From an uncultured Caulobacter sp. (GTDB lineage Bacteria > Pseudomonadota > Alphaproteobacteria > Caulobacterales > Caulobacteraceae), in assembly GCA_966252285.1 (NCBI GenBank), contig CBINOL010000009.1, forward strand, positions 743 through 64,742: a stretch of 64,000 nucleotides of DNA, in the 5' to 3' direction. Under the pieces are notes generated by a model. That model did not search any database and was not told where the DNA came from. It worked only from the letters and a program-made list of their open reading frames with translations. The translations under genes were made by a program, and so were the position numbers. Below are positions 1 through 64,000 of this stretch, piece by piece. The first letter of the stretch is position 1. The number at the start of each line of letters is the position of its first letter.

Positions 1-12
1 GAGAGCCGCCCG

Positions 13-1572
13 ATGACCACCGAACCCCACCACCAGCGCGTCCTGATCGTCGATTTCGGCAGCCAGGTGACCCAGCTGATCGCGCGCCGGGTGCGCGAGG
101 CCGGCGTCTATTGCGAGATCCATCCGTTCGACAAGGCCGAGGCCCTGGTCGACGACTACCAGCCGTCGGCGATCATCCTGTCGGGCGGTCCGGCCAGCGT
201 GCTTGAGGCCGACAGCCCCCGCATCGGCCGCAAGCTGTTCGATCTTGGCCTGCCGATGCTGGCCATCTGCTACGGTCAGCAACTGCTGTGCGACGTGCTG
301 GGCGGCAAGGTCGAGGGCGGCCACGCCGGCGAGTTCGGCCGCGCCGAGCTGACCATCGGCAAGCAGAGCCCGCTGTTCGAAGGCCTGGCCGGCGTCGGCG
401 AGCTGGAAACCGTCTGGATGAGCCACGGCGACCGCGTCACCGCCATTCCCGAAGGCTTCGAGGTGGTGGGCACTTCGAACGGCGCGCCGTTCGCCGCCAT
501 CGCCAACGACGCCAAGAAGATCTACGCGCTGCAGTTCCACCCCGAGGTCTACCACACGGTCAACGGCCCGCAGATCTACAAGAACTTCCTGGCCCTGGCC
601 GGCCTGAAGGGCGACTGGACCATGGCGGCCTTCCGCCAGGAGATGGTCCAGAAGATCCGTGACCAGGTCGGCGACGGCAAGGTGATCTGCGGCCTGTCGG
701 GCGGCGTCGACAGCTCGGTCGCCGCCGTGCTGATCCACGAAGCCATCGGCGACCAGCTGACCTGCGTGTTCGTCGACACCGGTCTTCTTCGTAAGAACGA
801 GGCCGACCAGGTCGTCACCCTGTTCCGCGACCACTACAACATCCCGCTGGTCCACGTGGACGCCGGCGACCTGTTTCTGGGCGAGCTGGCCGGCGTCTCC
901 GACCCCGAGACCAAGCGCAAGACCATCGGCCGCCTGTTCATCGACGTCTTCGACAAGGAAGCCGCCAAGATCGACGGCGCGCAGTTCTTGGCGCAAGGGA
1001 CCCTCTATCCCGACGTCGTCGAAAGCGTCTCGGCCCGTGGCGGCCCGTCGGCCGTGATCAAGAGCCACCACAACGTGGGCGGCCTGCCCGACTACATGAA
1101 GCTGAAGCTGGTCGAGCCGCTGCGCGAGCTCTTCAAGGACGAGGTCCGCGCCCTGGGCGTCGAGCTGGGCCTGGCGCCGGCCTTCGTCGGCCGCCACCCG
1201 TTCCCGGGTCCTGGCCTGGCCATCCGCATCCCGGGCGAGATCACGCCCGAGAAGGTCAAGGTCCTGCAGGACGCCGACGCCATCTATCTCGAAGAGATCC
1301 GTAACGCCGGCCTCTACGACAAGATCTGGCAGGCCTTCGCCGTGCTGCTTCCCGTCAAGACGGTGGGCGTCATGGGCGACGCCCGCACCTACGAGAACGT
1401 CCTGGCCCTGCGCGCGGTCACCTCGACCGACGGCATGACCGCCGACTTCTTCGAATTCCCCTGGGAGATCCTCGGCAAGACCGCCACCCGGATCATCAAC
1501 GAGGTCCGAGGCGTCAACCGCGTCGTCTACGACGTGACCAGCAAGCCGCCCGGCACGATCGAGTGGGAGTGA
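13..1572 (+). CDS. guaA: GMP synthase (glutamine-hydrolysing)
   Basis: GATase motifs [13 protein letters not shown] and QFHPEV; ATP-PPase motif SGGVDSSV; C-terminal [16 protein letters not shown]. Confidence 0.98.
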
Positions 1573-1585
1573 TCAAGGAAGGCGC
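1558..1585 (+). repeat. attL direct repeat ATCGAGTGGGAGTGATCAAGGAAGGCGC
   Basis: Identical to 26229-26256. Covers the last guaA codons and the stop. Contains GAGTGGGA, the core known from guaA-integrated islands. Confidence 0.93.
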
Positions 1586-1604
1586 TTTTAGCGCCTTCTT
1601 TTTT
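1578..1604 (+). terminator. Intrinsic terminator after guaA (left copy)
   Basis: GAAGGCGCT-TTT-AGCGCCTTC stem-loop followed by T6. Confidence 0.8.
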
Positions 1605-2030
1605 GTCTCCAACCTGGGCGCCCGCTTGGCGCATAGCCTCAAAACTCCTTGATTCCAGAGCCGTTATCGGTCGGTGACGGTAAATTGCGCCTGCCCTTCC
1701 AGGCTGTAAAGGGAGCTTTCGGGCGGGGAGGGGAGTGGAGTGTTTTGGAGGGCGATTGGGCGGGGTTTCGGGCCGGCGAGATCGTGTCGGGCGATGTCGG
1801 CAGGCACCTTCTTCGCGAAGTAGCGGGAGCGTCTCGATCTGACTCATTGCGGAACTTGAGAAGGTCGGTTTTGGGGCGCGATCAAAGCGCCCCCCTTCGC
1901 CAGAGGCAAACCCTTAGGTTGTTCGGCAGCCTGTTGTAACCCTGGAGAAATAGAATAGCTTCACCTTGGGAAGGGCGCTCGATTCAGCGTCGGACGTGTT
2001 GTCGGGGAGGCTGGCATAGACGTTGAGGCG

Positions 2031-3254
2031 ATGTCGGCGTCAGACGTCGGGGACGAGACCCAGAGACGCTTTCGCTATCAGATCAACTACACGGCGCTGA
2101 AGACACTGCAGATTCTGAAACAAGGCTCAGACATCGTCGCAGTGTATTGCGAGCACCTCGAGGATTTGCTTATCGAACATGGAGATGGCGGGCTCACGGG
2201 AATCCAGGTCAAAAGTCGAGAACTCAATCAAAGGCCGTTCAAATCGTCCGATGATTCGGTTCGCAGCTCCCTGGTACGCTTTTGCGTCCGTGCGGCGCGT
2301 TATCCAGGCCGCTTCACGCGATTCATTCTCGCAACCAACTTCGTGTTCTACGTTGGCGATGGCGTCGAGGATCTTCGTAACGTCCTGCGTCGGTGCCGCG
2401 AGAATCCCAGCCATGACGGCGCTAAACCCCGCGACAAGATTCTCGCCTACCTGAAGTCCCTGGCGACCTGTTCAAAAATTCCGGTCGAGGAAGTGGTGGC
2501 GATCCTGGCGACGGTCACTCTGGAAGAGAGGAAGACCGGGATCGACCAGCCCGATGTTGAACTCCTTCACGCCCTTGGCGAGTTTCCGGAGCTGCGAGAC
2601 CGCCCGTGGGCCGAACTTGCCCTTATGGCCCATGGCTTGCGTTCGCACATCTGGGATGTGTCGTCGCTCGGCCTCACCGGCTTCGTCCTCGACGTCCATG
2701 ACGTTGTCGCCGACCTCAACCAACATCTTGAGCAGCTGCGGGCCAAACGGAAGCGGGTCGATGCAGCGGTGATGCGTCAACTGACCGAACCACAGTCCGA
2801 CGTGGGGGAACTGCTCGCCGTGGCGGGGTTTACGAGCCGCGAATCCATCCCGCCCGGCTTGGGCAAGATGGAGTTAAAAATGGCTGCCGGAGCGATCAGC
2901 TACGCCGATATCGACGAGATGAAGGATGATGTCTCCTCGCTCGAAAGCGCCTTCCTGCGCTGGAAAGAGAAATACGGCCTAGCCGAAGCCAACAAGCGGC
3001 TGTCGCATTTCCAGCACTTCGCCAAGCGGGCTGCGCGTGACGCTGAGAAGACCGCGTCGGCATCCGGCGTACCCTATGGGACCGAGATGTTCGATGCCCT
3101 GAAGGGACGCGCCGACACGATCTGCCGCCAGGAACAGAAGACGATGTTTGGCTGCCGGCCCGAGCATCTTGTCGGGGCGGCCGGATTGCTGTCCGAGGAA
3201 TGCCAAGTGTGGTGGGATCCATCTCGCACCTTGCCGTTCGAGGAGAAGCCGTAG
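2031..3254 (+). CDS. lmuA: Lamassu/ABC-3C effector: N-terminal Cap4/DUF4297-like PD-(D/E)xK DNA endonuclease plus C-terminal ABC-3C-type domain
   Basis: N-terminal GDETQRRFRYQ...CEHLEDLL...GIQVKSRE fits DUF4297 nucleases; first gene of a tightly coupled three-gene operon ending in an SMC-like ATPase. Confidence 0.75.
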   Translation: MSASDVGDETQRRFRYQINYTALKTLQILKQGSDIVAVYCEHLEDLLIEHGDGGLTGIQVKSRELNQRPFKSSDDSVRSSLVRFCVRAARYPGRFTRFILATNFVFYVGDGVEDLRNVLRRCRENPSHDGAKPRDKILAYLKSLATCSKIPVEEVVAILATVTLEERKTGIDQPDVELLHALGEFPELRDRPWAELALMAHGLRSHIWDVSSLGLTGFVLDVHDVVADLNQHLEQLRAKRKRVDAAVMRQLTEPQSDVGELLAVAGFTSRESIPPGLGKMELKMAAGAISYADIDEMKDDVSSLESAFLRWKEKYGLAEANKRLSHFQHFAKRAARDAEKTASASGVPYGTEMFDALKGRADTICRQEQKTMFGCRPEHLVGAAGLLSEECQVWWDPSRTLPFEEKP

Positions 3255-3806
3255 ATGGCCACCCTCCCGGAGATCGTGAATTACCTCGAAGCGGATGACG
3301 CCCTGCACCTGGGTCGCCTGCTCGTCTTGATCGACACGTTTGGCGGGCGCGCCGGCGACAAGCAGATCGAGGGCCTGACGAAACTGGCAAAGCTCGATTT
3401 TCTGCTTCGGTATCCCGACTATCTGGAACGGGCCCTAGTAGCCCGCGAGGTGCTCAATCCCGATATCGACGTCCATGACTTCGAGCGTCACTCCATCGAA
3501 GCGCACATGGTCCGGTTCAAATATGGCCCCTGGGACCACCGTTATCGGCGGTTCCTCAACACGCTGGCCGGACGCGGTCTGGTGGCGATCGGGCGAAGCG
3601 GAAGAACGATCTTGATCGGGCTGACCGCCCGCGGGCGTCAAGCGGCCTCAGAGCTTCGTGATGAACCTGAGTACGCGGCGATTGGCCAGCGCGCCACCCT
3701 GCTAAAGCGTCATCTCGATCTATCCGCGACCACCCTGATGGAGTTCGTCTACGCGACCTTTCCGGAAGTGGCGTCCCTGCGCCTGGGCGAGACTATTGAA
3801 CAATGA
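3255..3806 (+). CDS. lmuC: Lamassu/ABC-3C middle component (LmuC-like)
   Basis: 183 aa with TKLAKLDFLLRYP and M.RFKYGPWD motifs typical of ABC-3C middle components; abuts the effector and overlaps the ATPase by 4 nt. Confidence 0.7.
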   Translation: MATLPEIVNYLEADDALHLGRLLVLIDTFGGRAGDKQIEGLTKLAKLDFLLRYPDYLERALVAREVLNPDIDVHDFERHSIEAHMVRFKYGPWDHRYRRFLNTLAGRGLVAIGRSGRTILIGLTARGRQAASELRDEPEYAAIGQRATLLKRHLDLSATTLMEFVYATFPEVASLRLGETIEQ

Positions 3807-5743
3807 AAATTCGCCTGCAAACTCTCAAGATTTACTGCCGAAAGAGCGAGGAGATCGTCCGGTTTGGTGGAAACATAACGTTCATCCACGGCACTCTCAG
3901 CCTTGGAAAGTCAACCATCGCCCGTTTGGTAGATTTTTGCTTGGGCGGCACCTTAGAGCTTACCACGGCCGTTCAGCGCGAGCTTCTGTCGGTGCAGCTC
4001 ACCCTGACCATCGGCGAGCGGGACGTCCTGATTGAGCGCGCCAAGGGCGAGGGTTTTGCTCGGGTGTCCTGGATCGAGGACGACGGCGAACCGATCAACC
4101 TGCAGGTGAAGGCCAAAGGCGATGGCCCTGCCGTCTATGGCGACGACGTCGTCAACCTGAGCGACTTGATCTTCCGTCTGCTCGGTTACCCGATCATCCG
4201 GGTACGCAAGCGCACCGGGGACGATGACTCCCCCATGGTTCGGCTCAGCTTCAGGGATCTCTTGAAGTTCTGCTACCTTGCACAGGAAGAGCTCGACTCC
4301 TCATTCTTCCGGCTGGGGCAGCCGGTGCTCGCTGAAAAGAGCAAGGACGCGCTCAACTTCTTTACCGGCTACTACAGTGAGCGTCTTAGCACCCTGCACG
4401 CGGAGTTCGACCAAGCCCGATCCGACCAGCGTTCGAAAACCGAGGCGGCCGAGCGCATCCGCGAGTTCCTAGCGCAGTTTGGCTTCGCGTCCGACTCTCA
4501 GATCGATGGGGAAATTCAGAAGAACCATGCCCGCGTGGCGGACGTCAGGGCGACCCTGGCCGGAAGCGCCGCGGTCTTCTTTGGGCAGACACACTTCGTC
4601 GATGAACAGCGCGCCAAGCTCCGGCAGATGTCGGATCAGCTCAATGCCGAAAACGAAACCCTTGAGGATCTCAACCGCCGCCTGAACGATCAGAAGGAGC
4701 TGCGTGCCGAATTAATGTCGATGAAGTTCAAGGTCGCGCGCGCGGATCGGGCGCGGTCCGTTCTGGCCGGCAGCAGTTTCGACAATTGTCCGCAATGCGG
4801 TCAGTCAATTGACTCTCATCGCGCCCCGGAAGGCAGTTGCTATCTTTGCCTGCAAGTAGTCGCGCCCTCCGACGAAGACATCAATCCGGCCAGCATAGCG
4901 AATGATCTGGAAGCGCGGCTTTCGGATATCGAACAGGCGCTGCGCCGCCACGCTATCGCCCGCAAGCGGCAAATCGAGCGCATTGCCCGCTTGATGGAAG
5001 ACAAGAGCCGCCTTGACCTCGAGGTAACCGAGCTCCTCGGAAACTACGAGACCGACCGCGCCACACGCTCTCGCCAGGCAGAGCGCGAGCTGGCGGAGAT
5101 CGAAGAGCGGGTTCGCTTCCTCAATCGCGTGAAGGCCATGCCCGGGGCCGTCGCCGATATGCTCGCCGAATCAGACAAGCTGTCAGAGACGATCACCCGG
5201 CTTGAGCGCGAAATTCGCGACGAACAGATGAGGCTCGGGCAGGCCGATGAAAACTTCCGGGCCCTGGCCGCCAATTTCCTCGAGGCCCTCATCGCGACCC
5301 GCGTACCGGGCGTGGGCCCAAACGACATTGTCAATATTAACCGCCGCACGCTCATCCCGGAGATCTGGCCTGAAGGCGACGAGACGATGGCCTACAGCTT
5401 CTTCACAGCCGGAAGCGGCGGCAAGAAGACGTTGTTCACGATCTGCTTCGCTTTGGCGCTGCATCGGACCGCGGCTCAGAAGGATATGCCAGTGCCGTCG
5501 CTGTTGATCATCGACACCCCCCTGAAGAACATCACGCCCGACATTAATCCCGAGCTGGTGACCGCTTTCTATAAATATCTCTATGAGGTTGCCGAGACGG
5601 ACCTGCGGCACCACCAAGTCATCATCGTGGATCAGCTCCTCGTGCTACCGCCCCCGGAAAGCCCGCTCGCCTTCGTCGATCGCCGCATGACAGAAAGCGA
5701 CCCTAAGCACCCGCCGCTGATCTCGTACTATCGAGGCCCTTAA
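3803..5743 (+). CDS. lmuB: SMC/Rad50-like ABC ATPase (LmuB-like)
   Basis: Walker A GTLSLGKST, long coiled coil with central CPQC and CYLC, signature-like GSGGKK, Walker B LLIIDTP. Confidence 0.82.
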   Translation: MKIRLQTLKIYCRKSEEIVRFGGNITFIHGTLSLGKSTIARLVDFCLGGTLELTTAVQRELLSVQLTLTIGERDVLIERAKGEGFARVSWIEDDGEPINLQVKAKGDGPAVYGDDVVNLSDLIFRLLGYPIIRVRKRTGDDDSPMVRLSFRDLLKFCYLAQEELDSSFFRLGQPVLAEKSKDALNFFTGYYSERLSTLHAEFDQARSDQRSKTEAAERIREFLAQFGFASDSQIDGEIQKNHARVADVRATLAGSAAVFFGQTHFVDEQRAKLRQMSDQLNAENETLEDLNRRLNDQKELRAELMSMKFKVARADRARSVLAGSSFDNCPQCGQSIDSHRAPEGSCYLCLQVVAPSDEDINPASIANDLEARLSDIEQALRRHAIARKRQIERIARLMEDKSRLDLEVTELLGNYETDRATRSRQAERELAEIEERVRFLNRVKAMPGAVADMLAESDKLSETITRLEREIRDEQMRLGQADENFRALAANFLEALIATRVPGVGPNDIVNINRRTLIPEIWPEGDETMAYSFFTAGSGGKKTLFTICFALALHRTAAQKDMPVPSLLIIDTPLKNITPDINPELVTAFYKYLYEVAETDLRHHQVIIVDQLLVLPPPESPLAFVDRRMTESDPKHPPLISYYRGP

Positions 5744-5856
5744 GTTCGGGCGCTGGAAAGACGTCCGAGCAGACAACCTGTAACTTGGGTGCGGCCGCGA
5801 GATCTCTGTGACTGTCGCTTTGCTGGAGGTGCACCAACGGCGGCTCATGGCGCAGA

Positions 5857-6783
5857 TCAGCAGGCGGCCGAAGCGCCTTCGCGCACCGTGTCGATGAAGG
5901 CGCGCAGGGCTGGGCTCATCTGGCGTTGCTGCGGGAAGCACAGGTGATGGCCTGGGAAGGGTTCGCACCAGGTCTCTAACATCGCCACGAGCCGGCCGTC
6001 GGCGATGGCCTGGCGGGCGGTGCGTTCGACGGAGAAGGCGATGCCGACACCGTCGATGGCTGCCTGCAGCGCCATGTGCTTGCTGTTCACGATCAGCGGG
6101 CCGGCGACCTCGACCTCGAACCAGGCGCCGTCCTCGTAGAACTCCCAGCGATAGGGCTGAGCGCGGCCCGGCCAACGCCAGCGGATGCAGTCATGGCCCA
6201 GGAGGTCGCGCGGATGGGCAGGCGTACCGCGCTCGGCGATGTAGCTGGGGGCGGCGACCGGGATTTGCCGCACCGGCGGCTCCAGCGGCACGGCGACCAT
6301 GTCGCGCTCGATCACCTCGCCGAGGCGGATGGCCGCGTCATAGCCGGCCGCGACGGTGTCGACCACTTCGTCGTCGACCGTGACGTCCAGCACCACGTTG
6401 GGATAGGCGCGTCGGAAGGCCGGCAGGATCGGCTGGATGTAGAGCTCGGCGGCCGACCGAAAGGTGTGGACCCGAACGGCGCCGGAAGGACGCTCCTGGT
6501 AGAGGCGAGCCTGACCGACGGCCTGGCTGAGTTCGGCCACGGCCGGGGCGACGCGGCGCAGCAGGTTCTCACCGGCTTCGGTCAGGGAGACGCTGCGGGT
6601 GGTGCGGTTCAGCAGCCGAACGCCGATCCGCTCCTCGAAGGTCCGCACGACTTGGCTTAGCGCCGAGGGCGTCACGCCCAGCGTCTCGGCAGCGCGGGTG
6701 AAGCTCAGGGCCTGGCCTACAGCGACGAAGGCCCGCAGGTGGGCGAAGTCGCCGCCGCTGAGCATGGGGTCGGTCAAGGTCAT
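5857..6783 (-). CDS. LysR-family transcriptional regulator
   Basis: HTH SFTRAAETLGVTPSALSQ...LLNRTTRSVSLTEAG; divergent from an SDR. Confidence 0.95.
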   Translation of the reverse strand: MTLTDPMLSGGDFAHLRAFVAVGQALSFTRAAETLGVTPSALSQVVRTFEERIGVRLLNRTTRSVSLTEAGENLLRRVAPAVAELSQAVGQARLYQERPSGAVRVHTFRSAAELYIQPILPAFRRAYPNVVLDVTVDDEVVDTVAAGYDAAIRLGEVIERDMVAVPLEPPVRQIPVAAPSYIAERGTPAHPRDLLGHDCIRWRWPGRAQPYRWEFYEDGAWFEVEVAGPLIVNSKHMALQAAIDGVGIAFSVERTARQAIADGRLVAMLETWCEPFPGHHLCFPQQRQMSPALRAFIDTVREGASAAC

Positions 6784-6875
6784 TTTTTAGTCCGGCTTAC
6801 AAACTCTCGCAGTTCGTTGCGTATTCTGTAGTCGGCGCGATGGGCGCACAAGGCGCACCTCACAAGGAGCGTGCG

Positions 6876-7718
6876 ATGACGAAACATTGGTTCATCACCG
6901 GAATTTCGCGGGGCCTGGGGCTGGCGCTGGCCAAGGCTGCGCTGGCGCGAGGCGACACCGTGGTCGGTACAGTCCGTTCGGGCGCGCCGCCAATCGAGGC
7001 CGAGGCGGGAAAGTTGCACGTCCTGATGCTCGACGTCACCGACGGCGCGGCGATCACCGCGGCCGTGGACGAGGCTTTCAGTCTGGCCGGCGGACGGCTG
7101 GACGTGGTGGTCAACAATGCCGGATACGGCCTGCTGGGCGCGCTTGAGGACGCAACGGACGCAGAGGCCGAGCGCCTGTTCGCCACCGATGTCTTCGGAC
7201 CGTTCAAGGTCATCCGGGCGGCTCTGCCCAGGCTGAGGGCGCAAGGCGAGGCGCGGATCCTGAACATCACCTCGATCGCCGGCCGCGCGCCAGGCGCCGC
7301 TTCGGCGCTCTACGCGGCGGCCAAATATGCGCTCGAGGGCCTGACAGCCTCGCTGCATCAGGAAGTTGCGCCGCTGGGCGTCAAGGTGACGGCCGTCGCG
7401 CCCGGCGCCTTCCGAACGGATTTCCTGTCGGCCCACTCGATCCGCCTGAGCGAGACGCGCGCCGAGGGCTATGGCGGCACGGTCGGCAAAGCCAGCCATG
7501 CCTTCTCGTCGATGGCGGGCCAGCAGCAGGGCGATCCAGATCGTGCGGCCCAGGCCCTGCTGCGGATCGTCGATGCGGCCGATCCGCCACTGAACCTGCT
7601 GCTCGGCTCAGACGCCTTGCGGCGAGCTCGCGTCAAGCTCGCGGCGGTCGAGGCGGAGATCGATACCTGGGAGGACCTGACGATCAGCACCGACTTTCCG
7701 GAGGTCGAAGCGCGCTGA
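6876..7718 (+). CDS. Short-chain dehydrogenase/reductase
   Basis: TGISRGLG, NNAGYG and YAAAK motifs; ATG at 6876 follows an AAGGAG RBS. Confidence 0.93.
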   Translation: MTKHWFITGISRGLGLALAKAALARGDTVVGTVRSGAPPIEAEAGKLHVLMLDVTDGAAITAAVDEAFSLAGGRLDVVVNNAGYGLLGALEDATDAEAERLFATDVFGPFKVIRAALPRLRAQGEARILNITSIAGRAPGAASALYAAAKYALEGLTASLHQEVAPLGVKVTAVAPGAFRTDFLSAHSIRLSETRAEGYGGTVGKASHAFSSMAGQQQGDPDRAAQALLRIVDAADPPLNLLLGSDALRRARVKLAAVEAEIDTWEDLTISTDFPEVEAR

Positions 7719-7771
7719 GGGCGGGGGCTCGGCGGCGCCGGCGATGAACCGGCGGCCCGATCGCTCCCGGA

Positions 7772-8986
7772 TCAGCCCTTATAGAGATCCGCGTCTGGAT
7801 CCTGCTTGCCGCGTACCTCCGTCGATACGATTTCGGCGGCGATGGCGGAGTAGGTGATGCCGTTGCCGCCGAACCCCATGACGGCCCAGGTGTGGTCCAT
7901 GCCCTCCACAGGGCCGATGCTGGGCAGGCCGGTGGCGCTGGAGCCGAACGCGCCCGCCCAGACGTAGTCGATGGCGAAATCGACATCGGGCAAGAGGCGC
8001 TGGAGCTTGGCGGTCAGGATGGCGCTTTTACGCTCCAGTTTCTTCGGATCCTCATGTGCGGCGGCGTCGGACTCGTCCTCGCCGCCGGCGATGATCCGGC
8101 CTTCGCGGTCCATGCGCAGATAGAGGTACGGATCGGACGCCTCCCAGACGAGCGTATCGGCCAGCCAGGTCGGGCGGCGCCTGCCGGACTTGGAGGCCAG
8201 TGCCCAGGTCGACACGACGCTGGCGCCCGGCGTCGGCACACCCTTCGGAAATTCGTAGCCGCAGCAGAACACGACGTGCTTGGCGCGCACCGCATGGCCG
8301 GTGTCCGTCAGCAGGGTCACGCCGTCGGGATCGCTGATGGCCTGGGTCACCTCGACCGGCGACCATATCCTGGCGCCGCGAGCGTGGGCGCGCCGCAGGA
8401 GGCCCGCCGCCAGGCGCGCCGGATCGCCGGCCGCCGCCCCGGTCGAAAGGATCGCGCCGGTTCGATCCAGGCCGAAGCGATCGCCAAGCTCGGCCTTGCC
8501 CAAATAGCGGCTGTCGAGGCCGATCTGCGCTCGGGCTTGGGCTTCCGCATCGAGAGCGCGCGAGCCATAGGCTTCGCCGGCGAGATAGAGCGAGGATTTC
8601 GGGCGAAGGCCGCAGCCGATCCGCTCTTCGGCTACGATCCGGCGCAGGTCCTCCACGGCCCTGTACGATCGCAGATAGGCTCGCCTGGCCTTGGCAGCGC
8701 CAATCCTGTCGCTCAACGCCGTCAACGGGAGATCTATCTCCCATTGCAGCAGGGCGGTCGAGGCCATGGTCGAGCCAGTCAGGGGAGGGCGGCGGTCGAG
8801 CACGGCGACCGAATGATCCTTCGACAGTTCGTGGGCCATGAACGCGCCGCTGATCCCGGCCCCCACGATGGTGACGTCGACGCTTATCGCCTGGATCAGA
8901 GGGCGCGTCGGCACGCCGAGGCCATGGCTGTCGGCCCACAGCGATCTTCCGGTTCTTAGGTCACGTTTCCTGGTCGCGCCGGTCAT
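7772..8986 (-). CDS. FAD-dependent oxidoreductase (DAO/glycine-oxidase-like)
   Basis: IVGAGISG dinucleotide fold, GSTMASTALL, MGFGGNGITYS; start taken at MTGATRKRDL within a longer ORF call. Confidence 0.88.
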   Translation of the reverse strand: MTGATRKRDLRTGRSLWADSHGLGVPTRPLIQAISVDVTIVGAGISGAFMAHELSKDHSVAVLDRRPPLTGSTMASTALLQWEIDLPLTALSDRIGAAKARRAYLRSYRAVEDLRRIVAEERIGCGLRPKSSLYLAGEAYGSRALDAEAQARAQIGLDSRYLGKAELGDRFGLDRTGAILSTGAAAGDPARLAAGLLRRAHARGARIWSPVEVTQAISDPDGVTLLTDTGHAVRAKHVVFCCGYEFPKGVPTPGASVVSTWALASKSGRRRPTWLADTLVWEASDPYLYLRMDREGRIIAGGEDESDAAAHEDPKKLERKSAILTAKLQRLLPDVDFAIDYVWAGAFGSSATGLPSIGPVEGMDHTWAVMGFGGNGITYSAIAAEIVSTEVRGKQDPDADLYKG

Positions 8987-9009
8987 GGGCCCTCCGCCTG
9001 AGCGAGGCA

Positions 9010-9035
9010 AAGTCCCGGGAGCAGGGCGAGGTTCC
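9010..9035 (-). promoter_or_regulatory. Weak candidate sigmaT/EcfG-type promoter GGAAC-N17-ACTT
   Basis: Motif just upstream of the oxidoreductase start; -10 element is a poor match. Confidence 0.35.
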
Positions 9036-9060
9036 GCGTCGATCGCGGCGGGCGCAAAAT

Positions 9061-9852
9061 TCAACCAACCCTGTCGATCCGGAAGCTCTGCTCGACCAGT
9101 TGCGCCTCCCCGAAGATCGTCATGAAGGCGATGTCGGCGGCGTCGCGGCCGGACGCCACGCGAACGAGCCCACTGATCGGCGCCTTGCCGGTAGCGTCGA
9201 TCAGGCGCCATCGCCCGCCCAGATAGACCTCGGCGACCGCGTGCAGGTCCGGCGGCTCCAGGCCCCAGGCATAGGCGCTGACCGCTCTGGCCGGAATATC
9301 GGCGGCGCGGCACAGCGCGATGAGGAGATGACTGAAGTCGCGACAGACGCCGGCGCGGTCGATGAAGGTCTCCACCGCCGTCGTCGCGCTGTGGCTGACG
9401 CCGGCCTGGTAATCGATGTTGGCGGCGATCCAGTCGAGGATCGCCATGACCCGCCGTCCGCCTGACAAAGCGCCGAACTGGCGATCGGCGAACCGCTCCA
9501 GGCGGTCGGAGGGGCTGTAACGGCTGGCGCGCAGGAAGGGCAGCACCTGCGCCGGCAAATCGCGGATCGCCACGGCGGGCGCGTCTTCAAGCTCGTGATC
9601 CCGTGGCGTAACCTCGATCTGGGCCCGGTAAGTCACGCTAACCCGGCCCGCGGCGGTGAAGACCGTCCTGCGTTCCTGGGTCGCTGGATCATCGACGCCC
9701 ACGGCGTCGATGTTCGGTGAGAACGTCAGGGTCTCGGATCGAACCGACTGGTCCGGTCCACGAGCGGCTTCGACCAGAAGAAGCACCTCGCAGGGGTCGG
9801 CGAAATCGTAGGTCAGCGAGGCTTCGACGTCGAACGTGAACGGTTGGGTCAT
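9061..9852 (-). CDS. Transglutaminase-like family protein
   Basis: GVCRDFSHL (Cys), DLHAVAEVY (His), WRLIDAT (Asp) triad; start taken at MTQPFTF. Confidence 0.9.
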   Translation of the reverse strand: MTQPFTFDVEASLTYDFADPCEVLLLVEAARGPDQSVRSETLTFSPNIDAVGVDDPATQERRTVFTAAGRVSVTYRAQIEVTPRDHELEDAPAVAIRDLPAQVLPFLRASRYSPSDRLERFADRQFGALSGGRRVMAILDWIAANIDYQAGVSHSATTAVETFIDRAGVCRDFSHLLIALCRAADIPARAVSAYAWGLEPPDLHAVAEVYLGGRWRLIDATGKAPISGLVRVASGRDAADIAFMTIFGEAQLVEQSFRIDRVG

Positions 9853-9940
9853 CGGACTTCGCCGCCGGCTCGGATCTCGTGGTCCGCATTCATTGCTGTC
9901 GCCCTCCTGCGACAGCACGCCCGGCCGTCGGCCAACTGCA

Positions 9941-9965
9941 AATCCGCAACGCTCCACGCCGTTCC
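9941..9965 (-). promoter_or_regulatory. Candidate sigmaT/EcfG-type promoter GGAAC-N16-GATT
   Basis: About 90 nt upstream of the transglutaminase start, in the correct orientation. Confidence 0.5.
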
Positions 9966-10031
9966 AGGAACGCCTGGTCAAGCCTGACCGCTGGCGCGGC
10001 GACAGCTGGAGGACAGCGGCATGGGGCGCCC

Positions 10032-10337
10032 TTAATAGCGCCAGAGGAACGGCGCCGATTGCCAGATGATGGCGATGGCGGCGAGGGTCGAAGCCAGGGC
10101 TGACAGGCGCGGGACGAACACTCCGCCGAGGCGGGGGCGTCGCGAGGCGCGCCAAGCGCGAACGGCCAGGGCGACTGCGGCCAGGACGCAGGCGAGCGTC
10201 ATGCCCGCGAAAAGCCGGGTCAGCGGCGCCTGGTGCTCGTACGGGGATATGTCGGCCAGACTGGCGATCGCATAGGCGGCCAGGAAATGCGCCGCCCAGA
10301 GCAGAAGACCGCCAAGCAGGGAAAGCCAGATGTTCAC
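10032..10337 (-). CDS. Small membrane protein at the end of the oxidase operon
   Basis: GTG start overlapping the coxA stop; three hydrophobic segments. Confidence 0.7.
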   Translation of the reverse strand: MNIWLSLLGGLLLWAAHFLAAYAIASLADISPYEHQAPLTRLFAGMTLACVLAAVALAVRAWRASRRPRLGGVFVPRLSALASTLAAIAIIWQSAPFLWRY

Positions 10338-12877
10338 GTAAGGCCTGCCGGGAAGAGGCGGGTGACGCCGAGCCCGACGAGGCCCTGGCCGGCGGTGTAG
10401 GCCAGGAACAGGCCGACCAGTTCGATTGTCGCGGGCCTGTCCGGGCCGACATAGCCGTAGAGCCGTCGCAGCAGCACATAGAGCGCCATGATCGCCGCGA
10501 CGGCGACGAAGAAGCCCTGCCAGGCCAGGATGGCGTGGACGATCGCGCCCTGGGCGCTGGCCTGGGGCGACAGCCCGGTCAAGCGCCAGGACGACAGGTC
10601 GACGCCGAAGGCCAGCGCCAGCAGGGCGCCCCCGACCAGGACCATGGCGGTGGCCAGCCACGGACGCGCGAGCTGGCGTCTGGCCAGCAGGGCCAGGGCG
10701 CCGCCGGCCGCCGCCGATAGGGTCGCAATGACCAGCGAGGCGGTGTCGGGCGGCGGTCGCCAGGCGTCAGGATTGCGGCTCCACAGGAAGACGTAGGAGA
10801 ACACCGACATGGCCAGCACCATGCCGCCGACGACCAGGGTCACGACCATGGCCCACCAGCCGGTGCTCGACGGTCCGCTGGCGTAGGTCGGCAGCTCGAT
10901 TCCGGCGCCGACGTCGACCGTCTGCTGCGGCAGAGGATGGTCGAGGAACCAGCACCAGCGCAGCACGCAGAGGATGGCCAGAACACCGCTCAGCACCGAG
11001 GCGGCGTAGGCCTGCACGGTCAGCAGCAGAAAGAAGCCGGCGGTGAACACCGCCGCCCAGACATGCCAGCCCGAGGGGACGGGCATTCGCAGCAGATGCT
11101 GCGGCTCGGCGTTGACCGGGCTGGTCACCAGGGTCTCGCGGCCGCCGGTGGGCGCGCCGGGCAGGAAATAGCGTCCGGCGGCGACGTCGCGGGCGAGGTT
11201 CTTCTGGTCCCAGAGTGGATAGAGCGACGTCACCACCGGGATGCTGCGGGTGGAGTAGAGCCCCGCCGGCAGCCATTCCAGTCCGCCGCCCTCGTAGACG
11301 TTGCCCGCCTCGCTGGCGCCGAACGGGCGAAAATTGCGGACCATGTCGATCACCCAGATCAGCACGCCGGCGGCGAAGACGAAGGCGCCAATGCTGGAGA
11401 TGAGGTTCGGCCACTCCCAGTCGCGGCCGGCGGCATAGGTGTAGACGCGCCTGGGCATGCCCATCAGGCCGGTCAGGTGCATGGGCAGGAAGGCCAAGTG
11501 CATGCCGGCGAACATCAGCCAGAACGTCCAGCGGCCCAGCCGCTCGCTCAAGGGGCGGGCCGAAACCATCGGCGTCCAGTAGTAAATCGCCGCGAACAGC
11601 GGAAAGACCATCCCGCCGATCAGCACGTAGTGCAGGTGGGCGACGATGAAGTAGGTGTCGTGGGCCTGCCAGTCGAAGGGGACCATGGCCGCCATCACGC
11701 CCGTCAGCCCGCCCATGACGAAGATCAGCAGCGAGCCCAGCACGAAGAGCCCCGGCGCGTTGAACTTCATCCGGCCCGAGGCGACCGTGGCGATCCAGGA
11801 AAAGACCTGCACGCCCGCCGGCAAGCTGACGGCCATCGAAGCGGCCGAGAACATCCCGACCGACACGCCCGGCAGGCCGGTGGTGAACATATGGTGGGCC
11901 CAGACCCCGAAACTGATGAAGCCCGTGGCCAGGAAGGCCAGCACCACCAGCCAGTGACCGATCAGCGGCGTGCGCGCCACGGCCGGCACGATGGTCGACA
12001 TCGCGCCCGCCGCCGGCAGGAAGATGATGTAGACCTCGGGGTGGCCGAAGAACCAGAAGAGGTGCTGCCACAGCATCGGGTCGCCGCCGCGCGCGGCGTC
12101 GAAGAACGGCCAGCCCAGGGCGCGCTCCAGCTCCAGCAGGGTGGTGGCCAGGATCACCGACGGGAAGGCGATGATGATCATGCCGGCGAACACCAGCATG
12201 GCCCAGGCGAACACCGGCAGCTTGTCCAGCGTCATGCCGGGCGCGCGGGTCTTGAGCACGCCGACGATGATCTCGATGGCCCCGGCGATGGCCGAGATCT
12301 CGATGAAGCCTATGCCCAGCAGCCAGAAGTCGGCGTTGATGCCCGGCGAATAGGTGGTCGAGGTCAGCGGCGGATACATGAACCAGCCGCCGTTCGGCGC
12401 CAGGCCGAAGAACAGCGAGCAGAAGAAGGCCAGACCGCCGATCAGATAGGCCCAGAAGGCGTAGGCCGACAGGCGCGGAAAGGGCAGGTCGCGCGCGCCC
12501 AGCATCTGCGGCAGCAGCAGCACCCCCAGCGCCTCGACCGCCGGCACCGCGAACAGGAACATCATCACCGTGCCATGCATGGTGAAGATCTGGTTGTAGG
12601 TTTCCTGCGCCAGCACGCCCTGCATCGGCAGCGCCAGCTGCGTGCGCATCAGGAGCGCCAGCACCCCGGCCAGCACGAAGAACAGCATGGCCGCGCCGAC
12701 GTAGTAGACGCCGACATAGTTGTTGTTGATGACGGTGATCCACTCCCACCGCCGGGGCGCGCACCAGATCGCCTCCAACTGCTCAAGCTCGCCCTTCGGC
12801 CGCCGTCCCTTGGTCGGAAAGCGCTCGTAGAGGGCGGTGTCGAAGCCGGTCTCCGACGGCGTGGGAGGTCCGCTCAC
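10334..12877 (-). CDS. ctaD: Heme-copper oxidase subunit I (A-family, GHPEVY) fused to a C-terminal subunit III-like region; proton-channel residues atypical
   Basis: Metal ligands intact (HGTVMMF, GHPEVY, WAHHM, HDTY, AHLHY, MPRR); 847 aa with extra C-terminal TM helices. Confidence 0.95.
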   Translation of the reverse strand: MSGPPTPSETGFDTALYERFPTKGRRPKGELEQLEAIWCAPRRWEWITVINNNYVGVYYVGAAMLFFVLAGVLALLMRTQLALPMQGVLAQETYNQIFTMHGTVMMFLFAVPAVEALGVLLLPQMLGARDLPFPRLSAYAFWAYLIGGLAFFCSLFFGLAPNGGWFMYPPLTSTTYSPGINADFWLLGIGFIEISAIAGAIEIIVGVLKTRAPGMTLDKLPVFAWAMLVFAGMIIIAFPSVILATTLLELERALGWPFFDAARGGDPMLWQHLFWFFGHPEVYIIFLPAAGAMSTIVPAVARTPLIGHWLVVLAFLATGFISFGVWAHHMFTTGLPGVSVGMFSAASMAVSLPAGVQVFSWIATVASGRMKFNAPGLFVLGSLLIFVMGGLTGVMAAMVPFDWQAHDTYFIVAHLHYVLIGGMVFPLFAAIYYWTPMVSARPLSERLGRWTFWLMFAGMHLAFLPMHLTGLMGMPRRVYTYAAGRDWEWPNLISSIGAFVFAAGVLIWVIDMVRNFRPFGASEAGNVYEGGGLEWLPAGLYSTRSIPVVTSLYPLWDQKNLARDVAAGRYFLPGAPTGGRETLVTSPVNAEPQHLLRMPVPSGWHVWAAVFTAGFFLLLTVQAYAASVLSGVLAILCVLRWCWFLDHPLPQQTVDVGAGIELPTYASGPSSTGWWAMVVTLVVGGMVLAMSVFSYVFLWSRNPDAWRPPPDTASLVIATLSAAAGGALALLARRQLARPWLATAMVLVGGALLALAFGVDLSSWRLTGLSPQASAQGAIVHAILAWQGFFVAVAAIMALYVLLRRLYGYVGPDRPATIELVGLFLAYTAGQGLVGLGVTRLFPAGLT

Positions 12878-13839
12878 TTCAGGCTCTCCAGGTAGGCGGA
12901 GACGTCGCGCAGTTCCTTCCCCGTCAGTACTGGATAGGCCGGCATCCGGTTGCCGGGCTTGATCGCCTGGCTGTCGCCGATCCAGCCGGCCAGGGTTCCC
13001 TGGTTGTTGGGCAGGACGCCGGCGCCCAGGGTGCGGCGGGAGCCGACATGGGTCAGGTCCGGGCCCGCCAGGCCGTTGGCGTCGGTTCCCCGAATGGCGT
13101 GGCAGGCGCCGCAGCCGGCGCGGTCAAACACCGCCTTGCCGGCGGCATGGGCCGGCGAAGCGACGGCAGGCGTGGCTTGGCTGGCTCTCCAGACCTCGTA
13201 GTCCGCCGGCGCGTGGGCGACTACGATCAGGGCCATCAGGGCGTGCGGGCCGCCGCAGAACTCAGCGCACTGGGCGCCGTACTCGCCGGGCTGGTCAGCC
13301 TGGATGCGCAGGATGTTGCGGCGGCCAGGGATCATGTCGAGCTTGCCGTTCAGCCGCGGGATCCAGAGGCTATGGATGACGTCCGTCGACTCCAGTTCCA
13401 GCGCCACGGGCCGACCGGCGGGGATATGGATCTCGTTGGCGTCCTGGAAGGCCTCGCGGCCGGCCGCGTCGAGATAGCCGACCCGCCACCACCACATCTC
13501 GCCGGTGACGCGAACGCGCAGTTCTCCGGGGCGGGGCGGCTCGCTGAGGCGATGGGTCAGCGAAAGGCCCCAGATCAGCAGGGCGCTCAACACCACGACG
13601 GGAAAGGCGATCCCGGCGATCCAGACGAGACGCTCGCCGCCCACGCGCTTGCGCCAGGCCCGTGGTGCGAAGAGCGCGAGGGCCAAGGCGATGACCACGA
13701 TCGCCAGCACGGCGGCGGTCATGGCCAGCAGGCCCCAGGTCAGGCTGTTCAACGGCGCGGCGAACGGTCCGGCTGGATCCAGCGCCGGCGGCGGCCAGCC
13801 CTTCAGGCTCTCGTGAGCGGGCGGCGCGTCAGTCTGCAT
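12874..13839 (-). CDS. ctaC: Cytochrome c oxidase subunit II with C-terminal cytochrome c (caa3-like)
   Basis: CuA ligands DVIHSLW and CAEFCGGPHALM; heme c CGACH; start taken at MQTDAPP. Confidence 0.93.
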   Translation of the reverse strand: MQTDAPPAHESLKGWPPPALDPAGPFAAPLNSLTWGLLAMTAAVLAIVVIALALALFAPRAWRKRVGGERLVWIAGIAFPVVVLSALLIWGLSLTHRLSEPPRPGELRVRVTGEMWWWRVGYLDAAGREAFQDANEIHIPAGRPVALELESTDVIHSLWIPRLNGKLDMIPGRRNILRIQADQPGEYGAQCAEFCGGPHALMALIVVAHAPADYEVWRASQATPAVASPAHAAGKAVFDRAGCGACHAIRGTDANGLAGPDLTHVGSRRTLGAGVLPNNQGTLAGWIGDSQAIKPGNRMPAYPVLTGKELRDVSAYLESLK

Positions 13840-14218
13840 CGAGCGAATAGAGATAGGCCGCAACGTCGCGGGCTTGTTCTTCCGTCAGGCCAGAGGCGGG
13901 CATGGCGGTGTCTGGAGCCATGGCCGGCGCATCTCGAAGCCAGGCGACCATGACGTCCGGACGGTTGGGGTAGCGCCCGGCGATCATCGCCTGGGCCTGC
14001 AGGTTGTCCAGCGACCCGCCGACCGCGCCGCGTGGCCACTGTACGCCGGGAATATGATGGCACGCGCCGCAACCCTCGGCTTCAATCAGTCGCAGGCCTT
14101 CGGTGGGATTGGCGCCTGACATCTGGTGTGAGGAAACGGCTTTGTCCGCGCAGGCGACCAGCGTCGCGCCGGCCAGGCCGATCATCGCCGCGCTCGCTGT
14201 CCTGGTTCCACCGATCAC
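13829..14218 (-). CDS. Mono-heme c-type cytochrome, probable lipoprotein
   Basis: CGACH, distal Met in DTAMP, LVAC lipobox-like; GTG at 14218 preferred over TTG at 14248, which overlaps the promoter motif. Confidence 0.85.
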   Translation of the reverse strand: MIGGTRTASAAMIGLAGATLVACADKAVSSHQMSGANPTEGLRLIEAEGCGACHHIPGVQWPRGAVGGSLDNLQAQAMIAGRYPNRPDVMVAWLRDAPAMAPDTAMPASGLTEEQARDVAAYLYSLDAD

Positions 14219-14246
14219 CAAGGCCCCTTCGAAAACCCGAAGGCTC

Positions 14247-14279
14247 AACCCGTCGGAACGGTCGCGGTTCCGCAGGGTT
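14247..14279. promoter_or_regulatory. Interlocked divergent sigmaT/EcfG-type promoters, GGAAC-N16-GGTT on each strand
   Basis: Plus strand: GGAAC 14255-59, GGTT 14276-79. Minus strand: GGAAC 14271-67, GGTT 14250-47. Confidence 0.6.
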
Positions 14280-14287
14280 TACGCCAA

Positions 14288-15022
14288 GTGCGCAGCTCCG
14301 CCTTCTTCCTTGCCGTTGCCCTCGCCGCGCTCAGCGCCTGCGACCGCGCGCCGCCCCGGACCGACGCCCTGCTGAGCGTCGACGGGCGGACCATCGCCAT
14401 GAGCGGCGGCGCCGGCGGAGCAGCTCATGCCTGCTTCTCCTGCCACGGCCTCGACGGCATGGGCGACGGCGTATCGGTCCCCCGCCTGGCCGGTCTCGAC
14501 GCCGGCTATCTGCAGAAGCAGATGGAGGACTACGCCTCGGGCATCCGGCCCGACAAGGTGATGGGGCCGGTCGCCAAGCCGCTCGACGACAGGGCTCGCC
14601 GCGCCGTTGCGATCTACTATTCAAGCCTGCCGACGGCGAGCGGCGGCATATCCGGCGGACCGCCGCCAGCGCTCTGGACGAAAGGCGACCCAATGCGTGG
14701 TCTCGCGCCCTGCGCCGCCTGCCATGGAACTGAGGGCCAAGGCGTCGGCGCGGGCCAGCCGGCCGTGGCCGAGCAACCCGCGGCCTATACCGTCGAACAG
14801 TTTAGTCGCTGGAGGCGCGCGGTGCGCCGCAACGATCCTCGCGGGGTGATGACCATGATCGCGAGCAGGCTCAGCGAGGCCGAAGTCGCCGCCTTAGCGG
14901 GCTGGCTAGAGACGCGACCCTCTTCTCCAGCGCCCGCCAGCGGCGCTGCCAGCGCGTCCGCCGTCGAGGCCGCTGCGGCAGGATCGGCAGCATCCCGTGA
15001 AGGACGTCGTCGCGATCGATGA
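14288..15022 (+). CDS. Di-heme cytochrome c4/c553-like lipoprotein
   Basis: CFSCH and CAACH, PRLAG..YL.KQ..DY motif, LSAC lipobox. Confidence 0.9.
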   Translation: MRSSAFFLAVALAALSACDRAPPRTDALLSVDGRTIAMSGGAGGAAHACFSCHGLDGMGDGVSVPRLAGLDAGYLQKQMEDYASGIRPDKVMGPVAKPLDDRARRAVAIYYSSLPTASGGISGGPPPALWTKGDPMRGLAPCAACHGTEGQGVGAGQPAVAEQPAAYTVEQFSRWRRAVRRNDPRGVMTMIASRLSEAEVAALAGWLETRPSSPAPASGAASASAVEAAAAGSAASREGRRRDR

Positions 15023-15581
15023 GATGGTGCTTCAGCGCCGCGCCGACATGGATAGGGATCATGGCGACAAGGCTGAGCGCCAGGCCCCAGTGCAGCCACT
15101 CGGCGACGGCCTCGATCCTCCAGAGCGTCGCGTGCGAGAGCTCCCCCAGCGGCAGCAGCGGCCAGGGCGTCAGGTTCAGCAGGGTCAGCTCGGTGTCGCG
15201 GCTGGTCGCCGAGACGATGGCCCAGCCGCTCAACGGCAGGCCGAACAGGCAGGTGTAGAAGACGTAGTGGGTGACGTGGGCGGCCGTGCTCTCCCACCCC
15301 GGTTTGTCGGCGTCGTTGATGACGGCCGGGGCGAACAGCCGCCAGCCGACACGACCCAGCACCAACACGAGCATCAGCACGCCGATCAGGTAGTGCAGTT
15401 CGTAAGCCGCCTGCATCTGGGCGCCGGGTGCGGCGCGGCCCATCCACCAACCCCAGCCGAGCTGAAAGGCCACGAGCCCGGCCATGGTCCAGTGAAAGAC
15501 AATGGCCACCGGCGAATAGCGTCCCTGGTCGGCATGGCCGGCGGCCCATTCGAAGATGTTTTCGATCAAGCGGTCGATCAT
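14871..15581 (-). CDS. Cytochrome b561/YceJ-like membrane cytochrome b
   Basis: RYSPVAIVFHW, HYLIG, HVTHY...LPLSGW and LH...IHVGAALKHH motifs. Confidence 0.9.
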   Translation of the reverse strand: MIDRLIENIFEWAAGHADQGRYSPVAIVFHWTMAGLVAFQLGWGWWMGRAAPGAQMQAAYELHYLIGVLMLVLVLGRVGWRLFAPAVINDADKPGWESTAAHVTHYVFYTCLFGLPLSGWAIVSATSRDTELTLLNLTPWPLLPLGELSHATLWRIEAVAEWLHWGLALSLVAMIPIHVGAALKHHLIDRDDVLHGMLPILPQRPRRRTRWQRRWRALEKRVASLASPLRRRLRPR

Positions 15582-16297
15582 CGGGCCGCAAAGCCCGAGG
15601 CGCTACGCAGGCGCCGGCCGAGCAGGGCGAGCGCCGCGGCAAGGTAGACGCCGGCTGCGGGGATCCACATGACGAGGCCCGCCAGTTGCTGATCGTCGAG
15701 CTGCGACAGGCCCCAGGGCGCAGTCGTCAGGGCGTGCGGCGCATAAAGCGCGCGCGGCATGAAGGTCAGCAGGGCGCCCAGCAGGCCCATCTGCACGGTG
15801 GTCGCCAGCAGGGCGGCGACGGCGGCCGGCGCCGGAGCGGCTCGCACCGCGCGCCAGAACATCATCGCCGACGCGAGCATGCTGGCTTGCATCAGCCAGT
15901 AGACGCCCTGGCTCGACAGCGCCGCCTCGTAGAGCGCCGGAACGTGCCACAGCCAGAAGGCCCCGGCGAAGACCAGTGTCGCGGCTGGGAGGCTCCTTGA
16001 GGCGCGGGGGCGGGGCAGCGCCCAGACCATCAAGGGCGCGGCGAGGCTGGTCAGTAGCACGTGGTGCGCGGTGCGGGCCGAGAACAGCGCCGAACTGAGG
16101 GCGCAGAGGGGCGATACGAAGCTGACCAGGAACACCGCTACGGCTGCGAAGGCCAAGCCCCGCCTGGTCGGACCCGCGAGCCAAAGCCACGCGGACGTCA
16201 ACACCAGCGCGCCGAGCAGCAGCGGGTCGAGGTTCCACCGGCTCCAGATCTCGCCCGGCGAGGGGCTGGCGCCGCAGTAGGGCGTCCAGGGCTCCAT
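15578..16297 (-). CDS. Caa3-type cytochrome c oxidase assembly factor (CtaG-like)
   Basis: SPLCALSSALFSARTAHH, WLWHVP and DQQLAGLVMWIP motifs. Confidence 0.85.
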   Translation of the reverse strand: MEPWTPYCGASPSPGEIWSRWNLDPLLLGALVLTSAWLWLAGPTRRGLAFAAVAVFLVSFVSPLCALSSALFSARTAHHVLLTSLAAPLMVWALPRPRASRSLPAATLVFAGAFWLWHVPALYEAALSSQGVYWLMQASMLASAMMFWRAVRAAPAPAAVAALLATTVQMGLLGALLTFMPRALYAPHALTTAPWGLSQLDDQQLAGLVMWIPAAGVYLAAALALLGRRLRSASGFAAR

Positions 16298-16300
16298 GGC

Positions 16301-18649
16301 TCAGCCTTTCGGCAGGGCGTAGGCGATCAGGTAGTCGCCCTCGGGCGTCTCCATGAAGTGATGCCCGCCGGCCATGATCACCACGTACTGGCGGCCGTCC
16401 TGCTCATAGACCATCGGATTGGCCTGGCCGCCGGCCGGCAGCACGTCGCTCCACACGGTCTTGCCGGTCTCGATGTCGATGGCGCGGAAGAGGTTGTCGG
16501 TCGCCGCGGCGATGAAGACCAGGCCGCCAGCCGTCACCGCCGAGCCGCCGTTGTTTGGCGTGCCGATGTCGACCGGCAGCATCGAGGGTATGCCGAAGGG
16601 GCCGTTGCGCCGCGCCGTGCCGAACGGACGATCCCAGAGGGTGGCGCCGCTCTTCAGGTCGATGGCGCGGATGCCGCCGTAGGGCGGGCGCTTGCACAGC
16701 ATGCCCGTGCCCGGCATCCGCCAGCCGGCGTTGACATCGATGGCGTACGGAACGCCTGTCTGCGGATCGCCCGCGCCCTCGGCCCCGCCGGCCTTGGTCT
16801 TTTCGCGCGGATCGCCGCGCGGGAACCAGCCCTTGGCGTCCGCCACGGCGCGCGGCACCAGCTGGTTGTAGTTGGGCATGTCGTTGTAGTTGGCGACGAT
16901 CACGCCACGGCGCGGGTCCAGCGCGATCCCGCCCCAGTCCGAGCCGCCGTTGTAGCCGGGATACTGGATCCAGCGGGCCTTGGCTTCGGGCGGGGTGTAG
17001 GGGCCGTTGTAGATCGCGCGCTTGAACTGGATGCGGCAGATCATCTGGTCGATCGGCGACATGCCCCACATGTCCTTCTCGGTCAGACGGGGCTTGGCCA
17101 GGCTGTGATAGAGCGAGAACGGCTGGGTCTTGGCTCGCTCGGCCGGCTCGACACCGCCGCCGGGAACGGCGCGCTCCTCGACACCCGTCAGCGGTCGGCC
17201 GGTGCGCCGGTCGAGGATGTAGATCTCGCCCTGCTTGCTGGGCAGGATGATCGCCGGCACGCGGCCGCCCGCCGTGGGGAAGTCGACCAGCGTGCCCTGC
17301 GAGCCCAGGTCGTAGTCCCAGACGTCGTTGTGGGCGGTCTGGAACTTCCAGCGCGGCTTGCCGGTGGCCACGTCCAGGGCGACAAGGGCCGAGGACCATT
17401 CCTTCTCCGCCGGACGGCGCAGCGAGCTGTAGTAGTCGGCGGCCGAATTGCCCATGGGCAGGTAGACGAGGCCCAGGGCGTCGTCGCCGGTGGCGGTGGT
17501 CCACATATTCGGCGTGCCGGGCGTGTAGGTGCGGCCCTGAGGCGGCAGACCTGTGATGTCGGGCGCCATCATGTCCCAGGCAAAGCGCATCTGGCCGGTG
17601 ACGGCGTCATAGCCCTGGATGACGCCCGACGGCGCCCAGCGCTTCTGGCCGTCCAGCACCTGGTGGCCGGTGACGATGATCCCGCGCACGATGGTCGGCG
17701 CAGACGTGATCGACACCATGCCGGGCACGACTTGGCCCATGCCGATCTTGATGTCGACCTGGCCGCCCTGGCCAAAGTCCGCGCAGGGCTTTCCGTTGCG
17801 GGCGTCGACGGCGATCAGCCGGCCGTCCAGCGTGCCCTCGATGATCCGAGCGGCGCAGGCGGCGTCGGGCGCGGCGCCAGGTTGGACGAAGTAAGTCACG
17901 CCCCGGCAGGCGGCGGTGTAGGGGATGGCGTCTTTCGAGACCTTCGGGTCGTAGGCCCAACGCTGCTTGCCGTCGCGGGCATCCAGCGCGAACAGCTTGT
18001 TCATCGCCGAGCACAGATAGACGCTGTCGCCGATCTTCAGCGGGGTGGTCTCGGCGCCGAACTTCTCGGGCAGGTCGCCGGTGCGGAAGGTCCAGACGCG
18101 CTCCAGCTTGCCGACATTGGCCTTGGTGATCTGGGCGGCGGCCGAGAAGCGCTGGGCGTCGTGCGAGCCGCCATAGGCGATCCAGTCGGCGCCCATGGCA
18201 GCGCCGGGTCCGGCGAGCGCCGCAGGCAGCGGGTTGGCCGGCGTTGGCCGATTGTCCATCGCGACGATCGCGCCGCCTACGCCTACCAGCAGGACGAACG
18301 CGGCGAGACCGGCCAGCATCGGCTTGCTTCCCCGTCGCGTCAGCACCGGCAGCGACAGCACGACCAGCAGCAGGATCACCAGCGGCGCGACGAGACGCGG
18401 CACGAGCGCCCAGCCGTCGAGCCCCGTCTCCCAGAGCGCCCAGACCAGGGTCAGCGCAAAGACGACGACATAAACGACCACGCCTGCCGGCTTCAGCCTG
18501 GCGATCAGCACGCCGGCGATCAGCAGGCCAAGCCCGGCCAGGACGTAGTAGGGCGACCCGCCCAGGACGGCGAGCCAGGCGCCGCCGACGCCCAGCACCA
18601 GACCGATCACAACCAGGAGAGCGCCCAGCAGGCGAACCAATACCGACAT
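16301..18649 (-). CDS. Membrane-bound PQQ-dependent dehydrogenase (glucose/quinate/shikimate family)
   Basis: N-terminal TM helices, then ETTPLK, CRGV, W.FQTAH.D.WDYD and PAGGQANPM motifs. Confidence 0.95.
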   Translation of the reverse strand: MSVLVRLLGALLVVIGLVLGVGGAWLAVLGGSPYYVLAGLGLLIAGVLIARLKPAGVVVYVVVFALTLVWALWETGLDGWALVPRLVAPLVILLLVVLSLPVLTRRGSKPMLAGLAAFVLLVGVGGAIVAMDNRPTPANPLPAALAGPGAAMGADWIAYGGSHDAQRFSAAAQITKANVGKLERVWTFRTGDLPEKFGAETTPLKIGDSVYLCSAMNKLFALDARDGKQRWAYDPKVSKDAIPYTAACRGVTYFVQPGAAPDAACAARIIEGTLDGRLIAVDARNGKPCADFGQGGQVDIKIGMGQVVPGMVSITSAPTIVRGIIVTGHQVLDGQKRWAPSGVIQGYDAVTGQMRFAWDMMAPDITGLPPQGRTYTPGTPNMWTTATGDDALGLVYLPMGNSAADYYSSLRRPAEKEWSSALVALDVATGKPRWKFQTAHNDVWDYDLGSQGTLVDFPTAGGRVPAIILPSKQGEIYILDRRTGRPLTGVEERAVPGGGVEPAERAKTQPFSLYHSLAKPRLTEKDMWGMSPIDQMICRIQFKRAIYNGPYTPPEAKARWIQYPGYNGGSDWGGIALDPRRGVIVANYNDMPNYNQLVPRAVADAKGWFPRGDPREKTKAGGAEGAGDPQTGVPYAIDVNAGWRMPGTGMLCKRPPYGGIRAIDLKSGATLWDRPFGTARRNGPFGIPSMLPVDIGTPNNGGSAVTAGGLVFIAAATDNLFRAIDIETGKTVWSDVLPAGGQANPMVYEQDGRQYVVIMAGGHHFMETPEGDYLIAYALPKG

Positions 18650-18677
18650 CGAACTCTCCACCAACGCTTGGTGCGAC

Positions 18678-18740
18678 AACACCGGCGGGCGAGGGGGCGT
18701 TCCGTGGCGAGGCTCTGAACCTCGCGGCGCGTGGCGTGTT
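18678..18740. promoter_or_regulatory. Divergent pair of sigmaT/EcfG-type promoter motifs
   Basis: Minus strand GGAAC-N17-TGTT (18703-18678) faces the PQQ dehydrogenase; plus strand TGAAC-N16-TGTT (18716-18740) ends 8 nt before the 18749 ATG. Confidence 0.55.
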
Positions 18741-18748
18741 CAGCCGAC

Positions 18749-19231
18749 ATGACCAACACAGCCCTGATCCCCTCCGCCCTGATCGGCGCCGTCGCCAGCG
18801 CCCGGTCGATGACCCCGATGGCCACCATCGCCTCGGCCCGGCTGGCGGGTCGCTCGACACCCGGCAAGCTCGTCCTGCTCGACCATCCGCTGTTCAAGTT
18901 CGGCACCCTGGCCATGGGGATCGGCGAGCTGCTGGGCGACAAGATGAAGACCGCGCCCGATCGCACGGTCTTCCTGGGCCTGCTGGCCCGGATCGCCAGC
19001 GCCGGCATCGCCGGCGCGGCCCTGGCCCCGCGTGGCCGTGAGAAGGCCGGCGCGAGCGTGGCGATCGCGACCGCGGTGCCGCTGGCCTATCTGACGCTGG
19101 CGGGACGCAAGCGGGCGATGGCGAAGTTCGGCCAGACGCCCAGCGGTCTCGTCGAGGACGCCCTGGTCGTCGCCGCGGGCGTCGCGACCATCGCCTTCTT
19201 CACGCACCAGCAGTGGGGCGCCCGCGGCTGA
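18749..19231 (+). CDS. DUF4126-like membrane protein
   Basis: A.GELLGDK...PDR motif and GQTPSGLVEDAL; hydrophobic. Confidence 0.7.
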   Translation: MTNTALIPSALIGAVASARSMTPMATIASARLAGRSTPGKLVLLDHPLFKFGTLAMGIGELLGDKMKTAPDRTVFLGLLARIASAGIAGAALAPRGREKAGASVAIATAVPLAYLTLAGRKRAMAKFGQTPSGLVEDALVVAAGVATIAFFTHQQWGARG

Positions 19232-19264
19232 CGCGGCGCCCCTTCGTCGACGTCAGCGGCGGCG

Positions 19265-20164
19265 TCAGGCGATGCCTGCGCCGCCGGTCACGCCATAGAC
19301 CTCGCCGGTCGTGAAGCTGGCCTCCTGCGAGGCCAACAGCACATAGACCGGCGCGATCTCCACCGGTTGGCCAGGTCGGCCGAACTGGCTGTGCTGGCCA
19401 AAGTGCTGGACCTTTTCCTGGGTCTGGCCGCCGCTGGGTTGCAGCACCGTCCAGAACGGGCCGGGCGCCACCGCATTGGCCCGCACGCCGTCCTTGATCA
19501 GCTGCTTGGCCAGCGCCTTGGTGAAGGCGACGATGCCGGCCTTGGTGGTAGCGTAGTCGAGCAGGTTCTCGGACGGCTCGTAGGCCTGCACCGAAGCGGT
19601 ATTGATCACCGCCGCGCCGGGCCGCAGGTGAGGGCGCGCCGCCTGGGTGATCCAGAACATGGCGTAAAGATTGGTTTTGAGCGTGTGGTCGAACTGCTCG
19701 CTGTCTATGGCAGCGATGTCGGGGCGGCTGACCTGCTTGCCGGCGTTGTTGACCAGGATGTCGAGACCGCCCAGGCCCTCGACGGCCTTGGCCACGAGTT
19801 CGCGGCAGAAGGCCTCGTCCTTGATGTCGCCGGGCAGGGCGAGGGCCTTGCGACCTTCGGCCTCGATCAGGGCGATGACCTCGCGGGCGTCGCTTTCCTC
19901 GCTCGGCAGGTAGCCGATCGCCACGTCGGCGCCCTCGCGGGCATAGGCGATGGCGGCGGCGCGGCCGATGCCGGAGTCGGCGCCAGTGATCAGCGCCTTG
20001 CGGCCGACGAGCTTGCCTGAGCCGCGATAGTTTTCCTCGCCGTGGTCGGGCTTGGGATGCATCTTGGCGGCGAGGCCCGGCGCCGGTTGCGGCTGGGCCG
20101 GGAAGGGCGGCTTGGGATACTGCTCGCGCGGGTCCTGCATACGCAGGCGGTCGTCCTGGCTCAT
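19265..20164 (-). CDS. General-stress SDR oxidoreductase (YghA/YdaD-like)
   Basis: PKPDHGEENYRGSGKL, TGADSGIGRA, DYATTK, GRPGQPVEIAP; start taken at MSQDDRL. Confidence 0.93.
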   Translation of the reverse strand: MSQDDRLRMQDPREQYPKPPFPAQPQPAPGLAAKMHPKPDHGEENYRGSGKLVGRKALITGADSGIGRAAAIAYAREGADVAIGYLPSEESDAREVIALIEAEGRKALALPGDIKDEAFCRELVAKAVEGLGGLDILVNNAGKQVSRPDIAAIDSEQFDHTLKTNLYAMFWITQAARPHLRPGAAVINTASVQAYEPSENLLDYATTKAGIVAFTKALAKQLIKDGVRANAVAPGPFWTVLQPSGGQTQEKVQHFGQHSQFGRPGQPVEIAPVYVLLASQEASFTTGEVYGVTGGAGIA

Positions 20165-20241
20165 CGTCGTCTCCGGTGTGGGGGAAGGCGGCGCGCCGCA
20201 GGGACGGCGCCGCCGGGAGGAGGGAGGAAGCGAGCCGACCG

Positions 20242-22335
<2,094 letters not shown>

Positions 22336-22364
22336 GTCAGTCTCCTGGAATGGGATCGTGGGGC

Positions 22365-22390
22365 AATCCGAAAGCCCCGAGGCCGGTTCC
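22365..22390 (-). promoter_or_regulatory. Candidate sigmaT/EcfG-type promoter of katE, GGAAC-N17-GATT
   Basis: Motif ends about 30 nt upstream of the katE ATG. Confidence 0.55.
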
Positions 22391-22484
22391 GAGCGTGGCC
22401 GGATCTGGCTGATGATCGTGTTGATGATGAAGCTGTACGGACCGGCCGGGCGTTGAGGGCGAGCCAACTCAGAGGAGATCGCCT

Positions 22485-22664
22485 ATGCCCGCCAAGTCCG
22501 CCGCCCAGCAGAAAGCCGCCGGCGCGGCCCTGTCCGCCAAGCGCGGCGACACGCCCAAGAGCAAGCTCAAGGGCGCATCCAAGTCGATGCTGTCGATGAG
22601 CGAGAAGCAGCTGGAAGAGTTCGCGCACACCAAGCGCAAGGGCATGCCCGAGCATAAGCACTGA
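22485..22664 (+). CDS. DUF3008-family small basic protein (59 aa), absent from the ORF track
   Basis: Hand translation MPAKSAAQQKAAGAALSAKRGDTPKSKLKGASKSMLSMSEKQLEEFAHTKRKGMPEHKH; AGAGGAG RBS. Confidence 0.88.
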   Translation: MPAKSAAQQKAAGAALSAKRGDTPKSKLKGASKSMLSMSEKQLEEFAHTKRKGMPEHKH

Positions 22665-22744
22665 CACCTTCGATGCGCCGGTCCGACCGAGCGGCGACCT
22701 GCTCCTGAAGGGAACGATCGCCGCCCGGTCGATCCTGCTGGATG

Positions 22745-23290
22745 TCAGTGGGAGGGCTGCTTGGAGAACTCCGCCATCAGCTCTTCCTTGCGCGCGGCCA
22801 TGCGTTCGCCCATGGCTTCGAGGTCCTCGTCGCCCTTCTTGGCCTGGGCGAAGAAGCCGCCGGGCTGTTCCTCTTCCTTGACGTGGTGCTTGATGTACTC
22901 GCCCAGCACCTTGACCTTGGCGTCGTAGAACTCCTCGCCGGGCTTCATCGCCTCGATCTCGGCGATCAGCTTCTTGGCGCCGTCGTGCTCGACATAGGCC
23001 TCGTCGATCAGGTCGTCCTCCACCTCGCCGCGGCTTTCGGGATAGAGGATCTCCTCCTCGATCTGGGTGTGGACCTTCAGGGCCAGGGCGATCCTGTCGA
23101 ACAGCGCCTGCTTTTCGCGATCGCTCTCCAGCTGTTCGTACTCGTCGAACATCGCCTCCACCTCGCGGTGATCGGCCTTGAGCAGGCGGATCGCCAGAGG
23201 ATCGCGCCGACCCGTGCGGCGGGTGCGGCGAGCCTTGGCGGACTTTCCCGATTTCGAGGCGGTCTTGGTGGCGGCTTTGGCGGTGGCCAT
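22745..23290 (-). CDS. Hemerythrin/HHE-domain protein with a basic N-terminal tail
   Basis: LKADHREV, HTQIEEEILYP, EHDGAK, HHVKEEE. Confidence 0.9.
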   Translation of the reverse strand: MATAKAATKTASKSGKSAKARRTRRTGRRDPLAIRLLKADHREVEAMFDEYEQLESDREKQALFDRIALALKVHTQIEEEILYPESRGEVEDDLIDEAYVEHDGAKKLIAEIEAMKPGEEFYDAKVKVLGEYIKHHVKEEEQPGGFFAQAKKGDEDLEAMGERMAARKEELMAEFSKQPSH

Positions 23291-23322
23291 GGCGACTCTC
23301 CCTGTGAGTTGATCGCCGCTTG

Positions 23323-23348
23323 AAGCCCGCGCCCTGGATGCTGGTTCC
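23323..23348 (-). promoter_or_regulatory. Candidate sigmaT/EcfG-type promoter GGAAC-N17-GCTT
   Basis: Upstream of the hemerythrin gene, in the correct orientation. Confidence 0.45.
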
Positions 23349-23455
23349 TATGGCCATGCTAGTTGAGAGACGATTTCAGTCACACAGCACCTTGGAGCCA
23401 TTACTCGCTAAAAATCAGTCGGTTATGGCGGGTTGTGGGTCGGGTTTTCGACATA

Positions 23456-23480
23456 GGAACGGGTTCCGATCGCCCGCATT
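23456..23480 (+). promoter_or_regulatory. Candidate sigmaT/EcfG-type promoter GGAAC-N16-CATT
   Basis: 48 nt upstream of the Gln-rich ORF. Confidence 0.55.
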
Positions 23481-23528
23481 TGTGCTGAGCCGGAGCAACC
23501 GGCGACCAGCCATTCAAGGGAGACGGCC

Positions 23529-23813
23529 ATGGGCGAGAACGCCAACAACGATCGCATGCAGCAGCAGTCGAGCGACGCGCAGCGCCAGCAAGTCGGCCAG
23601 CAGAACCAGCAGGGCGACACCCGCCAGCCGCAGCAACAACAGAACAACCCCCAGCAGGCCCAGCCGGATCAGCAGAACCAGCAGGGCGAGCGTCGTCCGG
23701 GCGAGCGCCAGGAAGAGCGCGACATCGAAGGCGAGGGTGACGGCCTCGCCGGCGGCGTCGACTCCGGCGCGATCCAGCCGGGCAAGACCGGGCAAGGCGA
23801 CGTCGAGCGCTAA
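23529..23813 (+). CDS. Gln/Asn-rich low-complexity hypothetical protein
   Basis: AGGGAG RBS, host-like codon usage, hydrophilin-like composition. Confidence 0.7.
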   Translation: MGENANNDRMQQQSSDAQRQQVGQQNQQGDTRQPQQQQNNPQQAQPDQQNQQGERRPGERQEERDIEGEGDGLAGGVDSGAIQPGKTGQGDVER

Positions 23814-23823
23814 TCCAGGCGGA

Positions 23824-23858
23824 GGCCGGCCGCGATCTGCGGCAGATCGCGGCCGGCC
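23824..23858. repeat. Perfect 17-1-17 inverted repeat
   Basis: GGCCGGCCGCGATCTGC-G-GCAGATCGCGGCCGGCC, read directly. Confidence 0.9.
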
Positions 23859-23862
23859 GCCG

Positions 23863-24120
23863 ATGGTCGAGATGTTCGGGGGTCAGATTGCATTTGTGTT
23901 TGGAGTGTCGCCCTTCGAGGGCGGCTGGTCGGTGAAGCTGTGCGACACGGGCGAGGTGCTGTTCTTCGAGACCGGCGGCCAGGCCGAGCGGGAAGCGCGA
24001 CGGTTGGCGGCTGCCTATCCTGGCGGCGCGCGCGTCCGGGTTTTGGATCTTCGCCAGCAGTTGGCGGGGGAATGGGCTCCCAAGAGCGGGGCGGAAGGTC
24101 CGCTCGGAATTCCAGCTTAG
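23863..24120 (+). CDS. Small hypothetical protein
   Basis: MVEMFGGQIAFVFGVSPFEGGWSV...FETGGQAEREARRLA; looks like a folded protein; start uncertain. Confidence 0.55.
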   Translation: MVEMFGGQIAFVFGVSPFEGGWSVKLCDTGEVLFFETGGQAEREARRLAAAYPGGARVRVLDLRQQLAGEWAPKSGAEGPLGIPA

Positions 24121-25199
24121 CGCACCGAGCCCGACGGTTCGGCGGTAAAGCGGATGTCGTAAGCCGTGCCCGGCGGTCCGGATCGTTCGAGCTGGCCATG
24201 CAGTTGCTGGACGAGCGAGCGCACCAGCCTCGTGCCGCCGCCTTTCCGAGCTGAAGCAGGATCGAAGCCGATGCCGTCGTCGGCGACGGCGAGATGAAGC
24301 CGGCCCACCTCGTCCAGGTCGAAGGTGACGGTGATGAGGCCAGCGCGATCGTCTGGGAAGGCGTATTTGAGGGCGTTCTCCACCAGCTCGTTGACAATCA
24401 GACCGATCGGCACGGCCATCATCGAGCCGATGTCGATCCTGGCGACGTCCACGCGCAGGCCTACGGGGCGAACGCCGATGACGCCGTCGCGCAGGTCGTC
24501 ACAGATCGAGCAGATGTAGTCGCGCGCGCAGATGGCGGTCGCCTCGTCGGAGAGGTGCAAGCGCGTATAGAGCCTGCCTAGAACCCCGATGCGTCCGGTC
24601 GCCTCCTTTACGGCGCGCTGCGCGTCGGGGTCGGTGATCTCCCGAAAAGACAGGTGCAAGAGGCCGTTGACGGAGGCCAGGTGGTTCTTGACCCGATGGT
24701 TGATGTCTTCGATCAGCAGCTTGTTGAAGTCGTTGGCGCGTTTCAGCGCCAGGCTCGTCCTGGCTAGGCGCTCGGCCGTGGAGCGTAAGGCCTCGACCGT
24801 AACGGCCAGAAAAAGGCCGATCAGCACGTAGAGCGCCAGGGGCAGGGCGTCCTTCAGGTTCGGCAGCTCGAACGAGCGGACGGTCGGGACGAAGAAGTAC
24901 CAGGCCATGCCCGTGCTCAGCAGGACGGCAAACACCCCGGTCCCGCGATCGAACAGCGCCGAGATCAGGATGATCGCCGGAAAGAACAGTAGAAACGGAA
25001 ACCCGCCCATGTAAGGCGCGGCCGCCACGCGAAGTGCGAAGAACAGCAAGATGATGGCGGTGGCCAGCAGATAGCGCAGCGCCACCGGGGCGGCGCGCAG
25101 CGGCGCAGAGGCGCGGAAAATCGACTCCAGTTTCAAAGGCGAGGGTCCATGAGCCGGGGCATACCTTGAATGCTTGGCTTGCGATTTGGAGCCAACCAC
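24117..25199 (-). CDS. Sensor histidine kinase (DUF4118-like membrane input, HisKA_2/HWE-type core)
   Basis: H-box DINHRVKNHL, N-box ELVENALKY, G-box DDGIG; true start may be TTG at 25136. Confidence 0.9.
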   Translation of the reverse strand: MVGSKSQAKHSRYAPAHGPSPLKLESIFRASAPLRAAPVALRYLLATAIILLFFALRVAAAPYMGGFPFLLFFPAIILISALFDRGTGVFAVLLSTGMAWYFFVPTVRSFELPNLKDALPLALYVLIGLFLAVTVEALRSTAERLARTSLALKRANDFNKLLIEDINHRVKNHLASVNGLLHLSFREITDPDAQRAVKEATGRIGVLGRLYTRLHLSDEATAICARDYICSICDDLRDGVIGVRPVGLRVDVARIDIGSMMAVPIGLIVNELVENALKYAFPDDRAGLITVTFDLDEVGRLHLAVADDGIGFDPASARKGGGTRLVRSLVQQLHGQLERSGPPGTAYDIRFTAEPSGSVR

Positions 25200-25452
25200 C
25201 TAGGCGGGTCAAACCATGAACCCGGCAACGCGGTGCTCCCTTTCATGCCGCCAGAAGCCGGCTTCAGCTTTGCGGGTCGATGGCCGTGGTCCCGGACAAG
25301 CGACGGCGGCTACGTTGCGTGCTACGGGTCGGTCGTTCTGCCCGGGCGAAGAGTCGAGGATTGCTTATGGCGCCTGTGGAGACGATGACGCCTTGCAGGG
25401 CCGGCGAAGAGTCGAAGGGGTCCCAAGGTCCGCTCCTGGCGCGACGCAGTTA

Positions 25453-25743
25453 CTAGCGGCTCCTGACCGGACGAGCCTTTCGAAGGCGGACGTCGGGAAT
25501 CGGGGCGCGGGGCGCCGTATCGGATGACGCGCCGTCTTGCCTGTTCCGCAGCCAGGCTTCAATCTCAGTCAGGTTCCAGGCTACGCTGCGTCGGGTAAGT
25601 TGAAAGCGGCGTGGAAACAGCCCCTTCTGCTCAAGGTCGTAGATCGTTGAATCCGCTAGTGGGACCAATTGTCGAAGGTCGCGACGTCTGATTAGTCTGG
25701 GGAAGGTCTCCTCCAGATCTTGAGGGTCGATGAAGCGGATCAT
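25453..25743 (-). CDS. alpA: AlpA-family phage regulator / recombination directionality factor
   Basis: RLIRRRDLRQLVPLADSTIYDLEQKGLFPRRFQLTRRSVAWNLTEIEAW; located at the island end. Confidence 0.88.
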   Translation of the reverse strand: MIRFIDPQDLEETFPRLIRRRDLRQLVPLADSTIYDLEQKGLFPRRFQLTRRSVAWNLTEIEAWLRNRQDGASSDTAPRAPIPDVRLRKARPVRSR

Positions 25744-26228
25744 CGGGAGTTCCTTTCAGCTGGCCAGACTCGGCCGGTGTCCTCAGCAAATTGTAAGCAC
25801 CGAGCACGCCCCGGCTTTGACGCAAGTCAGGCGTCTTCCATTCCTCATGGTCAAGCTGACGGTATTTTTTTACGCGCTTTTTGGGCTGGGCAGTGAGTCC
25901 ATAGCGGCGCATGCATTCGCGATGGGAGGAAGGGCGGGGTGGCAGACTTTTCCTCGGCCGCCTGAGCAGGCCATCCTCACATGCCCGGAGGAGGGGCTTG
26001 TCGTAGTTTGGGTGGTGTGAGGGTATTTTTGTCGTAGTATTTTCGGAAAATTATAATTCACAATTGCTATATGTTGTTTCTGTGGTTCGCAAATCTATTC
26101 ATTTGTCAAATAATTATATTTCCTAGTGAAAACATAACGATAGAGGTTTGGCGTGGTGAAAACTGGTTTTCACGTGTGCGTGACATGAATATTTGATGCA
26201 AATCAATATCTTAGGGGGATGTGCTATA

Positions 26229-26256
26229 ATCGAGTGGGAGTGATCAAGGAAGGCGC
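26229..26256 (+). repeat. attR direct repeat (displaced guaA 3' end)
   Basis: Identical to 1558-1585. Confidence 0.93.
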
Positions 26257-26276
26257 CTTCGGGCGCCTTCTTTTTT
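26249..26276 (+). terminator. Intrinsic terminator (right copy, probably the original guaA terminator)
   Basis: GAAGGCGCC-TTCG-GGCGCCTTC plus T6. Confidence 0.82.
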
Positions 26277-26328
26277 GTCCGCCCAGCGCGTGCCTGGCCG
26301 ATCTGGGAGAGGGCGTTCCTGCCTCGCC

Positions 26329-27759
26329 TCAGTCCAGCCCCAGTGCGGCATGGTCCACCGTCGCCGCGGCGAGTTCGGCGCGGGCTGCAGCGATGCGGGC
26401 CTGGGCTTCGATCAGGCGCATCGCCGCGTCGGTCGCGGTCTCCTCGCGCTGATTGACCAGGAAGAAGTCGCTGGAGCCCAGTTCGAACCGGCGCCGCTCG
26501 GCGGCCGCCAGGCGGTCGGCCAGATCGCGCTCCTGTTCGGCGGCCCTGGCCAGACGCTCGGCCGCGTGCAGGGCGATGCCGATCCCTTCGACCTCGACGG
26601 CGATCTGGTCGCGCAGGAAGCGCCCGCGCGCCTGCAGCGCATCGATCTCGGCGCGGGTCTCGTCGAGCTTGCCCCTGGCGGCGCGGTTCTGGAGAGGGAT
26701 CGAGAAGCGAAAGCCGACGACCGCTTCCGTCGGCGTGCGGCTGGGCCCGCCCAGGCCTTCCGAGCCGATATCCTTGCCCAGCTCGAGCCGCAGGTCGAAG
26801 CGGGGCTTCAGGTCGTTCCGCGCCAGCGCCAGGCGGGCCTGCGACTGGTCCACGCGCGAGAGCAGGCTTTGCAGGTCCGGGCGCGTGGCGGCCGGATCGG
26901 CGCCGGTGGTCGCGGCCCGGACGCCGGCGAGCGCGCCGGCCTCGACGGGCAGCCGGCCTTCGTCCACCACGACCGGCCGGTCGGCCGCGTCGCGGTAGTA
27001 GAGCGACAGCGCATTCGCGGCGACCTGCAGGTCGCCTTCGGCGCGTACCACCAGCGCGCGGCGGCGCACCAGGTTCTGTTCGTTCTCGGTCAGCAGGATC
27101 TGCGGCTTGGCGCCTAGCTGGACTTGCCGCTCGATGCCGCCGCGACGGCTTTCGGCCAGGGCGAGGAGCTCGCGGTAGGTCTTCAGCCGCCAGCCGGCGG
27201 CGATCCAGTTCTGATAGGCGATGATCGCGCGCGTCTGCACGCCGATCGCCACGGCCTGACGCTCGAAGCGGGCGATGTCGATGTCGGAGGCGGCCAGGGC
27301 GCGGCGCGTGCGGCGCTCGTCGACCAGCCGGTCGCGCAGCAGCGCGTAGAGCAGGCCGATCTTGGCTTCGCCCAGTTGGTTGGTGTGCGCCTGGTCCTCA
27401 TAGATGGGGAAGTCGCCGCGCGAGACGCGATAGGCGCCGTAGACATAGCCGCCGTTGTCACCGAACGGCCGCGTGGCGCGCGCCTCCGCCTGATCGCCGT
27501 CATAGTAGCCGAGCGCGCGAGCGCGGCTTTCGACGGAGAACACCGTGTCGAAGGCGCCTTCGGCGGTCAGCGCGCGGCTCCTGGCCTGACGTTCGCGCGC
27601 CAGCTGCTCGACGATCTGGGGCGACGAGCGGGCCGAGGCCGCCAGCAGTTCGGCGAGGGTGAGCGGTGCAACGCTCCGCTCGGCCGCCGCAGGCGCCTGG
27701 GCGGCGGCGAGGGCAGGGACCGAGCAGAACAGCAGAAGGATTATGGAGAGCCGGACCAT
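26329..27759 (-). CDS. TolC-family outer membrane efflux/secretion protein
   Basis: Signal peptide; ERRRFELGSSDFFLVNQRE motif; follows the HlyD gene. Confidence 0.88.
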   Translation of the reverse strand: MVRLSIILLLFCSVPALAAAQAPAAAERSVAPLTLAELLAASARSSPQIVEQLARERQARSRALTAEGAFDTVFSVESRARALGYYDGDQAEARATRPFGDNGGYVYGAYRVSRGDFPIYEDQAHTNQLGEAKIGLLYALLRDRLVDERRTRRALAASDIDIARFERQAVAIGVQTRAIIAYQNWIAAGWRLKTYRELLALAESRRGGIERQVQLGAKPQILLTENEQNLVRRRALVVRAEGDLQVAANALSLYYRDAADRPVVVDEGRLPVEAGALAGVRAATTGADPAATRPDLQSLLSRVDQSQARLALARNDLKPRFDLRLELGKDIGSEGLGGPSRTPTEAVVGFRFSIPLQNRAARGKLDETRAEIDALQARGRFLRDQIAVEVEGIGIALHAAERLARAAEQERDLADRLAAAERRRFELGSSDFFLVNQREETATDAAMRLIEAQARIAAARAELAAATVDHAALGLD

Positions 27760-28832
27760 CACTTCGCCTTGGCCCCGTCCTTGTCGTCGTTCTTCGGCGG
27801 AGCGCCGACGGTGGCGGCCGCCCCGCTCGCCTGACCGAAGTCGAGCGGGAAGTCGTTGAGCTGGCGCCAGAGCTCGTAGCCGACCGAAACCGTCTCGCCC
27901 TGCACCCAGCCGCGAACCTTGCCGCCCAGCCTGGCGAAGCGCTGGTCGGGCCATGGGGCCTTGCCGGGCATGGGTTCGACGAGGACGCGGAACAGGCCCG
28001 ACGGTGCGGCTGTCGGGTCGATGGAGCGAACGCGGCCGTCGAACAGCCCCTGGGCCACCGCGGGCCAGCCGCTGAACTGGATCGCCGGCCAGCCCTCGAA
28101 TTCGAGCCGCACCGCGCGCCCGGGATGGACGAGCGGCACGTCGCGCCCGTCGATGAACAGTTCGACCACCCGCTGCGTGTGTTCGGGAGCGACCACCGCC
28201 AGCACCGTGCCGGCCGACACCAGGCCGCCGCCGGCGGCGGCGTTGAGGGTCTGGATGCGGCCGCTGCGGGGCGCGCTGACCATCTGTGCGGACTGCCGGT
28301 TCAGCTGCACGTCGATGCGGTTGAGCTTGGCGCGCGCCTCGGCCAGCTTGGCGCCGGCGTCGGCGACCTTGATCTGGGCCTGCTCGAAGTCGCGGCGCGC
28401 GGCCAGCCCCTCGGCGAGTAATTGGCGCGTGCGGCCGACGTCGATGCTGGCCACCGACTGGGCCTGGCGGACCGCCGCGATCTCGGCCTCCACCTGCGCG
28501 CGCTCTTCGGCGAGGCGCGTGAGGAGGTTCGGGTCGAGGTCGGCGATGCGGGCGATCGGATCGCCGGCGTCCACGTGCAGGCCGTCCTGCACGTACCAGC
28601 GCTCGACCCGGCCGCCGACCAGCGCCGAAACGTCCTGGGCGCGATCGGTCGGGTCCGGCGCCGCCACCTGGCCTCTGCCCTGGGCGGTCTGCATCCAGGG
28701 CACGAAGAACAGGATCGCCAGCGACACCACGATGCCGGCCGCGACCATCCAGCCCAGAGCCACGACAACGCGCGGCGGGCGCTGCTGCGCCAGGGTCTTG
28801 AAGTGGGAGAGGTGCTCAGGACGGTAGGGCAT
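27759..28832 (-). CDS. HlyD-family membrane fusion protein
   Basis: N-terminal TM, VSALVGGRVERWYVQDG lipoyl-like half, coiled coil, RLEFEGWPAIQFSGWP. Confidence 0.9.
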   Translation of the reverse strand: MPYRPEHLSHFKTLAQQRPPRVVVALGWMVAAGIVVSLAILFFVPWMQTAQGRGQVAAPDPTDRAQDVSALVGGRVERWYVQDGLHVDAGDPIARIADLDPNLLTRLAEERAQVEAEIAAVRQAQSVASIDVGRTRQLLAEGLAARRDFEQAQIKVADAGAKLAEARAKLNRIDVQLNRQSAQMVSAPRSGRIQTLNAAAGGGLVSAGTVLAVVAPEHTQRVVELFIDGRDVPLVHPGRAVRLEFEGWPAIQFSGWPAVAQGLFDGRVRSIDPTAAPSGLFRVLVEPMPGKAPWPDQRFARLGGKVRGWVQGETVSVGYELWRQLNDFPLDFGQASGAAATVGAPPKNDDKDGAKAK

Positions 28833-30513
28833 GGGCTTCCCCTCGGTTGGCGAGGTGGTCCTGAAGCTCGGCCAGCGTGGCGAAGCGGCGTTGCTCGAAG
28901 AGGCCAAGGTGAAGCCAGCCGTCGAGGACCATGTCCTCGGGGCGGCCGGTGAACAGCAAGGTGGTGGCGCCGCGCGCCTTGAGCACGCCCAGAACGGCGG
29001 CCAGGGTTCGCGAGGGCAGAAGGTCGTAGAGCTGTCCGAGCACGAGAAGCTTGGGTTCGACCAGAAGGGCGTTGGCCAGGCGCAGGGCCATCATCGACCC
29101 CAGGCTGAGGGGGTGGCCCGTCGCCGCGAGCGGCGTGTCCAGTCCCTTGGGCAGTTGGGCGACGCGTTCCTGCAGCCCGACGGCGGCCAGCGCCTCCAGC
29201 ATCCGCGTCGCCGAGACGTCGCTGGCGGCCATCGCCAGATATTCCCGGATCGTCACTTCCGCGATGGTCGGACGGTTGAGCACCAGCACCTGCGAGCGCA
29301 GCAGGTACATGTCGAGGGCGTCGAGGTCGGCGCCGCCGATCGAGACGAGGCCGCGCTCGGGGTGGACGTGACGCTTCAGCACCAGGGCCAGCTTGCGCTC
29401 GGCGCCCGGGGCGGCGGCGACCACCAGCTGTTCGCCGGCGGCGAGGGCGAAGTCGAAGCGGGCGTCTTCCAGCTTGACGTCCATGAGCCGCAGGGCGCCG
29501 TCGCTGGGCGCGCCCGCGCCGCGCGAAGGCGGCTTCTCCTGCGGAATGGAGAACAGCAGCGACAGCTCTTCGGCGCTGGCGACCAGGTCGTAGAAGGTGT
29601 CGAGGTAGTAGCCCAACTGCGAGACGCCGTAGAACACGCCCGAAAGGATGAGCTCGGCGGCCACCAGCTGTCCGATCGACAGCTCGCCCCGCAGGATCAG
29701 GTTGCCGCCGAGCATCAGGAGGGCGGCGCTGGCCAGGGCGTAGATCAGCAGGTAGCTCAAGGTCTGGGCGAAGCTGGAGCGGAAATAGCGCTTGTGCGCG
29801 CCCACATAGGCGGCGGTCATGGCTTCGGACCGGTCCATGGCGAAGGCCAGGTGGCGGCTGGACTTGTAGAAGCCGTTCGAGCCGCCGACGCTCTCGAGCC
29901 AGCGCGCGGCGTCGTGCTTGGCGTGGCTGAGCGCGACCGCGCCGGTGATCGCGCCGCGCCGCCAGACCAGCCAGACCAGCACCACCGCGACGACCAGCAC
30001 GACGTTGAAGGCCAGGAAGAACGGGTGATAGAAGCTCGTCACCGTCAGGCCGACCATCCCCTGAAGCAGGATCGTGAAGGCGCCGATGACCAGGCCCGGC
30101 ACGGCCTTCTGGACGACGGTCAGGTCGAAGTAGCGATTGAAGAGGTCGCCGCGGGCGGCGTCGCCGAAGAACGGGTTCTGGGCGTGCACCGCCCTGATCG
30201 TGATCTCGGCCACCACGCGCGCGAAAACCCGGCGTTCGAACGCCGCCATCAGGTAGACGCGCAGGGCGCTGAGGGCGGCCACGATCAGCAGCAGCGACAG
30301 CAGCACGCCCGACAGCGTCCATAGCGGAGCGGGCAGGGCGATGTTGGCCACGCTGTTGATCAGCAGCTGGACCGAGATCGGCGTCGCCAGCGACATCAGG
30401 CCGATGGCCAGGGTGTAGACGATCCCGAGTTTCACATAGGCGACGTCGGGACCGACGATCTCCGACAGCCACCTTGTCGCTTCCCTGAATCCGATACGTT
30501 CGGTCGTCGCCAC
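28816..30513 (-). CDS. ABC exporter (TMD plus degenerate NBD)
   Basis: ABC membrane domain ending GELSIGQLVAAE; the NBD lacks canonical Walker A, Walker B and H-loop residues. Confidence 0.85.
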   Translation of the reverse strand: MATTERIGFREATRWLSEIVGPDVAYVKLGIVYTLAIGLMSLATPISVQLLINSVANIALPAPLWTLSGVLLSLLLIVAALSALRVYLMAAFERRVFARVVAEITIRAVHAQNPFFGDAARGDLFNRYFDLTVVQKAVPGLVIGAFTILLQGMVGLTVTSFYHPFFLAFNVVLVVAVVLVWLVWRRGAITGAVALSHAKHDAARWLESVGGSNGFYKSSRHLAFAMDRSEAMTAAYVGAHKRYFRSSFAQTLSYLLIYALASAALLMLGGNLILRGELSIGQLVAAELILSGVFYGVSQLGYYLDTFYDLVASAEELSLLFSIPQEKPPSRGAGAPSDGALRLMDVKLEDARFDFALAAGEQLVVAAAPGAERKLALVLKRHVHPERGLVSIGGADLDALDMYLLRSQVLVLNRPTIAEVTIREYLAMAASDVSATRMLEALAAVGLQERVAQLPKGLDTPLAATGHPLSLGSMMALRLANALLVEPKLLVLGQLYDLLPSRTLAAVLGVLKARGATTLLFTGRPEDMVLDGWLHLGLFEQRRFATLAELQDHLANRGEAHALPS

Positions 30514-30766
30514 GTCCGCCTCTGCCTGATCACATCAACGAACGCCGTCCTTGCCGTAAGGTCAGCGAGGGAGCGCCGACGGAACAACAGGGGGAAAGCA
30601 TTCGCCCGGAGGCGGGCAATACACCGGCGGCGGATTCCGGATCTCATCAATGACGTGACAAAGTGTGTACGCCCGAACCTGGACTATCCGGGCGGGGAAA
30701 GGCGGGAGCGTTCTTAGCTACTCTGCGCGGGCGCGTTCCCTGGCGCAGGACATTGGCGGTAACGAA

Positions 30767-30794
30767 GAAGGGGCGGCGCAAGCGCCGCCCCTTC
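30767..30794 (-). terminator. Hairpin terminator downstream of the TonB-dependent receptor
   Basis: GAAGGGGCGGCGC-AA-GCGCCGCCCCTTC. Confidence 0.7.
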
Positions 30795-30816
30795 CTGTTT
30801 CGAGCCTTCGCCTGGG

Positions 30817-33810
30817 TTAGAAGCGACGGGTCAGGTTCACGAACACCTGGCGACCGATGTAGTCGTACTGCGTCGCGAAGGCGTAGCTGCCGACGCGGCC
30901 GTAGCTGTAGTTGCCCTTGTCGGCCAGGGCCGGCGAGACCTTGGGCGGGTCTTCGTTGAAGACGTTGCTGACGCCCACGATGCCTTCCCAGGTGTCGGTC
31001 TGATAGCGAACCGACAGGTGGTGGTACCACATGGCCTCGGCGTGGTTCTTGGCCCGATAGGCCGAACCCTGCGGGGTCGTGTAGTTCGACGGCGGCGAGA
31101 GGTCGGTGCCGAACTGGTACTCGTAGTTCGACTGGCGGCCCACGAACTCGGTCGACCAGGTGAAGGTCAGGTCGTTCCAGCGGTAGCGGGCCTGGGTGTT
31201 GCCCACCACGGCCGGCTCGCCGATCAGGCCGTTGAAGTCGTCGGTGTTGCCCGGGAACAGCTCCTGGGTGTCTTCCAGGGTCCAGCTGAACTGGGTTTCC
31301 AGCGTGAACTTGCCCGGGCCGACGTCACGCGAGTAGCGCGTCGTCAGGTCGATGCCGCGGCTGGTCTGGCTGACGATGTTCCGGAAGCTGCCGTCGATCT
31401 CGGTGATGCCGAGATAGGTCGGGGAGGTCGGATCGGTGTCGCGGGTGAACAGGTCGCAGAACGGGTTGTTCGGATAGTCGGCGGCCGCGTAGCACTGGCC
31501 GACGACGGCCGCGCCGTTGCTGGTGACCTGGTCGTTGACCTCGATCTCGTAGTAGTCGATCGCCACGCTCAGGTCGGCGAATTCCGGCGTCCAGACGAAG
31601 CCGGCGCTGAAGGCCTTCGACTTCTCGGGCTTCAGGTTCTGGCCGCCGCCCGTGATGATGAAGACCGACGGGTTGGCGCCGCTGTAGTTGCCGGGGATGC
31701 CGGCCGCCTGACAGTTGGCGGCGATCACCGGGTTGACCACCGAGGTGCCGTCGCCCGCCCAGCGGATGCAGGGGTCGACCGAGGTCTGGCTCAGATAGCC
31801 GCCCTGGTTGCCCAGGAAGCGCTCGAACAGCGCCGGGGCGCGGAACGAGGTGCCGTAGCTGGTGCGCAGGCGGTACTGGTTGGTCAGCTGCCAGTTCAGG
31901 CCGGTCTTGTAGGTCGAGTTCGAACCGTAGGAGTCGTAGTCCGAATAGCGGCCCGACAGGTTCAGGGTCAGGGCTTCGAACGCCGGCAGGCCCTTCAGCA
32001 GCGGGGCTTCCAGTTCGCCGTAGGCTTCCACGACGCTGTCGTCGCCCTTGGTGCGGTTGGCGGTGGCCAGGTTGTAGAAGTTCTGGTTGGCCAGGTTCTC
32101 GCCGGGCTTGTCGTCCAGTTCGTCACGGCGATAGGAGACGCCGAACGCGCCGGCCAGCTTGCCGGCCGGCAGGCTCAGGATGTCGCCCGAGATCTGACCT
32201 TCGACGATGGTCTGGGTGTAGTTGGTGACGCCGTTCTCGGTCAGCTTGAGATAGGCGTAGTCTTCCGGCGTCAGGTTGCCGGTGCGCAGCACCTGGTCGG
32301 AGAACAGGTTCACCGGGCGGCAGCCGGCCGGCGAACCGGGCGGGCAGATGCCGTCGAAGGTGAAGGTATTGGCCCAGTCGCCGCCGATCGAGGCCAGGAA
32401 CAGCTCGCTGTTGATGCCGGTCAGCGAGTATTTGCCGCGGTTCTTCGAGTAGCTGACATAGGCGTCCCAGTCCCAGCCGGTCAGGAAGCCCAGGCCTTCG
32501 CCGAACTTGCCGCGCAGGCCCGCCAGGCCGCGGAACACCTGGACGTCCTGCTTGAAGACGTAGGGGGTCAGGACCAGCGACTGCGGGATGAAGGTGTTGG
32601 CGGGAATGCCGCCGCCGCAGTTGAAGGGGTTCACCGAGCAGGGGGCGGTTTCCCAGATGTAGGGGAACAGCTGCTGCACGTTGGTCTGCGACGACTTGCG
32701 CTGGTGGCCCAGGAATTCGCCGTACAGTTCACCGAAGTTCAGGTCGTACTGGCCCTCGGCATAGACGGTGTAGCGCTTCACCGGCGAGATGAAGTCCGAA
32801 GCCGCGTCGAGGGCGTTGACCGAGTCACGGTCGTTCAGCGGCGCGAAGCGGTAGCCCGGCAGGTTCGGGTCGGCGGCGGCGGCGGCCCAGTAGGGCTGGT
32901 TGGCGGCATAGGCCGGGCCGTCGGTCGAGATGCGCGCGCGGCTGCCGTAGAAGGCGCCGTTCGGCAGGGTCACCGGGATGTAGTTGAACAGCGCGCCCGA
33001 GGCGCCGAAGCACTTGAAGGTGCCGGTGTCGACGTCGATCCAGTCGTTGCGGGCGCCCGTGGTCGGGTTGAAGGTATACTGCTCCTGGCAGTTCAGGTCC
33101 TTGCGGTCGCCGAACTTCAGGGCCTTCTGCTCGTAGTACTGGCCGCTGATCAGGAAGCGGCCGCGGTCCAGCACTTTGCCGTAGGCGCCGCTGAAGGTGT
33201 ACTCGTTGCCGCCGTCGCCGCCGCCGCCGAAGCGGCCCGAGGCTTCCAGCCGGCCGCCGTCGAGGTTGGTGCGGGTGATGACGTTGACCACGCCGGCCAC
33301 GGCGTCCGAACCGTAGATCGACGAGGCGCCGTCCTTCAGGATCTCGTACCGCTCGACGATGGCGTCGGGGAGGATGTTGAGGTCGACGGCCGCGACGGCG
33401 CCTTGCGTGCCGGCGGGCGGCAGGCGGCGGCCGTTCAGCATGACGAGGGTGCGCTGGTCGCCCAGGCCGCGGATCGAGATGGTGTTCACCCCGCCGCCGC
33501 CGTTGACGACGAAGCCGGTGAACTGGTTGTTGATCTGGGTCGAGCCGGCGGCGACCGAGGCGCTCTGCAGAACTTCGGTGGGGTTGATCATGCCGGCGAG
33601 CGACGAGCTTTCGCTGGTGATCACCTGCACCGGCGAGACGCTGTTGTACTCGGTGCGCTTGATGCGCGAGCCGGTGACGATCAGTTCGTCGACCTGGTTG
33701 CCGTCGGCCGGCGGATTGGCGGATTGAGCGAATGCAAAGCCGGGCGCGGCCGTCGCGGCCATGAGGCCGACGATCATGCTCGTTCCCAGCAGGAACTTAC
33801 GTTGCAACAT
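30817..33810 (-). CDS. TonB-dependent receptor (~1000 aa)
   Basis: Signal peptide, TonB box ELIVTGSRI, plug IRGLGDQRTLVMLNGRR, C-terminal NLTRRF. Confidence 0.95.
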   Translation of the reverse strand: MLQRKFLLGTSMIVGLMAATAAPGFAFAQSANPPADGNQVDELIVTGSRIKRTEYNSVSPVQVITSESSSLAGMINPTEVLQSASVAAGSTQINNQFTGFVVNGGGGVNTISIRGLGDQRTLVMLNGRRLPPAGTQGAVAAVDLNILPDAIVERYEILKDGASSIYGSDAVAGVVNVITRTNLDGGRLEASGRFGGGGDGGNEYTFSGAYGKVLDRGRFLISGQYYEQKALKFGDRKDLNCQEQYTFNPTTGARNDWIDVDTGTFKCFGASGALFNYIPVTLPNGAFYGSRARISTDGPAYAANQPYWAAAAADPNLPGYRFAPLNDRDSVNALDAASDFISPVKRYTVYAEGQYDLNFGELYGEFLGHQRKSSQTNVQQLFPYIWETAPCSVNPFNCGGGIPANTFIPQSLVLTPYVFKQDVQVFRGLAGLRGKFGEGLGFLTGWDWDAYVSYSKNRGKYSLTGINSELFLASIGGDWANTFTFDGICPPGSPAGCRPVNLFSDQVLRTGNLTPEDYAYLKLTENGVTNYTQTIVEGQISGDILSLPAGKLAGAFGVSYRRDELDDKPGENLANQNFYNLATANRTKGDDSVVEAYGELEAPLLKGLPAFEALTLNLSGRYSDYDSYGSNSTYKTGLNWQLTNQYRLRTSYGTSFRAPALFERFLGNQGGYLSQTSVDPCIRWAGDGTSVVNPVIAANCQAAGIPGNYSGANPSVFIITGGGQNLKPEKSKAFSAGFVWTPEFADLSVAIDYYEIEVNDQVTSNGAAVVGQCYAAADYPNNPFCDLFTRDTDPTSPTYLGITEIDGSFRNIVSQTSRGIDLTTRYSRDVGPGKFTLETQFSWTLEDTQELFPGNTDDFNGLIGEPAVVGNTQARYRWNDLTFTWSTEFVGRQSNYEYQFGTDLSPPSNYTTPQGSAYRAKNHAEAMWYHHLSVRYQTDTWEGIVGVSNVFNEDPPKVSPALADKGNYSYGRVGSYAFATQYDYIGRQVFVNLTRRF

Positions 33811-34108
33811 TTCTACTCCCCTCGAGCCCCTGACTCGGAAAACGGCCCGCATCGCTGATGCCCTCTGCGGCGCCACCTAGAGTAAGGCTCGCTGAGTTCG
33901 TCCGCGCAACGCCGGTTGCTGAAATGATGCGCATTCTTGCGAAAACCGTTACAGCATGAACACACTTCGGACATGTTGGTGCGTCGGCAACGGCGTTTGG
34001 GGGTGATCCGCGCCTGTATGGCGCGCGTCTCCGCCCGGCGCTTTACGAAAAGCTTCGCGCATGTGCTGCTCGCTAAGGGCGAGTCGCAAGCCAGAGTGGG
34101 GTGTCTGA

Positions 34109-36127
34109 GTGAAGTCGAAGAGCAGGTTCGCCCTGTCGGCCGCAGCGGCCGTCCTGGGCATGTGTCTGGTCGCCGGTCAGGCGCAGGCGAGGGCGCCCAA
34201 TCCCGGTGCGCCGTCGGCCCGCGAGCTGACCCGCCTTCCGGGGCTGAGCGACGTGGTGATCTCGCCGGATGGCAAGCGCATCGCCGCGCTGATCTCGGCC
34301 GACGGCGACGAGCAGTTGATCGGGGTGTGGGAGACTGCGCACATCGATCGGCCGCCCAACCTGCTCAGCTCCAAGCACATGGTCTTCAAGAGCGTGGAGT
34401 TCATCAAGAACGACCGCTTGGCCGTGGTCGTCCAGCAGCTCTACACGGTGGGCAGCTTCAAGGGGCACCTGGGCAAGCTTTTCATCACCGACCTGAAGGG
34501 CGAGAAGTGGATCCCGGCGCTGCCGGAAAGCCGCTCGCGTTCCGAGGCCGAGGACTTCGAGAAGGCGACCAACAACCCTCAGATCCTCGACACCTTGCCG
34601 CATGACCCGCGCAAGATCCTGGTGGTCGACGACAACGGCGACATCTACCGGGCCGACGTCTACAGCGGCACGGCCGAGCGGATCGAGCGCGGCTCGGAGC
34701 GTTTCGGCGACCTGCAGACGGACTCCAAGGGCGAAATCCGCGCCAAGTCCGAGATCGATTTCGAGGACGGCAAGGCCTTCTACGCCCAGTGGATCAAGAA
34801 CCCGGCCACGGGCCAGTTCGAGCAGCACTTCCGCTCGTTCCTGAAGGACCGCAACATCTTCACGATCGCCGGCTTCTCGCCCGATCCCAACATCGTCTAC
34901 GTGCAGGGCGTGCGCAGCGGCGACAAGGCCGGCATCTACGAGTACGACATCCGCAGCAAGGCGTTCCTGGAGCCTGCCTTCGAGCACAAGATGTTCGACG
35001 CCGCCGGTGTGATCGAGGACAACGACGGCAACCTGCTGGGCTTCCGCTACAACGACGCGGCGGGCAGCATCTATTGGACCGATCCGCAGCTGGCCGGGAT
35101 GAACAAGGGGCTGCGCAACGCCCTGTCCATCAAACTCACCCCGATGGACTGGATCGATCCGGGCACCGGCCAGAAAGCGAAGATCAACGTCGCCGACGGC
35201 GCCGACGTGGCGGTGCAGGCCTGGTCGCAGGACCGCGACGCCGCCATCGTCATGAAGTCGGGCCCCAAGGACCCCGGCGAGTACTACCTGCTGACCAAGG
35301 ACGGCAAGCTGAGCCTGCTGGGCAAGGCGCGTCCGTGGATCAAGCCCGAGACGCTGGGCGACACGCGGCTGGTGCAGTACGCCGCACGCGACGGCCTGAT
35401 GATCCCGGCCTTCCTGACCACGCCGCCGGCCGCGTTCGGCAAGGGGCCGTTCCCGACCATCATCATGCCCCACGGCGGGCCCTGGGCGCGCGATCACCTC
35501 GGCTGGGACGTCGCCGGCTGGGTGCAGTACTTCGCCTCGCGCGGCTATGTCGTCCTGCAGCCCCAGTTCCGCGGCTCCGACGGCTGGGGCCGCAAGCTCT
35601 GGACCGCCGGCGACAACGAGTGGGGCCAGAAGATGCAGGACGACAAGGACGACGGCGCCAAGTGGCTGATGGACCAGAAGGTCGCCGATCCGAACCGGAC
35701 GGTGATGTTCGGCTATTCCTATGGCGGCTATTCGGCGCTGGCGGCGACCATCCGTCCCAACGGCCTCTACCAGTGCGCCGTCTCGGGCGCGGGCGGCAGC
35801 CTGGCCGACATGAAGAAGGTCACCGCCGAAAGCCGGCTCGGGCGTGAGTATCAGCGCCCGTTCGTCGGCGGGCTGGACGCCATCCAGAAGGCCGGCGAGG
35901 CCAAGATCCCGGTCTTCCTGTACCACGGCGACCGCGACACCAATGTCGACATCAAGGACTCGCGCCGTTTCATCGCCGGGCTGAAGGCGGCGAACAAGCC
36001 GTACAAGTGGCTGGAAATCAAGGACATGGGCCACGGCTACGTGACCATGACCCCGGCCATGATGGAGACCCAGCTGGTCGAGATCGACAAGTTCTTCCAG
36101 AACGAGTGCAAGCCCGGCGGTCTCTGA
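34109..36127 (+). CDS. Secreted S9/prolyl-oligopeptidase-family serine peptidase
   Basis: Signal peptide; PHGGPW, GYSYGGY (Ser), HGDRD (Asp), MGHG (His). Confidence 0.93.
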   Translation: MKSKSRFALSAAAAVLGMCLVAGQAQARAPNPGAPSARELTRLPGLSDVVISPDGKRIAALISADGDEQLIGVWETAHIDRPPNLLSSKHMVFKSVEFIKNDRLAVVVQQLYTVGSFKGHLGKLFITDLKGEKWIPALPESRSRSEAEDFEKATNNPQILDTLPHDPRKILVVDDNGDIYRADVYSGTAERIERGSERFGDLQTDSKGEIRAKSEIDFEDGKAFYAQWIKNPATGQFEQHFRSFLKDRNIFTIAGFSPDPNIVYVQGVRSGDKAGIYEYDIRSKAFLEPAFEHKMFDAAGVIEDNDGNLLGFRYNDAAGSIYWTDPQLAGMNKGLRNALSIKLTPMDWIDPGTGQKAKINVADGADVAVQAWSQDRDAAIVMKSGPKDPGEYYLLTKDGKLSLLGKARPWIKPETLGDTRLVQYAARDGLMIPAFLTTPPAAFGKGPFPTIIMPHGGPWARDHLGWDVAGWVQYFASRGYVVLQPQFRGSDGWGRKLWTAGDNEWGQKMQDDKDDGAKWLMDQKVADPNRTVMFGYSYGGYSALAATIRPNGLYQCAVSGAGGSLADMKKVTAESRLGREYQRPFVGGLDAIQKAGEAKIPVFLYHGDRDTNVDIKDSRRFIAGLKAANKPYKWLEIKDMGHGYVTMTPAMMETQLVEIDKFFQNECKPGGL

Positions 36128-36148
36128 GCCGGGGCGTTGAAGAAGAGG

Positions 36149-36177
36149 GAAAGAGGGCGCCGATCGCGCCCTCTTTC
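36149..36177. terminator. Probable bidirectional terminator between convergent peptidase genes
   Basis: GAAAGAGGGCGC-CGATC-GCGCCCTCTTTC. Confidence 0.7.
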
Positions 36178-36190
36178 TTGTTTCGGGCCT

Positions 36191-37534
36191 CTACTTGGCG
36201 CCGGCGACCATCAGGATCTGCGCCATGGTGGTGGCGATGCTCTCGACGTCGCGGGCCTTGTTGACCTCCATGCCTTCCTCCAGCGAGTGGCCGCGGAAGG
36301 TCACGAAGCCGGCGCCCAGCGTCACCGCCGGCTTGCCCAGACTCATGGGGATGTTGGCGTCGGTCGAGCCGGCCACGTAGCCCATGGGCTTGCCCAGGGC
36401 GTCGCCGACGGCGGCCAGCTGCTGCACGAACGGCGAGTTGGCCGGGGTCTCGCCCACCGGGCGGTCGCCGACCATCTTGTTGTCCAGGCTGATCACGCCG
36501 CGCTTGGTCGAGCGGGCGGCGTTCTCGGCCTCGACGGCCTTGGGCAGGATGGCCAGGTACGCATCCTCGACGGCCTTCAGTTCGGCCTTGCCCGACGAGC
36601 GCATGTCCACGGTCATCGACACCGCGAACGGGATCGAGTTGACCGACGTGCCGCCCTCCAGCAGGCCGATGTTGTAGACCGTGCGCGGGTCGCTGGGGAC
36701 CTTCAGCTCGCCGAACTGGCGGGCGGCGTCGGCCAGGGCGAAGGCCGGGTTCACCGTGCCGAAGTCGCCCATGCTGTGGCCGCCCGGACCCTTGAAGGTG
36801 GTCTTGTAGCGCTTGGAGCCGACGCCGCCGTTGACGATCACGGTCGGGCCGCTGGGCTCCAGCGAGATGAAGGCGTCGATCTTGTCCTTGTACTTGCCCT
36901 TGAAGAACAGCTCCTTCATGCCGCGCAGGTCGCCGGGGCCTTCCTCGCCCACGTCGCCGACGAACAGGATGTCGCTCTTGGTCTGGATGCCGGCGGCGTT
37001 GATGGCGCGCAGGATGGCCAGGATCGAGCCCAGGCCCACGGTGTCGTCGCCGATGCCGGGGGCGTAGAGCTTGTCGCCGTCGCGGCGGACCTTCACGTCG
37101 GTGCTGGCCGGGAACACGGTGTCGAGGTGGGCGGCCACCACCAGGAGGCCGCCGCCGCCCGTACCCTTGCGCAGGCCCATGACGTTGCCGGCCGCGTCGG
37201 TCTCCAGATCGGTCAGGCCTTCCTTGGCGAGCATGGCCAGATAGGCCTTGCCCTTCTCGGCCTCGCCGAACGGCGGGGCGGGGATTTCGGTCAGGGTGAC
37301 GATGTCCTCGACCGTCTGCTCGTAGCCGGCGGCCAGGGTCGCCTTGGCCGCCTTGAAGGCCTTGGACGCCATCAGCGCCTTGGCCTGCTTGGTGTAGGGC
37401 GAGGTCGGCTGCGGCGGGCGCACATTGCCGAAGTCGACCTGGGCGGCGGGCTTGGCGGCTTCCTGGGCCAGGGCGGGCGCGGCGGCGGCGCAGAGGAGGA
37501 CGGCCAGGGCCGCCGAAGCGATGCGGGTTTTCAT
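36191..37534 (-). CDS. Secreted M20/M25/M40-family metallopeptidase/hydrolase
   Basis: Signal peptide; AHLDTV, GIGDD, GEEG, GSTDAN, GH..EE; start taken at MKTRIAS. Confidence 0.9.
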   Translation of the reverse strand: MKTRIASAALAVLLCAAAAPALAQEAAKPAAQVDFGNVRPPQPTSPYTKQAKALMASKAFKAAKATLAAGYEQTVEDIVTLTEIPAPPFGEAEKGKAYLAMLAKEGLTDLETDAAGNVMGLRKGTGGGGLLVVAAHLDTVFPASTDVKVRRDGDKLYAPGIGDDTVGLGSILAILRAINAAGIQTKSDILFVGDVGEEGPGDLRGMKELFFKGKYKDKIDAFISLEPSGPTVIVNGGVGSKRYKTTFKGPGGHSMGDFGTVNPAFALADAARQFGELKVPSDPRTVYNIGLLEGGTSVNSIPFAVSMTVDMRSSGKAELKAVEDAYLAILPKAVEAENAARSTKRGVISLDNKMVGDRPVGETPANSPFVQQLAAVGDALGKPMGYVAGSTDANIPMSLGKPAVTLGAGFVTFRGHSLEEGMEVNKARDVESIATTMAQILMVAGAK

Positions 37535-37563
37535 GCGATGATCTCTGTACTGAATGAGCGGGA

Positions 37564-39855
37564 TCAGAAAGTGCGGCGGACCATGACGCCCAGGGTGCGC
37601 GGCGTCAGGCTGACCACCTGGTCCAGCGCCCCGGCGGCCGAGGTGACCGAGACCGGCCCCATCGAGTTGGTCAGGTTCTGGGCGAAGGCGTAGGCGCCCC
37701 AGCCTTCGCCCTCGACGCCGACGCGCGCGCCGACCACCGCGTAGGACGGAACCTTCTCGTAGTAGACGTAGGTTGGGCGGAACTGCGAGGCGGTCTTGCC
37801 GGTGTAGCTGGCGTCCAGGTGGACCAGGCCGTTGAGGCCGTCGCCGATCGGCCAGGTGTAGTCGGCGTTCACCGAGCCGCTGAACTTCGGCACGAACGGC
37901 AGTCGGTCGCCGGCCAGGCCCGTCGAGCCCGACACCGTCACCGACGAGTTGGTCATGTCCTCGGTCAGCTTGGCGTCGGAAACGCCGATGGCGCTGCTCA
38001 GGGTCAGGCCGGTCATCGGCCGCACGGTGGCTTCCAGCTCGAAACCGCGGATGCGGGCCGCGCCGGCGTTGGTGATGATGAAGAAGTTCGCGCCGACGTT
38101 GGCTTGCGCCTGAACCTGGATGTTGTCCCAGTCGATCTGATAGGCCGACAGGTTCACGGTCAGGCGGCGGTCGAACCAGTCGCTCTTCACACCCGCTTCG
38201 TAGTTCCACAGGCTGTCGGGCGCGAAGGCCACCAGGCCCGTGGTCAGGCCCGGGATGTTATTGGCGCCGCCGGGACGGAAGCCCTTGGAGGCCTGGGCGT
38301 AGACCATCAGCGACTTGCTGACCTCGTAGTTGACGTTGACGCGCTGCACCCAGCCCTTGGCGCTGGCGTCGACCTGGCTGAAGGCGGTGACCGGCGAGTT
38401 GGAGATCACGTTGCCGATCGTCACCGCGCCCGAGACGGTCTTGTCGTAGTCGAAGCGGCGGGCGCCGCCGGTCACCGTCAGGGCGTCTGTGACGTGGTAC
38501 GACAGCTCGCCGAAGAAGGCGGTCTGCTTGACGTCGTTGTCGATGTAGCGCGCACCCAGGGCGTCGAACGGCTGGATGGCCATGCCGGTGGTGGCGTCGG
38601 CGCGGGTTTGGATGCTGTCGACGTGGTCCTTGCGGGTCTCGTAGTAGACGCCGCCGGTCCAATCGAGCTTGTCTTCCAGCAGGCTGCCGCTGGCGCGCAG
38701 TTCATGGGTCCAGGTCTCCAGGCTCATCGGCTGCCACGAGACGGCCGGGCCGCGCGAGTCCGCCCAGGCGGTGTACTGCGACAGCTGGCTGCTTGAGCAG
38801 GTCGTGCCCGACAGGCCGAAGTAGCGGCCGCAGGCGGCGCTGCTGGCGCGGTTGTTGGCGATGTTGTTGGTCCAGTCGCTGTTCCGCAGCATCTTCCACT
38901 TGTAGTACGAAGACGTCGCCGTCAGCGTCGCGAAGTCGAGGTCCCATTCGGCGGTGACGTTGTAGAGCGCCAGCTTGGAGTTGCTCTGGGCGATCGTCTT
39001 GCGGTCGGACTTGTAGCGGCCGGCGGCGGCCGACCAGGTGGCCTGGCCGTCGACTTCTTCGTTCTGCAGGGCCGCCGTGGTGCGGATCGTCAGGTTCTCG
39101 GTGGGGGTGTAGGTCAGCATCAGGCGGCCGCCGCTGGCGGTCGAGCCGTTGATGTCCTGCTTGTTCAGCGGAACGCTGTCGACATAGCCGCCGCGCTGCT
39201 CGCGATACAGCACCAGGCGCGCGCCCAGCTTGTCCTGGATCAGCGGCACGTTGACCATGCCCTTGCCGTAGTAGCCGCCGTCGCCGTTCTTGGTGGTGGT
39301 CGCTTGCGCCTCGACCGCGCCGGCGTACTCGTTGGTGTCGGCCTTGTTGAAGATCACCCGCAGGGTGCCGCCCATCGAGCCCGAGCCGTACAGCGTGCCT
39401 TGCGGGCCGCGCAGCACCTCGACGCGCTCGACGTCGAACAGGTTGATGTCCGGCGTGGTCGAGCCGGCGTCCTGGGTGGTGCCGGTCGGGCCGGTCAGCG
39501 GGGTTTCGTCGTAATAGAGGCCGGTGGTGGCTTCGCCGGCGCTGCGCACGCCGCGCAGGGTGATGCGGCGGTTCGACGGCGTGCCGCCGTCCAGCGACAG
39601 GTTCGGCACCTGGCGGAAATAGTCGTTGATACCCGTGGCGCCGATCCGGCTGAGCTGGGTCTCGCCGACCGCCGAGATGCTGAGCGGGGTGTCCTGCAGG
39701 CTGGTCGAGCGCTTCAGCGCGGTGACGATGATCTCGTCGACGGCGGCGTCCGGCGCTTCCTGGGCGTGGGCGCTGGCGGCGGCCAGGGCGGCGAGTGCGC
39801 TGGTGGCCAGGGCCGCGCGGCGGAAGGTGCGGAAGGCAGTGCGGTTCAAGTTCAT
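37564..39855 (-). CDS. TonB-dependent receptor
   Basis: EIIVTALKR, VERVEVLRGPQGTLYG, C-terminal RRTF. Confidence 0.95.
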   Translation of the reverse strand: MNLNRTAFRTFRRAALATSALAALAAASAHAQEAPDAAVDEIIVTALKRSTSLQDTPLSISAVGETQLSRIGATGINDYFRQVPNLSLDGGTPSNRRITLRGVRSAGEATTGLYYDETPLTGPTGTTQDAGSTTPDINLFDVERVEVLRGPQGTLYGSGSMGGTLRVIFNKADTNEYAGAVEAQATTTKNGDGGYYGKGMVNVPLIQDKLGARLVLYREQRGGYVDSVPLNKQDINGSTASGGRLMLTYTPTENLTIRTTAALQNEEVDGQATWSAAAGRYKSDRKTIAQSNSKLALYNVTAEWDLDFATLTATSSYYKWKMLRNSDWTNNIANNRASSAACGRYFGLSGTTCSSSQLSQYTAWADSRGPAVSWQPMSLETWTHELRASGSLLEDKLDWTGGVYYETRKDHVDSIQTRADATTGMAIQPFDALGARYIDNDVKQTAFFGELSYHVTDALTVTGGARRFDYDKTVSGAVTIGNVISNSPVTAFSQVDASAKGWVQRVNVNYEVSKSLMVYAQASKGFRPGGANNIPGLTTGLVAFAPDSLWNYEAGVKSDWFDRRLTVNLSAYQIDWDNIQVQAQANVGANFFIITNAGAARIRGFELEATVRPMTGLTLSSAIGVSDAKLTEDMTNSSVTVSGSTGLAGDRLPFVPKFSGSVNADYTWPIGDGLNGLVHLDASYTGKTASQFRPTYVYYEKVPSYAVVGARVGVEGEGWGAYAFAQNLTNSMGPVSVTSAAGALDQVVSLTPRTLGVMVRRTF

Positions 39856-40096
39856 CCCCTTCGTTGAGGACCGGCCAGAAGCTCGGTTCCGGGCCGCAAG
39901 ACGGGCGAGGGGCGATCGCCCTTACGACTTTTTTCGCCTCCGGACGGTCTGGTGCGCGCCTGGTCAAGCTGCACGCAAATCGGGCGCATGCTGATCAAAT
40001 GAGCAGCGAAGGGGCCAAAACGCCGGTCTCGGCGTCGGTTCGGCCATCGTCTGGCGGCCAAGTTCGAATAGCCCGGCCCCAGAGCGGGAGAACGAG

Positions 40097-40636
40097 GTGT
40101 CCGGACAGTCCGCGTTCAGTCAGGCGGCGATCGCAAAGCTTCGGCCGGGCGGCATCGACGAGGTCGTGCGCCGGCACGAGGGCATGCTGCGCCGCTTCAT
40201 CGCCCTGCGCATCGGCGGCGGGGCCGATGTCGACGACCTGGTGCACGAGGTCTTCCTGCGCTTCGCCCGCCGCCCGCCCGACGAGGGAGTCGAGCGGCTG
40301 GACTCCTACCTCTTCCAGACCGCCGCCAACCTGATCCGCGACCGTGCGCGCCGCCAGCAGGTGCGCCGCCTGGCCGCGCCCGAGATTGAAGAAGACGCCG
40401 CCGCCCAGGTTCCGGCCACGCCCGAACAGACGCTGATCGACCGGGAAACCCTGACGCAGGTTCGCCAGGTCCTGGCCGATCTGCCCGAGCGAACCCGCCA
40501 CGTGTTCCTGCTTTACCGGATCGACGGCCTGAGGCATCAGGCCATCGCCGACGCTCTGGGGGTGTCGATCAGCACCGTGGAGAAGGACGTGCGCAGGGCC
40601 ATGGCCCATCTGACCCGACGGGTTCGCCGTCCATGA
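40097..40636 (+). CDS. ECF sigma factor (FecI-like)
   Basis: DVDDLVHEVFLR (region 2); LPERTRHVFLL...IADALGVSISTVEK (region 4). Confidence 0.92.
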   Translation: MSGQSAFSQAAIAKLRPGGIDEVVRRHEGMLRRFIALRIGGGADVDDLVHEVFLRFARRPPDEGVERLDSYLFQTAANLIRDRARRQQVRRLAAPEIEEDAAAQVPATPEQTLIDRETLTQVRQVLADLPERTRHVFLLYRIDGLRHQAIADALGVSISTVEKDVRRAMAHLTRRVRRP

Positions 40637-41646
40637 GTCCGGTTCCCGCCAACGACGGGCTGGCCGACGTCTACGACGCCGCGGCCGACTGGCATGAGCG
40701 TAGGCGCGCGCGCGGCTGGAGCGCCACTGACGAGGCCGCGCTGACCGCCTGGCTCGAGGCCGACGCCGAGCATGTCGACGCCTATGCCGCCATGGCCGAG
40801 GTGGAGACGGCGCTCGACGACGCCGTCGCCGGTGGCGGGCTTGATCGCGAACTGGCCCAGGCCCGCGCGGCCTTCGCGCAGGGCAGGGCGCGCGGGTCGC
40901 GCCGAAGTCTCGCACTGATGGCGGCCGGCCTGTCGGGCGTCGCGATCCTGGTGGGAGTGGGCGGTTTCGCCTGGACGCGAACGGGCGCCTCCGAACAGAC
41001 CTTCGCCGCCGCGCCCGGCCATCGCAGCGCCGTGGTGCTGGCCGACGGCTCGCGCGTGGTGCTCGACGGCGGCGCCCGGCTGACCGCCCGTATCGACCGC
41101 CGCTCGCGCGACATTACGCTGACCGGCGGCCGGGCCTTCTTCGACGTCGCCCATGATCCGTCGCGCCCGTTCGAGGTCAGCGGCGGCGGCCATGTCGTCC
41201 GCGCCCTCGGCACGGCCTTCGAGGTCGACCTGGCGCCGGTCGCCAAGACCTACGAGGTCGCGCTGCTGCGCGGCCGGGTGCGGGTCAGCGGCGGGGAACA
41301 ACCCGTGGAGCTGTCGCCGGGCCAGGTTCTGGCGATGGATGGGCAAGGGCGCGAGGCGGTATCATCGGCCGACGTCGCCGCCGCCACGGCTTGGCGCGAC
41401 GGGAAGCTGGTGCTGAAGGGCGACGCGCTCAGCGACGCCGCCGTCGAGATCAACCGTCGGGGCGGACGCCGGATCGTCGTGCGCGGCTCGGCCAAGGACC
41501 TCAAGCTCAGCGGCGCCTTCGGCGGCGACGATCCCCTGGCCTTCGCCCGCGCGGTCGCCGTCATCCATGGCCTGACTCTCGGCGAGGCCGCCGACGGCTC
41601 GATCGTGCTTTCACCGGCCAAGGACACCGGTGCGACGGCCGACTAG
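40633..41646 (+). CDS. FecR-family anti-sigma / signal transducer
   Basis: AAADW...WLEAD N-terminus, TM helix, VLADGSRVVL, AFFDVAHD..RPF.V. Confidence 0.92.
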   Translation: MSPVPANDGLADVYDAAADWHERRRARGWSATDEAALTAWLEADAEHVDAYAAMAEVETALDDAVAGGGLDRELAQARAAFAQGRARGSRRSLALMAAGLSGVAILVGVGGFAWTRTGASEQTFAAAPGHRSAVVLADGSRVVLDGGARLTARIDRRSRDITLTGGRAFFDVAHDPSRPFEVSGGGHVVRALGTAFEVDLAPVAKTYEVALLRGRVRVSGGEQPVELSPGQVLAMDGQGREAVSSADVAAATAWRDGKLVLKGDALSDAAVEINRRGGRRIVVRGSAKDLKLSGAFGGDDPLAFARAVAVIHGLTLGEAADGSIVLSPAKDTGATAD

Positions 41647-44203
41647 CCGCGCGGCGCCGGCCCTGGCGGCCGTGGCGCTGCTGGCCCAGGCCCCGGCGGC
41701 GCTGGCGGCTCCCCTTCGTTTCGACGTTCCAGCCGGTCCTTTGGAGGGCGCGCTGCAGGCCTATGCCGCGCAGACCGGGGTCGACGTGCTGTTCGCGCCC
41801 CAGGCGGTGGCTGGCCTGCGCTCGCCCGGCGGCCGCGCCGTCTCCGAGCCCGAGGAAGCCCTCAAGCGCCTGCTGCGCGGCAGCGGCCTGACCGCGCGCC
41901 GCATCGGCCCCCGCGCCTTTGCTCTGACGCCAGCCGCGCCGCCGCCTTCAAAAGCCGCCGTTCGAGCGCCCGACCCGCGTCAGCCCATCGGCAGGCCGGA
42001 AGTCGTCGAGCCGCTCGACGCCGTGCTGGTCCAGGCCCGCCGCCGCGAGGAGCGGCTGATCGACGTGCCGGCCTCGGTCGCGGCGGTGTCGGCCGCCGAT
42101 CTCGACCGCCTCGGCGGCGACGGCGCTCTGGCCTTGCGGCAGGCGGCGCTGGGCCTGACCGCCGCCGGCCAGGTCTCGGTCGAGACGCCCACCCTGGTCA
42201 TTCGCGGCCAGCGCCGCGCCACGGCCGGCGACTCCGCGCTGTCGGTGATCACCTATGTCAACGAGGCGCCTCTGCCCAACAACGGCTCGATCCTGCCGTC
42301 GTTCGACCTGTCGGAAGTGCAGGTGCTGCGAGGGCCGCAGGGCGTTCTGTTCGGCCGCAACACCACCGGCGGCGCGCTGCTGATCCACACCAGCGAGCCG
42401 GGGCGGGGCGCCTATGTCCGCGCCGCGACAGGCTCCTATCGCCTGCGCGAGATCGAGGCGGCGGCCGATTTGACGGGGGACGACGCGCCGGTGGCGGTGC
42501 GCCTGGCCGCCTACGGCCTCAAGCGCGACGGCGTGGTCGAGAACCTCGGCGCCGGCGGCGATCTCGACGACCGCGACCAGGCCGCCGTGCGGCTGTCGCT
42601 GGCCTGGAAGCCGGACGGGCCGCTGTCGGCTCTGCTGGTGCTCGATGGCTTTCGGGCCTGGGAGACGGGCAGCGCCGCCATCCTGTCGGGCAGCTATCCA
42701 AACCCGCCGGACGTCACCGGCGGCGGCAACGGCCGCACGCCCGAGGCCGCGCCCTATTTCGATTGCGGCGTGGCCGGCTGCGACATCGACATCGCTCTCT
42801 CCCGGCAGAGGGCGCGCGGGACCCGCGCCACCGACATCGATCTTCCCCCACGCTCTGACCGTCGCAACGACGGGGCGACCCTGCGGCTCGACTGGCGCGA
42901 GGGCGGGCTGAACGTCCGCTCGGTCACGGCCTATCGGCGCAGCGTGCTCGACAGCGCCCTCGACAGCGACGGCTCGCCGCTGCCGCTCAACCAGATCGTC
43001 CGGCACATCGACCTTGGCCAGTTCACCCAGGAGGTGCGGGCCAGCGACGGGGATCAGGACGGCGCCTGGCAGGCGGGCGTCTTCTACATGTCGACCGCCC
43101 CGGTCGGCGTGCAGCGCACCCTGTGGGCCAGCGTGGTGACGCCGACCAATCCGGCCCGCGTCGAGTTCCAATACCGGCGCGGCGAGAGCCTGGCCGGTTT
43201 CCTCGACGCCACGCGGCGACTGGGGGCGGGCTTCGAGCTTGAGGCCGGCCTTCGCTACACCCGCGACGTCTCCAGCGCCTGCCTGGTGCGGGTGGCGGCT
43301 CCGGCCGCCGACATCTCAGAGGCCGCCTGCGGCGAGGCCGGCCGGGCTCAGTCCTCGGCGCCGACCTGGACCCTCGGGCTGACCTGGCGCGGGCGACCCA
43401 ACCTCACCCTCTACGCCGTCACGCGTCGGGGCTACCGCGCCGGCGGCGTCAATGCGCCCGAGTTCGGGCCGCTGCTCGAGGCCTATCAGGTCTACGCGCC
43501 CGAAAGCCTGACCGACGTCGAACTGGGCCTCAAATGGGCCGGGGGCGAGGGTGACTGGCGCCATCGCGTCGATGCGGCGCTGTTCCGGGGCTGGTCGCGC
43601 GACATCCAGCGGGCCCTGTTTCCGGCCGAGAACTTCGATCGCGACGGCGTCGCCGCCAACGACCCTCCCAACCTGATCATCAACGCCGGCTCGGCCACGA
43701 TCAGCGGCCTGGAGCTGGGCTGGCGGGGCCAGTGGACGCAGCGCCTGACGCTTTCGGCCTCGGCGACGCTGACGCAGGCGCGGTTCACCGCCCTGACCGT
43801 GCCGGCCCTGCTGGCCGGCCTGACGCCGACCGATCCAAGCTCGCTGCGCTTTTCCTATTCACCGCCCTATACGGCGCGGCTGGCGGCCGACTGGCGGCTG
43901 GTCGACAGCGACCGGCTGGGCCGCTGGACCCTGTGGGGCGACCTCTTTCAGAGCGGGCCGGTGCGCTATGTCGAGCGGGCGCACGACAGCAACGGCATGC
44001 AGAAGGCGTTCGCCGTCGCCGGAGCCGGCCTCACCGTGCAGCCGCCGCGCCGCGACGACCTGACCCTGATGCTGGCCGTGCGCAACCTCTTCAACGAGGT
44101 CTACGCGGCCGGCGGCGGCGCGATCACGCCGGCGGTGACGGCCACCTCGATGATCTATGGCGAACCGCGCACGGTCGAGGTCGCGGTCCGGCGGCGGTTC
44201 TGA
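41630..44203 (+). CDS. TonB-dependent transducer with N-terminal STN signalling domain
   Basis: FDVPAGPLEGALQAYAAQTG STN motif, VQVLRGPQGVLFGRNTTGG, C-terminal RRRF. Confidence 0.9.
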   Translation: MRRPTSRAAPALAAVALLAQAPAALAAPLRFDVPAGPLEGALQAYAAQTGVDVLFAPQAVAGLRSPGGRAVSEPEEALKRLLRGSGLTARRIGPRAFALTPAAPPPSKAAVRAPDPRQPIGRPEVVEPLDAVLVQARRREERLIDVPASVAAVSAADLDRLGGDGALALRQAALGLTAAGQVSVETPTLVIRGQRRATAGDSALSVITYVNEAPLPNNGSILPSFDLSEVQVLRGPQGVLFGRNTTGGALLIHTSEPGRGAYVRAATGSYRLREIEAAADLTGDDAPVAVRLAAYGLKRDGVVENLGAGGDLDDRDQAAVRLSLAWKPDGPLSALLVLDGFRAWETGSAAILSGSYPNPPDVTGGGNGRTPEAAPYFDCGVAGCDIDIALSRQRARGTRATDIDLPPRSDRRNDGATLRLDWREGGLNVRSVTAYRRSVLDSALDSDGSPLPLNQIVRHIDLGQFTQEVRASDGDQDGAWQAGVFYMSTAPVGVQRTLWASVVTPTNPARVEFQYRRGESLAGFLDATRRLGAGFELEAGLRYTRDVSSACLVRVAAPAADISEAACGEAGRAQSSAPTWTLGLTWRGRPNLTLYAVTRRGYRAGGVNAPEFGPLLEAYQVYAPESLTDVELGLKWAGGEGDWRHRVDAALFRGWSRDIQRALFPAENFDRDGVAANDPPNLIINAGSATISGLELGWRGQWTQRLTLSASATLTQARFTALTVPALLAGLTPTDPSSLRFSYSPPYTARLAADWRLVDSDRLGRWTLWGDLFQSGPVRYVERAHDSNGMQKAFAVAGAGLTVQPPRRDDLTLMLAVRNLFNEVYAAGGGAITPAVTATSMIYGEPRTVEVAVRRRF

Positions 44204-44211
44204 TCCGCCGC

Positions 44212-44535
44212 TTAGAGAAAGGCCAGGAACGGCACGCAGATCAGGCCGACGCCCGCGAGGGCTGTCGCCGCCCTCGGCCGCCACGACAGCAGCAGCACCA
44301 GCACGGCGGCGGCCACGCACATCTGGCCGATCCAGACGGTGACGCCCAAGGCCGGTCCCAGCCGGAAGACGGCCACGGCGGCCGACAGCGCCAGCAGGCA
44401 CCATCCCAGGACGCGTAGCACCCGCTCCGACGGCAGGACCAGAGGCTCCAGTCCGGAACGGTGCTTCTTCATGGCCAGGGCCAGGCAGGTGAAGGCCGCG
44501 AAGCTGATCAGGCCGCTCTCATAGGGCATCGACAC
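44212..44535 (-). CDS. DUF3325-like membrane protein
   Basis: FAAFTCLALAMKKH motif; typical position after a PepSY-TM gene. Confidence 0.8.
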   Translation of the reverse strand: MSMPYESGLISFAAFTCLALAMKKHRSGLEPLVLPSERVLRVLGWCLLALSAAVAVFRLGPALGVTVWIGQMCVAAAVLVLLLSWRPRAATALAGVGLICVPFLAFL

Positions 44536-46147
44536 TCTCCTTGGCCGGCGCCGGCTTGGGGCTGGCCGCCGCGGGCGCGCGGGCGGACGCCTTGCGTTTG
44601 GGCGGCTGCGGCTTGCGCGAGGCCTTGAAGGCGGCCAGGCCGCACAGGGCGGCGATGGCCAGCATGGCCAGGTCGAAGCCGGCGAACAGCCAGTCGCCGG
44701 TGCGCAGGCTGGCGATCAGTCCGCGATCGGTGGTCACCGCGTTGATCACCGGCAGGGCGGTGAAGGCCAGTGTCGCCAGGCCCAGGGTCTCGATCCAGGC
44801 GCGGCGGGCCGGACGCAGCAGCGAGACCAAGGCCAGGCCGAACCAGGTCCAGAACATCGCCTTGACCTCCAGCTCCGCGCGGCCGGGCAGGTCGGCGGGG
44901 ATCAGGCGGTTGGCCAGCAGGTAGGCGGCCATGCCGCTGGGCAGGCAGGCGATGGCGCCGATGTTCAGGCGCTCCACCAGCTTCAGCCCGAAGAACGGGG
45001 CGGCGTTGGGCTTGCGGCGCTTGACCACCCAGAGGACGAGGCCCGTGCCGACCATGGCCGCGCCGGTCAGGCCGAGCAGGAAATAGACCCAGCGCAGGGC
45101 GGGGCTGGCGAAATGGCCCAGGTGCAGGCCCAGCATCACGCCGGCGGTGGCGATCGCCGGGCCGGGCGAGGGCGATCGCGACAGCTCCTTGCCCGTCGCG
45201 CCGGAGAAGGTGATCGAGTCCGGTCGGGCGTTCAGCCGGCCTTCGGTGGCGCGCAGCAGGGTGACGGTCGAGGCCGCGTCGCCCGGATTGCGGATGACCA
45301 CGGTGCGCGGGGCGTCGCCGCTCCAGGCCCGCCCGGCCGCCTCGATCATCGGACCGACTGGCAGCAGCGGCGCGGGCGTCCCCGTGGCCTTGGCCTCGGC
45401 CGGTGCGCCGTAGGCCGCCGCCGTGAAGGCGTCGGGCTTGTCGAAATTGGCCTTCACCGGCCAGGGCATGTACATCGCCACCAGCGTGATCAGGCCGGTG
45501 TAGGTGATCATGGCGTGGTAGGGCAGGGCCAGCACCGCCGAGGCGTTGTGCGCGTCGAGCCAACTGCGCTGACCCTTGCGCCAGCGCAGGGTGAAGAAGT
45601 CCACGAAGATGCGTTTGTGGGTGATCACGCCCGAGATGATCGCCGTCAGCATGAACATCGCGCACACGCCCGCCAGCCAGCGTCCCCAAGGATGCGGCAA
45701 CTGGAGCTGGAAGTGGAAGCGGTAGAAGTGCTCGCCGCCGCGCGTGTCGCGGGCCTCCAGCGACTGGCCGGTGGCCGGATCCCGCTTCAGTTCGGGGCGG
45801 CGGGCCGGCGGCTTGTCGGGATTGGGCTTGGCGCGGGCGAAGACCCGGGTCACGGCCGTGCGGTCGTCGGGCAGGTAGATGAACCACTGCTGGTCGTCTG
45901 GCGTCGTGGCCTGCATGTGGGCGATCGCCGCCTGGGCGGCCTGCTCGGCGGGCACGGAGGCCGAGCGCAGCTCCGGCTGCATCCACTGGGTGATCTCGGG
46001 GCGGAAGTAGCTGGCCGTGCCGGTCAGGAACATGGCGAACAGGATCCAGCCGGCCAGCAGGCCCAGCCACGCATGGATCCAGGCCATCGACTGGCGCAGA
46101 GCCCGCGCCGGCGGGGCGGGGGCGGGGAAGGTCGGTCGAACGTTCAC
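44519..46147 (-). CDS. PepSY-associated TM-domain protein (iron-regulated membrane protein)
   Basis: RQSMAWIHAW.GL, FYRFHFQL, WLDAHN, LHLGHF. Confidence 0.92.
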   Translation of the reverse strand: MNVRPTFPAPAPPARALRQSMAWIHAWLGLLAGWILFAMFLTGTASYFRPEITQWMQPELRSASVPAEQAAQAAIAHMQATTPDDQQWFIYLPDDRTAVTRVFARAKPNPDKPPARRPELKRDPATGQSLEARDTRGGEHFYRFHFQLQLPHPWGRWLAGVCAMFMLTAIISGVITHKRIFVDFFTLRWRKGQRSWLDAHNASAVLALPYHAMITYTGLITLVAMYMPWPVKANFDKPDAFTAAAYGAPAEAKATGTPAPLLPVGPMIEAAGRAWSGDAPRTVVIRNPGDAASTVTLLRATEGRLNARPDSITFSGATGKELSRSPSPGPAIATAGVMLGLHLGHFASPALRWVYFLLGLTGAAMVGTGLVLWVVKRRKPNAAPFFGLKLVERLNIGAIACLPSGMAAYLLANRLIPADLPGRAELEVKAMFWTWFGLALVSLLRPARRAWIETLGLATLAFTALPVINAVTTDRGLIASLRTGDWLFAGFDLAMLAIAALCGLAAFKASRKPQPPKRKASARAPAAASPKPAPAKESVDAL

Positions 46148-46452
46148 GCTCGGGCTCCCAGCAGCACCACCGCCGCGCCGGCAACCAGCGCCGAGCCCCA
46201 GATCGCGGCGGCCACGAGCGCCAGGCGCCGCTCATGGAAGGCCCACAGGGCAAGGCCCGCGAAGACCAGGAAAGACAGGATCATGCCCCAGGCCGAGGCT
46301 TCGGCCGGAGCGATCGGCAGCAGGCGAGCCAGCAGCGAGGCCAGCGCCGCGGCGGCCGCGTAGCCGCCGAACAGGGCGGTGAGGGCGCGGGCGGTCATCC
46401 GCGCCACCCCGGGCCAAGCAGCCGCCTGTTTCGCTGACCGATCGTTGTTCAC
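46144..46452 (-). CDS. DUF3649-like small membrane protein
   Basis: RALTALFGGYAAA motif; three TM segments; start uncertain. Confidence 0.75.
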   Translation of the reverse strand: MNNDRSAKQAAAWPGVARMTARALTALFGGYAAAAALASLLARLLPIAPAEASAWGMILSFLVFAGLALWAFHERRLALVAAAIWGSALVAGAAVVLLGARA

Positions 46453-46497
46453 GCAACCTCCGAAAGTTGGCTTGCGCCTAACAACTCGTTTCGATAG

Positions 46498-46514
46498 TTG
46501 CAACTCATTATCAA
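46498..46514. promoter_or_regulatory. Fur-box-like operator TTGCAACTCATTATCAA
   Basis: 11/14 match to TGATAAT-N-ATTATCA, in the divergent promoter of a siderophore receptor and the PepSY operon. Confidence 0.65.
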
Positions 46515-46544
46515 TCCTATCGACAATCTTGACGAGGAGTCCTC

Positions 46545-48875
46545 ATGGTCATCCGTTCCAAAACCGCGCGTGGCGCGACCGCCAACGCCGGGGTCTTGCG
46601 AGGGCTGGCCGTGACCGTCGCTGCTGCGGCGGTGCTGCAGGGGATGAGCGCGACCGCCGCCTGGGCCGAGGACGCCGACACCGATTCCAACACCGTCGAG
46701 CGGGTCGAGGTGACGGGCCTGAAGGCGCGCCGCGCCGCCGCCGGCACCAAGACCGAGACCGCCCTGATCGAGACGCCGCAGAGCATCACCGTCATCGACG
46801 GCGACGAGCTTTCGCGCCGCAATGTCCAGTCCATCAACCAGGCCCTGGGCTTCGTCGCCGGCGTCTCGCCCAACCAGCGCGGCGGCATGGTCACGCGCTA
46901 CGACCAGCTGGTCGTGCGCGGCTTCGCGCCGGGCGTGTTCCTGGACGGTATGCGCCTGATCGCCGGCCCCTATTCGACGCCGCAGATCGACTTCAACCGG
47001 ATCGACCACATCGACATCGTCAAGGGCCCGGCCTCGGTGCTCTACGGCAACTCCACGCCCGGCGGCCTGGTGAACCTGGCCAGCAAGCTGCCGGAAGAGG
47101 GCAGCTTCGGGCGCATCGAGGGGCAGCTCGGCAACTTCGACACCCGCCGCGCGGCCGTGGACGTCAACGCGCCGCTCGACAGCCAGGGCAAGTGGCTGGG
47201 CCGCGTACTGGCCGGCTGGCAGAAGGGCGACGGCATGACCGACGGCACCTTCAGCGAGCGCTACCACGTCAGCCCGATGGTGACGTTCGAGCCGACCGCC
47301 GACACCAGCCTGACCCTGGTGGGCGCCTACCAGCGCGCGCCCAGCGGCGGCGGCTATTCGGGCGTCCCGGCCTATGGCTCGGTGCTGCCCAATCCGTTCG
47401 GCAAGCTGCCGCGCGAGATCAACACCGGCGATCCGGGCTATGAGCGCTACGACCACAAGGCCGGGTCGGTGGCGGCCTTCTTCCGCCACGACTTTAACGA
47501 GCATCTGACCTTCCGCTCGAACGCCCGCTTCCAGAACAACAAGCTGTCCTACCGCCAGCTGTATGTGGGCGGCTTCGCCACCACGGGCGTGGGCGCGGCC
47601 CGCAACAGCGACTATTCGACCATCATCCGTGGCGGGGGCGGCGCCGACGAGGACTTCGATACCCTGACCCTCGACAACCAGGTCAGCGCCCGCTTCGAGA
47701 CTGGCGCGGTCAAGCACCAGGTGCTGGCCGGCTTCGACTACCAGAAGATCACCGGCGAGAACTTCCAGCAGTTCAACACCGGCCAGAGCAGCAATCCGTT
47801 GACCAGCATACCCAACCTGTCGCTGTTCGCGCCGACCTATGGCGGCACGCTGCCCAGCATGGACCTGACGGTCCTGTCGTCGGCCTATGTGAACACCTAC
47901 AGCCGCCGCGAGCAGAAGGGCCTCTACGCCCAGGACCAGATGACCATCGGCCGGCTGCAGCTGATCGCCAGCGGTCGCTACGACTGGTACGAGCAGGTCA
48001 CCGACAACAAGAAGAACAACACCTCCAGCACGCTTGAGCAGAACGCCTTCACCATGCGGCTGGGCGGGCTCTACGACCTGGGCGCGGGCCTGGCGTCCTA
48101 TGTCAGCTATTCGGAATCCTTCGAGCCGCAGGCCGGCACGACCTGGCAGGGCGAGGCCTTCGTGCCCGTCACCGGCCGTCAGCTCGAGGGCGGCCTTAAG
48201 TACCAGCCCAAGGGCACCTCGGCCCTGTTCACCCTGTCGGCCTACCAGCTGGAACGCCGCAAGGTTCCGGTCGCCGACCCGCAGGCCGGCACGAACGGCA
48301 TCCCGGCCAATTCGCAGATCCAGATCGGCGAGGTCCGCGTGCGCGGCGTCGAGCTGGAAGGCCGGGGCGAGGTCTCGCGCGGCCTGAACGTGGTGGCGGC
48401 GCTCAGCTACACCGACGCCATCATCACCCAGGGCGCGCCGGCCATCGCCGCCACCGCCACCAACAGCGGCACGCCCACCACGACGGGCACCCGCCAGCTG
48501 GGCGTGCCGGAGTGGGGCGCCTCGACCTTCGTCTCGTACGACCTGGGCCGCGCCGGTCGGGCCACGGGGGCGGCGGCGGGCCTGCGCCTGGGCGGCGGCC
48601 TGCGCTATGTGGGCGGCTCGGACGGCACGACGACCTATGCGGTGATCAACAACGTCACCACCTTCCAGCGTTTCCACACCGACGGCTTCATCCTGGTCGA
48701 CGCCCTCGTCGGCTACGACCTGGGCGCGGCCAAGACCGAGCTGAAGGGCTGGGAAGCGGCCCTGAACGCCGCCAACCTGTTCGACAAGCGGCACATCTCG
48801 GCCTGTCCGTTCAACAACAGCTGCTACTTCGGCTCGGCCCGCACGGTGACGGCGACGCTGCGCTACAGCTGGTGA
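46545..48875 (+). CDS. TonB-dependent siderophore receptor (FhuA/FhuE-like)
   Basis: GTKTETALIETPQSITVI, IDIVKGPASVLYG, C-terminal LRYSW. Confidence 0.95.
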   Translation: MVIRSKTARGATANAGVLRGLAVTVAAAAVLQGMSATAAWAEDADTDSNTVERVEVTGLKARRAAAGTKTETALIETPQSITVIDGDELSRRNVQSINQALGFVAGVSPNQRGGMVTRYDQLVVRGFAPGVFLDGMRLIAGPYSTPQIDFNRIDHIDIVKGPASVLYGNSTPGGLVNLASKLPEEGSFGRIEGQLGNFDTRRAAVDVNAPLDSQGKWLGRVLAGWQKGDGMTDGTFSERYHVSPMVTFEPTADTSLTLVGAYQRAPSGGGYSGVPAYGSVLPNPFGKLPREINTGDPGYERYDHKAGSVAAFFRHDFNEHLTFRSNARFQNNKLSYRQLYVGGFATTGVGAARNSDYSTIIRGGGGADEDFDTLTLDNQVSARFETGAVKHQVLAGFDYQKITGENFQQFNTGQSSNPLTSIPNLSLFAPTYGGTLPSMDLTVLSSAYVNTYSRREQKGLYAQDQMTIGRLQLIASGRYDWYEQVTDNKKNNTSSTLEQNAFTMRLGGLYDLGAGLASYVSYSESFEPQAGTTWQGEAFVPVTGRQLEGGLKYQPKGTSALFTLSAYQLERRKVPVADPQAGTNGIPANSQIQIGEVRVRGVELEGRGEVSRGLNVVAALSYTDAIITQGAPAIAATATNSGTPTTTGTRQLGVPEWGASTFVSYDLGRAGRATGAAAGLRLGGGLRYVGGSDGTTTYAVINNVTTFQRFHTDGFILVDALVGYDLGAAKTELKGWEAALNAANLFDKRHISACPFNNSCYFGSARTVTATLRYSW

Positions 48876-49105
48876 GGCCGGCGGAGGGTCGGCCCGAGCC
48901 GGCCCTCCGGACCCGCTGGAACAGCGATTCCACCCGTGCAGCCTCGGGGCGTTACAGGCGCATAGGCGCGAATAGGTTGTGCGCCCGGCGGCCCGCGATT
49001 TCGCCACGGCAAAAAATGGGCTGGGACCGATGCCGGCGGGCCACGTCGCCTCGGAAGGTGTGCGGCCCTTACGGAAAGCGGTTTCCAGGCCACCTTGGCG
49101 TGCGC

Positions 49106-49166
49106 CGTCACCGCGCTGTCGTCTTTCGTGTTTCTGGCTGACATCCAAATGTAGCGCCCCTGTCAC
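49106..49166 (+). promoter_or_regulatory. Possible Pho-box array (YGTCAY-like half-sites in 11-bp phase)
   Basis: CGTCAC 49106, TGTCGT 49117, TGACAT 49139, TGTAGC 49150, TGTCAC 49161; several are imperfect. Confidence 0.35.
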
Positions 49167-49209
49167 GGCGTCGCCCTAAGCGCCCCTCGCGTTTGCAAGA
49201 GGGGTCCCG

Positions 49210-51807
49210 ATGTCCAAGCCGTTCGCCGCCAGCCGCCTGATCGCCGGTCTGCTCGCCACCAGCGCCCTGTCGGCGCCGCTGCTCGCCCACGCCGCCGAGG
49301 ACGAGGCGCCCAACGCGGTCGAGGAAGTCATCGTCACCGGCCAGCGCGAAGCCCAGCGCGCCGCCATCGCCGTCAAGCGCGACGCCTTCGTGGTGTCCGA
49401 CGTCGTCTCGGCCGACGACATCGGCAAGCTGCCCGACCACAACACCGCCGCCGCCCTGCGCCGCATCCCTGGCATCTCGGTGATGGAAGATCAGGGCGAG
49501 CCGCGCTTCCCGGTCATCCGCGGCCTGCGCTCGACCTACAACCGCACCACCATCGACGGCGCCCTGGTGGCCTCGGTCGACGAGAGCGGCCGCACCGTGC
49601 CGATGGACATCGTGCCCTCGGTGATGGCCGGCCGCCTGGAAGTGATCAAGACCGTGACGCCCGAGAACGACGGCAACGCCATCGGCGGGGTCATCAACGT
49701 CACCACCCGCAGCGCCTTCGACGCGGGCCGGCCGTTCTTCAACGGCATGGCCTCGTACGGCAGCTACGAGCGCCACGGCGACGTGCGCAACGACAAGCCG
49801 TCCTACCGCCTGGCCTTCGCCGCCGGCCGCACCTTCGGTTCGGAAGACCAGTGGGGCGTCGTCATCGGCGCCTCGCACGAGCAGCTCGACTACGACATCC
49901 CGCAGGTCGAGGCCGCCGATCCCAGCGTTCGCGAATACACGGCCGCCGGCGCGCCGGTGCTGTCGGGCGCGGCCAATGGCAACGGCATCCAGGTGCCGAC
50001 CCAGGTGCGCCTGTTCTGGTACAACAACACCAAGCAGCGCAGCGGCGTGAACGGCAAGGTCGAGTACCGCCCGACCGACGACTTCCGCTGGGAAGCCTCG
50101 GCCCTGTTCTCGCGCATGGAGGACGACGAGGAGCGCATCGAGTACCGCATCGAGCCGCTCGGCAACGTCGCCAACCAGACCGCCACCAGCGGCAGCTTCG
50201 CCCGCGGCCGCGGCATCATCCAGCTGAACCAGCCGATCACCAAGCGCGAGATCGGCATGGCCCGCACGGGCTTCGCCTGGAACTTCGCCCCGCAATGGAA
50301 GCTCGACGGCGACCTCGTCTATTCGCAGGCCGGCCTTGAGGTGCCCAACCATTCGGTGGAATTCCGCACCGTCGACGCCCAGGGCGCCAACTACGGCTTC
50401 ACCTACGATACCTCAAACCCGCTGTTCCCGATCTTCACCTCGACCAACGAGGCGGCGATGCGCAATCCGGCCAACTACGTGCTGCAGCAGCACCGCGACG
50501 CCCTGACCAAGACTGACGAGAAGACCAGCCAGGCCCGCTTCAACCTGGCCTTCGACGACGACGGCGCCTGGAAGGCCAAGGTCGGCGGCGTGCTGCGCTC
50601 TACCAAGCGCGACTTCACCAGCAGCCAGGTCAACTACCGCGCCGGAACAAGCTTCACCTACACCCTGGCCGAGGTCGACGTGGCCGGTCCCGACCAGCTG
50701 ATCGCCGGCCGCTATCGCTTGAACCCGCGCATCGGCGCGGCCGAGGCCATGGCCTTCTTCAAGGCCAATCGCGACCGCTTCACCACCACCGTCACGGCGC
50801 CCACCGGCAACTACGGCGTCGACGAGGACATCTACGCCGGCTTCTCCCAGGCCAGCTACCAGTTCGGCGACGTCACCGTGCTGGGCGGCCTGCGCTACGA
50901 GCACACCAAGGTTTCGTCCAGCGCCATCCGCAACGCCGGCGGCGTGCTGACCCCGACCAGAAACGACGGCTCCTACGACAACTGGCTGCCCAGCGTTCAC
51001 GTGCAGTGGAAGCCGGCCAACAACTGGATCGTCCGCGCCGCCTGGACCAACACCATCGGCCGTCCGGACTACGGCTCTCTGGCCGCCACCGAGAGCCTGA
51101 GCTTCGACGGCAGCCAGCCGACCCTGTCGCGCGGCAATCCCGGCCTGAAGGCCCGCGAGAGCAAGGGGCTGGACCTGTCGGTCGAGTTTTATCCGCCCGA
51201 CGGCATGGTCTCGCTGGCGGTGTTCAGCAAGGACATCAAGAACGAGATCTTCACGCTGAGCTCGACCGAAACGCTGGATGTCGGCCGGGGCCCCGAGACC
51301 GTGCTGGTCTCCACCCCGCGCAACGCCGAGACGGCCAAGATCAACGGCGTCGAGTTCGCCGTGCAGCAGGCCTTCACCTTCCTGCCCGCGCCGTTCGACG
51401 GCTTCGGCTTCAACGGCAACGTCACCTGGCTGGACACCGAGTTCACGTTCCTGACCTCGGCCGGTCCGCGCGTCACCGGCCTGTTCCAGCAGCCCGAGAT
51501 CACCACCAACGAGTCGATCTACTACCAGCGCGGCCCGTTCGAGGCCCGGATCTCGCACAACTACATCGGCGGCCAGCTGGAGACGATCAACGACGCCAAC
51601 CCCAATTCCGACCAGTACTGGAAGGGCCGCCACGTGTTCGACGCCAGCCTGTCCTGGCGCTTCGCCGACCACTACACTGTCTTCGTCGAAGGCCAGAACC
51701 TCTCCAACACCGGCCGCCAGGAAGTCACCGGCCCGGGCCGCGGCTACCTGCAGGAGTGGGCCAACTACGGCCGCACCTACTGGGTCGGCGCGGCGGTCAG
51801 CTTCTAG
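49210..51807 (+). CDS. TonB-dependent receptor (Caulobacter/Xanthomonas type)
   Basis: DVVSADDIGKLPD.N.A.AL.RIPGISV plug, TIGRPDY, LS.GNP.LK, C-terminal AVSF. Confidence 0.95.
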   Translation: MSKPFAASRLIAGLLATSALSAPLLAHAAEDEAPNAVEEVIVTGQREAQRAAIAVKRDAFVVSDVVSADDIGKLPDHNTAAALRRIPGISVMEDQGEPRFPVIRGLRSTYNRTTIDGALVASVDESGRTVPMDIVPSVMAGRLEVIKTVTPENDGNAIGGVINVTTRSAFDAGRPFFNGMASYGSYERHGDVRNDKPSYRLAFAAGRTFGSEDQWGVVIGASHEQLDYDIPQVEAADPSVREYTAAGAPVLSGAANGNGIQVPTQVRLFWYNNTKQRSGVNGKVEYRPTDDFRWEASALFSRMEDDEERIEYRIEPLGNVANQTATSGSFARGRGIIQLNQPITKREIGMARTGFAWNFAPQWKLDGDLVYSQAGLEVPNHSVEFRTVDAQGANYGFTYDTSNPLFPIFTSTNEAAMRNPANYVLQQHRDALTKTDEKTSQARFNLAFDDDGAWKAKVGGVLRSTKRDFTSSQVNYRAGTSFTYTLAEVDVAGPDQLIAGRYRLNPRIGAAEAMAFFKANRDRFTTTVTAPTGNYGVDEDIYAGFSQASYQFGDVTVLGGLRYEHTKVSSSAIRNAGGVLTPTRNDGSYDNWLPSVHVQWKPANNWIVRAAWTNTIGRPDYGSLAATESLSFDGSQPTLSRGNPGLKARESKGLDLSVEFYPPDGMVSLAVFSKDIKNEIFTLSSTETLDVGRGPETVLVSTPRNAETAKINGVEFAVQQAFTFLPAPFDGFGFNGNVTWLDTEFTFLTSAGPRVTGLFQQPEITTNESIYYQRGPFEARISHNYIGGQLETINDANPNSDQYWKGRHVFDASLSWRFADHYTVFVEGQNLSNTGRQEVTGPGRGYLQEWANYGRTYWVGAAVSF

Positions 51808-51830
51808 GATAGAGGCAAGGGAGACCGATC

Positions 51831-52631
51831 ATGATCCTGGAATTCATCGTGGCCCTGGCCATGCAGGCGGAGGCTCCCGCAGCCTCCGCAGCGCCGGTCC
51901 GCAAGGCCGAAACCGTCCGCCGCTACGACGCCGGCGCCAGCCAGGGCGCCGCCGCCGGCCCCAGCGACGTCTACTCCGTCAGCAACTGGCGCATCGTCCG
52001 CTTCGACAAGAAGACCGGCGAGAAGCGCGCCGAGTGGACCGGCGACAAGGCCCGCTTCCCGCACATCAACTCGTGCGCGGTGATCGCCAGGGAGCTGGTC
52101 TGCGCCAGTTCGAACTTTCCGGCCACGCCGCAGGTCAGCACGGTCGAGGTCTTCGATCCGATGACCCTGGTCCACAAGCGCAGCATCTCGCTGGGTCTGG
52201 GCACGGGCTCGATCACCTGGGTCGACCGTCATGACGGCGCCTGGTGGGCGATGTTCGCCAATTACGACGCCAAGGGCGGCGAGCCCCCGCGTGATCACCG
52301 CCACACCACGCTGGTGAAGTTCGACGACCAGTGGCGGCGCACGGAAGCCTGGGCGCTGCCGGCCAGCGTGCTGGAGAAGATCAAGCCGATGAGCATCTCC
52401 GGCGGCGGCTGGGGCCCGGACGGCCGCCTCTATCTCAGCGGCCACGACCTGCCCGAGCTCTATGTCATGCAGCTGCCGATGGGCGGCGGCGTGCTCGACC
52501 ACCTCGACACCATCGGCATGGAGGCCGAGGGCCAGGCCATCGACTGGGACGAAAGCGACAAGGGCATGCTCTACGGAATCACCCGCCGTTCGCGCGAAGT
52601 CCTGGCGATGCGGATCCCTCTGGCGAAGTAG
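51831..52631 (+). CDS. Exported hypothetical protein, possibly beta-propeller
   Basis: Short hydrophobic N-terminus, repeated beta-strand/turn pattern, host-like codon usage, 23 nt after the receptor stop. Confidence 0.75.
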   Translation: MILEFIVALAMQAEAPAASAAPVRKAETVRRYDAGASQGAAAGPSDVYSVSNWRIVRFDKKTGEKRAEWTGDKARFPHINSCAVIARELVCASSNFPATPQVSTVEVFDPMTLVHKRSISLGLGTGSITWVDRHDGAWWAMFANYDAKGGEPPRDHRHTTLVKFDDQWRRTEAWALPASVLEKIKPMSISGGGWGPDGRLYLSGHDLPELYVMQLPMGGGVLDHLDTIGMEAEGQAIDWDESDKGMLYGITRRSREVLAMRIPLAK

Positions 52632-53871
52632 CGCGCGCCCTGGGCGGCGTCCGCGCGGTCGCCGCCCAGAAGGCCAGGGTAATCAGGCTGATCCCCGCGC
52701 CCAGCAGGCATACGCCCGTCCAGCCGGCGCGGGCGTGCACCAGCGGCGATAGCGAGGCGCCGGTCGCACTGCCGATCGAATAGAAGATCATGTAGGCGGC
52801 CGTCAGTCGGCTCTGAGCCTCGGGGCGCACGCGATAGATCAGGCCCTGGTTGGAGACGTGCACGGCCTGCAGGCTGAAATCGAGGATCACGACGCCGAGG
52901 ATCAGCCACAGCAGCGAACTGTCGAGCCCGGCCGCCGCGATCCAGGCCGCTAGCACCAGCGCCAGGGCTGCGCCCGTCGTTCGCTGGCCGTGTCCGGCGT
53001 CGACCCAGCGTCCGGCCCGGGAGGCCGCGAGGGCGCCGGCCACGCCCGCCAGGCCGAAAAAGCCGATCCCGGTGTGCGACAGGTCGTGCGGCGGACCGCT
53101 CAGCTCCAGGGCCAGCGGCGTCAGCAAGGTGGTGACATTGGCGAAGATCAGCAGGGCGATGACGCCGCGCGTACGCAGCACCGGCTCCTCGGCGATCAGG
53201 CGGAAGGTCGAGGCGATCAGGCGCGGATAGGTGAGGGCGGCGCGCGGCTGCGCAACGCGGGGAAGCAGCCGCCAGGCGAGGGCGGCGACCGCCAGGGTCA
53301 GGGCCGCGGAAACCAGATAGACCGCACGCCATCCGGCCAGGTCGGTCAGGACGCCGGCGACAGCTCGCGCCGAGAGAATGCCGATGACGATGCCGCTGGT
53401 CACCATGCCGACCACGCGACCGCGCTGGGACGGCGCCGCCAGCGTCGCGGCGTGGGCCACGATCGCCTGGGCGGCCACGGCCAGCAGGCCGACGGCGCCC
53501 ATCGCCGCCAGCAGCACGCCCGCGTTGGGCGCCAGCGCCACGGCCAGCAGCGCCAGGGCTGAGATCGCGGTCTGGACGATGATCAGCCTTCGCCGGTCGA
53601 TCAGGTCGCCCAGCGGCGCCAGGAGAACCAGGCCCAGGGCGTAGCCGACCTGTGTGGCGCCGACCACGAGACCGGCCGTGGCGGGCGACATCTTCATGTC
53701 GCGGGCCATCACGTCGAGCAGCGGCGGGGCGAAGTAGGCGTTGGCGACGGCCAGGCCGCTGGCGACCATGAACAGCAGGATTACGCCCGAGGGGAGCGCC
53801 GTTTTCGTGTCGTCAGGGCGTGCGTGGTCAATCGCCGCGCCGGGGCGCGCGACGTCGTCTTCGGAATGCAT
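52579..53871 (-). CDS. MFS transporter (YnfM/YdeR-like)
   Basis: PLGDLIDRRRL motif A; about 12 TM segments. Confidence 0.92.
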   Translation of the reverse strand: MHSEDDVARPGAAIDHARPDDTKTALPSGVILLFMVASGLAVANAYFAPPLLDVMARDMKMSPATAGLVVGATQVGYALGLVLLAPLGDLIDRRRLIIVQTAISALALLAVALAPNAGVLLAAMGAVGLLAVAAQAIVAHAATLAAPSQRGRVVGMVTSGIVIGILSARAVAGVLTDLAGWRAVYLVSAALTLAVAALAWRLLPRVAQPRAALTYPRLIASTFRLIAEEPVLRTRGVIALLIFANVTTLLTPLALELSGPPHDLSHTGIGFFGLAGVAGALAASRAGRWVDAGHGQRTTGAALALVLAAWIAAAGLDSSLLWLILGVVILDFSLQAVHVSNQGLIYRVRPEAQSRLTAAYMIFYSIGSATGASLSPLVHARAGWTGVCLLGAGISLITLAFWAATARTPPRARATSPEGSASPGLRANGG

Positions 53872-53891
53872 GGCTGACTCGCGAAGTGTAA

Positions 53892-53950
53892 GGTTTTATG
53901 ATGAAACTGAATTCGGGATATCGATATTGGTTTCATAATGCAACCAATAT
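53892..53950. promoter_or_regulatory. Paired candidate HxlR operators
   Basis: ATATTGGTT-TCATAATGC-AACCAATAT palindrome (53924-53950) and an inverted related site GGTTTTATGATGAAACT (53892-53908). Confidence 0.6.
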
Positions 53951-53982
53951 GCGCGAGCCGACATGATCCAGGGGAGGGCGCC

Positions 53983-54432
53983 ATGGTCGCGCGAAAGAGC
54001 CTGAAGGGAGACAGCTGCCCCAGTGCAAGGGCCTTGGACGCGATCGGCGACTGGTGGTCGCTGCTCATCGTCCGCGACGCCTTCGACGGCCTGTCGCGCT
54101 TCGGCGAGTTTCAGAAGAGCCTGGGCATCGCCAAGAACATCCTGACCGATCGCCTGCGCAAGCTGGTGGAGCAGAACATTCTCGAGGCGGCCCCGGCCGA
54201 CGACGGCGGTGCGCGACTGGCCTATCGCCTGACCGCCAGGGGGCAGGATCTGTTCCCTGTCATCGTCGCCCTGCGCCAGTTCGGCGAGCGGCGGCTGTTC
54301 GCCCCTGGCGAGCCGCATTCGGTGCTGGTCGAGCGCGACACCGGCAGGCCCGTGCGGCTGGCGGTCCTGACCGAGGACGGCCGCCCCATCGATGCGGCCG
54401 GCGCCGTGGTCGTCAAGATTCCCGAGATCTGA
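53983..54432 (+). CDS. HxlR-family winged-helix regulator
   Basis: CPSARALDAIGDWWSLLIVRDAF, RFGEFQKSLGIAKNIL..RL. Confidence 0.93.
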   Translation: MVARKSLKGDSCPSARALDAIGDWWSLLIVRDAFDGLSRFGEFQKSLGIAKNILTDRLRKLVEQNILEAAPADDGGARLAYRLTARGQDLFPVIVALRQFGERRLFAPGEPHSVLVERDTGRPVRLAVLTEDGRPIDAAGAVVVKIPEI

Positions 54433-54548
54433 TTCCTCCTGCGATCAATTCGCATCTATGAACACCTAAGGGGCCCCGACGCCTTGCGAGTCGGGGCTCT
54501 GGCGTTTCATCATCGGGTTCAATCGCTTCCCAGCGCAGGACCCAGCCA

Positions 54549-55325
54549 GTGACCGACCAGGATTCCAAGCAGCGTTCAGGCATCCAGTCGGTCGGCATCG
54601 GCCTGCGGGTGCTGGACGTGCTGGCGACGCTGGACGGCCCGGCCGCCCTGGGCGTGATCGCCCAGGCCTCGGACCTGTCGGCCTCGCAGGCCCACCGCTA
54701 CCTGGCCAGCCTGGTCGCCTCTGGCATGGCCAAGCAGGACGCGGCCACCGGTCGCTACGATCTGGGCCCCGGCGCCCTGCGCCTGGGCCTCGGCGCCCTG
54801 GCCCGGGTCGACGCGTTCCGCGAGGCCGACGAGGCCATCACCGCCTTCTCGCGCGAGACCGGCCGCACGGTGCAGATCGCGGCCCTTGGCCCCAGCGGGC
54901 CGATCGTCGTTCGCTGGGCCATGGGCTCGCCGCCGGTGGCCACCTCGCTGATGGTCGGCTCGTCGTTGCCGCTGCTGCGCTCGGCCACCGGGCACGTGTT
55001 CCTGGCCTTCCGACCCGACAGCCACACCCGCCACATGGTCGAGCGCGAGACGCAGGCCGAGCGAGGCCTGGCGCCCGTCGACGTCGAGGCCCTGCGTCAA
55101 AGGGTGCGCAAGGCCGGCTATTCGGCCATCAGCGGTTCGCTGATCCCGGGCCTTAGGGCCACGGCCCTGCCGATCTTCGACCTCCAGGGCGAGGCCGTCG
55201 TCACCGCCACGGTCCTGGCCACCGACGCCTTCGTGCCCGACCGTGACGACGAGGTCCGCCAAGCGCTGGCGGCCGTCTGCGCCCAGGTGACGACCACCAT
55301 CGGCGGCCGTCGCCCGGCGGTCTGA
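54549..55325 (+). CDS. IclR-family transcriptional regulator
   Basis: GIQSVGIG..VL, AHRYLASL, GRYDLGP, PLLRSATG.VFLAF. Confidence 0.93.
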   Translation: MTDQDSKQRSGIQSVGIGLRVLDVLATLDGPAALGVIAQASDLSASQAHRYLASLVASGMAKQDAATGRYDLGPGALRLGLGALARVDAFREADEAITAFSRETGRTVQIAALGPSGPIVVRWAMGSPPVATSLMVGSSLPLLRSATGHVFLAFRPDSHTRHMVERETQAERGLAPVDVEALRQRVRKAGYSAISGSLIPGLRATALPIFDLQGEAVVTATVLATDAFVPDRDDEVRQALAAVCAQVTTTIGGRRPAV

Positions 55326-55343
55326 GCAGACGTTCAATCTTCT

Positions 55344-55500
55344 TCGTCATCCCGGAAAGCGCGAAGCGCTTATCCGGGACCCAGGGGGACTGGGCTCGGC
55401 GCCTGAATTCACCGCCGGGCGCGGGCGGCATACGCATTGCCCGCCGCCCCTGGGTCCCGACTCTGCGGCCCGCTGCGCGGACCTTCGGCCGGGATGACGA
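55344..55500. repeat. CIR/REP-like intergenic inverted-repeat element
   Basis: Terminal IR TCGTCATCCCGG/CCGGGATGACGA, inner IR GGGACCCAGGGG/CCCCTGGGTCCC, and an AGCGCGAAGCGCT hairpin; lies between convergent genes. Confidence 0.8.
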
Positions 55501-55512
55501 GCTAGAGGGGTC

Positions 55513-56703
55513 TTAAGCCGCCGCCTTGCGCAGGTCCGTCCCAGGATCCCCAGCCAGTTCCGCCTTCAGCACCTTGCCGATCAGGCGGCGGGCCGAGGCG
55601 AAGTCGCGCGGCTGGTCCAGGCAGGCCGCGCCCACCAGGATCCCGTCGCGCAGGTAGAGCCTCGTGGCTTCGCCGCGCGCCACCACCGTGTCGCCGGTGG
55701 CCGGATCGCCCAGGATCTGCAGGTTGTGGCCGCACTGGGCGGTCCAGAACCACGGGGCCGGCTCGGGCTCGGCCGGCTGGCCAAGGATCGCCAGGGCCGC
55801 CGCGCGGGCCGAGCTTTGGGCATGGGCCCAGGTCTCCATCCGCTGTGGCGCGGCCGCGTCGCCGAACCGGCGCAGGGCCAGGTCGCCGATGGCGTAGACG
55901 TTTGCATCGCCGATCGAGCGATAGGCCTCGTCGACCAGCACGCCCGCGTCCACCGGCAGGCCGGCGGCCTCGGCCAGGCCGGCGCGGGGCGTGATGCCGA
56001 TGCCCACGACCACCAGGTCGGCCTCCAGAGACGAGCCGTCGTCGAGTCGCAGGGTCAGCGTCTGGTCGCCCGGTTCGATGGCGGCGACGGAGCGGCCGAG
56101 GCGAATCTCCACCCCGACCCGCGCATGGGCGGCGGCCAGCCAGCCGGCGGCGTCGCCCGGTACGTTGCGGCCCAGCAGGCGCTCTCCCGCCTCGATGACG
56201 ATGGCGGTGAGGCCAAGCTCCCGCAGGGTCGAGGCCGTCTCCAGCCCGATCACCCCGCCGCCGATCACCACGGCGCGGCCGCCGGGCTTCGCCGCGGCCG
56301 CGATCGCCTTGGCGTCGCCCGTCGTGCGCAGCGGGAAGATCTTCGGGTGAGCAGGGAAGGGCAGCTGCCGGGGCGCGCCGCCGGTGGCCAGGATCAGCTG
56401 GTCATAGGGCAGGGCGCTTCCATCCGAGAGCGTCACGGTGCGGTTCTCGCGGTCGATCGAAGCGGCCGCGACCCCTAGCCGCAGGTCGACGCCCAGCTCG
56501 CTCCAGCGGCATTCCTCGGCGAGGTAAACGGGCGCGGCGTCCTTGCCCGACAGGTACTCCTTGGACAGGCTGGGCCGCTCATACGGGTGCTCGGCTTCTT
56601 CGCCGACCAGCGTGATCGTTCCCGAAAAACCCAATTCTCTCAAGGTGATGGCGGCGGCTCCGCCGGCATGTCCGGCGCCGACTACGACGATGCGTTGTTC
56701 CAT
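55513..56703 (-). CDS. Glutathione-reductase-type ferredoxin reductase
   Basis: VVGAGHAG, PYERPSLSK, VIGGGVIGLE, YAIGD, WFWT.Q. Confidence 0.93.
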   Translation of the reverse strand: MEQRIVVVGAGHAGGAAAITLRELGFSGTITLVGEEAEHPYERPSLSKEYLSGKDAAPVYLAEECRWSELGVDLRLGVAAASIDRENRTVTLSDGSALPYDQLILATGGAPRQLPFPAHPKIFPLRTTGDAKAIAAAAKPGGRAVVIGGGVIGLETASTLRELGLTAIVIEAGERLLGRNVPGDAAGWLAAAHARVGVEIRLGRSVAAIEPGDQTLTLRLDDGSSLEADLVVVGIGITPRAGLAEAAGLPVDAGVLVDEAYRSIGDANVYAIGDLALRRFGDAAAPQRMETWAHAQSSARAAALAILGQPAEPEPAPWFWTAQCGHNLQILGDPATGDTVVARGEATRLYLRDGILVGAACLDQPRDFASARRLIGKVLKAELAGDPGTDLRKAAA

Positions 56704-56723
56704 GGCGTATTCTTCCTCTCGCG

Positions 56724-56738
56724 TTGCATAATATGCAA
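56724..56738. promoter_or_regulatory. Perfect palindrome TTGCATA-A-TATGCAA, candidate IclR operator
   Basis: Lies in the divergent promoter between the reductase and the oxygenase operon. Confidence 0.6.
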
Positions 56739-56826
56739 TGCATTTGACATGGATCAAAACCCACGACAGGGTGAGGGTCAATGGCGACGTGAGATCGCCG
56801 CTTCGACCACCGTCTGGGAGCTGCCC

Positions 56827-58068
56827 ATGACCATCCCCGTTCGTCCCCCGGAAGGCCGCCTGTGGCCCGTCGATGCGGACGCCGCCGTCCCGTACTGGGT
56901 CTATTCAGACCCCGAGATCTACGCCGAGGAACTGCGCAAGATCTGGTACGGCCCGCACTGGCTGTACGTCGGCCTGGAGTGCGAAATTCCCAATGTCGGC
57001 GACTGGAAGACCGCCACCCTCGGCGAGCGTCCGGTCGTCATGGTGCGCAGCGCCGAGAACGAGATCTCGGTCGTCGAGAACCGCTGCGCCCACAAGGGCG
57101 TGAAGTTCTGCCAGGCGCGCTTTGGCCACTCGCAAGAGCTGATCTGCCCGTATCACCAGTGGTCGTACGCCCTGAACGGCGACCTGCAGGGCGTGCCGTT
57201 CCGCCGGGGCGTCAAGCGCCAGGGCGGCATGCCGGCCGACTTCGATCTTGCGCAGAACGGCCTGACCAAGCTGCGCGTCGAGGAAGTCCACGGCGTCGTC
57301 TGGGCCACCTTCTCCGAAGAGACCCCGGCCTTCCGCGAGTATCTCGGCGAGAAGTTCTGGAAGCACTACACGCGCGTCTATGACGGCCGGAAGCTGGAAG
57401 TGCTGGGCTACAACCGCCAGCACATTCCGGCCAACTGGAAGCAGATGCAGGAGAACATCAAGGACCCGTACCATGCGGGCCTGCTGCACGTGTTCTTCGC
57501 GACCTTCGGCCTGTTCCGCGCCGACCAGAAGTCGGCCGTCGATATCGACGACGAGGGCCGCCACGGCATCCTGATCTCCCGCAAGGGCGAGCAGGAAAAG
57601 ACCGAGGCCATGGCCGACATCCGCAACTTCCAGGGCGACCTGGTGCTCGAGGATCCCCGCGTCATGGACGTGGTGCAGGAGTTTCCGGGAGAGGAGACGG
57701 TGGGCATGATCACCATCTTCCCCAGCGTGATCCTGCAACAGCAGGTCAATTCGCTGACCACGCGTCAGATCGTGCCCAAGGGTCCCGGCGGCTTCGACTT
57801 CCACTGGACCCACTGGTGCTACGCCGACGACACGCCGGAGATGCGCCTGCGCCGCACCCGCCAGGCCAACCTCTTTGGCCCGGCCGGCTTCGTCTCGGCC
57901 GACGACGGCGAGGTGCTGGAGATGACCCAGCAGGGCGCCACCCCGTCTCCTGACGCGCACATGATCCTGCAGATGGGCGGGCGAGCCATCGAGAGCACCG
58001 ACCACCAGGTCACCGAAACGGCCGTGCGCGGCATGTACCGCTACTGGCGAAAGGTGATGGGCCTGTGA
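56827..58068 (+). CDS. nagG: Salicylate 5-hydroxylase large subunit (Rieske oxygenase alpha)
   Basis: Rieske CAH...CPYH; NagG-like blocks GDLQGVPFRRGVK, NWK.MQENIKDPYH.GLLH, ANLFGPAGFVSADDGEV, RGMY.YWRKVMG. Confidence 0.88.
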   Translation: MTIPVRPPEGRLWPVDADAAVPYWVYSDPEIYAEELRKIWYGPHWLYVGLECEIPNVGDWKTATLGERPVVMVRSAENEISVVENRCAHKGVKFCQARFGHSQELICPYHQWSYALNGDLQGVPFRRGVKRQGGMPADFDLAQNGLTKLRVEEVHGVVWATFSEETPAFREYLGEKFWKHYTRVYDGRKLEVLGYNRQHIPANWKQMQENIKDPYHAGLLHVFFATFGLFRADQKSAVDIDDEGRHGILISRKGEQEKTEAMADIRNFQGDLVLEDPRVMDVVQEFPGEETVGMITIFPSVILQQQVNSLTTRQIVPKGPGGFDFHWTHWCYADDTPEMRLRRTRQANLFGPAGFVSADDGEVLEMTQQGATPSPDAHMILQMGGRAIESTDHQVTETAVRGMYRYWRKVMGL

Positions 58069-58559
58069 GCACGACCCTGACCGACCGTCCGGCCGCGATC
58101 ACGCGCGATGCGATCCGCGACCTCTACGACGACTATTATGGAACCCTGGACGAGGTGCGCCTGCACGACTGGCCCGAGTTCTTCATGCCGGACTGCCTCT
58201 ATAGGGTGATCCCGCGCGAGAACTTCGAGGCCGGCTACACCCTCAGCACCATGCAGGCCGAAAGCCGCGGCATGCTGAAGGACCGGGTGACGGGCCTGAC
58301 CCGCACCCAGATGTACGCGCCGCGCTACTACCGCCGCTTCCCGACCGCTCCCCGGATCGTCGGGGAGGAGAACGGCGGGGTGCGCACGCGCCACAACCTG
58401 CTGCTCGTCCAGACCCTGATCGACAAGCCTTCGGAGATCGTCCTCTCGGCGGTCTGCCACGACCTGATCGTGGCCGATGAAGGCCGCCTGCGCTTCGCCG
58501 AGCGCGTGGTGGTCTTCGATTCCGAAATGCTCCCCAACAGCTTGGTGTACCCCGTATGA
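58065..58559 (+). CDS. nagH: Salicylate 5-hydroxylase small subunit
   Basis: WPEFF...CLYRVIPRENFE, MLKDRV...TQMYAPRYYR, LPNSLVYPV. Confidence 0.88.
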   Translation: MSTTLTDRPAAITRDAIRDLYDDYYGTLDEVRLHDWPEFFMPDCLYRVIPRENFEAGYTLSTMQAESRGMLKDRVTGLTRTQMYAPRYYRRFPTAPRIVGEENGGVRTRHNLLLVQTLIDKPSEIVLSAVCHDLIVADEGRLRFAERVVVFDSEMLPNSLVYPV

Positions 58560-58900
58560 CCGACGTCATCGACAACGCGGCGCTGACCTGGGCGCCCGCC
58601 GTTCCCCCGTCCGACCTCGAAGAGTTCGGCGTTGCCGCCGCCACGGTGGGCGGCCTGAAGGTGGCCCTCTACGCCGTCGACGGCGAGTACTACGCCACCG
58701 CCGACCTCTGCACCCACGGCGCGGCCAGCCTCGCCGACGGTTTCCTCGACGGCGAGCTGATCGAGTGCCCGCTCCACCAGGGCACCTTCAACGTCAAGAC
58801 CGGCGCGGCCGTCGGCGCGCCGTGCTCGGTGGCCGTGCGCACCTTCCCGGTGAAGCTGGAAGGCGGCCTGCTGCACGTCGGCCTGCCGGGAGGCGCCTGA
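58556..58900 (+). CDS. Rieske-type ferredoxin
   Basis: CTHGAASL and IECPLHQG.F. Confidence 0.93.
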   Translation: MTDVIDNAALTWAPAVPPSDLEEFGVAAATVGGLKVALYAVDGEYYATADLCTHGAASLADGFLDGELIECPLHQGTFNVKTGAAVGAPCSVAVRTFPVKLEGGLLHVGLPGGA

Positions 58901-59952
58901 TGGAGACGGTGCTTCGCAACGACCAGCGCAGCCAGCTCGAGGCGCTGTACGAGCAGATGGAGCCCGAAGGCCTCTATCCGCTCTGGGAGAAACTGAGCGC
59001 CCTGGTGCTGCCCCAGCCGGACTCGCCGGCCAAGGTCCACAAGTGGTCCTATGACAGCGCCCGGGACTACCTGATGCGGGCCGGCGACCTGATCAGCGCC
59101 AAGCAGGCCGAAAGGCGTGTGCTGATCCTGGAAAACCCGGGGCTGGGCGGATTGTCGAGCATCACGCCGAGCCTCTACGCCGGCCTGCAGCTGATCCTGC
59201 CGGGCGAGATCGCGCCCGCCCACCGCCACGCCCAGTGCGCGCTGCGCTTCGTGCTGGAAGGCGAGGACGCCTACACCTCGGTGGACGGCGAGAAGGCCGT
59301 CATGCGGCCCTTCGACCTCGTCCTGACGCCGGGCGGTCAATGGCATGACCACGGCAACCCCACGGCCAAGCCGATGATCTGGCTCGACGGCCTGGACATC
59401 CCGACCGTCCGCCACTTCGACGCCAGCTTCGCCGAGGGCTATGCCGAGGACCAGTTCCCCGAGCAGGCCCCGGCTGGCGACAGCCTCAACCGCTACGGCC
59501 GCAACATGCGTCCGCTGAAGGGCCACACCGCCGACCGCCGCCCGGCCCACCAGCCGCTGTTCCACTATCCCTATGCGGAGTGGCGGCCGGCGCTGGACGC
59601 CATGGCCAAGGGCGCACAGATCGATCCGCACCTGGGCCACGCGCTGGAGTTCCTCAATCCCGTGAACGGCGGGCCGATCATGTCGACCATCTCGGCGCAT
59701 GTGCGGCTGATGCCGGCGGGGTTCGAGACCCGGGATCGCCGCTCGACCGACGGCACGATCTTCGTGGTCGTGGAAGGGCGGGGCGAGGCGGTCGTCGAGG
59801 GCGAGACTATTGCTCTTGCCCCCCGCGAGATCCTCGTCGTCCCGTCGTGGAAGACGGTCCGTTTCAAGGCCCAAAGCCAGCTCGTCCTGTTCGGCTACTC
59901 CGACAAGGCCTGCCAGGAAAAGCTGAACCTCTACAAGGAAGAAAACCTGTGA
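58900..59952 (+). CDS. gtdA: Gentisate 1,2-dioxygenase
   Basis: AERRVLILENPG, GLQLILPGEIAPAHRH, WHDHGN, WLDGLD.P; ATG overlaps the ferredoxin stop. Confidence 0.93.
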   Translation: METVLRNDQRSQLEALYEQMEPEGLYPLWEKLSALVLPQPDSPAKVHKWSYDSARDYLMRAGDLISAKQAERRVLILENPGLGGLSSITPSLYAGLQLILPGEIAPAHRHAQCALRFVLEGEDAYTSVDGEKAVMRPFDLVLTPGGQWHDHGNPTAKPMIWLDGLDIPTVRHFDASFAEGYAEDQFPEQAPAGDSLNRYGRNMRPLKGHTADRRPAHQPLFHYPYAEWRPALDAMAKGAQIDPHLGHALEFLNPVNGGPIMSTISAHVRLMPAGFETRDRRSTDGTIFVVVEGRGEAVVEGETIALAPREILVVPSWKTVRFKAQSQLVLFGYSDKACQEKLNLYKEENL

Positions 59953-60644
59953 GCCTGATCTTCGAACCCCAGGCGCCGGTCCTGGCCGCCACCTCCACCG
60001 GCGAGCAGTTCCCGGTCCGCCGCATCTTCTGCGTCGGCCGCAACTACGCCGCCCACGCCCGCGAGATGGGCCGCGATCCTGACCGCGAGCCGCCGTTCTT
60101 CTTCACCGCCTGGGCCGAGACCGTCGTGCCCGACGGCGCGACGATCGCCTATCCGCAGAAGACCAAGGACTTCCACTACGAGGCCGAACTGGTCGTCGCC
60201 ATCGGCAAGACCGGCCGCGACATCGCCGTCGAAGACGCCCTGGACCACGTCTGGGGCTACGCCACCGGCCTCGACATGACCCGCCGCGACCTGCAGCTGG
60301 AAGCCCGCGCCCAAGGCCGCCCCTGGGACACCGGAAAGAACGTCGAGCAGTCCTCGCCGCTGGGCGTCATCCAGAAGGCCGGCGAAGGCTTTGATCCGAC
60401 CAAGGGCGAGATCAAGCTGACCGTGAACGGGCAGACCAAGCAGCAGGCGGATCTCGCCGACCTGATCTGGCCGGTGGCCGACATCGTCGCCTACCTGTCG
60501 GGCCTGTACCGCATCGAGCCGGGCGACCTGATCTACACGGGCACGCCCGCCGGCGTCGGCGCCGTGGTCGAGGGCGACGCGATGGTCGTCACCATCGACG
60601 GCCTGGCCCCGCTGAACATCAAGGTCGGGCCGCCCGCGGCCTGA
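59949..60644 (+). CDS. nagK: Fumarylacetoacetate-hydrolase-family protein (fumarylpyruvate hydrolase)
   Basis: RRIFCVGRNYAAH, HYEAELVV, LDMTRRDLQ, GDLIYTGTPAGVG. Confidence 0.88.
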   Translation: MSLIFEPQAPVLAATSTGEQFPVRRIFCVGRNYAAHAREMGRDPDREPPFFFTAWAETVVPDGATIAYPQKTKDFHYEAELVVAIGKTGRDIAVEDALDHVWGYATGLDMTRRDLQLEARAQGRPWDTGKNVEQSSPLGVIQKAGEGFDPTKGEIKLTVNGQTKQQADLADLIWPVADIVAYLSGLYRIEPGDLIYTGTPAGVGAVVEGDAMVVTIDGLAPLNIKVGPPAA

Positions 60645-60713
60645 TCCGAGCACACCAAGACTAGGGACGAGGGGAGCGGCCAACAGAGCCGCCCCCTCTC
60701 AGAGGAAACGACA

Positions 60714-62048
60714 ATGGCTACTCTTGAAGCGACGGCGGGCAACGCCGTCGTCGACCGGGCGAAGTTCGGCTCCCTGCAGCTGGGCGTCACCGCCCTCTGT
60801 GCCGTCATCGCCATGCTCGACGGGTTCGACACGCAGGCAATTGCGTATGTCGCCCCACGCATCGCCGAGGACTGGGGCCTGACCCCGGCCGCCTTCGGCC
60901 CGATCTTCGCCGTGGGCCTTCTGGGCCTGACCGTCGGCGCCTTCCTGCTCAGCCCGGCCGCCGACAAGTTCGGCCGCAAGACCATCATCCTGATCTCGAC
61001 CGTGATCTTCGGCCTGTTCGCTCTGCTGACGGCGACCTCGGACACGATGAACGAGCTTTTGATCTACCGCTTCCTCACAGGCATCGGCCTGGGCGCGGCC
61101 ATGCCCAACATCATCGCCCTGACCAGCGAGTACGCCCCCGAGCGCCTACGCGCCACGCTGGTGACGGTGATGTTCTGCGGCTTCCCGCTGGGCTCCACCC
61201 TCGGCGGCCTGGTCTCGACCGGCCTGATCGCGGAGTTCGGCTGGCACTCGGTGTTCGTGGTCGGCGGCGTGCTGCCGTTGCTGCTGGTGCCGGTGCTGAT
61301 GGCCATGCTGCCGGAATCGGTGCGCTTCCTGGTCGCTAAGGGCGCGCCCGAGCGCAAGATCGCGCCGATCGTCCGTCGCATCGACCCCGCCGCCTCGACC
61401 GCCGAGTTCATCTCGCACCTGCGCAGCGAGCAGGCCGAGGCCCCCAAGGGCTTCTCGGTCGCCCAGCTGTTCACGCAAGGCCGCGCGCCGGTCACGGGCC
61501 TGCTGTGGGTGGCGTTCTTCATGAACCTGCTCGTGATGTACTTCCTGGTGAACTGGCTGCCGACCCTGCTGAAGGGCGCTGGCCTGCCGCTGTCGATGGC
61601 TATCCTGTCGACCGCCACCCTGAACCTCGGCGGCGTGGTCGGGGCCATCGCCCTGGGCCGCCTGATCGATCGCTTCAGCCCTTATGTCGTGCTCGGCGCG
61701 GCCTATGCGGCCTCGGCTGTCTTCATCGCCGTCATCGCCCTGGGCGGCACGCACCTGACCACGCTTCTGGTCGGCGCGGCGCTGTCGGGCTTCGGCGTCG
61801 TCGGCGCCCAGATCGGCTGCAACGCCCTGGCCGCGTCGGTCTATCCCACCGCCATCCGCGCCACCGGCGTGGGCTGGGCGCTGGGCGTCGGCCGCGTCGG
61901 CGCCATCGTCGGCCCGCTCGTGGGCGGCGCGCTTCTCGCCAACAAGTGGGCCCCCGGTTCGATCATCCTGACCGCCGTGGTTCCCGCCCTCATCGCCTCG
62001 CTCGCCGTCTTCATCCTCGGCGGCGTGCGCAAGAAATCCGGAGTCTGA
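60714..62048 (+). CDS. Aromatic acid:H+ symporter (AAHS family MFS, PcaK/GenK-like)
   Basis: LDGFDTQ, PAADKFGRK, SEYAPERLRA, YPTAIRATGVGWA.G.GR. Confidence 0.92.
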   Translation: MATLEATAGNAVVDRAKFGSLQLGVTALCAVIAMLDGFDTQAIAYVAPRIAEDWGLTPAAFGPIFAVGLLGLTVGAFLLSPAADKFGRKTIILISTVIFGLFALLTATSDTMNELLIYRFLTGIGLGAAMPNIIALTSEYAPERLRATLVTVMFCGFPLGSTLGGLVSTGLIAEFGWHSVFVVGGVLPLLLVPVLMAMLPESVRFLVAKGAPERKIAPIVRRIDPAASTAEFISHLRSEQAEAPKGFSVAQLFTQGRAPVTGLLWVAFFMNLLVMYFLVNWLPTLLKGAGLPLSMAILSTATLNLGGVVGAIALGRLIDRFSPYVVLGAAYAASAVFIAVIALGGTHLTTLLVGAALSGFGVVGAQIGCNALAASVYPTAIRATGVGWALGVGRVGAIVGPLVGGALLANKWAPGSIILTAVVPALIASLAVFILGGVRKKSGV

Positions 62049-62055
62049 TACCGCC

Positions 62056-62685
62056 ATGATCCTGCACGGCTATTTTCGTTCGACCGCGTCGTGGCGCGTG
62101 CGGATCGCCCTGGGCCTGAAGGGCCTGCCCGCCGACCAGGTGTTCCACCACCTGCGTCGGGGCGAGCAGCGGGCGCCGGACTATCTGGCGCTCAACCCGC
62201 AGGGCCTGCTGCCGGCCCTGGCCCTCGACGACGGCCGGGTGCTGACCCAGTCGCTGGCCATCGTCGAATATCTCGACGAGATCCATCCCGAGCCGCCGCT
62301 GCTGCCGTCCGACCCGTTCGCTCGGGCTCAGGTTCGCGCCGTCGCCCAGGCGATCGCCTGCGACATCCACCCGGTGCAGAACCTGAAGGTTCTGGCCCGC
62401 CTGCGCGACCTCGGACTCGACGTGTCCGCCGTCCAGGGCTGGGCGGCCGGGGTGATCGAGGAAGGGCTCGACGCGGTCGACAAGCTGCTGGCCGGCCAGT
62501 CGGGCCGTTTCGCCTTCGGTGACGCGCCGGGTCTGGCCGACCTGGTGCTCGTGCCGCAACTGGGCAACGCCCGCCGCTTCGGCGTCGAGCTGCGCTGGAG
62601 CCGCCTGACCGACATCGAGGCCGCCTGCCTGGAGCTGCCCGCCTTCAAGTCCGCCGTGCCGTCGGCCCAGCCCGACGCCGAATAA
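62056..62685 (+). CDS. maiA: Maleylpyruvate/maleylacetoacetate isomerase (GST zeta)
   Basis: YFRSTASWRVRIAL.LKG, LNPQGLLP, ACDIHPVQNL.V. Confidence 0.92.
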   Translation: MILHGYFRSTASWRVRIALGLKGLPADQVFHHLRRGEQRAPDYLALNPQGLLPALALDDGRVLTQSLAIVEYLDEIHPEPPLLPSDPFARAQVRAVAQAIACDIHPVQNLKVLARLRDLGLDVSAVQGWAAGVIEEGLDAVDKLLAGQSGRFAFGDAPGLADLVLVPQLGNARRFGVELRWSRLTDIEAACLELPAFKSAVPSAQPDAE

Positions 62686-62749
62686 CCCCATCCCCTAAAG
62701 CCAAGAACCAAAGAGCGCGGAGCCAACCGCGCCCTCTGGAGGAAACCCC

Positions 62750-64000
62750 ATGCTGCTGACCACTGTGGCCGCGGCCGCCTTGCTTGCGCCCGTTGCCGAC
62801 GCCCCGATCGCCACCCAGGCTCAAGACCGGGTCGTGCCGATCCCCGCCCAGAACGCCCCGTCGCCCGGCAACGTGCCGCCGCCGGCCGCGACCAAGGCGC
62901 CCGCCTTCAAGCTGATCAATCACGACGAGGACTGGAGCTATCTGGCCGACCCGGCCAAGCGCACCACGCCCTGGTCGAAGCTGAAATACATCCCCGTCGG
63001 CGAGAGCAGCTATCTCAGCCTCGGCGGCGAGTTCCGCCTGCGCCTCGAAGACCGCGGCAACGAGCGCTTCGGCCGCGGCGCCCAGGATGAGGACGGCAAC
63101 GCCCAGACCCGCACCCGCCTGTGGGCCGACCTGCACATGGGATCGCGCCTGCGCGCCTTCGTCGACGTGCAGGACGCCCGCAGCATCGATCTCGACAGCG
63201 GCGAGCCGCCGATCGAGGTCAGCCGCTGGGACCTGCACCAGGCCTTCCTGGAAACCAACGCCGAGGTCGGCGACGCCAAGGTCCGCCTGCGCGTCGGCCG
63301 CCAGGAGCTGGGCCTGGGCGCCTATCGCATCTTCGACATGCGCGAGGGCGCCAACAGCCGCACCTCGTTCGACATGGCCCGCGTGCTGGTCGACCGGAAG
63401 ACCGGCTGGAGCGGCGGCGCCTTCTACGGCTACGCCCTGCGCGAGGCCAAGACCTCGTGGGACGACGCCACCAACTTCGACTACCGCCTGGCCGGCGTGA
63501 CGGCCTCGCGCACGCTGGGGCAGGGGCCGACGGCGCCCAAGCTGGAGCTGCTCTACGTCAACAGCGACAAGCGCGGCGCGGTCTATGACAGCGTCACCGG
63601 GGGCCGAGATCGCCGCGGCTCCTATTCGGCCCGCCTGGCCGGCCGCTACGGCGCCTGGGACTACGACCTCGAAGGCGTCTATCAGGACGGCACGTACCGC
63701 GATCTGGACGTCTCGGCCTGGTACGTCTCGGCCATGGGCGGCTACACCTTCAAAGCCCCGTGGTCGCCCCGCCTGGGCCTGCGCCTGGAGGCCGCCTCGG
63801 GCGACAAGGACCGCAACGACGGCAAGCTGAACTCATACGCCCAGATGTTCCCGCAGCCGATCTCGCTGCGCACCGACTTCGGCATCACCAACATGGTGGC
63901 GATCCAGCCGCAGCTGACCTTCAAGCCCACGACCAAGCTGACCGCCGGCCTGCAGGTGGCGGGGCTGTGGCGCCAGAGCGACGAGGACGGCCTCTATGGC
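62750..64000 (+). CDS. Alginate-export-family outer membrane beta-barrel, truncated by the window end (absent from the ORF track)
   Basis: Hand translation from ATG 62750 after GGAGG: signal peptide, then DEDWSYLADP...LKYIPVGESSYLSLGGEFRLR and DLHQAF; only the 5' part was translated by hand, and no stop was seen there. Confidence 0.8.
   Translation, partial: MLLTTVAAAALLAPVADAPIATQAQDRVVPIPAQNAPSPGNVPPPAATKAPAFKLINHDEDWSYLADPAKRTTPWSKLKYIPVGESSYLSLGGEFRLRLEDRGNERFGRGAQDEDGNAQTRTRLWADLHMGSRLRAFVDVQDARSIDLDSGEPPIEVSRWDLHQAFLETNAEVGDAKVRLRVGRQELGLGAYRIFDMREGANSRTSFDMARVLVDRKTGWSGGAFYGYALREAKTSWDDATNFDYRLAGVTASRTLGQGPTAPKLELLYVNSDKRGAVYDSVTGGRDRRGSYSARLAGRYGAWDYDLEGVYQDGTYRDLDVSAWYVSAMGGYTFKAPWSPRLGLRLEAASGDKDRNDGKLNSYAQMFPQPISLRTDFGITNMVAIQPQLTFKPTTKLTAGLQVAGLWRQSDEDGLYG

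Follow-up and report, generated by a model that had tools for sequence, protein, structure and literature searches.

The 3' end of guaA in this Caulobacter genome carries a 24.7-kb insertion that quite probably holds a mosaic of stress and respiratory gene blocks under EcfG-type promoters, without an integrase of its own. In the window, the whole 64,000-nucleotide stretch of DNA analysed, the island combines a Lamassu defence system, a LysR-SDR gene pair, a HisKA_2 kinase, an AlpA-like gene and a stress and respiratory part of about 16 kb. The stress part appears to be assembled from gene blocks belonging to the alphaproteobacterial general stress regulon, with approximately nine predicted transcription units and about 16 genes, each unit opening with a -35 GGAAC, a spacer of 16-17 nucleotides and a -10 nnTT element. 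The predicted units are a DAO gene; a transglutaminase gene; cytochrome c with a caa3-type oxidase; a dihaem cytochrome c; PQQ dehydrogenase-CtaG-cytochrome b561; a 160-aa gene without family assignment; katE-SDR; a hemerythrin gene; and a gene for a hydrophilin-like protein. Under stress, PhyR~P would bind NepR and free sigma-EcfG (sigmaT), which would bring RNA polymerase to the island promoters and turn the genes on together with the host stress regulon. This transcription of the island units by sigmaT is predicted from sequence.

The bounds of the island (1560-26278) are given by a direct repeat of about 46 nt of the guaA 3' end, with an exact 25-nt core, GAGTGGGAGTGATCAAGGAAGGCGC, that occurs only at 1561-1585 and 26232-26256 (0 expected). 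An AT-rich non-coding stretch (about 25990-26230) precedes the right copy. Outside the stress block, the island contains:

1560..1605, + strand: attL, the left direct-repeat copy, with the last guaA codons and terminator hairpin
2031..5743, + strand: Lamassu defence system (LmuA of the Cap4-nuclease type, LmuC, LmuB), from PADLOC
5857-6765, - strand: LysR regulator (Pfam)
6876-7718, + strand: SDR (Pfam)
24117..25199, - strand: DUF4118-HisKA_2-HATPase histidine kinase, with a kinase core of the PhyK/LovK class (Pfam)
25453..25743, - strand: AlpA-type small regulator/excisionase-like protein (PF05930 recorded for the exact protein)
26231..26278, + strand: attR, the right direct-repeat copy

The Lamassu genes (PADLOC: LmuA 2e-14, LmuC 2.8e-11, LmuB 9.4e-73; Pfam Cap4_nuclease) lie in a left part with a GC content of 0.59-0.62, against 0.69 for the genome. 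In NCBIfam the kinase matches PhyK best (4.8e-22), although the score falls far short of the cut-off.

Tyrosine recombinases are known to target the 3' end of guaA (PMC5704250). Like the tyrosine-recombinase islands and IMEs at this site (Brucella suis IncP island, GIsul2, ATE-1; PMC5704250), the present island is inserted at the end of guaA, duplicates that end as a direct repeat, has an AlpA-type gene and occupies a site whose occupancy varies among close relatives. In contrast to them, it contains no integrase (and the genome no close homologue of one), no relaxase or replication gene is found among its Pfam-annotated genes, and its AlpA gene is distal instead of adjoining guaA. Congeners have direct-repeat-bounded guaA islands in which an integrase and AlpA adjoin guaA; the AlpA protein found here shares 59% identity with the one next to the integrase in such an island of the C. 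zeae 410 record. An identical GuaA protein occurs with at least five different downstream contexts. Across the genus Caulobacter, guaA serves as a hot spot for insertions. The mobile cassette proposed in an earlier note on this DNA does lie within a direct-repeat-bounded insertion at guaA, which lacks an integrase. The same island was recovered in several metagenome assemblies; no empty site was found. The island may still be able to move; the evidence for this is one metagenome contig of low coverage, in which a single attP-like junction connects its right end with its left end.

All the cargo named in the earlier note (katE, a YghA-like SDR, hemerythrin, DUF3008, a transglutaminase-like protein and a respiratory cluster) was recovered with Pfam and NCBIfam. 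Its hydrophilin-like ORF is a Q/E-rich ORF of 94 aa, and the respiratory cluster comprises a caa3-type oxidase, cytochromes, CtaG and a membrane PQQ dehydrogenase. The genes and predicted promoters of the stress block are:

7772..8986, - strand: FAD-dependent (DAO family) oxidoreductase, 404 aa (Pfam DAO 4e-50)
9010..9035, - strand: candidate EcfG-type promoter of the DAO gene, GGAAC-N17-ACTT, 23 nt before the ATG, weak -10
9061..9852, - strand: transglutaminase-like protein, 263 aa (Pfam Transglut_core 2e-21)
9941..9965, - strand: candidate EcfG-type promoter of the transglutaminase gene, GGAAC-N16-GATT, 88 nt before the start
10032..14218, - strand: oxidase operon (Pfam COX1 1e-142, COX2, Cytochrom_C; NCBIfam CtaD 2.5e-197)
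10032-10337, - strand: 101-aa ORF of the oxidase operon
10334-12877, - strand: COX1, 847 aa
12874-13839, - strand: COX2-cytochrome c fusion
13829-14218, - strand: cytochrome c of the oxidase operon
14247..14271, - strand: EcfG-type promoter of the oxidase operon, GGAAC-N16-GGTT, 28 nt before the GTG
14255..14280, + strand: EcfG-type promoter of the dihaem cytochrome c gene, GGAAC-N16-GGTT(T)
14288..15022, + strand: dihaem cytochrome c (Pfam Cytochrom_C, two stretches)
14871..18649, - strand: PQQ dehydrogenase-CtaG-cytochrome b561 operon
14871-15581, - strand: cytochrome b561 (Pfam Ni_hydr_CYTB)
15578-16297, - strand: CtaG assembly factor (Pfam Caa3_CtaG)
16301-18649, - strand: membrane PQQ glucose/quinate-type dehydrogenase (NCBIfam PQQ_membr_DH, 938 bits, above cut-off)
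18678..18703, - strand: EcfG-type promoter of the PQQ dehydrogenase operon, GGAAC-N17-TGTT, 28 nt before the ATG
18716..18740, + strand: candidate promoter of the 160-aa gene, TGAAC-N16-TGTT, 8 nt before the ATG
18749..19231, + strand: 160-aa protein without family assignment (no Pfam or NCBIfam match)
19265-20164, - strand: YghA/PRK06128-type SDR (NCBIfam PRK06128, 529 bits, above cut-off)
20242-22335, - strand: katE, large-subunit catalase (Pfam Catalase 3e-180 plus Catalase_C)
22365..22390, - strand: EcfG-type promoter of katE, GGAAC-N17-GATT, 29 nt before the ATG
22485..22664, + strand: DUF3008 protein, 59 aa (Pfam DUF3008 9e-27)
22745..23290, - strand: hemerythrin-domain protein, 181 aa (Pfam Hemerythrin 1.7e-13)
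23323..23348, - strand: EcfG-type promoter of the hemerythrin gene, GGAAC-N17-GCTT, 32 nt before the ATG
23456..23481, + strand: EcfG-type promoter of the hydrophilin-like gene, GGAAC-N16-CATT(T), 48 nt before the ATG
23529..23813, + strand: hydrophilin-like protein, Q/N/E/G-rich in translation, 94 aa (no Pfam or NCBIfam family match)

The DAO start (ATG at 8986) agrees with gene calls on metagenome contigs. A 14-codon uORF, whose TGA overlaps the transglutaminase ATG, precedes the transglutaminase gene. The promoters of the oxidase operon and the dihaem cytochrome c gene stand back to back with overlapping -35 elements; since the dihaem start codon follows its -10 by 8 nt, this mRNA is probably leaderless, and that of the 160-aa gene may be as well. 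The site at 18716-18740 is also a perfect inverted repeat (TGAAC..GTTCA) and could therefore be an operator instead. The katE gene, with an AGGAG ribosome-binding site, and the SDR gene after it (19265..22335, - strand) probably form one unit. A relaxed motif scan found no EcfG motif upstream of the DUF3008 gene, the LysR-SDR pair (5857..7718) or the histidine kinase.

The stress block could itself have been acquired by transfer, as opposed to local capture. A less favoured but possible explanation accepts the promoters as real EcfG promoters and takes the block for ordinary Caulobacter chromosome that never travelled as cargo and that ended up flanked by the guaA repeats through a local rearrangement, or because it recombined into an old, dead island. 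The earlier note had described a cassette of about 17 kb; it does lie inside the guaA insertion, but as a mosaic of blocks and not as one unit. Blocks 10030-18700 and 10039-23812 are located, in C. radicis, T5M6, C. hibisci and D5, at non-guaA sites among ordinary genes that differ per species (DinB-type polymerase, DUF2391, MarR, GntR, AsnB); a block boundary near 10030 is common to four sister genomes. The GC content of the cassette equals that of the genome, and its divergence from C. radicis (93% identity) resembles that of guaA (95%), for which reason transfer of the block is put forward tentatively; the missing integrase also fits a chromosomal origin. Against such an origin, the block lies strictly within the direct repeats, alongside Lamassu and AlpA modules that are foreign and low in GC, and the metagenome contig links both island ends through a single att. 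Moreover, a second, decayed copy of part of the block (85-89% identical) is present elsewhere, on a different contig, which means that the copy in the island is more than a displaced native one.

The reading of the island as a mosaic under EcfG-type promoters draws on the conservation of those promoters in orthologues. The chance of a motif per 350-nt upstream stretch is about 1.5%, as calculated from 466 sites in 2 x 5.34 Mb. Across Alphaproteobacteria, 66/77 PQQ-glucose dehydrogenase orthologues have the motif upstream (gammaproteobacterial orthologues, 0/2), and 27/29 hemerythrin orthologues in the family have it immediately upstream; alignment of the hemerythrin site with C. radicis shows that the -35 and -10 are kept and the remaining spacer has diverged. 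Among distant homologues of the divergent cytochrome c pair, the oxidase-operon promoter is found in 13/14 and the dihaem promoter in 12/14, the former also being kept in four Caulobacter genomes although the flanks diverge. All five closest katE orthologues (75-80% identical) have it between -59 and -68, and their spacers are unrelated. The hydrophilin-like gene of C. radicis keeps GGAAC and CGCATT around a rewritten spacer that is 1 nt longer (N17), and the 160-aa gene has an invariant -35 and -10 with a variable spacer in five Caulobacter genomes; in strain D5 the surroundings differ and homology sets in precisely at the motif. Support for the DAO site is partial, and the site is weak: the three closest orthologues (71-74% identical) keep GGAACC at about -52, but two of them lack an nnTT -10. 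Conservation does not support the transglutaminase site, the motif being upstream of only 1/19 orthologues at least 42% identical. Orthologues in other genomes support seven of the nine sites, and the motifs behave like genuine EcfG/sigmaT-type promoters, well placed and conserved across Caulobacteraceae and, for some genes, across Alphaproteobacteria.

The PhyR-NepR-sigmaT cascade that the earlier note had assumed in the recipient is present in the host, which encodes a complete phyR/nepR-ecfG(sigT)-phyK locus elsewhere in the genome than the island (NepR match, 58 bits). The arrangement is classical, with phyR divergent from nepR-ecfG-phyK, the last gene being the HisKA_2 kinase, and the promoters of the locus itself are canonical (GGAAC-N16-CGTT and GGAAC-N17-CGTT). 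In C. crescentus, the SigT motif GGAAC-N16-CGTT lies at the -35 of mapped transcription start sites (PMC4287350), and this motif is also the one used by EcfG1 of R. etli (PMC3892343). The island resembles this sigma-EcfG (ECF15)/sigmaT regulon in its -35 GGAAC, 16-17 nt spacer and T-rich -10 ending in TT, and in the position of its motifs just upstream of stress genes such as the catalase; the divergent phyR with autoregulatory consensus promoters is a further likeness. It departs from the consensus in all nine -10 elements, and regulon membership is a prediction from its DNA. The host does use non-CGTT elements, as the genome-wide share of hits upstream of genes is 53% for CGTT, 45% for GTTT, 35% for CATT, 28% for GGTT and 24% for GATT, against 5-10% for background classes. 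Three classes in the island (ACTT, GCTT, TGTT) are at or near background, and the transglutaminase and DAO sites are weak, observations that speak against the main reading.

Many ECF groups have an AAC-containing -35 in common. It is conceivable, though unlikely, that the motifs are read by another ECF sigma with a GGAAC-like -35 (for example a SigU-type EcfG paralogue or a different ECF group), in which case regulation would follow the PhyR-NepR-sigmaT switch only in part. The widespread AAC element favours this, as does the lack of CGTT in the island, whereas the host phyR/nepR promoters are exact. However, orthologous promoters of the island genes in other genera are often exact CGTT (PQQ dehydrogenase and hemerythrin sets), which argues that the site family is EcfG-type; GGTT, GTTT, CATT and GATT are enriched upstream of host genes, and no sigma factor is encoded among the Pfam-annotated genes of the island.

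The nine motifs upstream of cargo starts described in the earlier note all lie on the strands and at the coordinates listed above, eight as GGAAC-N16/17-nnTT and one as TGAAC (18716-18740, + strand), and the exact CGTT is, as it said, missing from all of them. The enrichment over background that it proposed to check is clear in 7772-25199, with eight unique GGAAC sites against about 1.5 expected from genome-wide density (Poisson P = 1.9e-4), a number reached in 1/400 first-order Markov simulations. Taken across the whole window, the pattern shows a modest and only weakly significant excess (12 matches against 6.55 +/- 2.9; 12 reached by 5/100 shuffles). All eight sites fall in the 8.1% non-coding DNA of 7772-25199, each pointing in the right orientation at a start codon that follows after 8-88 nt, and this segment is one of the two densest pattern clusters genome-wide, tied with the phyR/nepR/ecfG locus. 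An origin of the cluster by chance or through the composition of GC-rich DNA, for which only the modest whole-window excess speaks, is scarcely credible and is ruled out by this placement, by the orthologue counts set against the 1.5% expected, by the control pentamers (the other 29 permutations of GGAAC; mean 1.66 sites in 7772-25199) and by the background motif density of other guaA islands (0-2 sites each).

The enterobacterial heat/stress-tolerance locus is a package of stress-protection genes on accessory or mobile DNA that follows the host stress programme. In R. etli, EcfG2 and katG are plasmid-borne (PMC3892343), and Sphingopyxis granuli TFA carries a stress-response element, ICE3, with stress-induced ICE genes, described in a preprint without EcfG promoter analysis (bioRxiv 10.64898/2025.12.11.693706). 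Like these three, the island has stress genes on accessory DNA that would follow the host programme; unlike them, its predicted link is at the promoter level, unit by unit, to EcfG, and it has no conjugation machinery. The regulatory world of the enterobacterial locus also differs from this EcfG link. Whereas katG is the only catalase gene of C. crescentus and is transcribed independently of sigmaT (PMC5869019), the island has katE with an EcfG-type promoter.

The earlier note had called the cargo pre-wired to the host sigma factor. This is correct but trivial, because the promoters are ancestral to each gene and the same kind of promoter sits on each gene family in any genome or context. The sigma wiring was not acquired for mobility; since each gene family has such a promoter wherever it is present, any alphaproteobacterial recipient would read the island genes.

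Eight of the nine EcfG/sigmaT-type elements between 7772 and 25199 conform to GGAAC-N16/17-nnTT, and the ninth is TGAAC-N16-TGTT. Each lies where the earlier note had placed it, and the make-up described there is confirmed: the -35 element is an exact GGAAC in all but the TGAAC site, the spacer measures 16-17 nt in all nine, and none carries the -10 consensus CGTT. In site order, the -10 elements are ACTT, GATT, GGTT, GGTT, TGTT, TGTT, GATT, GCTT and CATT. Every site is oriented towards a start codon lying 8-88 nt further on, and most of these starts have a recognisable ribosome-binding site. The genome under study, G000, comprises 5.34 Mb (69.1% GC) in 278 contigs, and the window is C9:743-64742. 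Its nearest public loci belong to Caulobacter radicis 695, 'C. vibrioides' T5M6, C. zeae 410, Caulobacter sp. D5 and C. hibisci, which makes the source organism a soil or rhizosphere Caulobacter.

Features between 13 and 30513, from a gene map built with Pfam, NCBIfam and PADLOC (strand in brackets)
13-1572 (+), guaA
2031-5743 (+), Lamassu lmuA-lmuC-lmuB
5857-6765 (-), LysR regulator
6876-7718 (+), SDR
7772-8986 (-), DAO-type flavoprotein
9061-9852 (-), transglutaminase-like protein
10032-14218 (-), oxidase operon: cytochrome c, COX2-cytochrome c, 847-aa COX1, 101-aa ORF
14288-15022 (+), dihaem cytochrome c
14871-18649 (-), membrane PQQ dehydrogenase, CtaG, cytochrome b561
18749-19231 (+), 160-aa protein of unknown family
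19265-22335 (-), katE, then PRK06128/YghA-type SDR
22485-22664 (+), DUF3008
22745-23290 (-), hemerythrin
23529-23813 (+), Q/E-rich 94-aa hydrophilin-like protein
24117-25199 (-), DUF4118-HisKA_2 kinase
25453-25743 (-), AlpA-type protein (PF05930)
26329-30513 (-), OEP/HlyD/ABC triad

The enrichment over background that the earlier note had called for is clear in 7772-25199, where eight unique GGAAC sites stand against 1.5 expected from the genome-wide density (Poisson P = 1.9e-4), and modest across the whole window, with 12 pattern matches against 6.55 +/- 2.9 expected. Eight sites were reached in only one of 400 Markov simulations of the region, and as a control the remaining 29 pentamer permutations average 1.66 sites there. 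On the hand-made gene map used for this test, non-coding DNA makes up 8.1% of the region and contains all eight GGAAC sites. Scans for sigma-70 promoters and terminators were uninformative (3 versus 1.7 expected and 12 versus 8.8 expected), and an Rfam search of 1-30000 matched zero RNA families. The region's only good sigma-70-like hexamer pairs, including TTGTCG-17-TATAAT at 26029-26057, fall within the AT-rich non-coding stretch 25990-26230, immediately interior to attR.

The host encodes the regulators to which such promoters respond. On contig C44, phyR (12408-13229, minus strand) is divergent from nepR (13500-13598), ecfG (13613-14224) and a HisKA_2 kinase gene (14221-15939), so that PhyR, NepR and EcfG are all present in G000. 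Exact consensus promoters precede nepR (GGAACCCGATGCGGAATGTGGCGTT) and phyR (GGAACCGCCCTCGCGCAGGGCACGTT). G000 holds 466 unique sites in total, and its two densest 17.5-kb clusters are the 7772-25199 region and one on C44. The latter (C44:856-24700) has ten GGAAC-N16/17-nnTT sites within 17.5 kb around phyR/nepR/ecfG/phyK, several carrying an exact CGTT before small genes. Genome-wide, 31 of the 58 GGAAC-N16/17-CGTT matches (53%) are found immediately in front of a gene. The same position is enriched for relaxed -10 classes (GTTT 45%, CATT 35%, GGTT 28%, GATT 24%), while ACTT, GCTT and TGTT stay near the 5-10% background; the -10 class taken by itself would cast doubt on four of the nine sites. 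The genome-wide site scan relied on a codon-usage gene caller trained on ORFs with GC1 > GC2. This caller did not find the genes for the transglutaminase and the dihaem cytochrome c and made the DAO gene too long, so that three true upstream sites were scored as 'not upstream'.

Conservation upstream of orthologues settles most of the sites. The chance rate, computed from genome-wide site numbers in G000, is about 1.5% per 350-nt upstream stretch. For the PQQ dehydrogenase, the motif occurs within 350 nt in 66 of 77 loci, ranging over Caulobacter, Brevundimonas, Phenylobacterium, Sphingomonas/Sphingobium, Bradyrhizobium and others; the two gammaproteobacterial orthologues (Rheinheimera, Paraglaciecola) both lack it. 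It precedes hemerythrin in 27 of 29 family orthologues, and the divergent cytochrome c pair in 13/14 and 12/14 homologues, down to 45-60% protein identity and mostly with GGTT or TGTT as the -10. All five of the closest katE orthologues (75-80% identical) have it at -59 to -68 with unrelated spacers, and 10 of 28 katE orthologues have it overall. DAO is partially conserved: GGAACC stands at about -52 in its three closest orthologues (3/3) with a drifting -10. The transglutaminase motif is not conserved, being found upstream of one of 19 orthologues. Altogether, the element is conserved upstream of orthologues for seven of the nine sites. Orthologous promoters in other genomes often carry CGTT, and alignments with the sister genomes show -35 and -10 preserved and spacers rewritten. 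The hydrophilin promoter, for instance, has an N16 spacer in G000 and N17 in C. radicis. In D5, homology to the 160-aa gene begins exactly at the TGAAC motif, beside different neighbouring DNA. From these comparisons, the elements are best read as real promoters of EcfG/sigmaT type. The TGAAC site, which doubles as an inverted repeat (TGAAC..GTTCA), may instead be an operator.

Several details of individual promoters were also observed. The start codons of the dihaem cytochrome c gene (14255-14290) and the 160-aa gene (18716-18751) follow the predicted -10 by 8 nt, and both mRNAs would therefore be leaderless. The cytochrome c pair at 14247-14280 is a back-to-back overlap of two divergent promoters, with the -35 elements forming the palindrome GGAAC-N7-GTTCC. 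This arrangement is unchanged in four Caulobacter genomes; in homologues farther removed, both promoters persist and the palindrome is absent. Ahead of DUF3008, a CGTT suitably spaced from the start codon lacks a -35 and was left uncounted. In 9853-9940, a 14-codon upstream ORF (MNADHEIRAGGEVR) has its own ribosome-binding site, and its TGA stop shares bases with the transglutaminase-like start codon (ATGA), which suggests translational coupling or a leader peptide. Farther along the window, at 40097-44203, an ECF sigma-like gene (179 aa) is followed by a 337-aa and an 843-aa gene; by ORF sizes and order, the trio looks like a FecI/FecR/TonB-receptor unit.

The genes lie in an island at the 3′ end of guaA. 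The last guaA codons and terminator (1560-1605) are duplicated at 26231-26278, bounding a segment of 24.7 kb by direct repeats (attL and attR), and the exact 25-mer att core is found at these two places only. Tyrosine recombinases are known to target the 3′ end of guaA (PMC5704250), and the occupancy of this site varies among relatives. Three congeners have their second att copy at a distance from guaA of 13, 118 and 140 kb, and in the two large islands (118 and 140 kb) a 435-aa integrase ORF adjoins guaA. Records whose GuaA protein is identical to that of the window (L210-L216) show at least five different downstream gene sets, several with integrase and AlpA. Among these sets are AbiEi/HEPN-AbiV defence genes, a giant PATR protein together with an AraC regulator, and integrase-AlpA pairs whose cargo differs. 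The site is a very active insertion hot spot.

The island itself lacks an integrase. Six-frame searches of C9 with stops read through gave zero PF00589 matches, and a search of G000 with a guaA-island integrase found no close homologue, the best match being 26% identical and on another contig. The AlpA of the window is 59% identical to that of an integrase-bearing island in a C. zeae 410 record. A complete Lamassu system (LmuA of Cap4-nuclease type, LmuC and LmuB) sits at the guaA-proximal end, where sibling islands hold their integrase, and its GC is lower than that of the rest of the island. Only the ends of the island, with Lamassu and AlpA, are GC-poor, at 0.59-0.62 (2000-5800 and 25000-26300), while the stress block, the roughly 16-17 kb of stress and respiratory genes inside, is host-like at 0.65-0.71 (genome 0.69). 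The 24.7-kb segment was genuinely inserted at the hot spot and is now non-autonomous.

The same island is 99.9-100% identical in several ENA and Logan metagenome assemblies. One metagenome contig (L200; ENA ERZ27393852 NODE_39466, 1828 nt) joins 24725-26279 to 1558-1881 via a single att, as a circular or tandem (attP-type) form would. It is possibly an assembly artefact across the shared core of about 26 nt, given a coverage of just 1.9x. Exact attP and attB strings are absent from the JGI metagenomes, and all metagenome contigs carrying the flanking OEP protein hold the integrated island, with no empty site among them. A joined-flank query found guaA next to the right flank of the window in no relative. 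This flank, the OEP/HlyD/ABC triad from 26279, lies beside guaA in none of them, and the C. radicis DNA downstream of guaA instead matches C71:22663-24120 in G000. For these reasons, the DNA right of attR may also be inserted or rearranged.

The earlier note had proposed a mobile cassette of about 17 kb. The block does lie inside a direct-repeat-bounded insertion at guaA, but it is a mosaic rather than one unit, and it comes without an integrase. In C. radicis, 10039-23812 is collinear at 93%; T5M6 and C. hibisci match only about 10035-18900; D5 matches 10024-18708 and continues with SDR-DUF3008-kinase, lacking katE; C. endophyticus matches only 16311-19211. Block and guaA are on different contigs in all five genomes, the block among ordinary genes with neighbours that differ from genome to genome. 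The att core is absent from these loci. G000 also holds a decayed second copy of 18604-19728 at C57:17155-18060. This copy shares 85-89% identity, has lost internal stretches of about 90-105 nt, and spans the promoter region of the PQQ dehydrogenase, the 160-aa gene and some of the SDR. In C. radicis and D5 there is likewise a second copy of the 160-aa gene, adjoining DUF2391 and MarR genes. Since motif density in other guaA islands is at background, the promoter enrichment belongs to the gene blocks and not to guaA islands as such. The stress block may have travelled with the 24.7-kb segment or recombined into it locally.

The promoters are ancestral to each gene family, and once received, these genes would be expressed by any alphaproteobacterium that has the PhyR-NepR-EcfG switch. 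The 'pre-wired' cargo of the earlier note is for this reason correct in a trivial sense, but it reflects a class-wide promoter code and not an adaptation of the island. A two-way plug-in, in which about nine EcfG-driven units are paired with a HisKA_2 (PhyK/LovK-class) input to PhyR on a mobilisable satellite island excised by sibling integrases, is improbable. Under such a scheme, L200 would be the excised form and the regulon module would spread together with its sensor. The motif scan found no EcfG promoter upstream of the kinase gene (24117-25199), and the nearest family model of its product, PhyK, matches far below cut-off; a role as an extra PhyR input is speculation. As for function, the proposed package would act in stationary phase and under desiccation or oxidative stress, with a large catalase, a YghA-type SDR, hemerythrin and a hydrophilin-like protein, and with periplasmic sugar oxidation coupled to a dedicated oxidase.

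The observation is correct and illustrates a known kind well. Every part is already known: EcfG promoters (PMC4287350; PMC3892343), guaA islands (PMC5704250) and EcfG-controlled stress genes on accessory replicons (PMC3892343). An ICE induced by stress is known in Sphingopyxis (bioRxiv 10.64898/2025.12.11.693706). A literature search of limited reach gave no direct precedent for EcfG regulons on genomic islands, and no description of an EcfG-promoter-wired guaA island in Caulobacter or of conserved EcfG control of the PQQ dehydrogenase/oxidase cluster. In practice, the findings help to annotate regulons and offer a testable case of an island that enlarges one, and they do not amount to a new mechanism. 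For a soil Caulobacter, about 16 genes are predicted to belong to the general stress regulon. The membrane PQQ dehydrogenase, its neighbouring cytochromes and the caa3-type oxidase have EcfG-type promoters across many Alphaproteobacteria, which points to a respiratory branch specific for stress or starvation. More broadly, a sigma-factor motif conserved throughout the class makes stress genes exchangeable between genomes without rewiring.

Follow-up and report, generated by a model that had tools for sequence, protein, structure and literature searches.

The locus described here raises the question of how an A-family heme-copper oxidase (HCO) that lacks the K-channel Lys and the D-channel Asn triad is supplied with protons, and what such an enzyme does in the cell. 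The window analyzed is a stretch of 64,000 nucleotides from an uncultured Caulobacter sp., and a preliminary description of it had offered three options for the enzyme: a non-pumping electron or O2 sink, a membrane peroxide reductase, or an oxidase with a rerouted proton path.

The oxidase and its product

Subunits I+III (catalytic) and II are encoded by two overlapping genes:

10334..12877, minus strand: coxI+III fusion, an ORF of 847 aa, with a 12-TM subunit I core (approximately residues 46-540) and a 7-TM, subunit III-like C-terminal domain
12029..12043, minus strand: HPEVY motif, with H279 (CuB ligand), E281 (equivalent of E286) and Y283 (cross-link Tyr), all kept
12874..13863, minus strand: coxII with a C-terminal cytochrome c; CuA ligands H..CAEFCGGPHALM, haem motif CGACH; stop overlaps the coxI start

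The coxI+III ORF matches Pfam COX1 at 476 bits, and its score of 656.5 bits against the CtaD/CoxA equivalog TIGR02891 is just short of the curated cut-off of 670.75. An AF2 model (pLDDT 90.3, pTM 0.92) has 19 TM helices in the canonical 12+7 topology, and its top Foldseek match is 2yev_A, the Thermus caa3 I+III chain (TM 0.82/0.89 over 824 columns). No Pfam COX3 match was obtained in the C-terminal 311 aa; its subunit III fold is shown by the Foldseek match, alongside PF00510 matches in some relatives. The coxII product matches Pfam COX2 and Cytochrom_C, as well as TIGR02866 at 149.6 bits, with translation probably beginning from the ATG at 13839.

The two histidines of the low-spin haem, the one of the high-spin haem and the three of CuB (H101, H416, H414, H279, H328, H329) are all present and are kept in 149-150 of 150 members of the clade described below, which places the protein within the heme-copper oxidase superfamily. 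Y283 of GHPEVY is found in 150/150; a cross-link Tyr beside the CuB His, without the FeB Glu ligand set, marks O2-reducing HCOs as opposed to NOR (PMC11214002). The helix VI Glu that characterizes the A1 subtype (xGHPEV) is present as E281 (149/150), and the Mg site and the R476/R477 proton-loading region are canonical. An identity as NOR was rejected on the presence of the cross-link Tyr and CuB ligands. A quinol oxidase was likewise rejected, since subunit II (P0002) carries the CuA Cys/His/Met set expected of a cytochrome c oxidase. A CuA subunit II with fused haem c, an I+III fusion and a Caa3_CtaG gene together make up a caa3-type architecture. As judged from its conserved ligands and architecture, the product is an O2-reducing cytochrome c oxidase of caa3-like type.

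Residues of the K and D channels

Channel residues were mapped by HMMER (phmmer) against PDB chains and by MAFFT, in an alignment that included 150 cluster representatives together with the host's own aa3 and bo3-type paralogues. The positions concerned are:

11807..11809, minus strand: Q357 codon, K362 position, K channel, helix VIII
11816..11818, minus strand: A354 codon, T359 position; T/S/A across the clade
12272..12274, minus strand: E202 codon, N207 position, D-channel neck, helix IV; E in 150/150
12299..12301, minus strand: E193 codon, G198 position, helix IV, adjoining S197; E in 150/150
12467..12523, minus strand: V119 / D130 / S137 stretch, positions of N121, D132 (entry Asp, kept) and N139; codons at 12521-23 (V119), 12488-90 (D130) and 12467-69 (S137)
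12533..12535, minus strand: E115 codon, R. sphaeroides G117 position, helix II, one turn above N121; E in 150/150

The phmmer alignments pair slpagvqvfsw with sIPTGVKIFNW, gardlpfprlSay with GARDVAFPYLNnl, and gaiEii with tgiNfm. MAFFT, with the canonical aa3 of the host (GNDN / N..HEY..HH..TK) among the references, gives an identical mapping. Alignment to solved oxidases, to the paralogues and to the 150 representatives thus agrees with the preliminary description of an A-family oxidase without the K-channel Lys and the Asn triad. Its assignments of K362 to Q357, T359 to A354, N121 to V119, N139 to S137 and N207 to E202 all stand, as do its codon coordinates and its reading that the haem, CuB and Mg ligands, the Glu and Tyr of HPEVY and the entry Asp are retained. 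The extra Glu that it placed nearby (VEALG) is E115. Four features had gone unnoticed there: E193 is a further new glutamate, the D-channel serines are lost, subunit II has no K-entry Glu, and no clade-specific Lys, Arg or His takes over elsewhere.

At the K362 position Gln occurs in 150/150 clade members, compared with Lys in 51/51 canonical representatives. The Glu of subunit II at the K-channel entry is found in 0/31 clade partners vs 34/34 canonical partners; across the clade it is replaced by I, L, W or V, with W in the coxII of the window. Where an A-family K channel is recognized by Lys, Thr359 and the subunit II Glu, the enzyme has Q357, A354 and no such Glu. Clade-wide, the K pathway is without both of its ionizable residues, the Lys (replaced by Gln) and the subunit II Glu.

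The D channel keeps its entry Asp, D130, while its Asn triad reads V/S/E and its lining serines are gone (S142 to A140, S197 to I192, S201 to A196; A/I/A). At the G198 position, Gly is found in 45/49 canonical sequences compared with Glu throughout the clade. The D pathway has thus had its Asn/Ser lining replaced, and it has gained E202, E115 and E193, three glutamates that do not vary within the clade. The new glutamates sit on helices II and IV, distant from the binuclear center by the AF2 helix limits. No clade-specific compensating Lys, Arg or His was found in the alignment with canonical representatives, in which clade-specific polar positions are limited to E115, E193, E202, E249 and Q357.

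A clade with invariant channel signatures

All of 121/121 close and 150/150 diverse homologues carry E115, E193, E202 and Q357, a pattern well outside what chance would give, and the four residues strictly co-occur in genome loci from many phyla. The sequences form a large monophyletic clade, which spans Proteobacteria, Planctomycetes, Gemmatimonadota, Acidobacteria and Chloroflexia. This "EEE-Q" clade, as we name it here, is a distinct, ancient and horizontally scattered branch of the A-family HCOs; within Caulobacteraceae its occurrence is sporadic. Relative to the nearest orthologue (locus L018), the subunit I core has a dN/dS of 0.052 and the whole gene one of 0.095. Because the changes are invariant, co-occurring and monophyletic, and the gene is under strong purifying selection, we regard them as clade signatures and not as lesions. 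The reading of the gene as a pseudogene was rejected on dN/dS.

Unfused clade members carry N or S at D132, and their proton entry point may therefore differ. A few representatives (P0146, P0151 and P0181) are truly without CuB ligands. Genes of the clade are annotated as "cytochrome c oxidase subunit I" or, mistakenly, as "cbb3-type". The preliminary description knew of no biochemical characterization of such enzymes, and full-text literature searches likewise found no purified or assayed clade member.

The gene cluster

Flanking the two oxidase genes are the following:

10032..10337, minus strand: small membrane ORF, 101 aa; GTG start overlaps the coxI+III stop
13829..14248, minus strand: monohaem cytochrome c (Pfam Cytochrom_C), directly upstream of coxII
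14288..15022, plus strand: dihaem cytochrome c, divergent (Pfam Cytochrom_C, two stretches)
14871..15581, minus strand: cytochrome b561 family membrane protein (Ni_hydr_CYTB, 98 bits), between ctaG and the cytochrome c genes
15578..16297, minus strand: Caa3-type CtaG copper-insertion factor (Pfam PF09678, 106 bits)
16301..18682, minus strand: membrane-bound PQQ dehydrogenase, glucose/quinate/shikimate family (TIGR03074, 937.7 bits), immediately upstream of ctaG

The oxidase operon is intact, with overlapping start and stop codons and a ctaG of its own, a gene found next to those of the oxidase at most loci of the clade. The 101-aa ORF probably has 3 TM helices and has a counterpart in the same place in distant relatives; neither it nor two counterparts matched a Pfam family, and its product may be a subunit IV-like component. 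A conserved module of coxII-haem c, coxI+III, the small 3-TM ORF and Caa3_CtaG is shared by Caulobacter, Skermanella and Pseudomonas. The monohaem cytochrome c gene is kept in close orthologous loci, and its product is a likely electron donor to the oxidase; the dihaem cytochrome c gene is also found at loci L018 and L021.

The PQQ dehydrogenase belongs to the quinone-reducing membrane glucose/quinate family. The linkage of the oxidase to PQQ proposed earlier holds for the window, where the genes are adjacent, and within the clade the adjacency recurs only at the congeneric locus L008; the dehydrogenase is thus local context, outside the conserved module. A looser association with PQQ is seen in unfused relatives and in an HPWVY sister clade. 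The host genome also encodes canonical aa3, bo3-type and bd oxidases, which makes the caa3-like enzyme of the window an accessory oxidase.

Stress promoters and catalase

Stress-type promoters and a position beside catalase had been cited as fitting the three options. A search of the window for the EcfG/sigmaT promoter motif (GGAAC-N16-17-CGTT) found no exact match, compared with 1.8 expected, and near-consensus motifs at 14247-79 and 18678-703 occur at chance frequency. With the exact motif absent, the promoter argument is not supported for the window. Exact EcfG motifs do lie directly ahead of the cluster at the orthologous loci L018, L021 and L032, 10-25 bp from its first gene, and a fourth orthologous locus is ambiguous; an exact EcfG-type promoter thus precedes the oxidase cluster in several alphaproteobacteria. 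The cluster was not found as a regulon entry in two general-stress regulon papers.

The katE gene lies approximately 7.4 kb away, and the available flanks of the other 94 loci examined showed no catalase gene. Catalase linkage was consequently rejected as a conserved feature, and the argument from the position of katE is weak.

Proton supply

We consider it probable (roughly 0.6) that the enzyme works as an accessory O2 reductase of caa3-like type and would take all of its protons through one carboxylate-lined D-type route, with reduced pumping to be expected. Of the three options offered earlier, this corresponds to the rerouted proton path, which is favored by the invariant clade signatures and purifying selection; the peroxide reductase appears improbable. 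Electrons would pass from periplasmic c-type cytochromes to haem c, CuA, haem a and the haem a3-CuB center. A single D-type route would supply every proton, along a ladder of carboxylates approximately 6-8 A apart that would lead from D130 at the entry through E202, E115 and E193 to E281. The K route would be out of use, much as B-family oxidases cope with one channel. Since K362 substitutions inactivate canonical enzymes, a reductive half-cycle that depended on the D route would need some further change in the enzyme.

Judged by their depth and by helix periodicity, and with N121, S197 and N207 as references, the three added glutamates probably face one continuous pathway; depths were estimated from the AF2 helix limits. 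By helix periodicity, E193 points approximately 60 degrees away from the face of S197, S201 and N207. Carboxylates at N139 or N207 uncouple canonical enzymes, and a lower H+/e- ratio may therefore be expected here, perhaps 0-0.5 pumped compared with 1 H+/e- in aa3, a range that is pure extrapolation. Lower pumping would fit an oxidase that disposes of electrons or O2 during stress or stationary phase. A wider proposal, nearly as apt to hold as to fail, is that the EEE-Q oxidases represent a third HCO solution to proton supply, with a five-carboxylate ladder in place of the classical D-pathway wire of water, Asn and Ser, one channel for both half-cycles, no K pathway, and altered or no pumping or, conceivably, another ion.

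Alternative readings

The enzyme could instead be a fully uncoupled O2/electron sink, conserving energy only by the charge separation of chemical protons. Extrapolated from point mutants of canonical enzymes, this reading is in our view rather unlikely. Several observations are consistent with it. In R. sphaeroides, P. denitrificans and yeast, an acid at N139 or N207 (N139D/N131D, N207D/N199D) stops pumping while turnover stays close to wild type (PMC7196763), and the present enzyme has Glu at the N207 position together with two further Glu. It is also an accessory oxidase alongside aa3, bo3-type and bd enzymes, and EcfG-type promoters stand at orthologous loci. However, a point-mutant phenotype may not transfer to a co-evolved channel, as illustrated by D132N/N139D, which pumps again (PMC7196763). 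Moreover, an arrangement of five carboxylates that is strictly conserved from phylum to phylum suggests tuning of a function over mere loss.

K362M enzymes lose oxidase turnover and retain peroxidase activity, and with katE 7.4 kb away this brings to mind a membrane cytochrome c peroxidase, or H2O2 reductase, in place of an O2 reductase. We hold this to be improbable: the set of residues for O2 chemistry (three CuB His, cross-link Tyr, E286 and Mg site) is invariant, purifying selection on the subunit I core is strong, H2O2 reduction likewise requires protons, and no catalase turned up in the available flanks of the other 94 loci. Quite improbable, too, is a carboxylate-lined channel that moves a cation other than H+ (e.g. 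Na+) or couples to cation exchange. Three buried Glu with ligand-type Gln and Ser residues, and the many clade members from marine or halophilic genera, would suit such a channel; but the clade is equally frequent in freshwater and soil genera (Caulobacter, Brevundimonas, Skermanella, Pseudomonas), the E286 equivalent at the channel terminus and the proton-loading region (R476/R477, Mg site) are canonical, and the loci inspected here contain no antiporter gene. As for a decaying or non-functional paralogue with drifted channel residues, the score just under the CtaD cut-off, the sporadic occurrence in Caulobacteraceae and the loss of CuB ligands in three representatives might point that way, but dN/dS of 0.05-0.1, unusual residues invariant in 150/150 and an intact operon with its own CtaG make decay very improbable.

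Comparison with known oxidases

The single-route O2 reductase that we favor resembles the caa3 of Thermus thermophilus (2YEV) in its I+III fusion, its subunit II-cytochrome c fusion and a small extra membrane subunit. 2YEV is also the best structural match of coxI+III (Foldseek E 7e-37), at only 30% identity. Thermus caa3 is of A2 type, with a YS motif where A1 enzymes have the Glu of helix VI, and its K-channel Lys is retained; unlike the oxidase of the window, it is without the three extra glutamates. With the A1 aa3 enzymes of R. sphaeroides and P. denitrificans (1M56, 1QLE) and with the aa3 of its own host, the enzyme shares the HPEVY Glu and Tyr, the metal ligands, D132, CuA and R481/R482. 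It differs from A1 aa3 at N121/N139/N207 (here V/S/E), S142/S197/S201 (A/I/A), T359/K362 (A/Q) and the subunit II Glu (W), and in the added E115 and E193. Bacillus caa3 and aa3-600 (6KOC) are the top PDB sequence matches (414 bits) and have the same PF09678 type of CtaG, but their D and K channels are canonical, and aa3-600 is a quinol oxidase without CuA.

B-family ba3 runs on a single proton channel. Natural K-less A-family oxidases have also been catalogued, among them the Acidithiobacillus rus-operon aa3, Sulfobacillus, Thioclava and the CyoCAB type (PMC8239418, supplementary table). In these and in ba3, unlike the present enzyme, the Lys is replaced by a hydrophobic residue or Thr, and a normal D channel is either kept or lacking entirely; in none of them is the E117/E198/E207 triad combined with Gln at K362.

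The preliminary description was right that oxidases with a I+III fusion had been grouped bioinformatically. The "subtype a COX13 fused" of Degli Esposti et al. (2021), a proteobacterial COX1-COX3 fusion on a long branch with Caa3_CtaG (PMC8239418, Table S1), is probably the same group as the EEE-Q clade. Its K channel is scored there as "yes", and the group was left out of further analysis (PMC8239418, Table S1). The table of K-channel variants in that study has no K to Q entry, and the glutamates are unmentioned (PMC8239418).

Implications

Models of gating and pumping in oxidases rest largely on a few A1 point mutants, K362M, N139D, N207D and E286Q. In the EEE-Q branch, which is widespread yet biochemically unstudied in the literature searched, the "lethal" change at K362 and the "uncoupling" change of N207 to an acid are naturally fixed, together with two more buried glutamates, and the combination is under strong selection in hundreds of species from several phyla. 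Annotation and bioenergetic modelling are affected, since genes of this clade are assumed to conserve energy as aa3 does. The EEE-Q oxidases thus offer a natural test of whether the K pathway is dispensable in an A-type scaffold, and of whether a carboxylate relay supports or abolishes pumping.

The oxidase gene and its neighbours

The coxI+III gene begins with a GTG codon that overlaps the stop of the upstream coxII. Its product scores 656.5 bits against TIGR02891 (CtaD equivalog), slightly below the cut-off of 670.75.

Features of the oxidase region
10334-12877 (-): coxI+III, subunit I fused to a subunit III-like domain; 847 aa; Pfam COX1 over residues 55-500, 476 bits
12874-13863 (-): coxII; CuA motif H...CAEFCGGPHALM, CGACH cytochrome c domain at the C-terminus
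10032-10337 (-): hydrophobic 101-aa ORF, beginning on the coxI+III stop codon
upstream of coxII, same strand: monohaem cytochrome c
upstream of coxII, same strand: cytochrome b561
upstream of coxII, same strand: Caa3-type CtaG
upstream of coxII, same strand: membrane-bound PQQ dehydrogenase, glucose/quinate family
transcribed divergently from the oxidase genes: dihaem cytochrome c
20242-22467: HPII catalase

Genes for a transglutaminase-like protein, a DAO-family FAD oxidoreductase and a LysR regulator lie downstream of the oxidase (7772-9861 and 5857-6783, both -). These are not kept beside the oxidase in other loci, except that a Pseudomonas locus (L020) does have LysR and DAO genes nearby.

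Residues of the K and D channels

Residues were mapped to R. sphaeroides numbering, given first in each pair, by phmmer alignments to solved oxidases and by MAFFT alignment of 150 cluster representatives with the canonical aa3 and bo3-type subunits I of the same genome; both gave a single consistent mapping. In the K channel, K362 is replaced by Q357 and T359 by A354. The D-channel asparagines N121, N139 and N207 become V119, S137 and E202, and an extra glutamate, E115, stands at G117. Loss of the K-channel lysine and D-channel asparagines, proposed in the preliminary description, is thus upheld by alignment with homologues, and its codon coordinates were all correct. Overlooked there were E193, at the G198 position, and the loss of three channel serines (S142 to A, S197 to I and S201 to A). 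The alignments show D132 (D130), E286 (E281) and Y288 (Y283) to be kept, along with six of six histidines, the Mg ligands H406/D407, and R476/R477.

Also overlooked was a change in subunit II: its K-channel entry glutamate (LEIxWT) is present in all 34 partners of canonical, Lys-bearing subunits I and in none of the 31 partners of Gln-bearing subunits I, which have I, L, W or V instead. A search for clade-specific conserved polar positions returned only E115, E193, E202, E249 and Q357; there is therefore no compensating Lys, Arg or His among the clade-specific conserved residues, an absence likewise overlooked in the preliminary description.

A clade with a distinct channel signature

By sequence comparison, the unusual channel residues are a clade signature rather than a lesion. 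All 121 homologues with at least 70% identity have E115, E202 and Q357, and all 150 homologues of 43-93% identity have these three and E193. In a tree of 74 full-length representatives, proteins with the three glutamates (E115, E193, E202) and the glutamine form one clade, here termed EEE-Q, apart from all N/N/N/K sequences. Across 94 loci, drawn from genome records and relatives' genomes, the triad and Gln362 occur together almost without exception, and none has Lys362 alongside the triad. A few Gln362 members vary at a single position, with S (L014, L016) or N (L045) at the N207 position or L at that of G117 (L040). Compared with the nearest orthologue (93% amino acid identity, a C. endophyticus record), the gene as a whole has a dN/dS of 0.095 and the subunit I core one of 0.052.

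Several relatives depart from this pattern in other ways. In three representatives nested within the clade (P0146, P0151 and P0181), CuB ligands and the cross-link Tyr are gone (e.g. H284 to A, E286 to P, H333 to A); these are probably degenerate pseudo-oxidases. Unfused members of about 640 aa (L014-L016, L041-L043) keep E115, E193 and Q357 and have Asn or Ser for the entry Asp D132, so that the proton entry point may differ within the clade. In three Caulobacteraceae genomes (G109, G081 and G099; L011-L013), subunit II of 43-46% identical members lacks the haem c domain, and in L011 other residues also take the place of the CuA cysteines (SAEFSGPGYDHF), pointing to another electron donor. 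In a sister clade of A-family subunit I (P0139, P0155, P0218; loci L017, L038, L044, L049, L073, L076), Trp stands for the HPEVY glutamate (HPWVY) and S, A or G for K362, and the D-channel asparagines are kept; a PQQ dehydrogenase lies about 4 kb upstream in three of its six loci (L038, L073, L076).

The grouping of I+III-fused oxidases mentioned in the preliminary description matches the "subtype a COX13 fused" group with Caa3_CtaG of Degli Esposti and co-workers, who scored its K channel as present and excluded it from analysis; a K to Q change is absent from the K-channel variants that they tabulate (PMC8239418). Our literature search turned up no clade member studied by biochemical, structural or genetic means, in keeping with that description. 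In many database records clade members are entered as "cbb3-type cytochrome c oxidase subunit I" or "cytochrome ubiquinol oxidase subunit I", and neither name is right for an A-type enzyme with a CuA/haem c partner.

Predicted structure and conserved module

The AlphaFold2 model (150-sequence alignment; pLDDT 90.3, pTM 0.92) has 12+7 transmembrane helices. Helix II carries E115, helix IV both E193 and E202, helix VI E281 and helix VIII Q357; D130 is in the II-III loop. Its top Foldseek match, and closest structural likeness, is the I+III subunit of Thermus thermophilus caa3 (2YEV; TM 0.82/0.89, 824 columns). Pfam COX3 has no match in the C-terminal domain, and PF00510 matches some relatives; by the Foldseek match, the domain has the subunit III fold.

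Skermanella and Pseudomonas (48-51% identity) share the gene order coxII-c, coxI+III, small ORF, Caa3_CtaG. C. endophyticus has the full set of four, ctaG lying upstream in its case, and so do most other loci of the clade.

The supposed linkage to catalase did not recur, as no other locus examined has one beside the oxidase. The PQQ dehydrogenase, of the quinone-reducing type, adjoins the oxidase cluster in this genome and a congeneric one (L008) and at no other locus; the proposed PQQ link is confined to these two loci.

Stress-type promoters had also been proposed. The window contains no exact GGAAC-N16-17-CGTT motif, and its near-matches (a palindrome at 14247-14279 and GGAAC-N17-TGTT at 18678-18703) occur at chance frequency. 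The palindrome (GGAACCGCGACCGTTCC) is perfect and sits between the divergently transcribed cytochrome c genes; it can be read as two overlapping near-EcfG motifs (GGAAC-N16-GGTT) but could equally be a regulator binding site. In orthologous loci L018, L021 and L032, the ctaG or SDR-ctaG unit is preceded by an exact motif that stops 10-25 bp short of its first gene; L030 has a fourth such motif, upstream of coxII. Given 12 exact motifs over 287 kb, both strands counted, the chance expectation for such upstream windows is about 0.1, and membership of the general stress regulon is thus likely in some alphaproteobacteria, the Caulobacter window itself having no exact motif.

Proposed proton delivery

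Judged by its residues, the machinery for four-electron O2 reduction is complete. The cross-link Tyr is kept by O2 reductases and missing from NO reductases (PMC11214002), a rule that places the enzyme among the former; CuA and haem c mark it as a cytochrome c oxidase. Neither ionisable residue of the K pathway survives in the clade, which suggests that this pathway is out of use. Taking 1.5 A per residue and starting where the model's helices end on the N side, we place D130 at the surface and estimate depths of about 10 A for E202, about 16 A for E115, about 24 A for E193 and about 30 A for E281. E202 sits where N207, a known channel-lining residue, would be; E115 lies on the same face as N121, one turn above; and E193 neighbours S197. 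From this geometry we infer that a carboxylate ladder may replace the D-channel Asn/Ser-water wire and would deliver all protons. The single-channel B family shows that enzymes of such a kind can work. A-family precedents without the lysine include the Acidithiobacillus rus-operon aa3 oxidase and others (PMC8239418, supplementary table).

Pumping is lost, with turnover about normal or higher, in the R. sphaeroides, P. denitrificans and yeast mutants N139D/N131D/N99D and N207D/N199D, and D132N/N139D restores it (PMC7196763). By analogy with these point mutants, reduced or absent pumping is plausible here but not predictable.

Other oxidases and distribution

The same genome also carries canonical aa3, bo3-type and bd oxidases, from which the coxI+III enzyme is read as an extra oxidase; ccoN (cbb3) was not found in this 98.9%-complete assembly. 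For the canonical aa3 and the bo3-type alike, the subunit I gene is divided between contig ends (C221+C84, C156+C259). Clade members occur in Caulobacter, Brevundimonas, Sphingopyxis, Martelella, Aurantimonas, Skermanella, Azospirillum, Paracoccus, Agrobacterium, the Pseudomonas mendocina group, Oxalobacteraceae, Planctomycetes, Gemmatimonadota, Rhodothermales, Acidobacteria, Rokubacteria and Chloroflexia. Within the Caulobacteraceae their distribution is sporadic: of 121 genomes, about 4 have close orthologues and about 8 have full-length relatives, which fits an accessory module spread horizontally.
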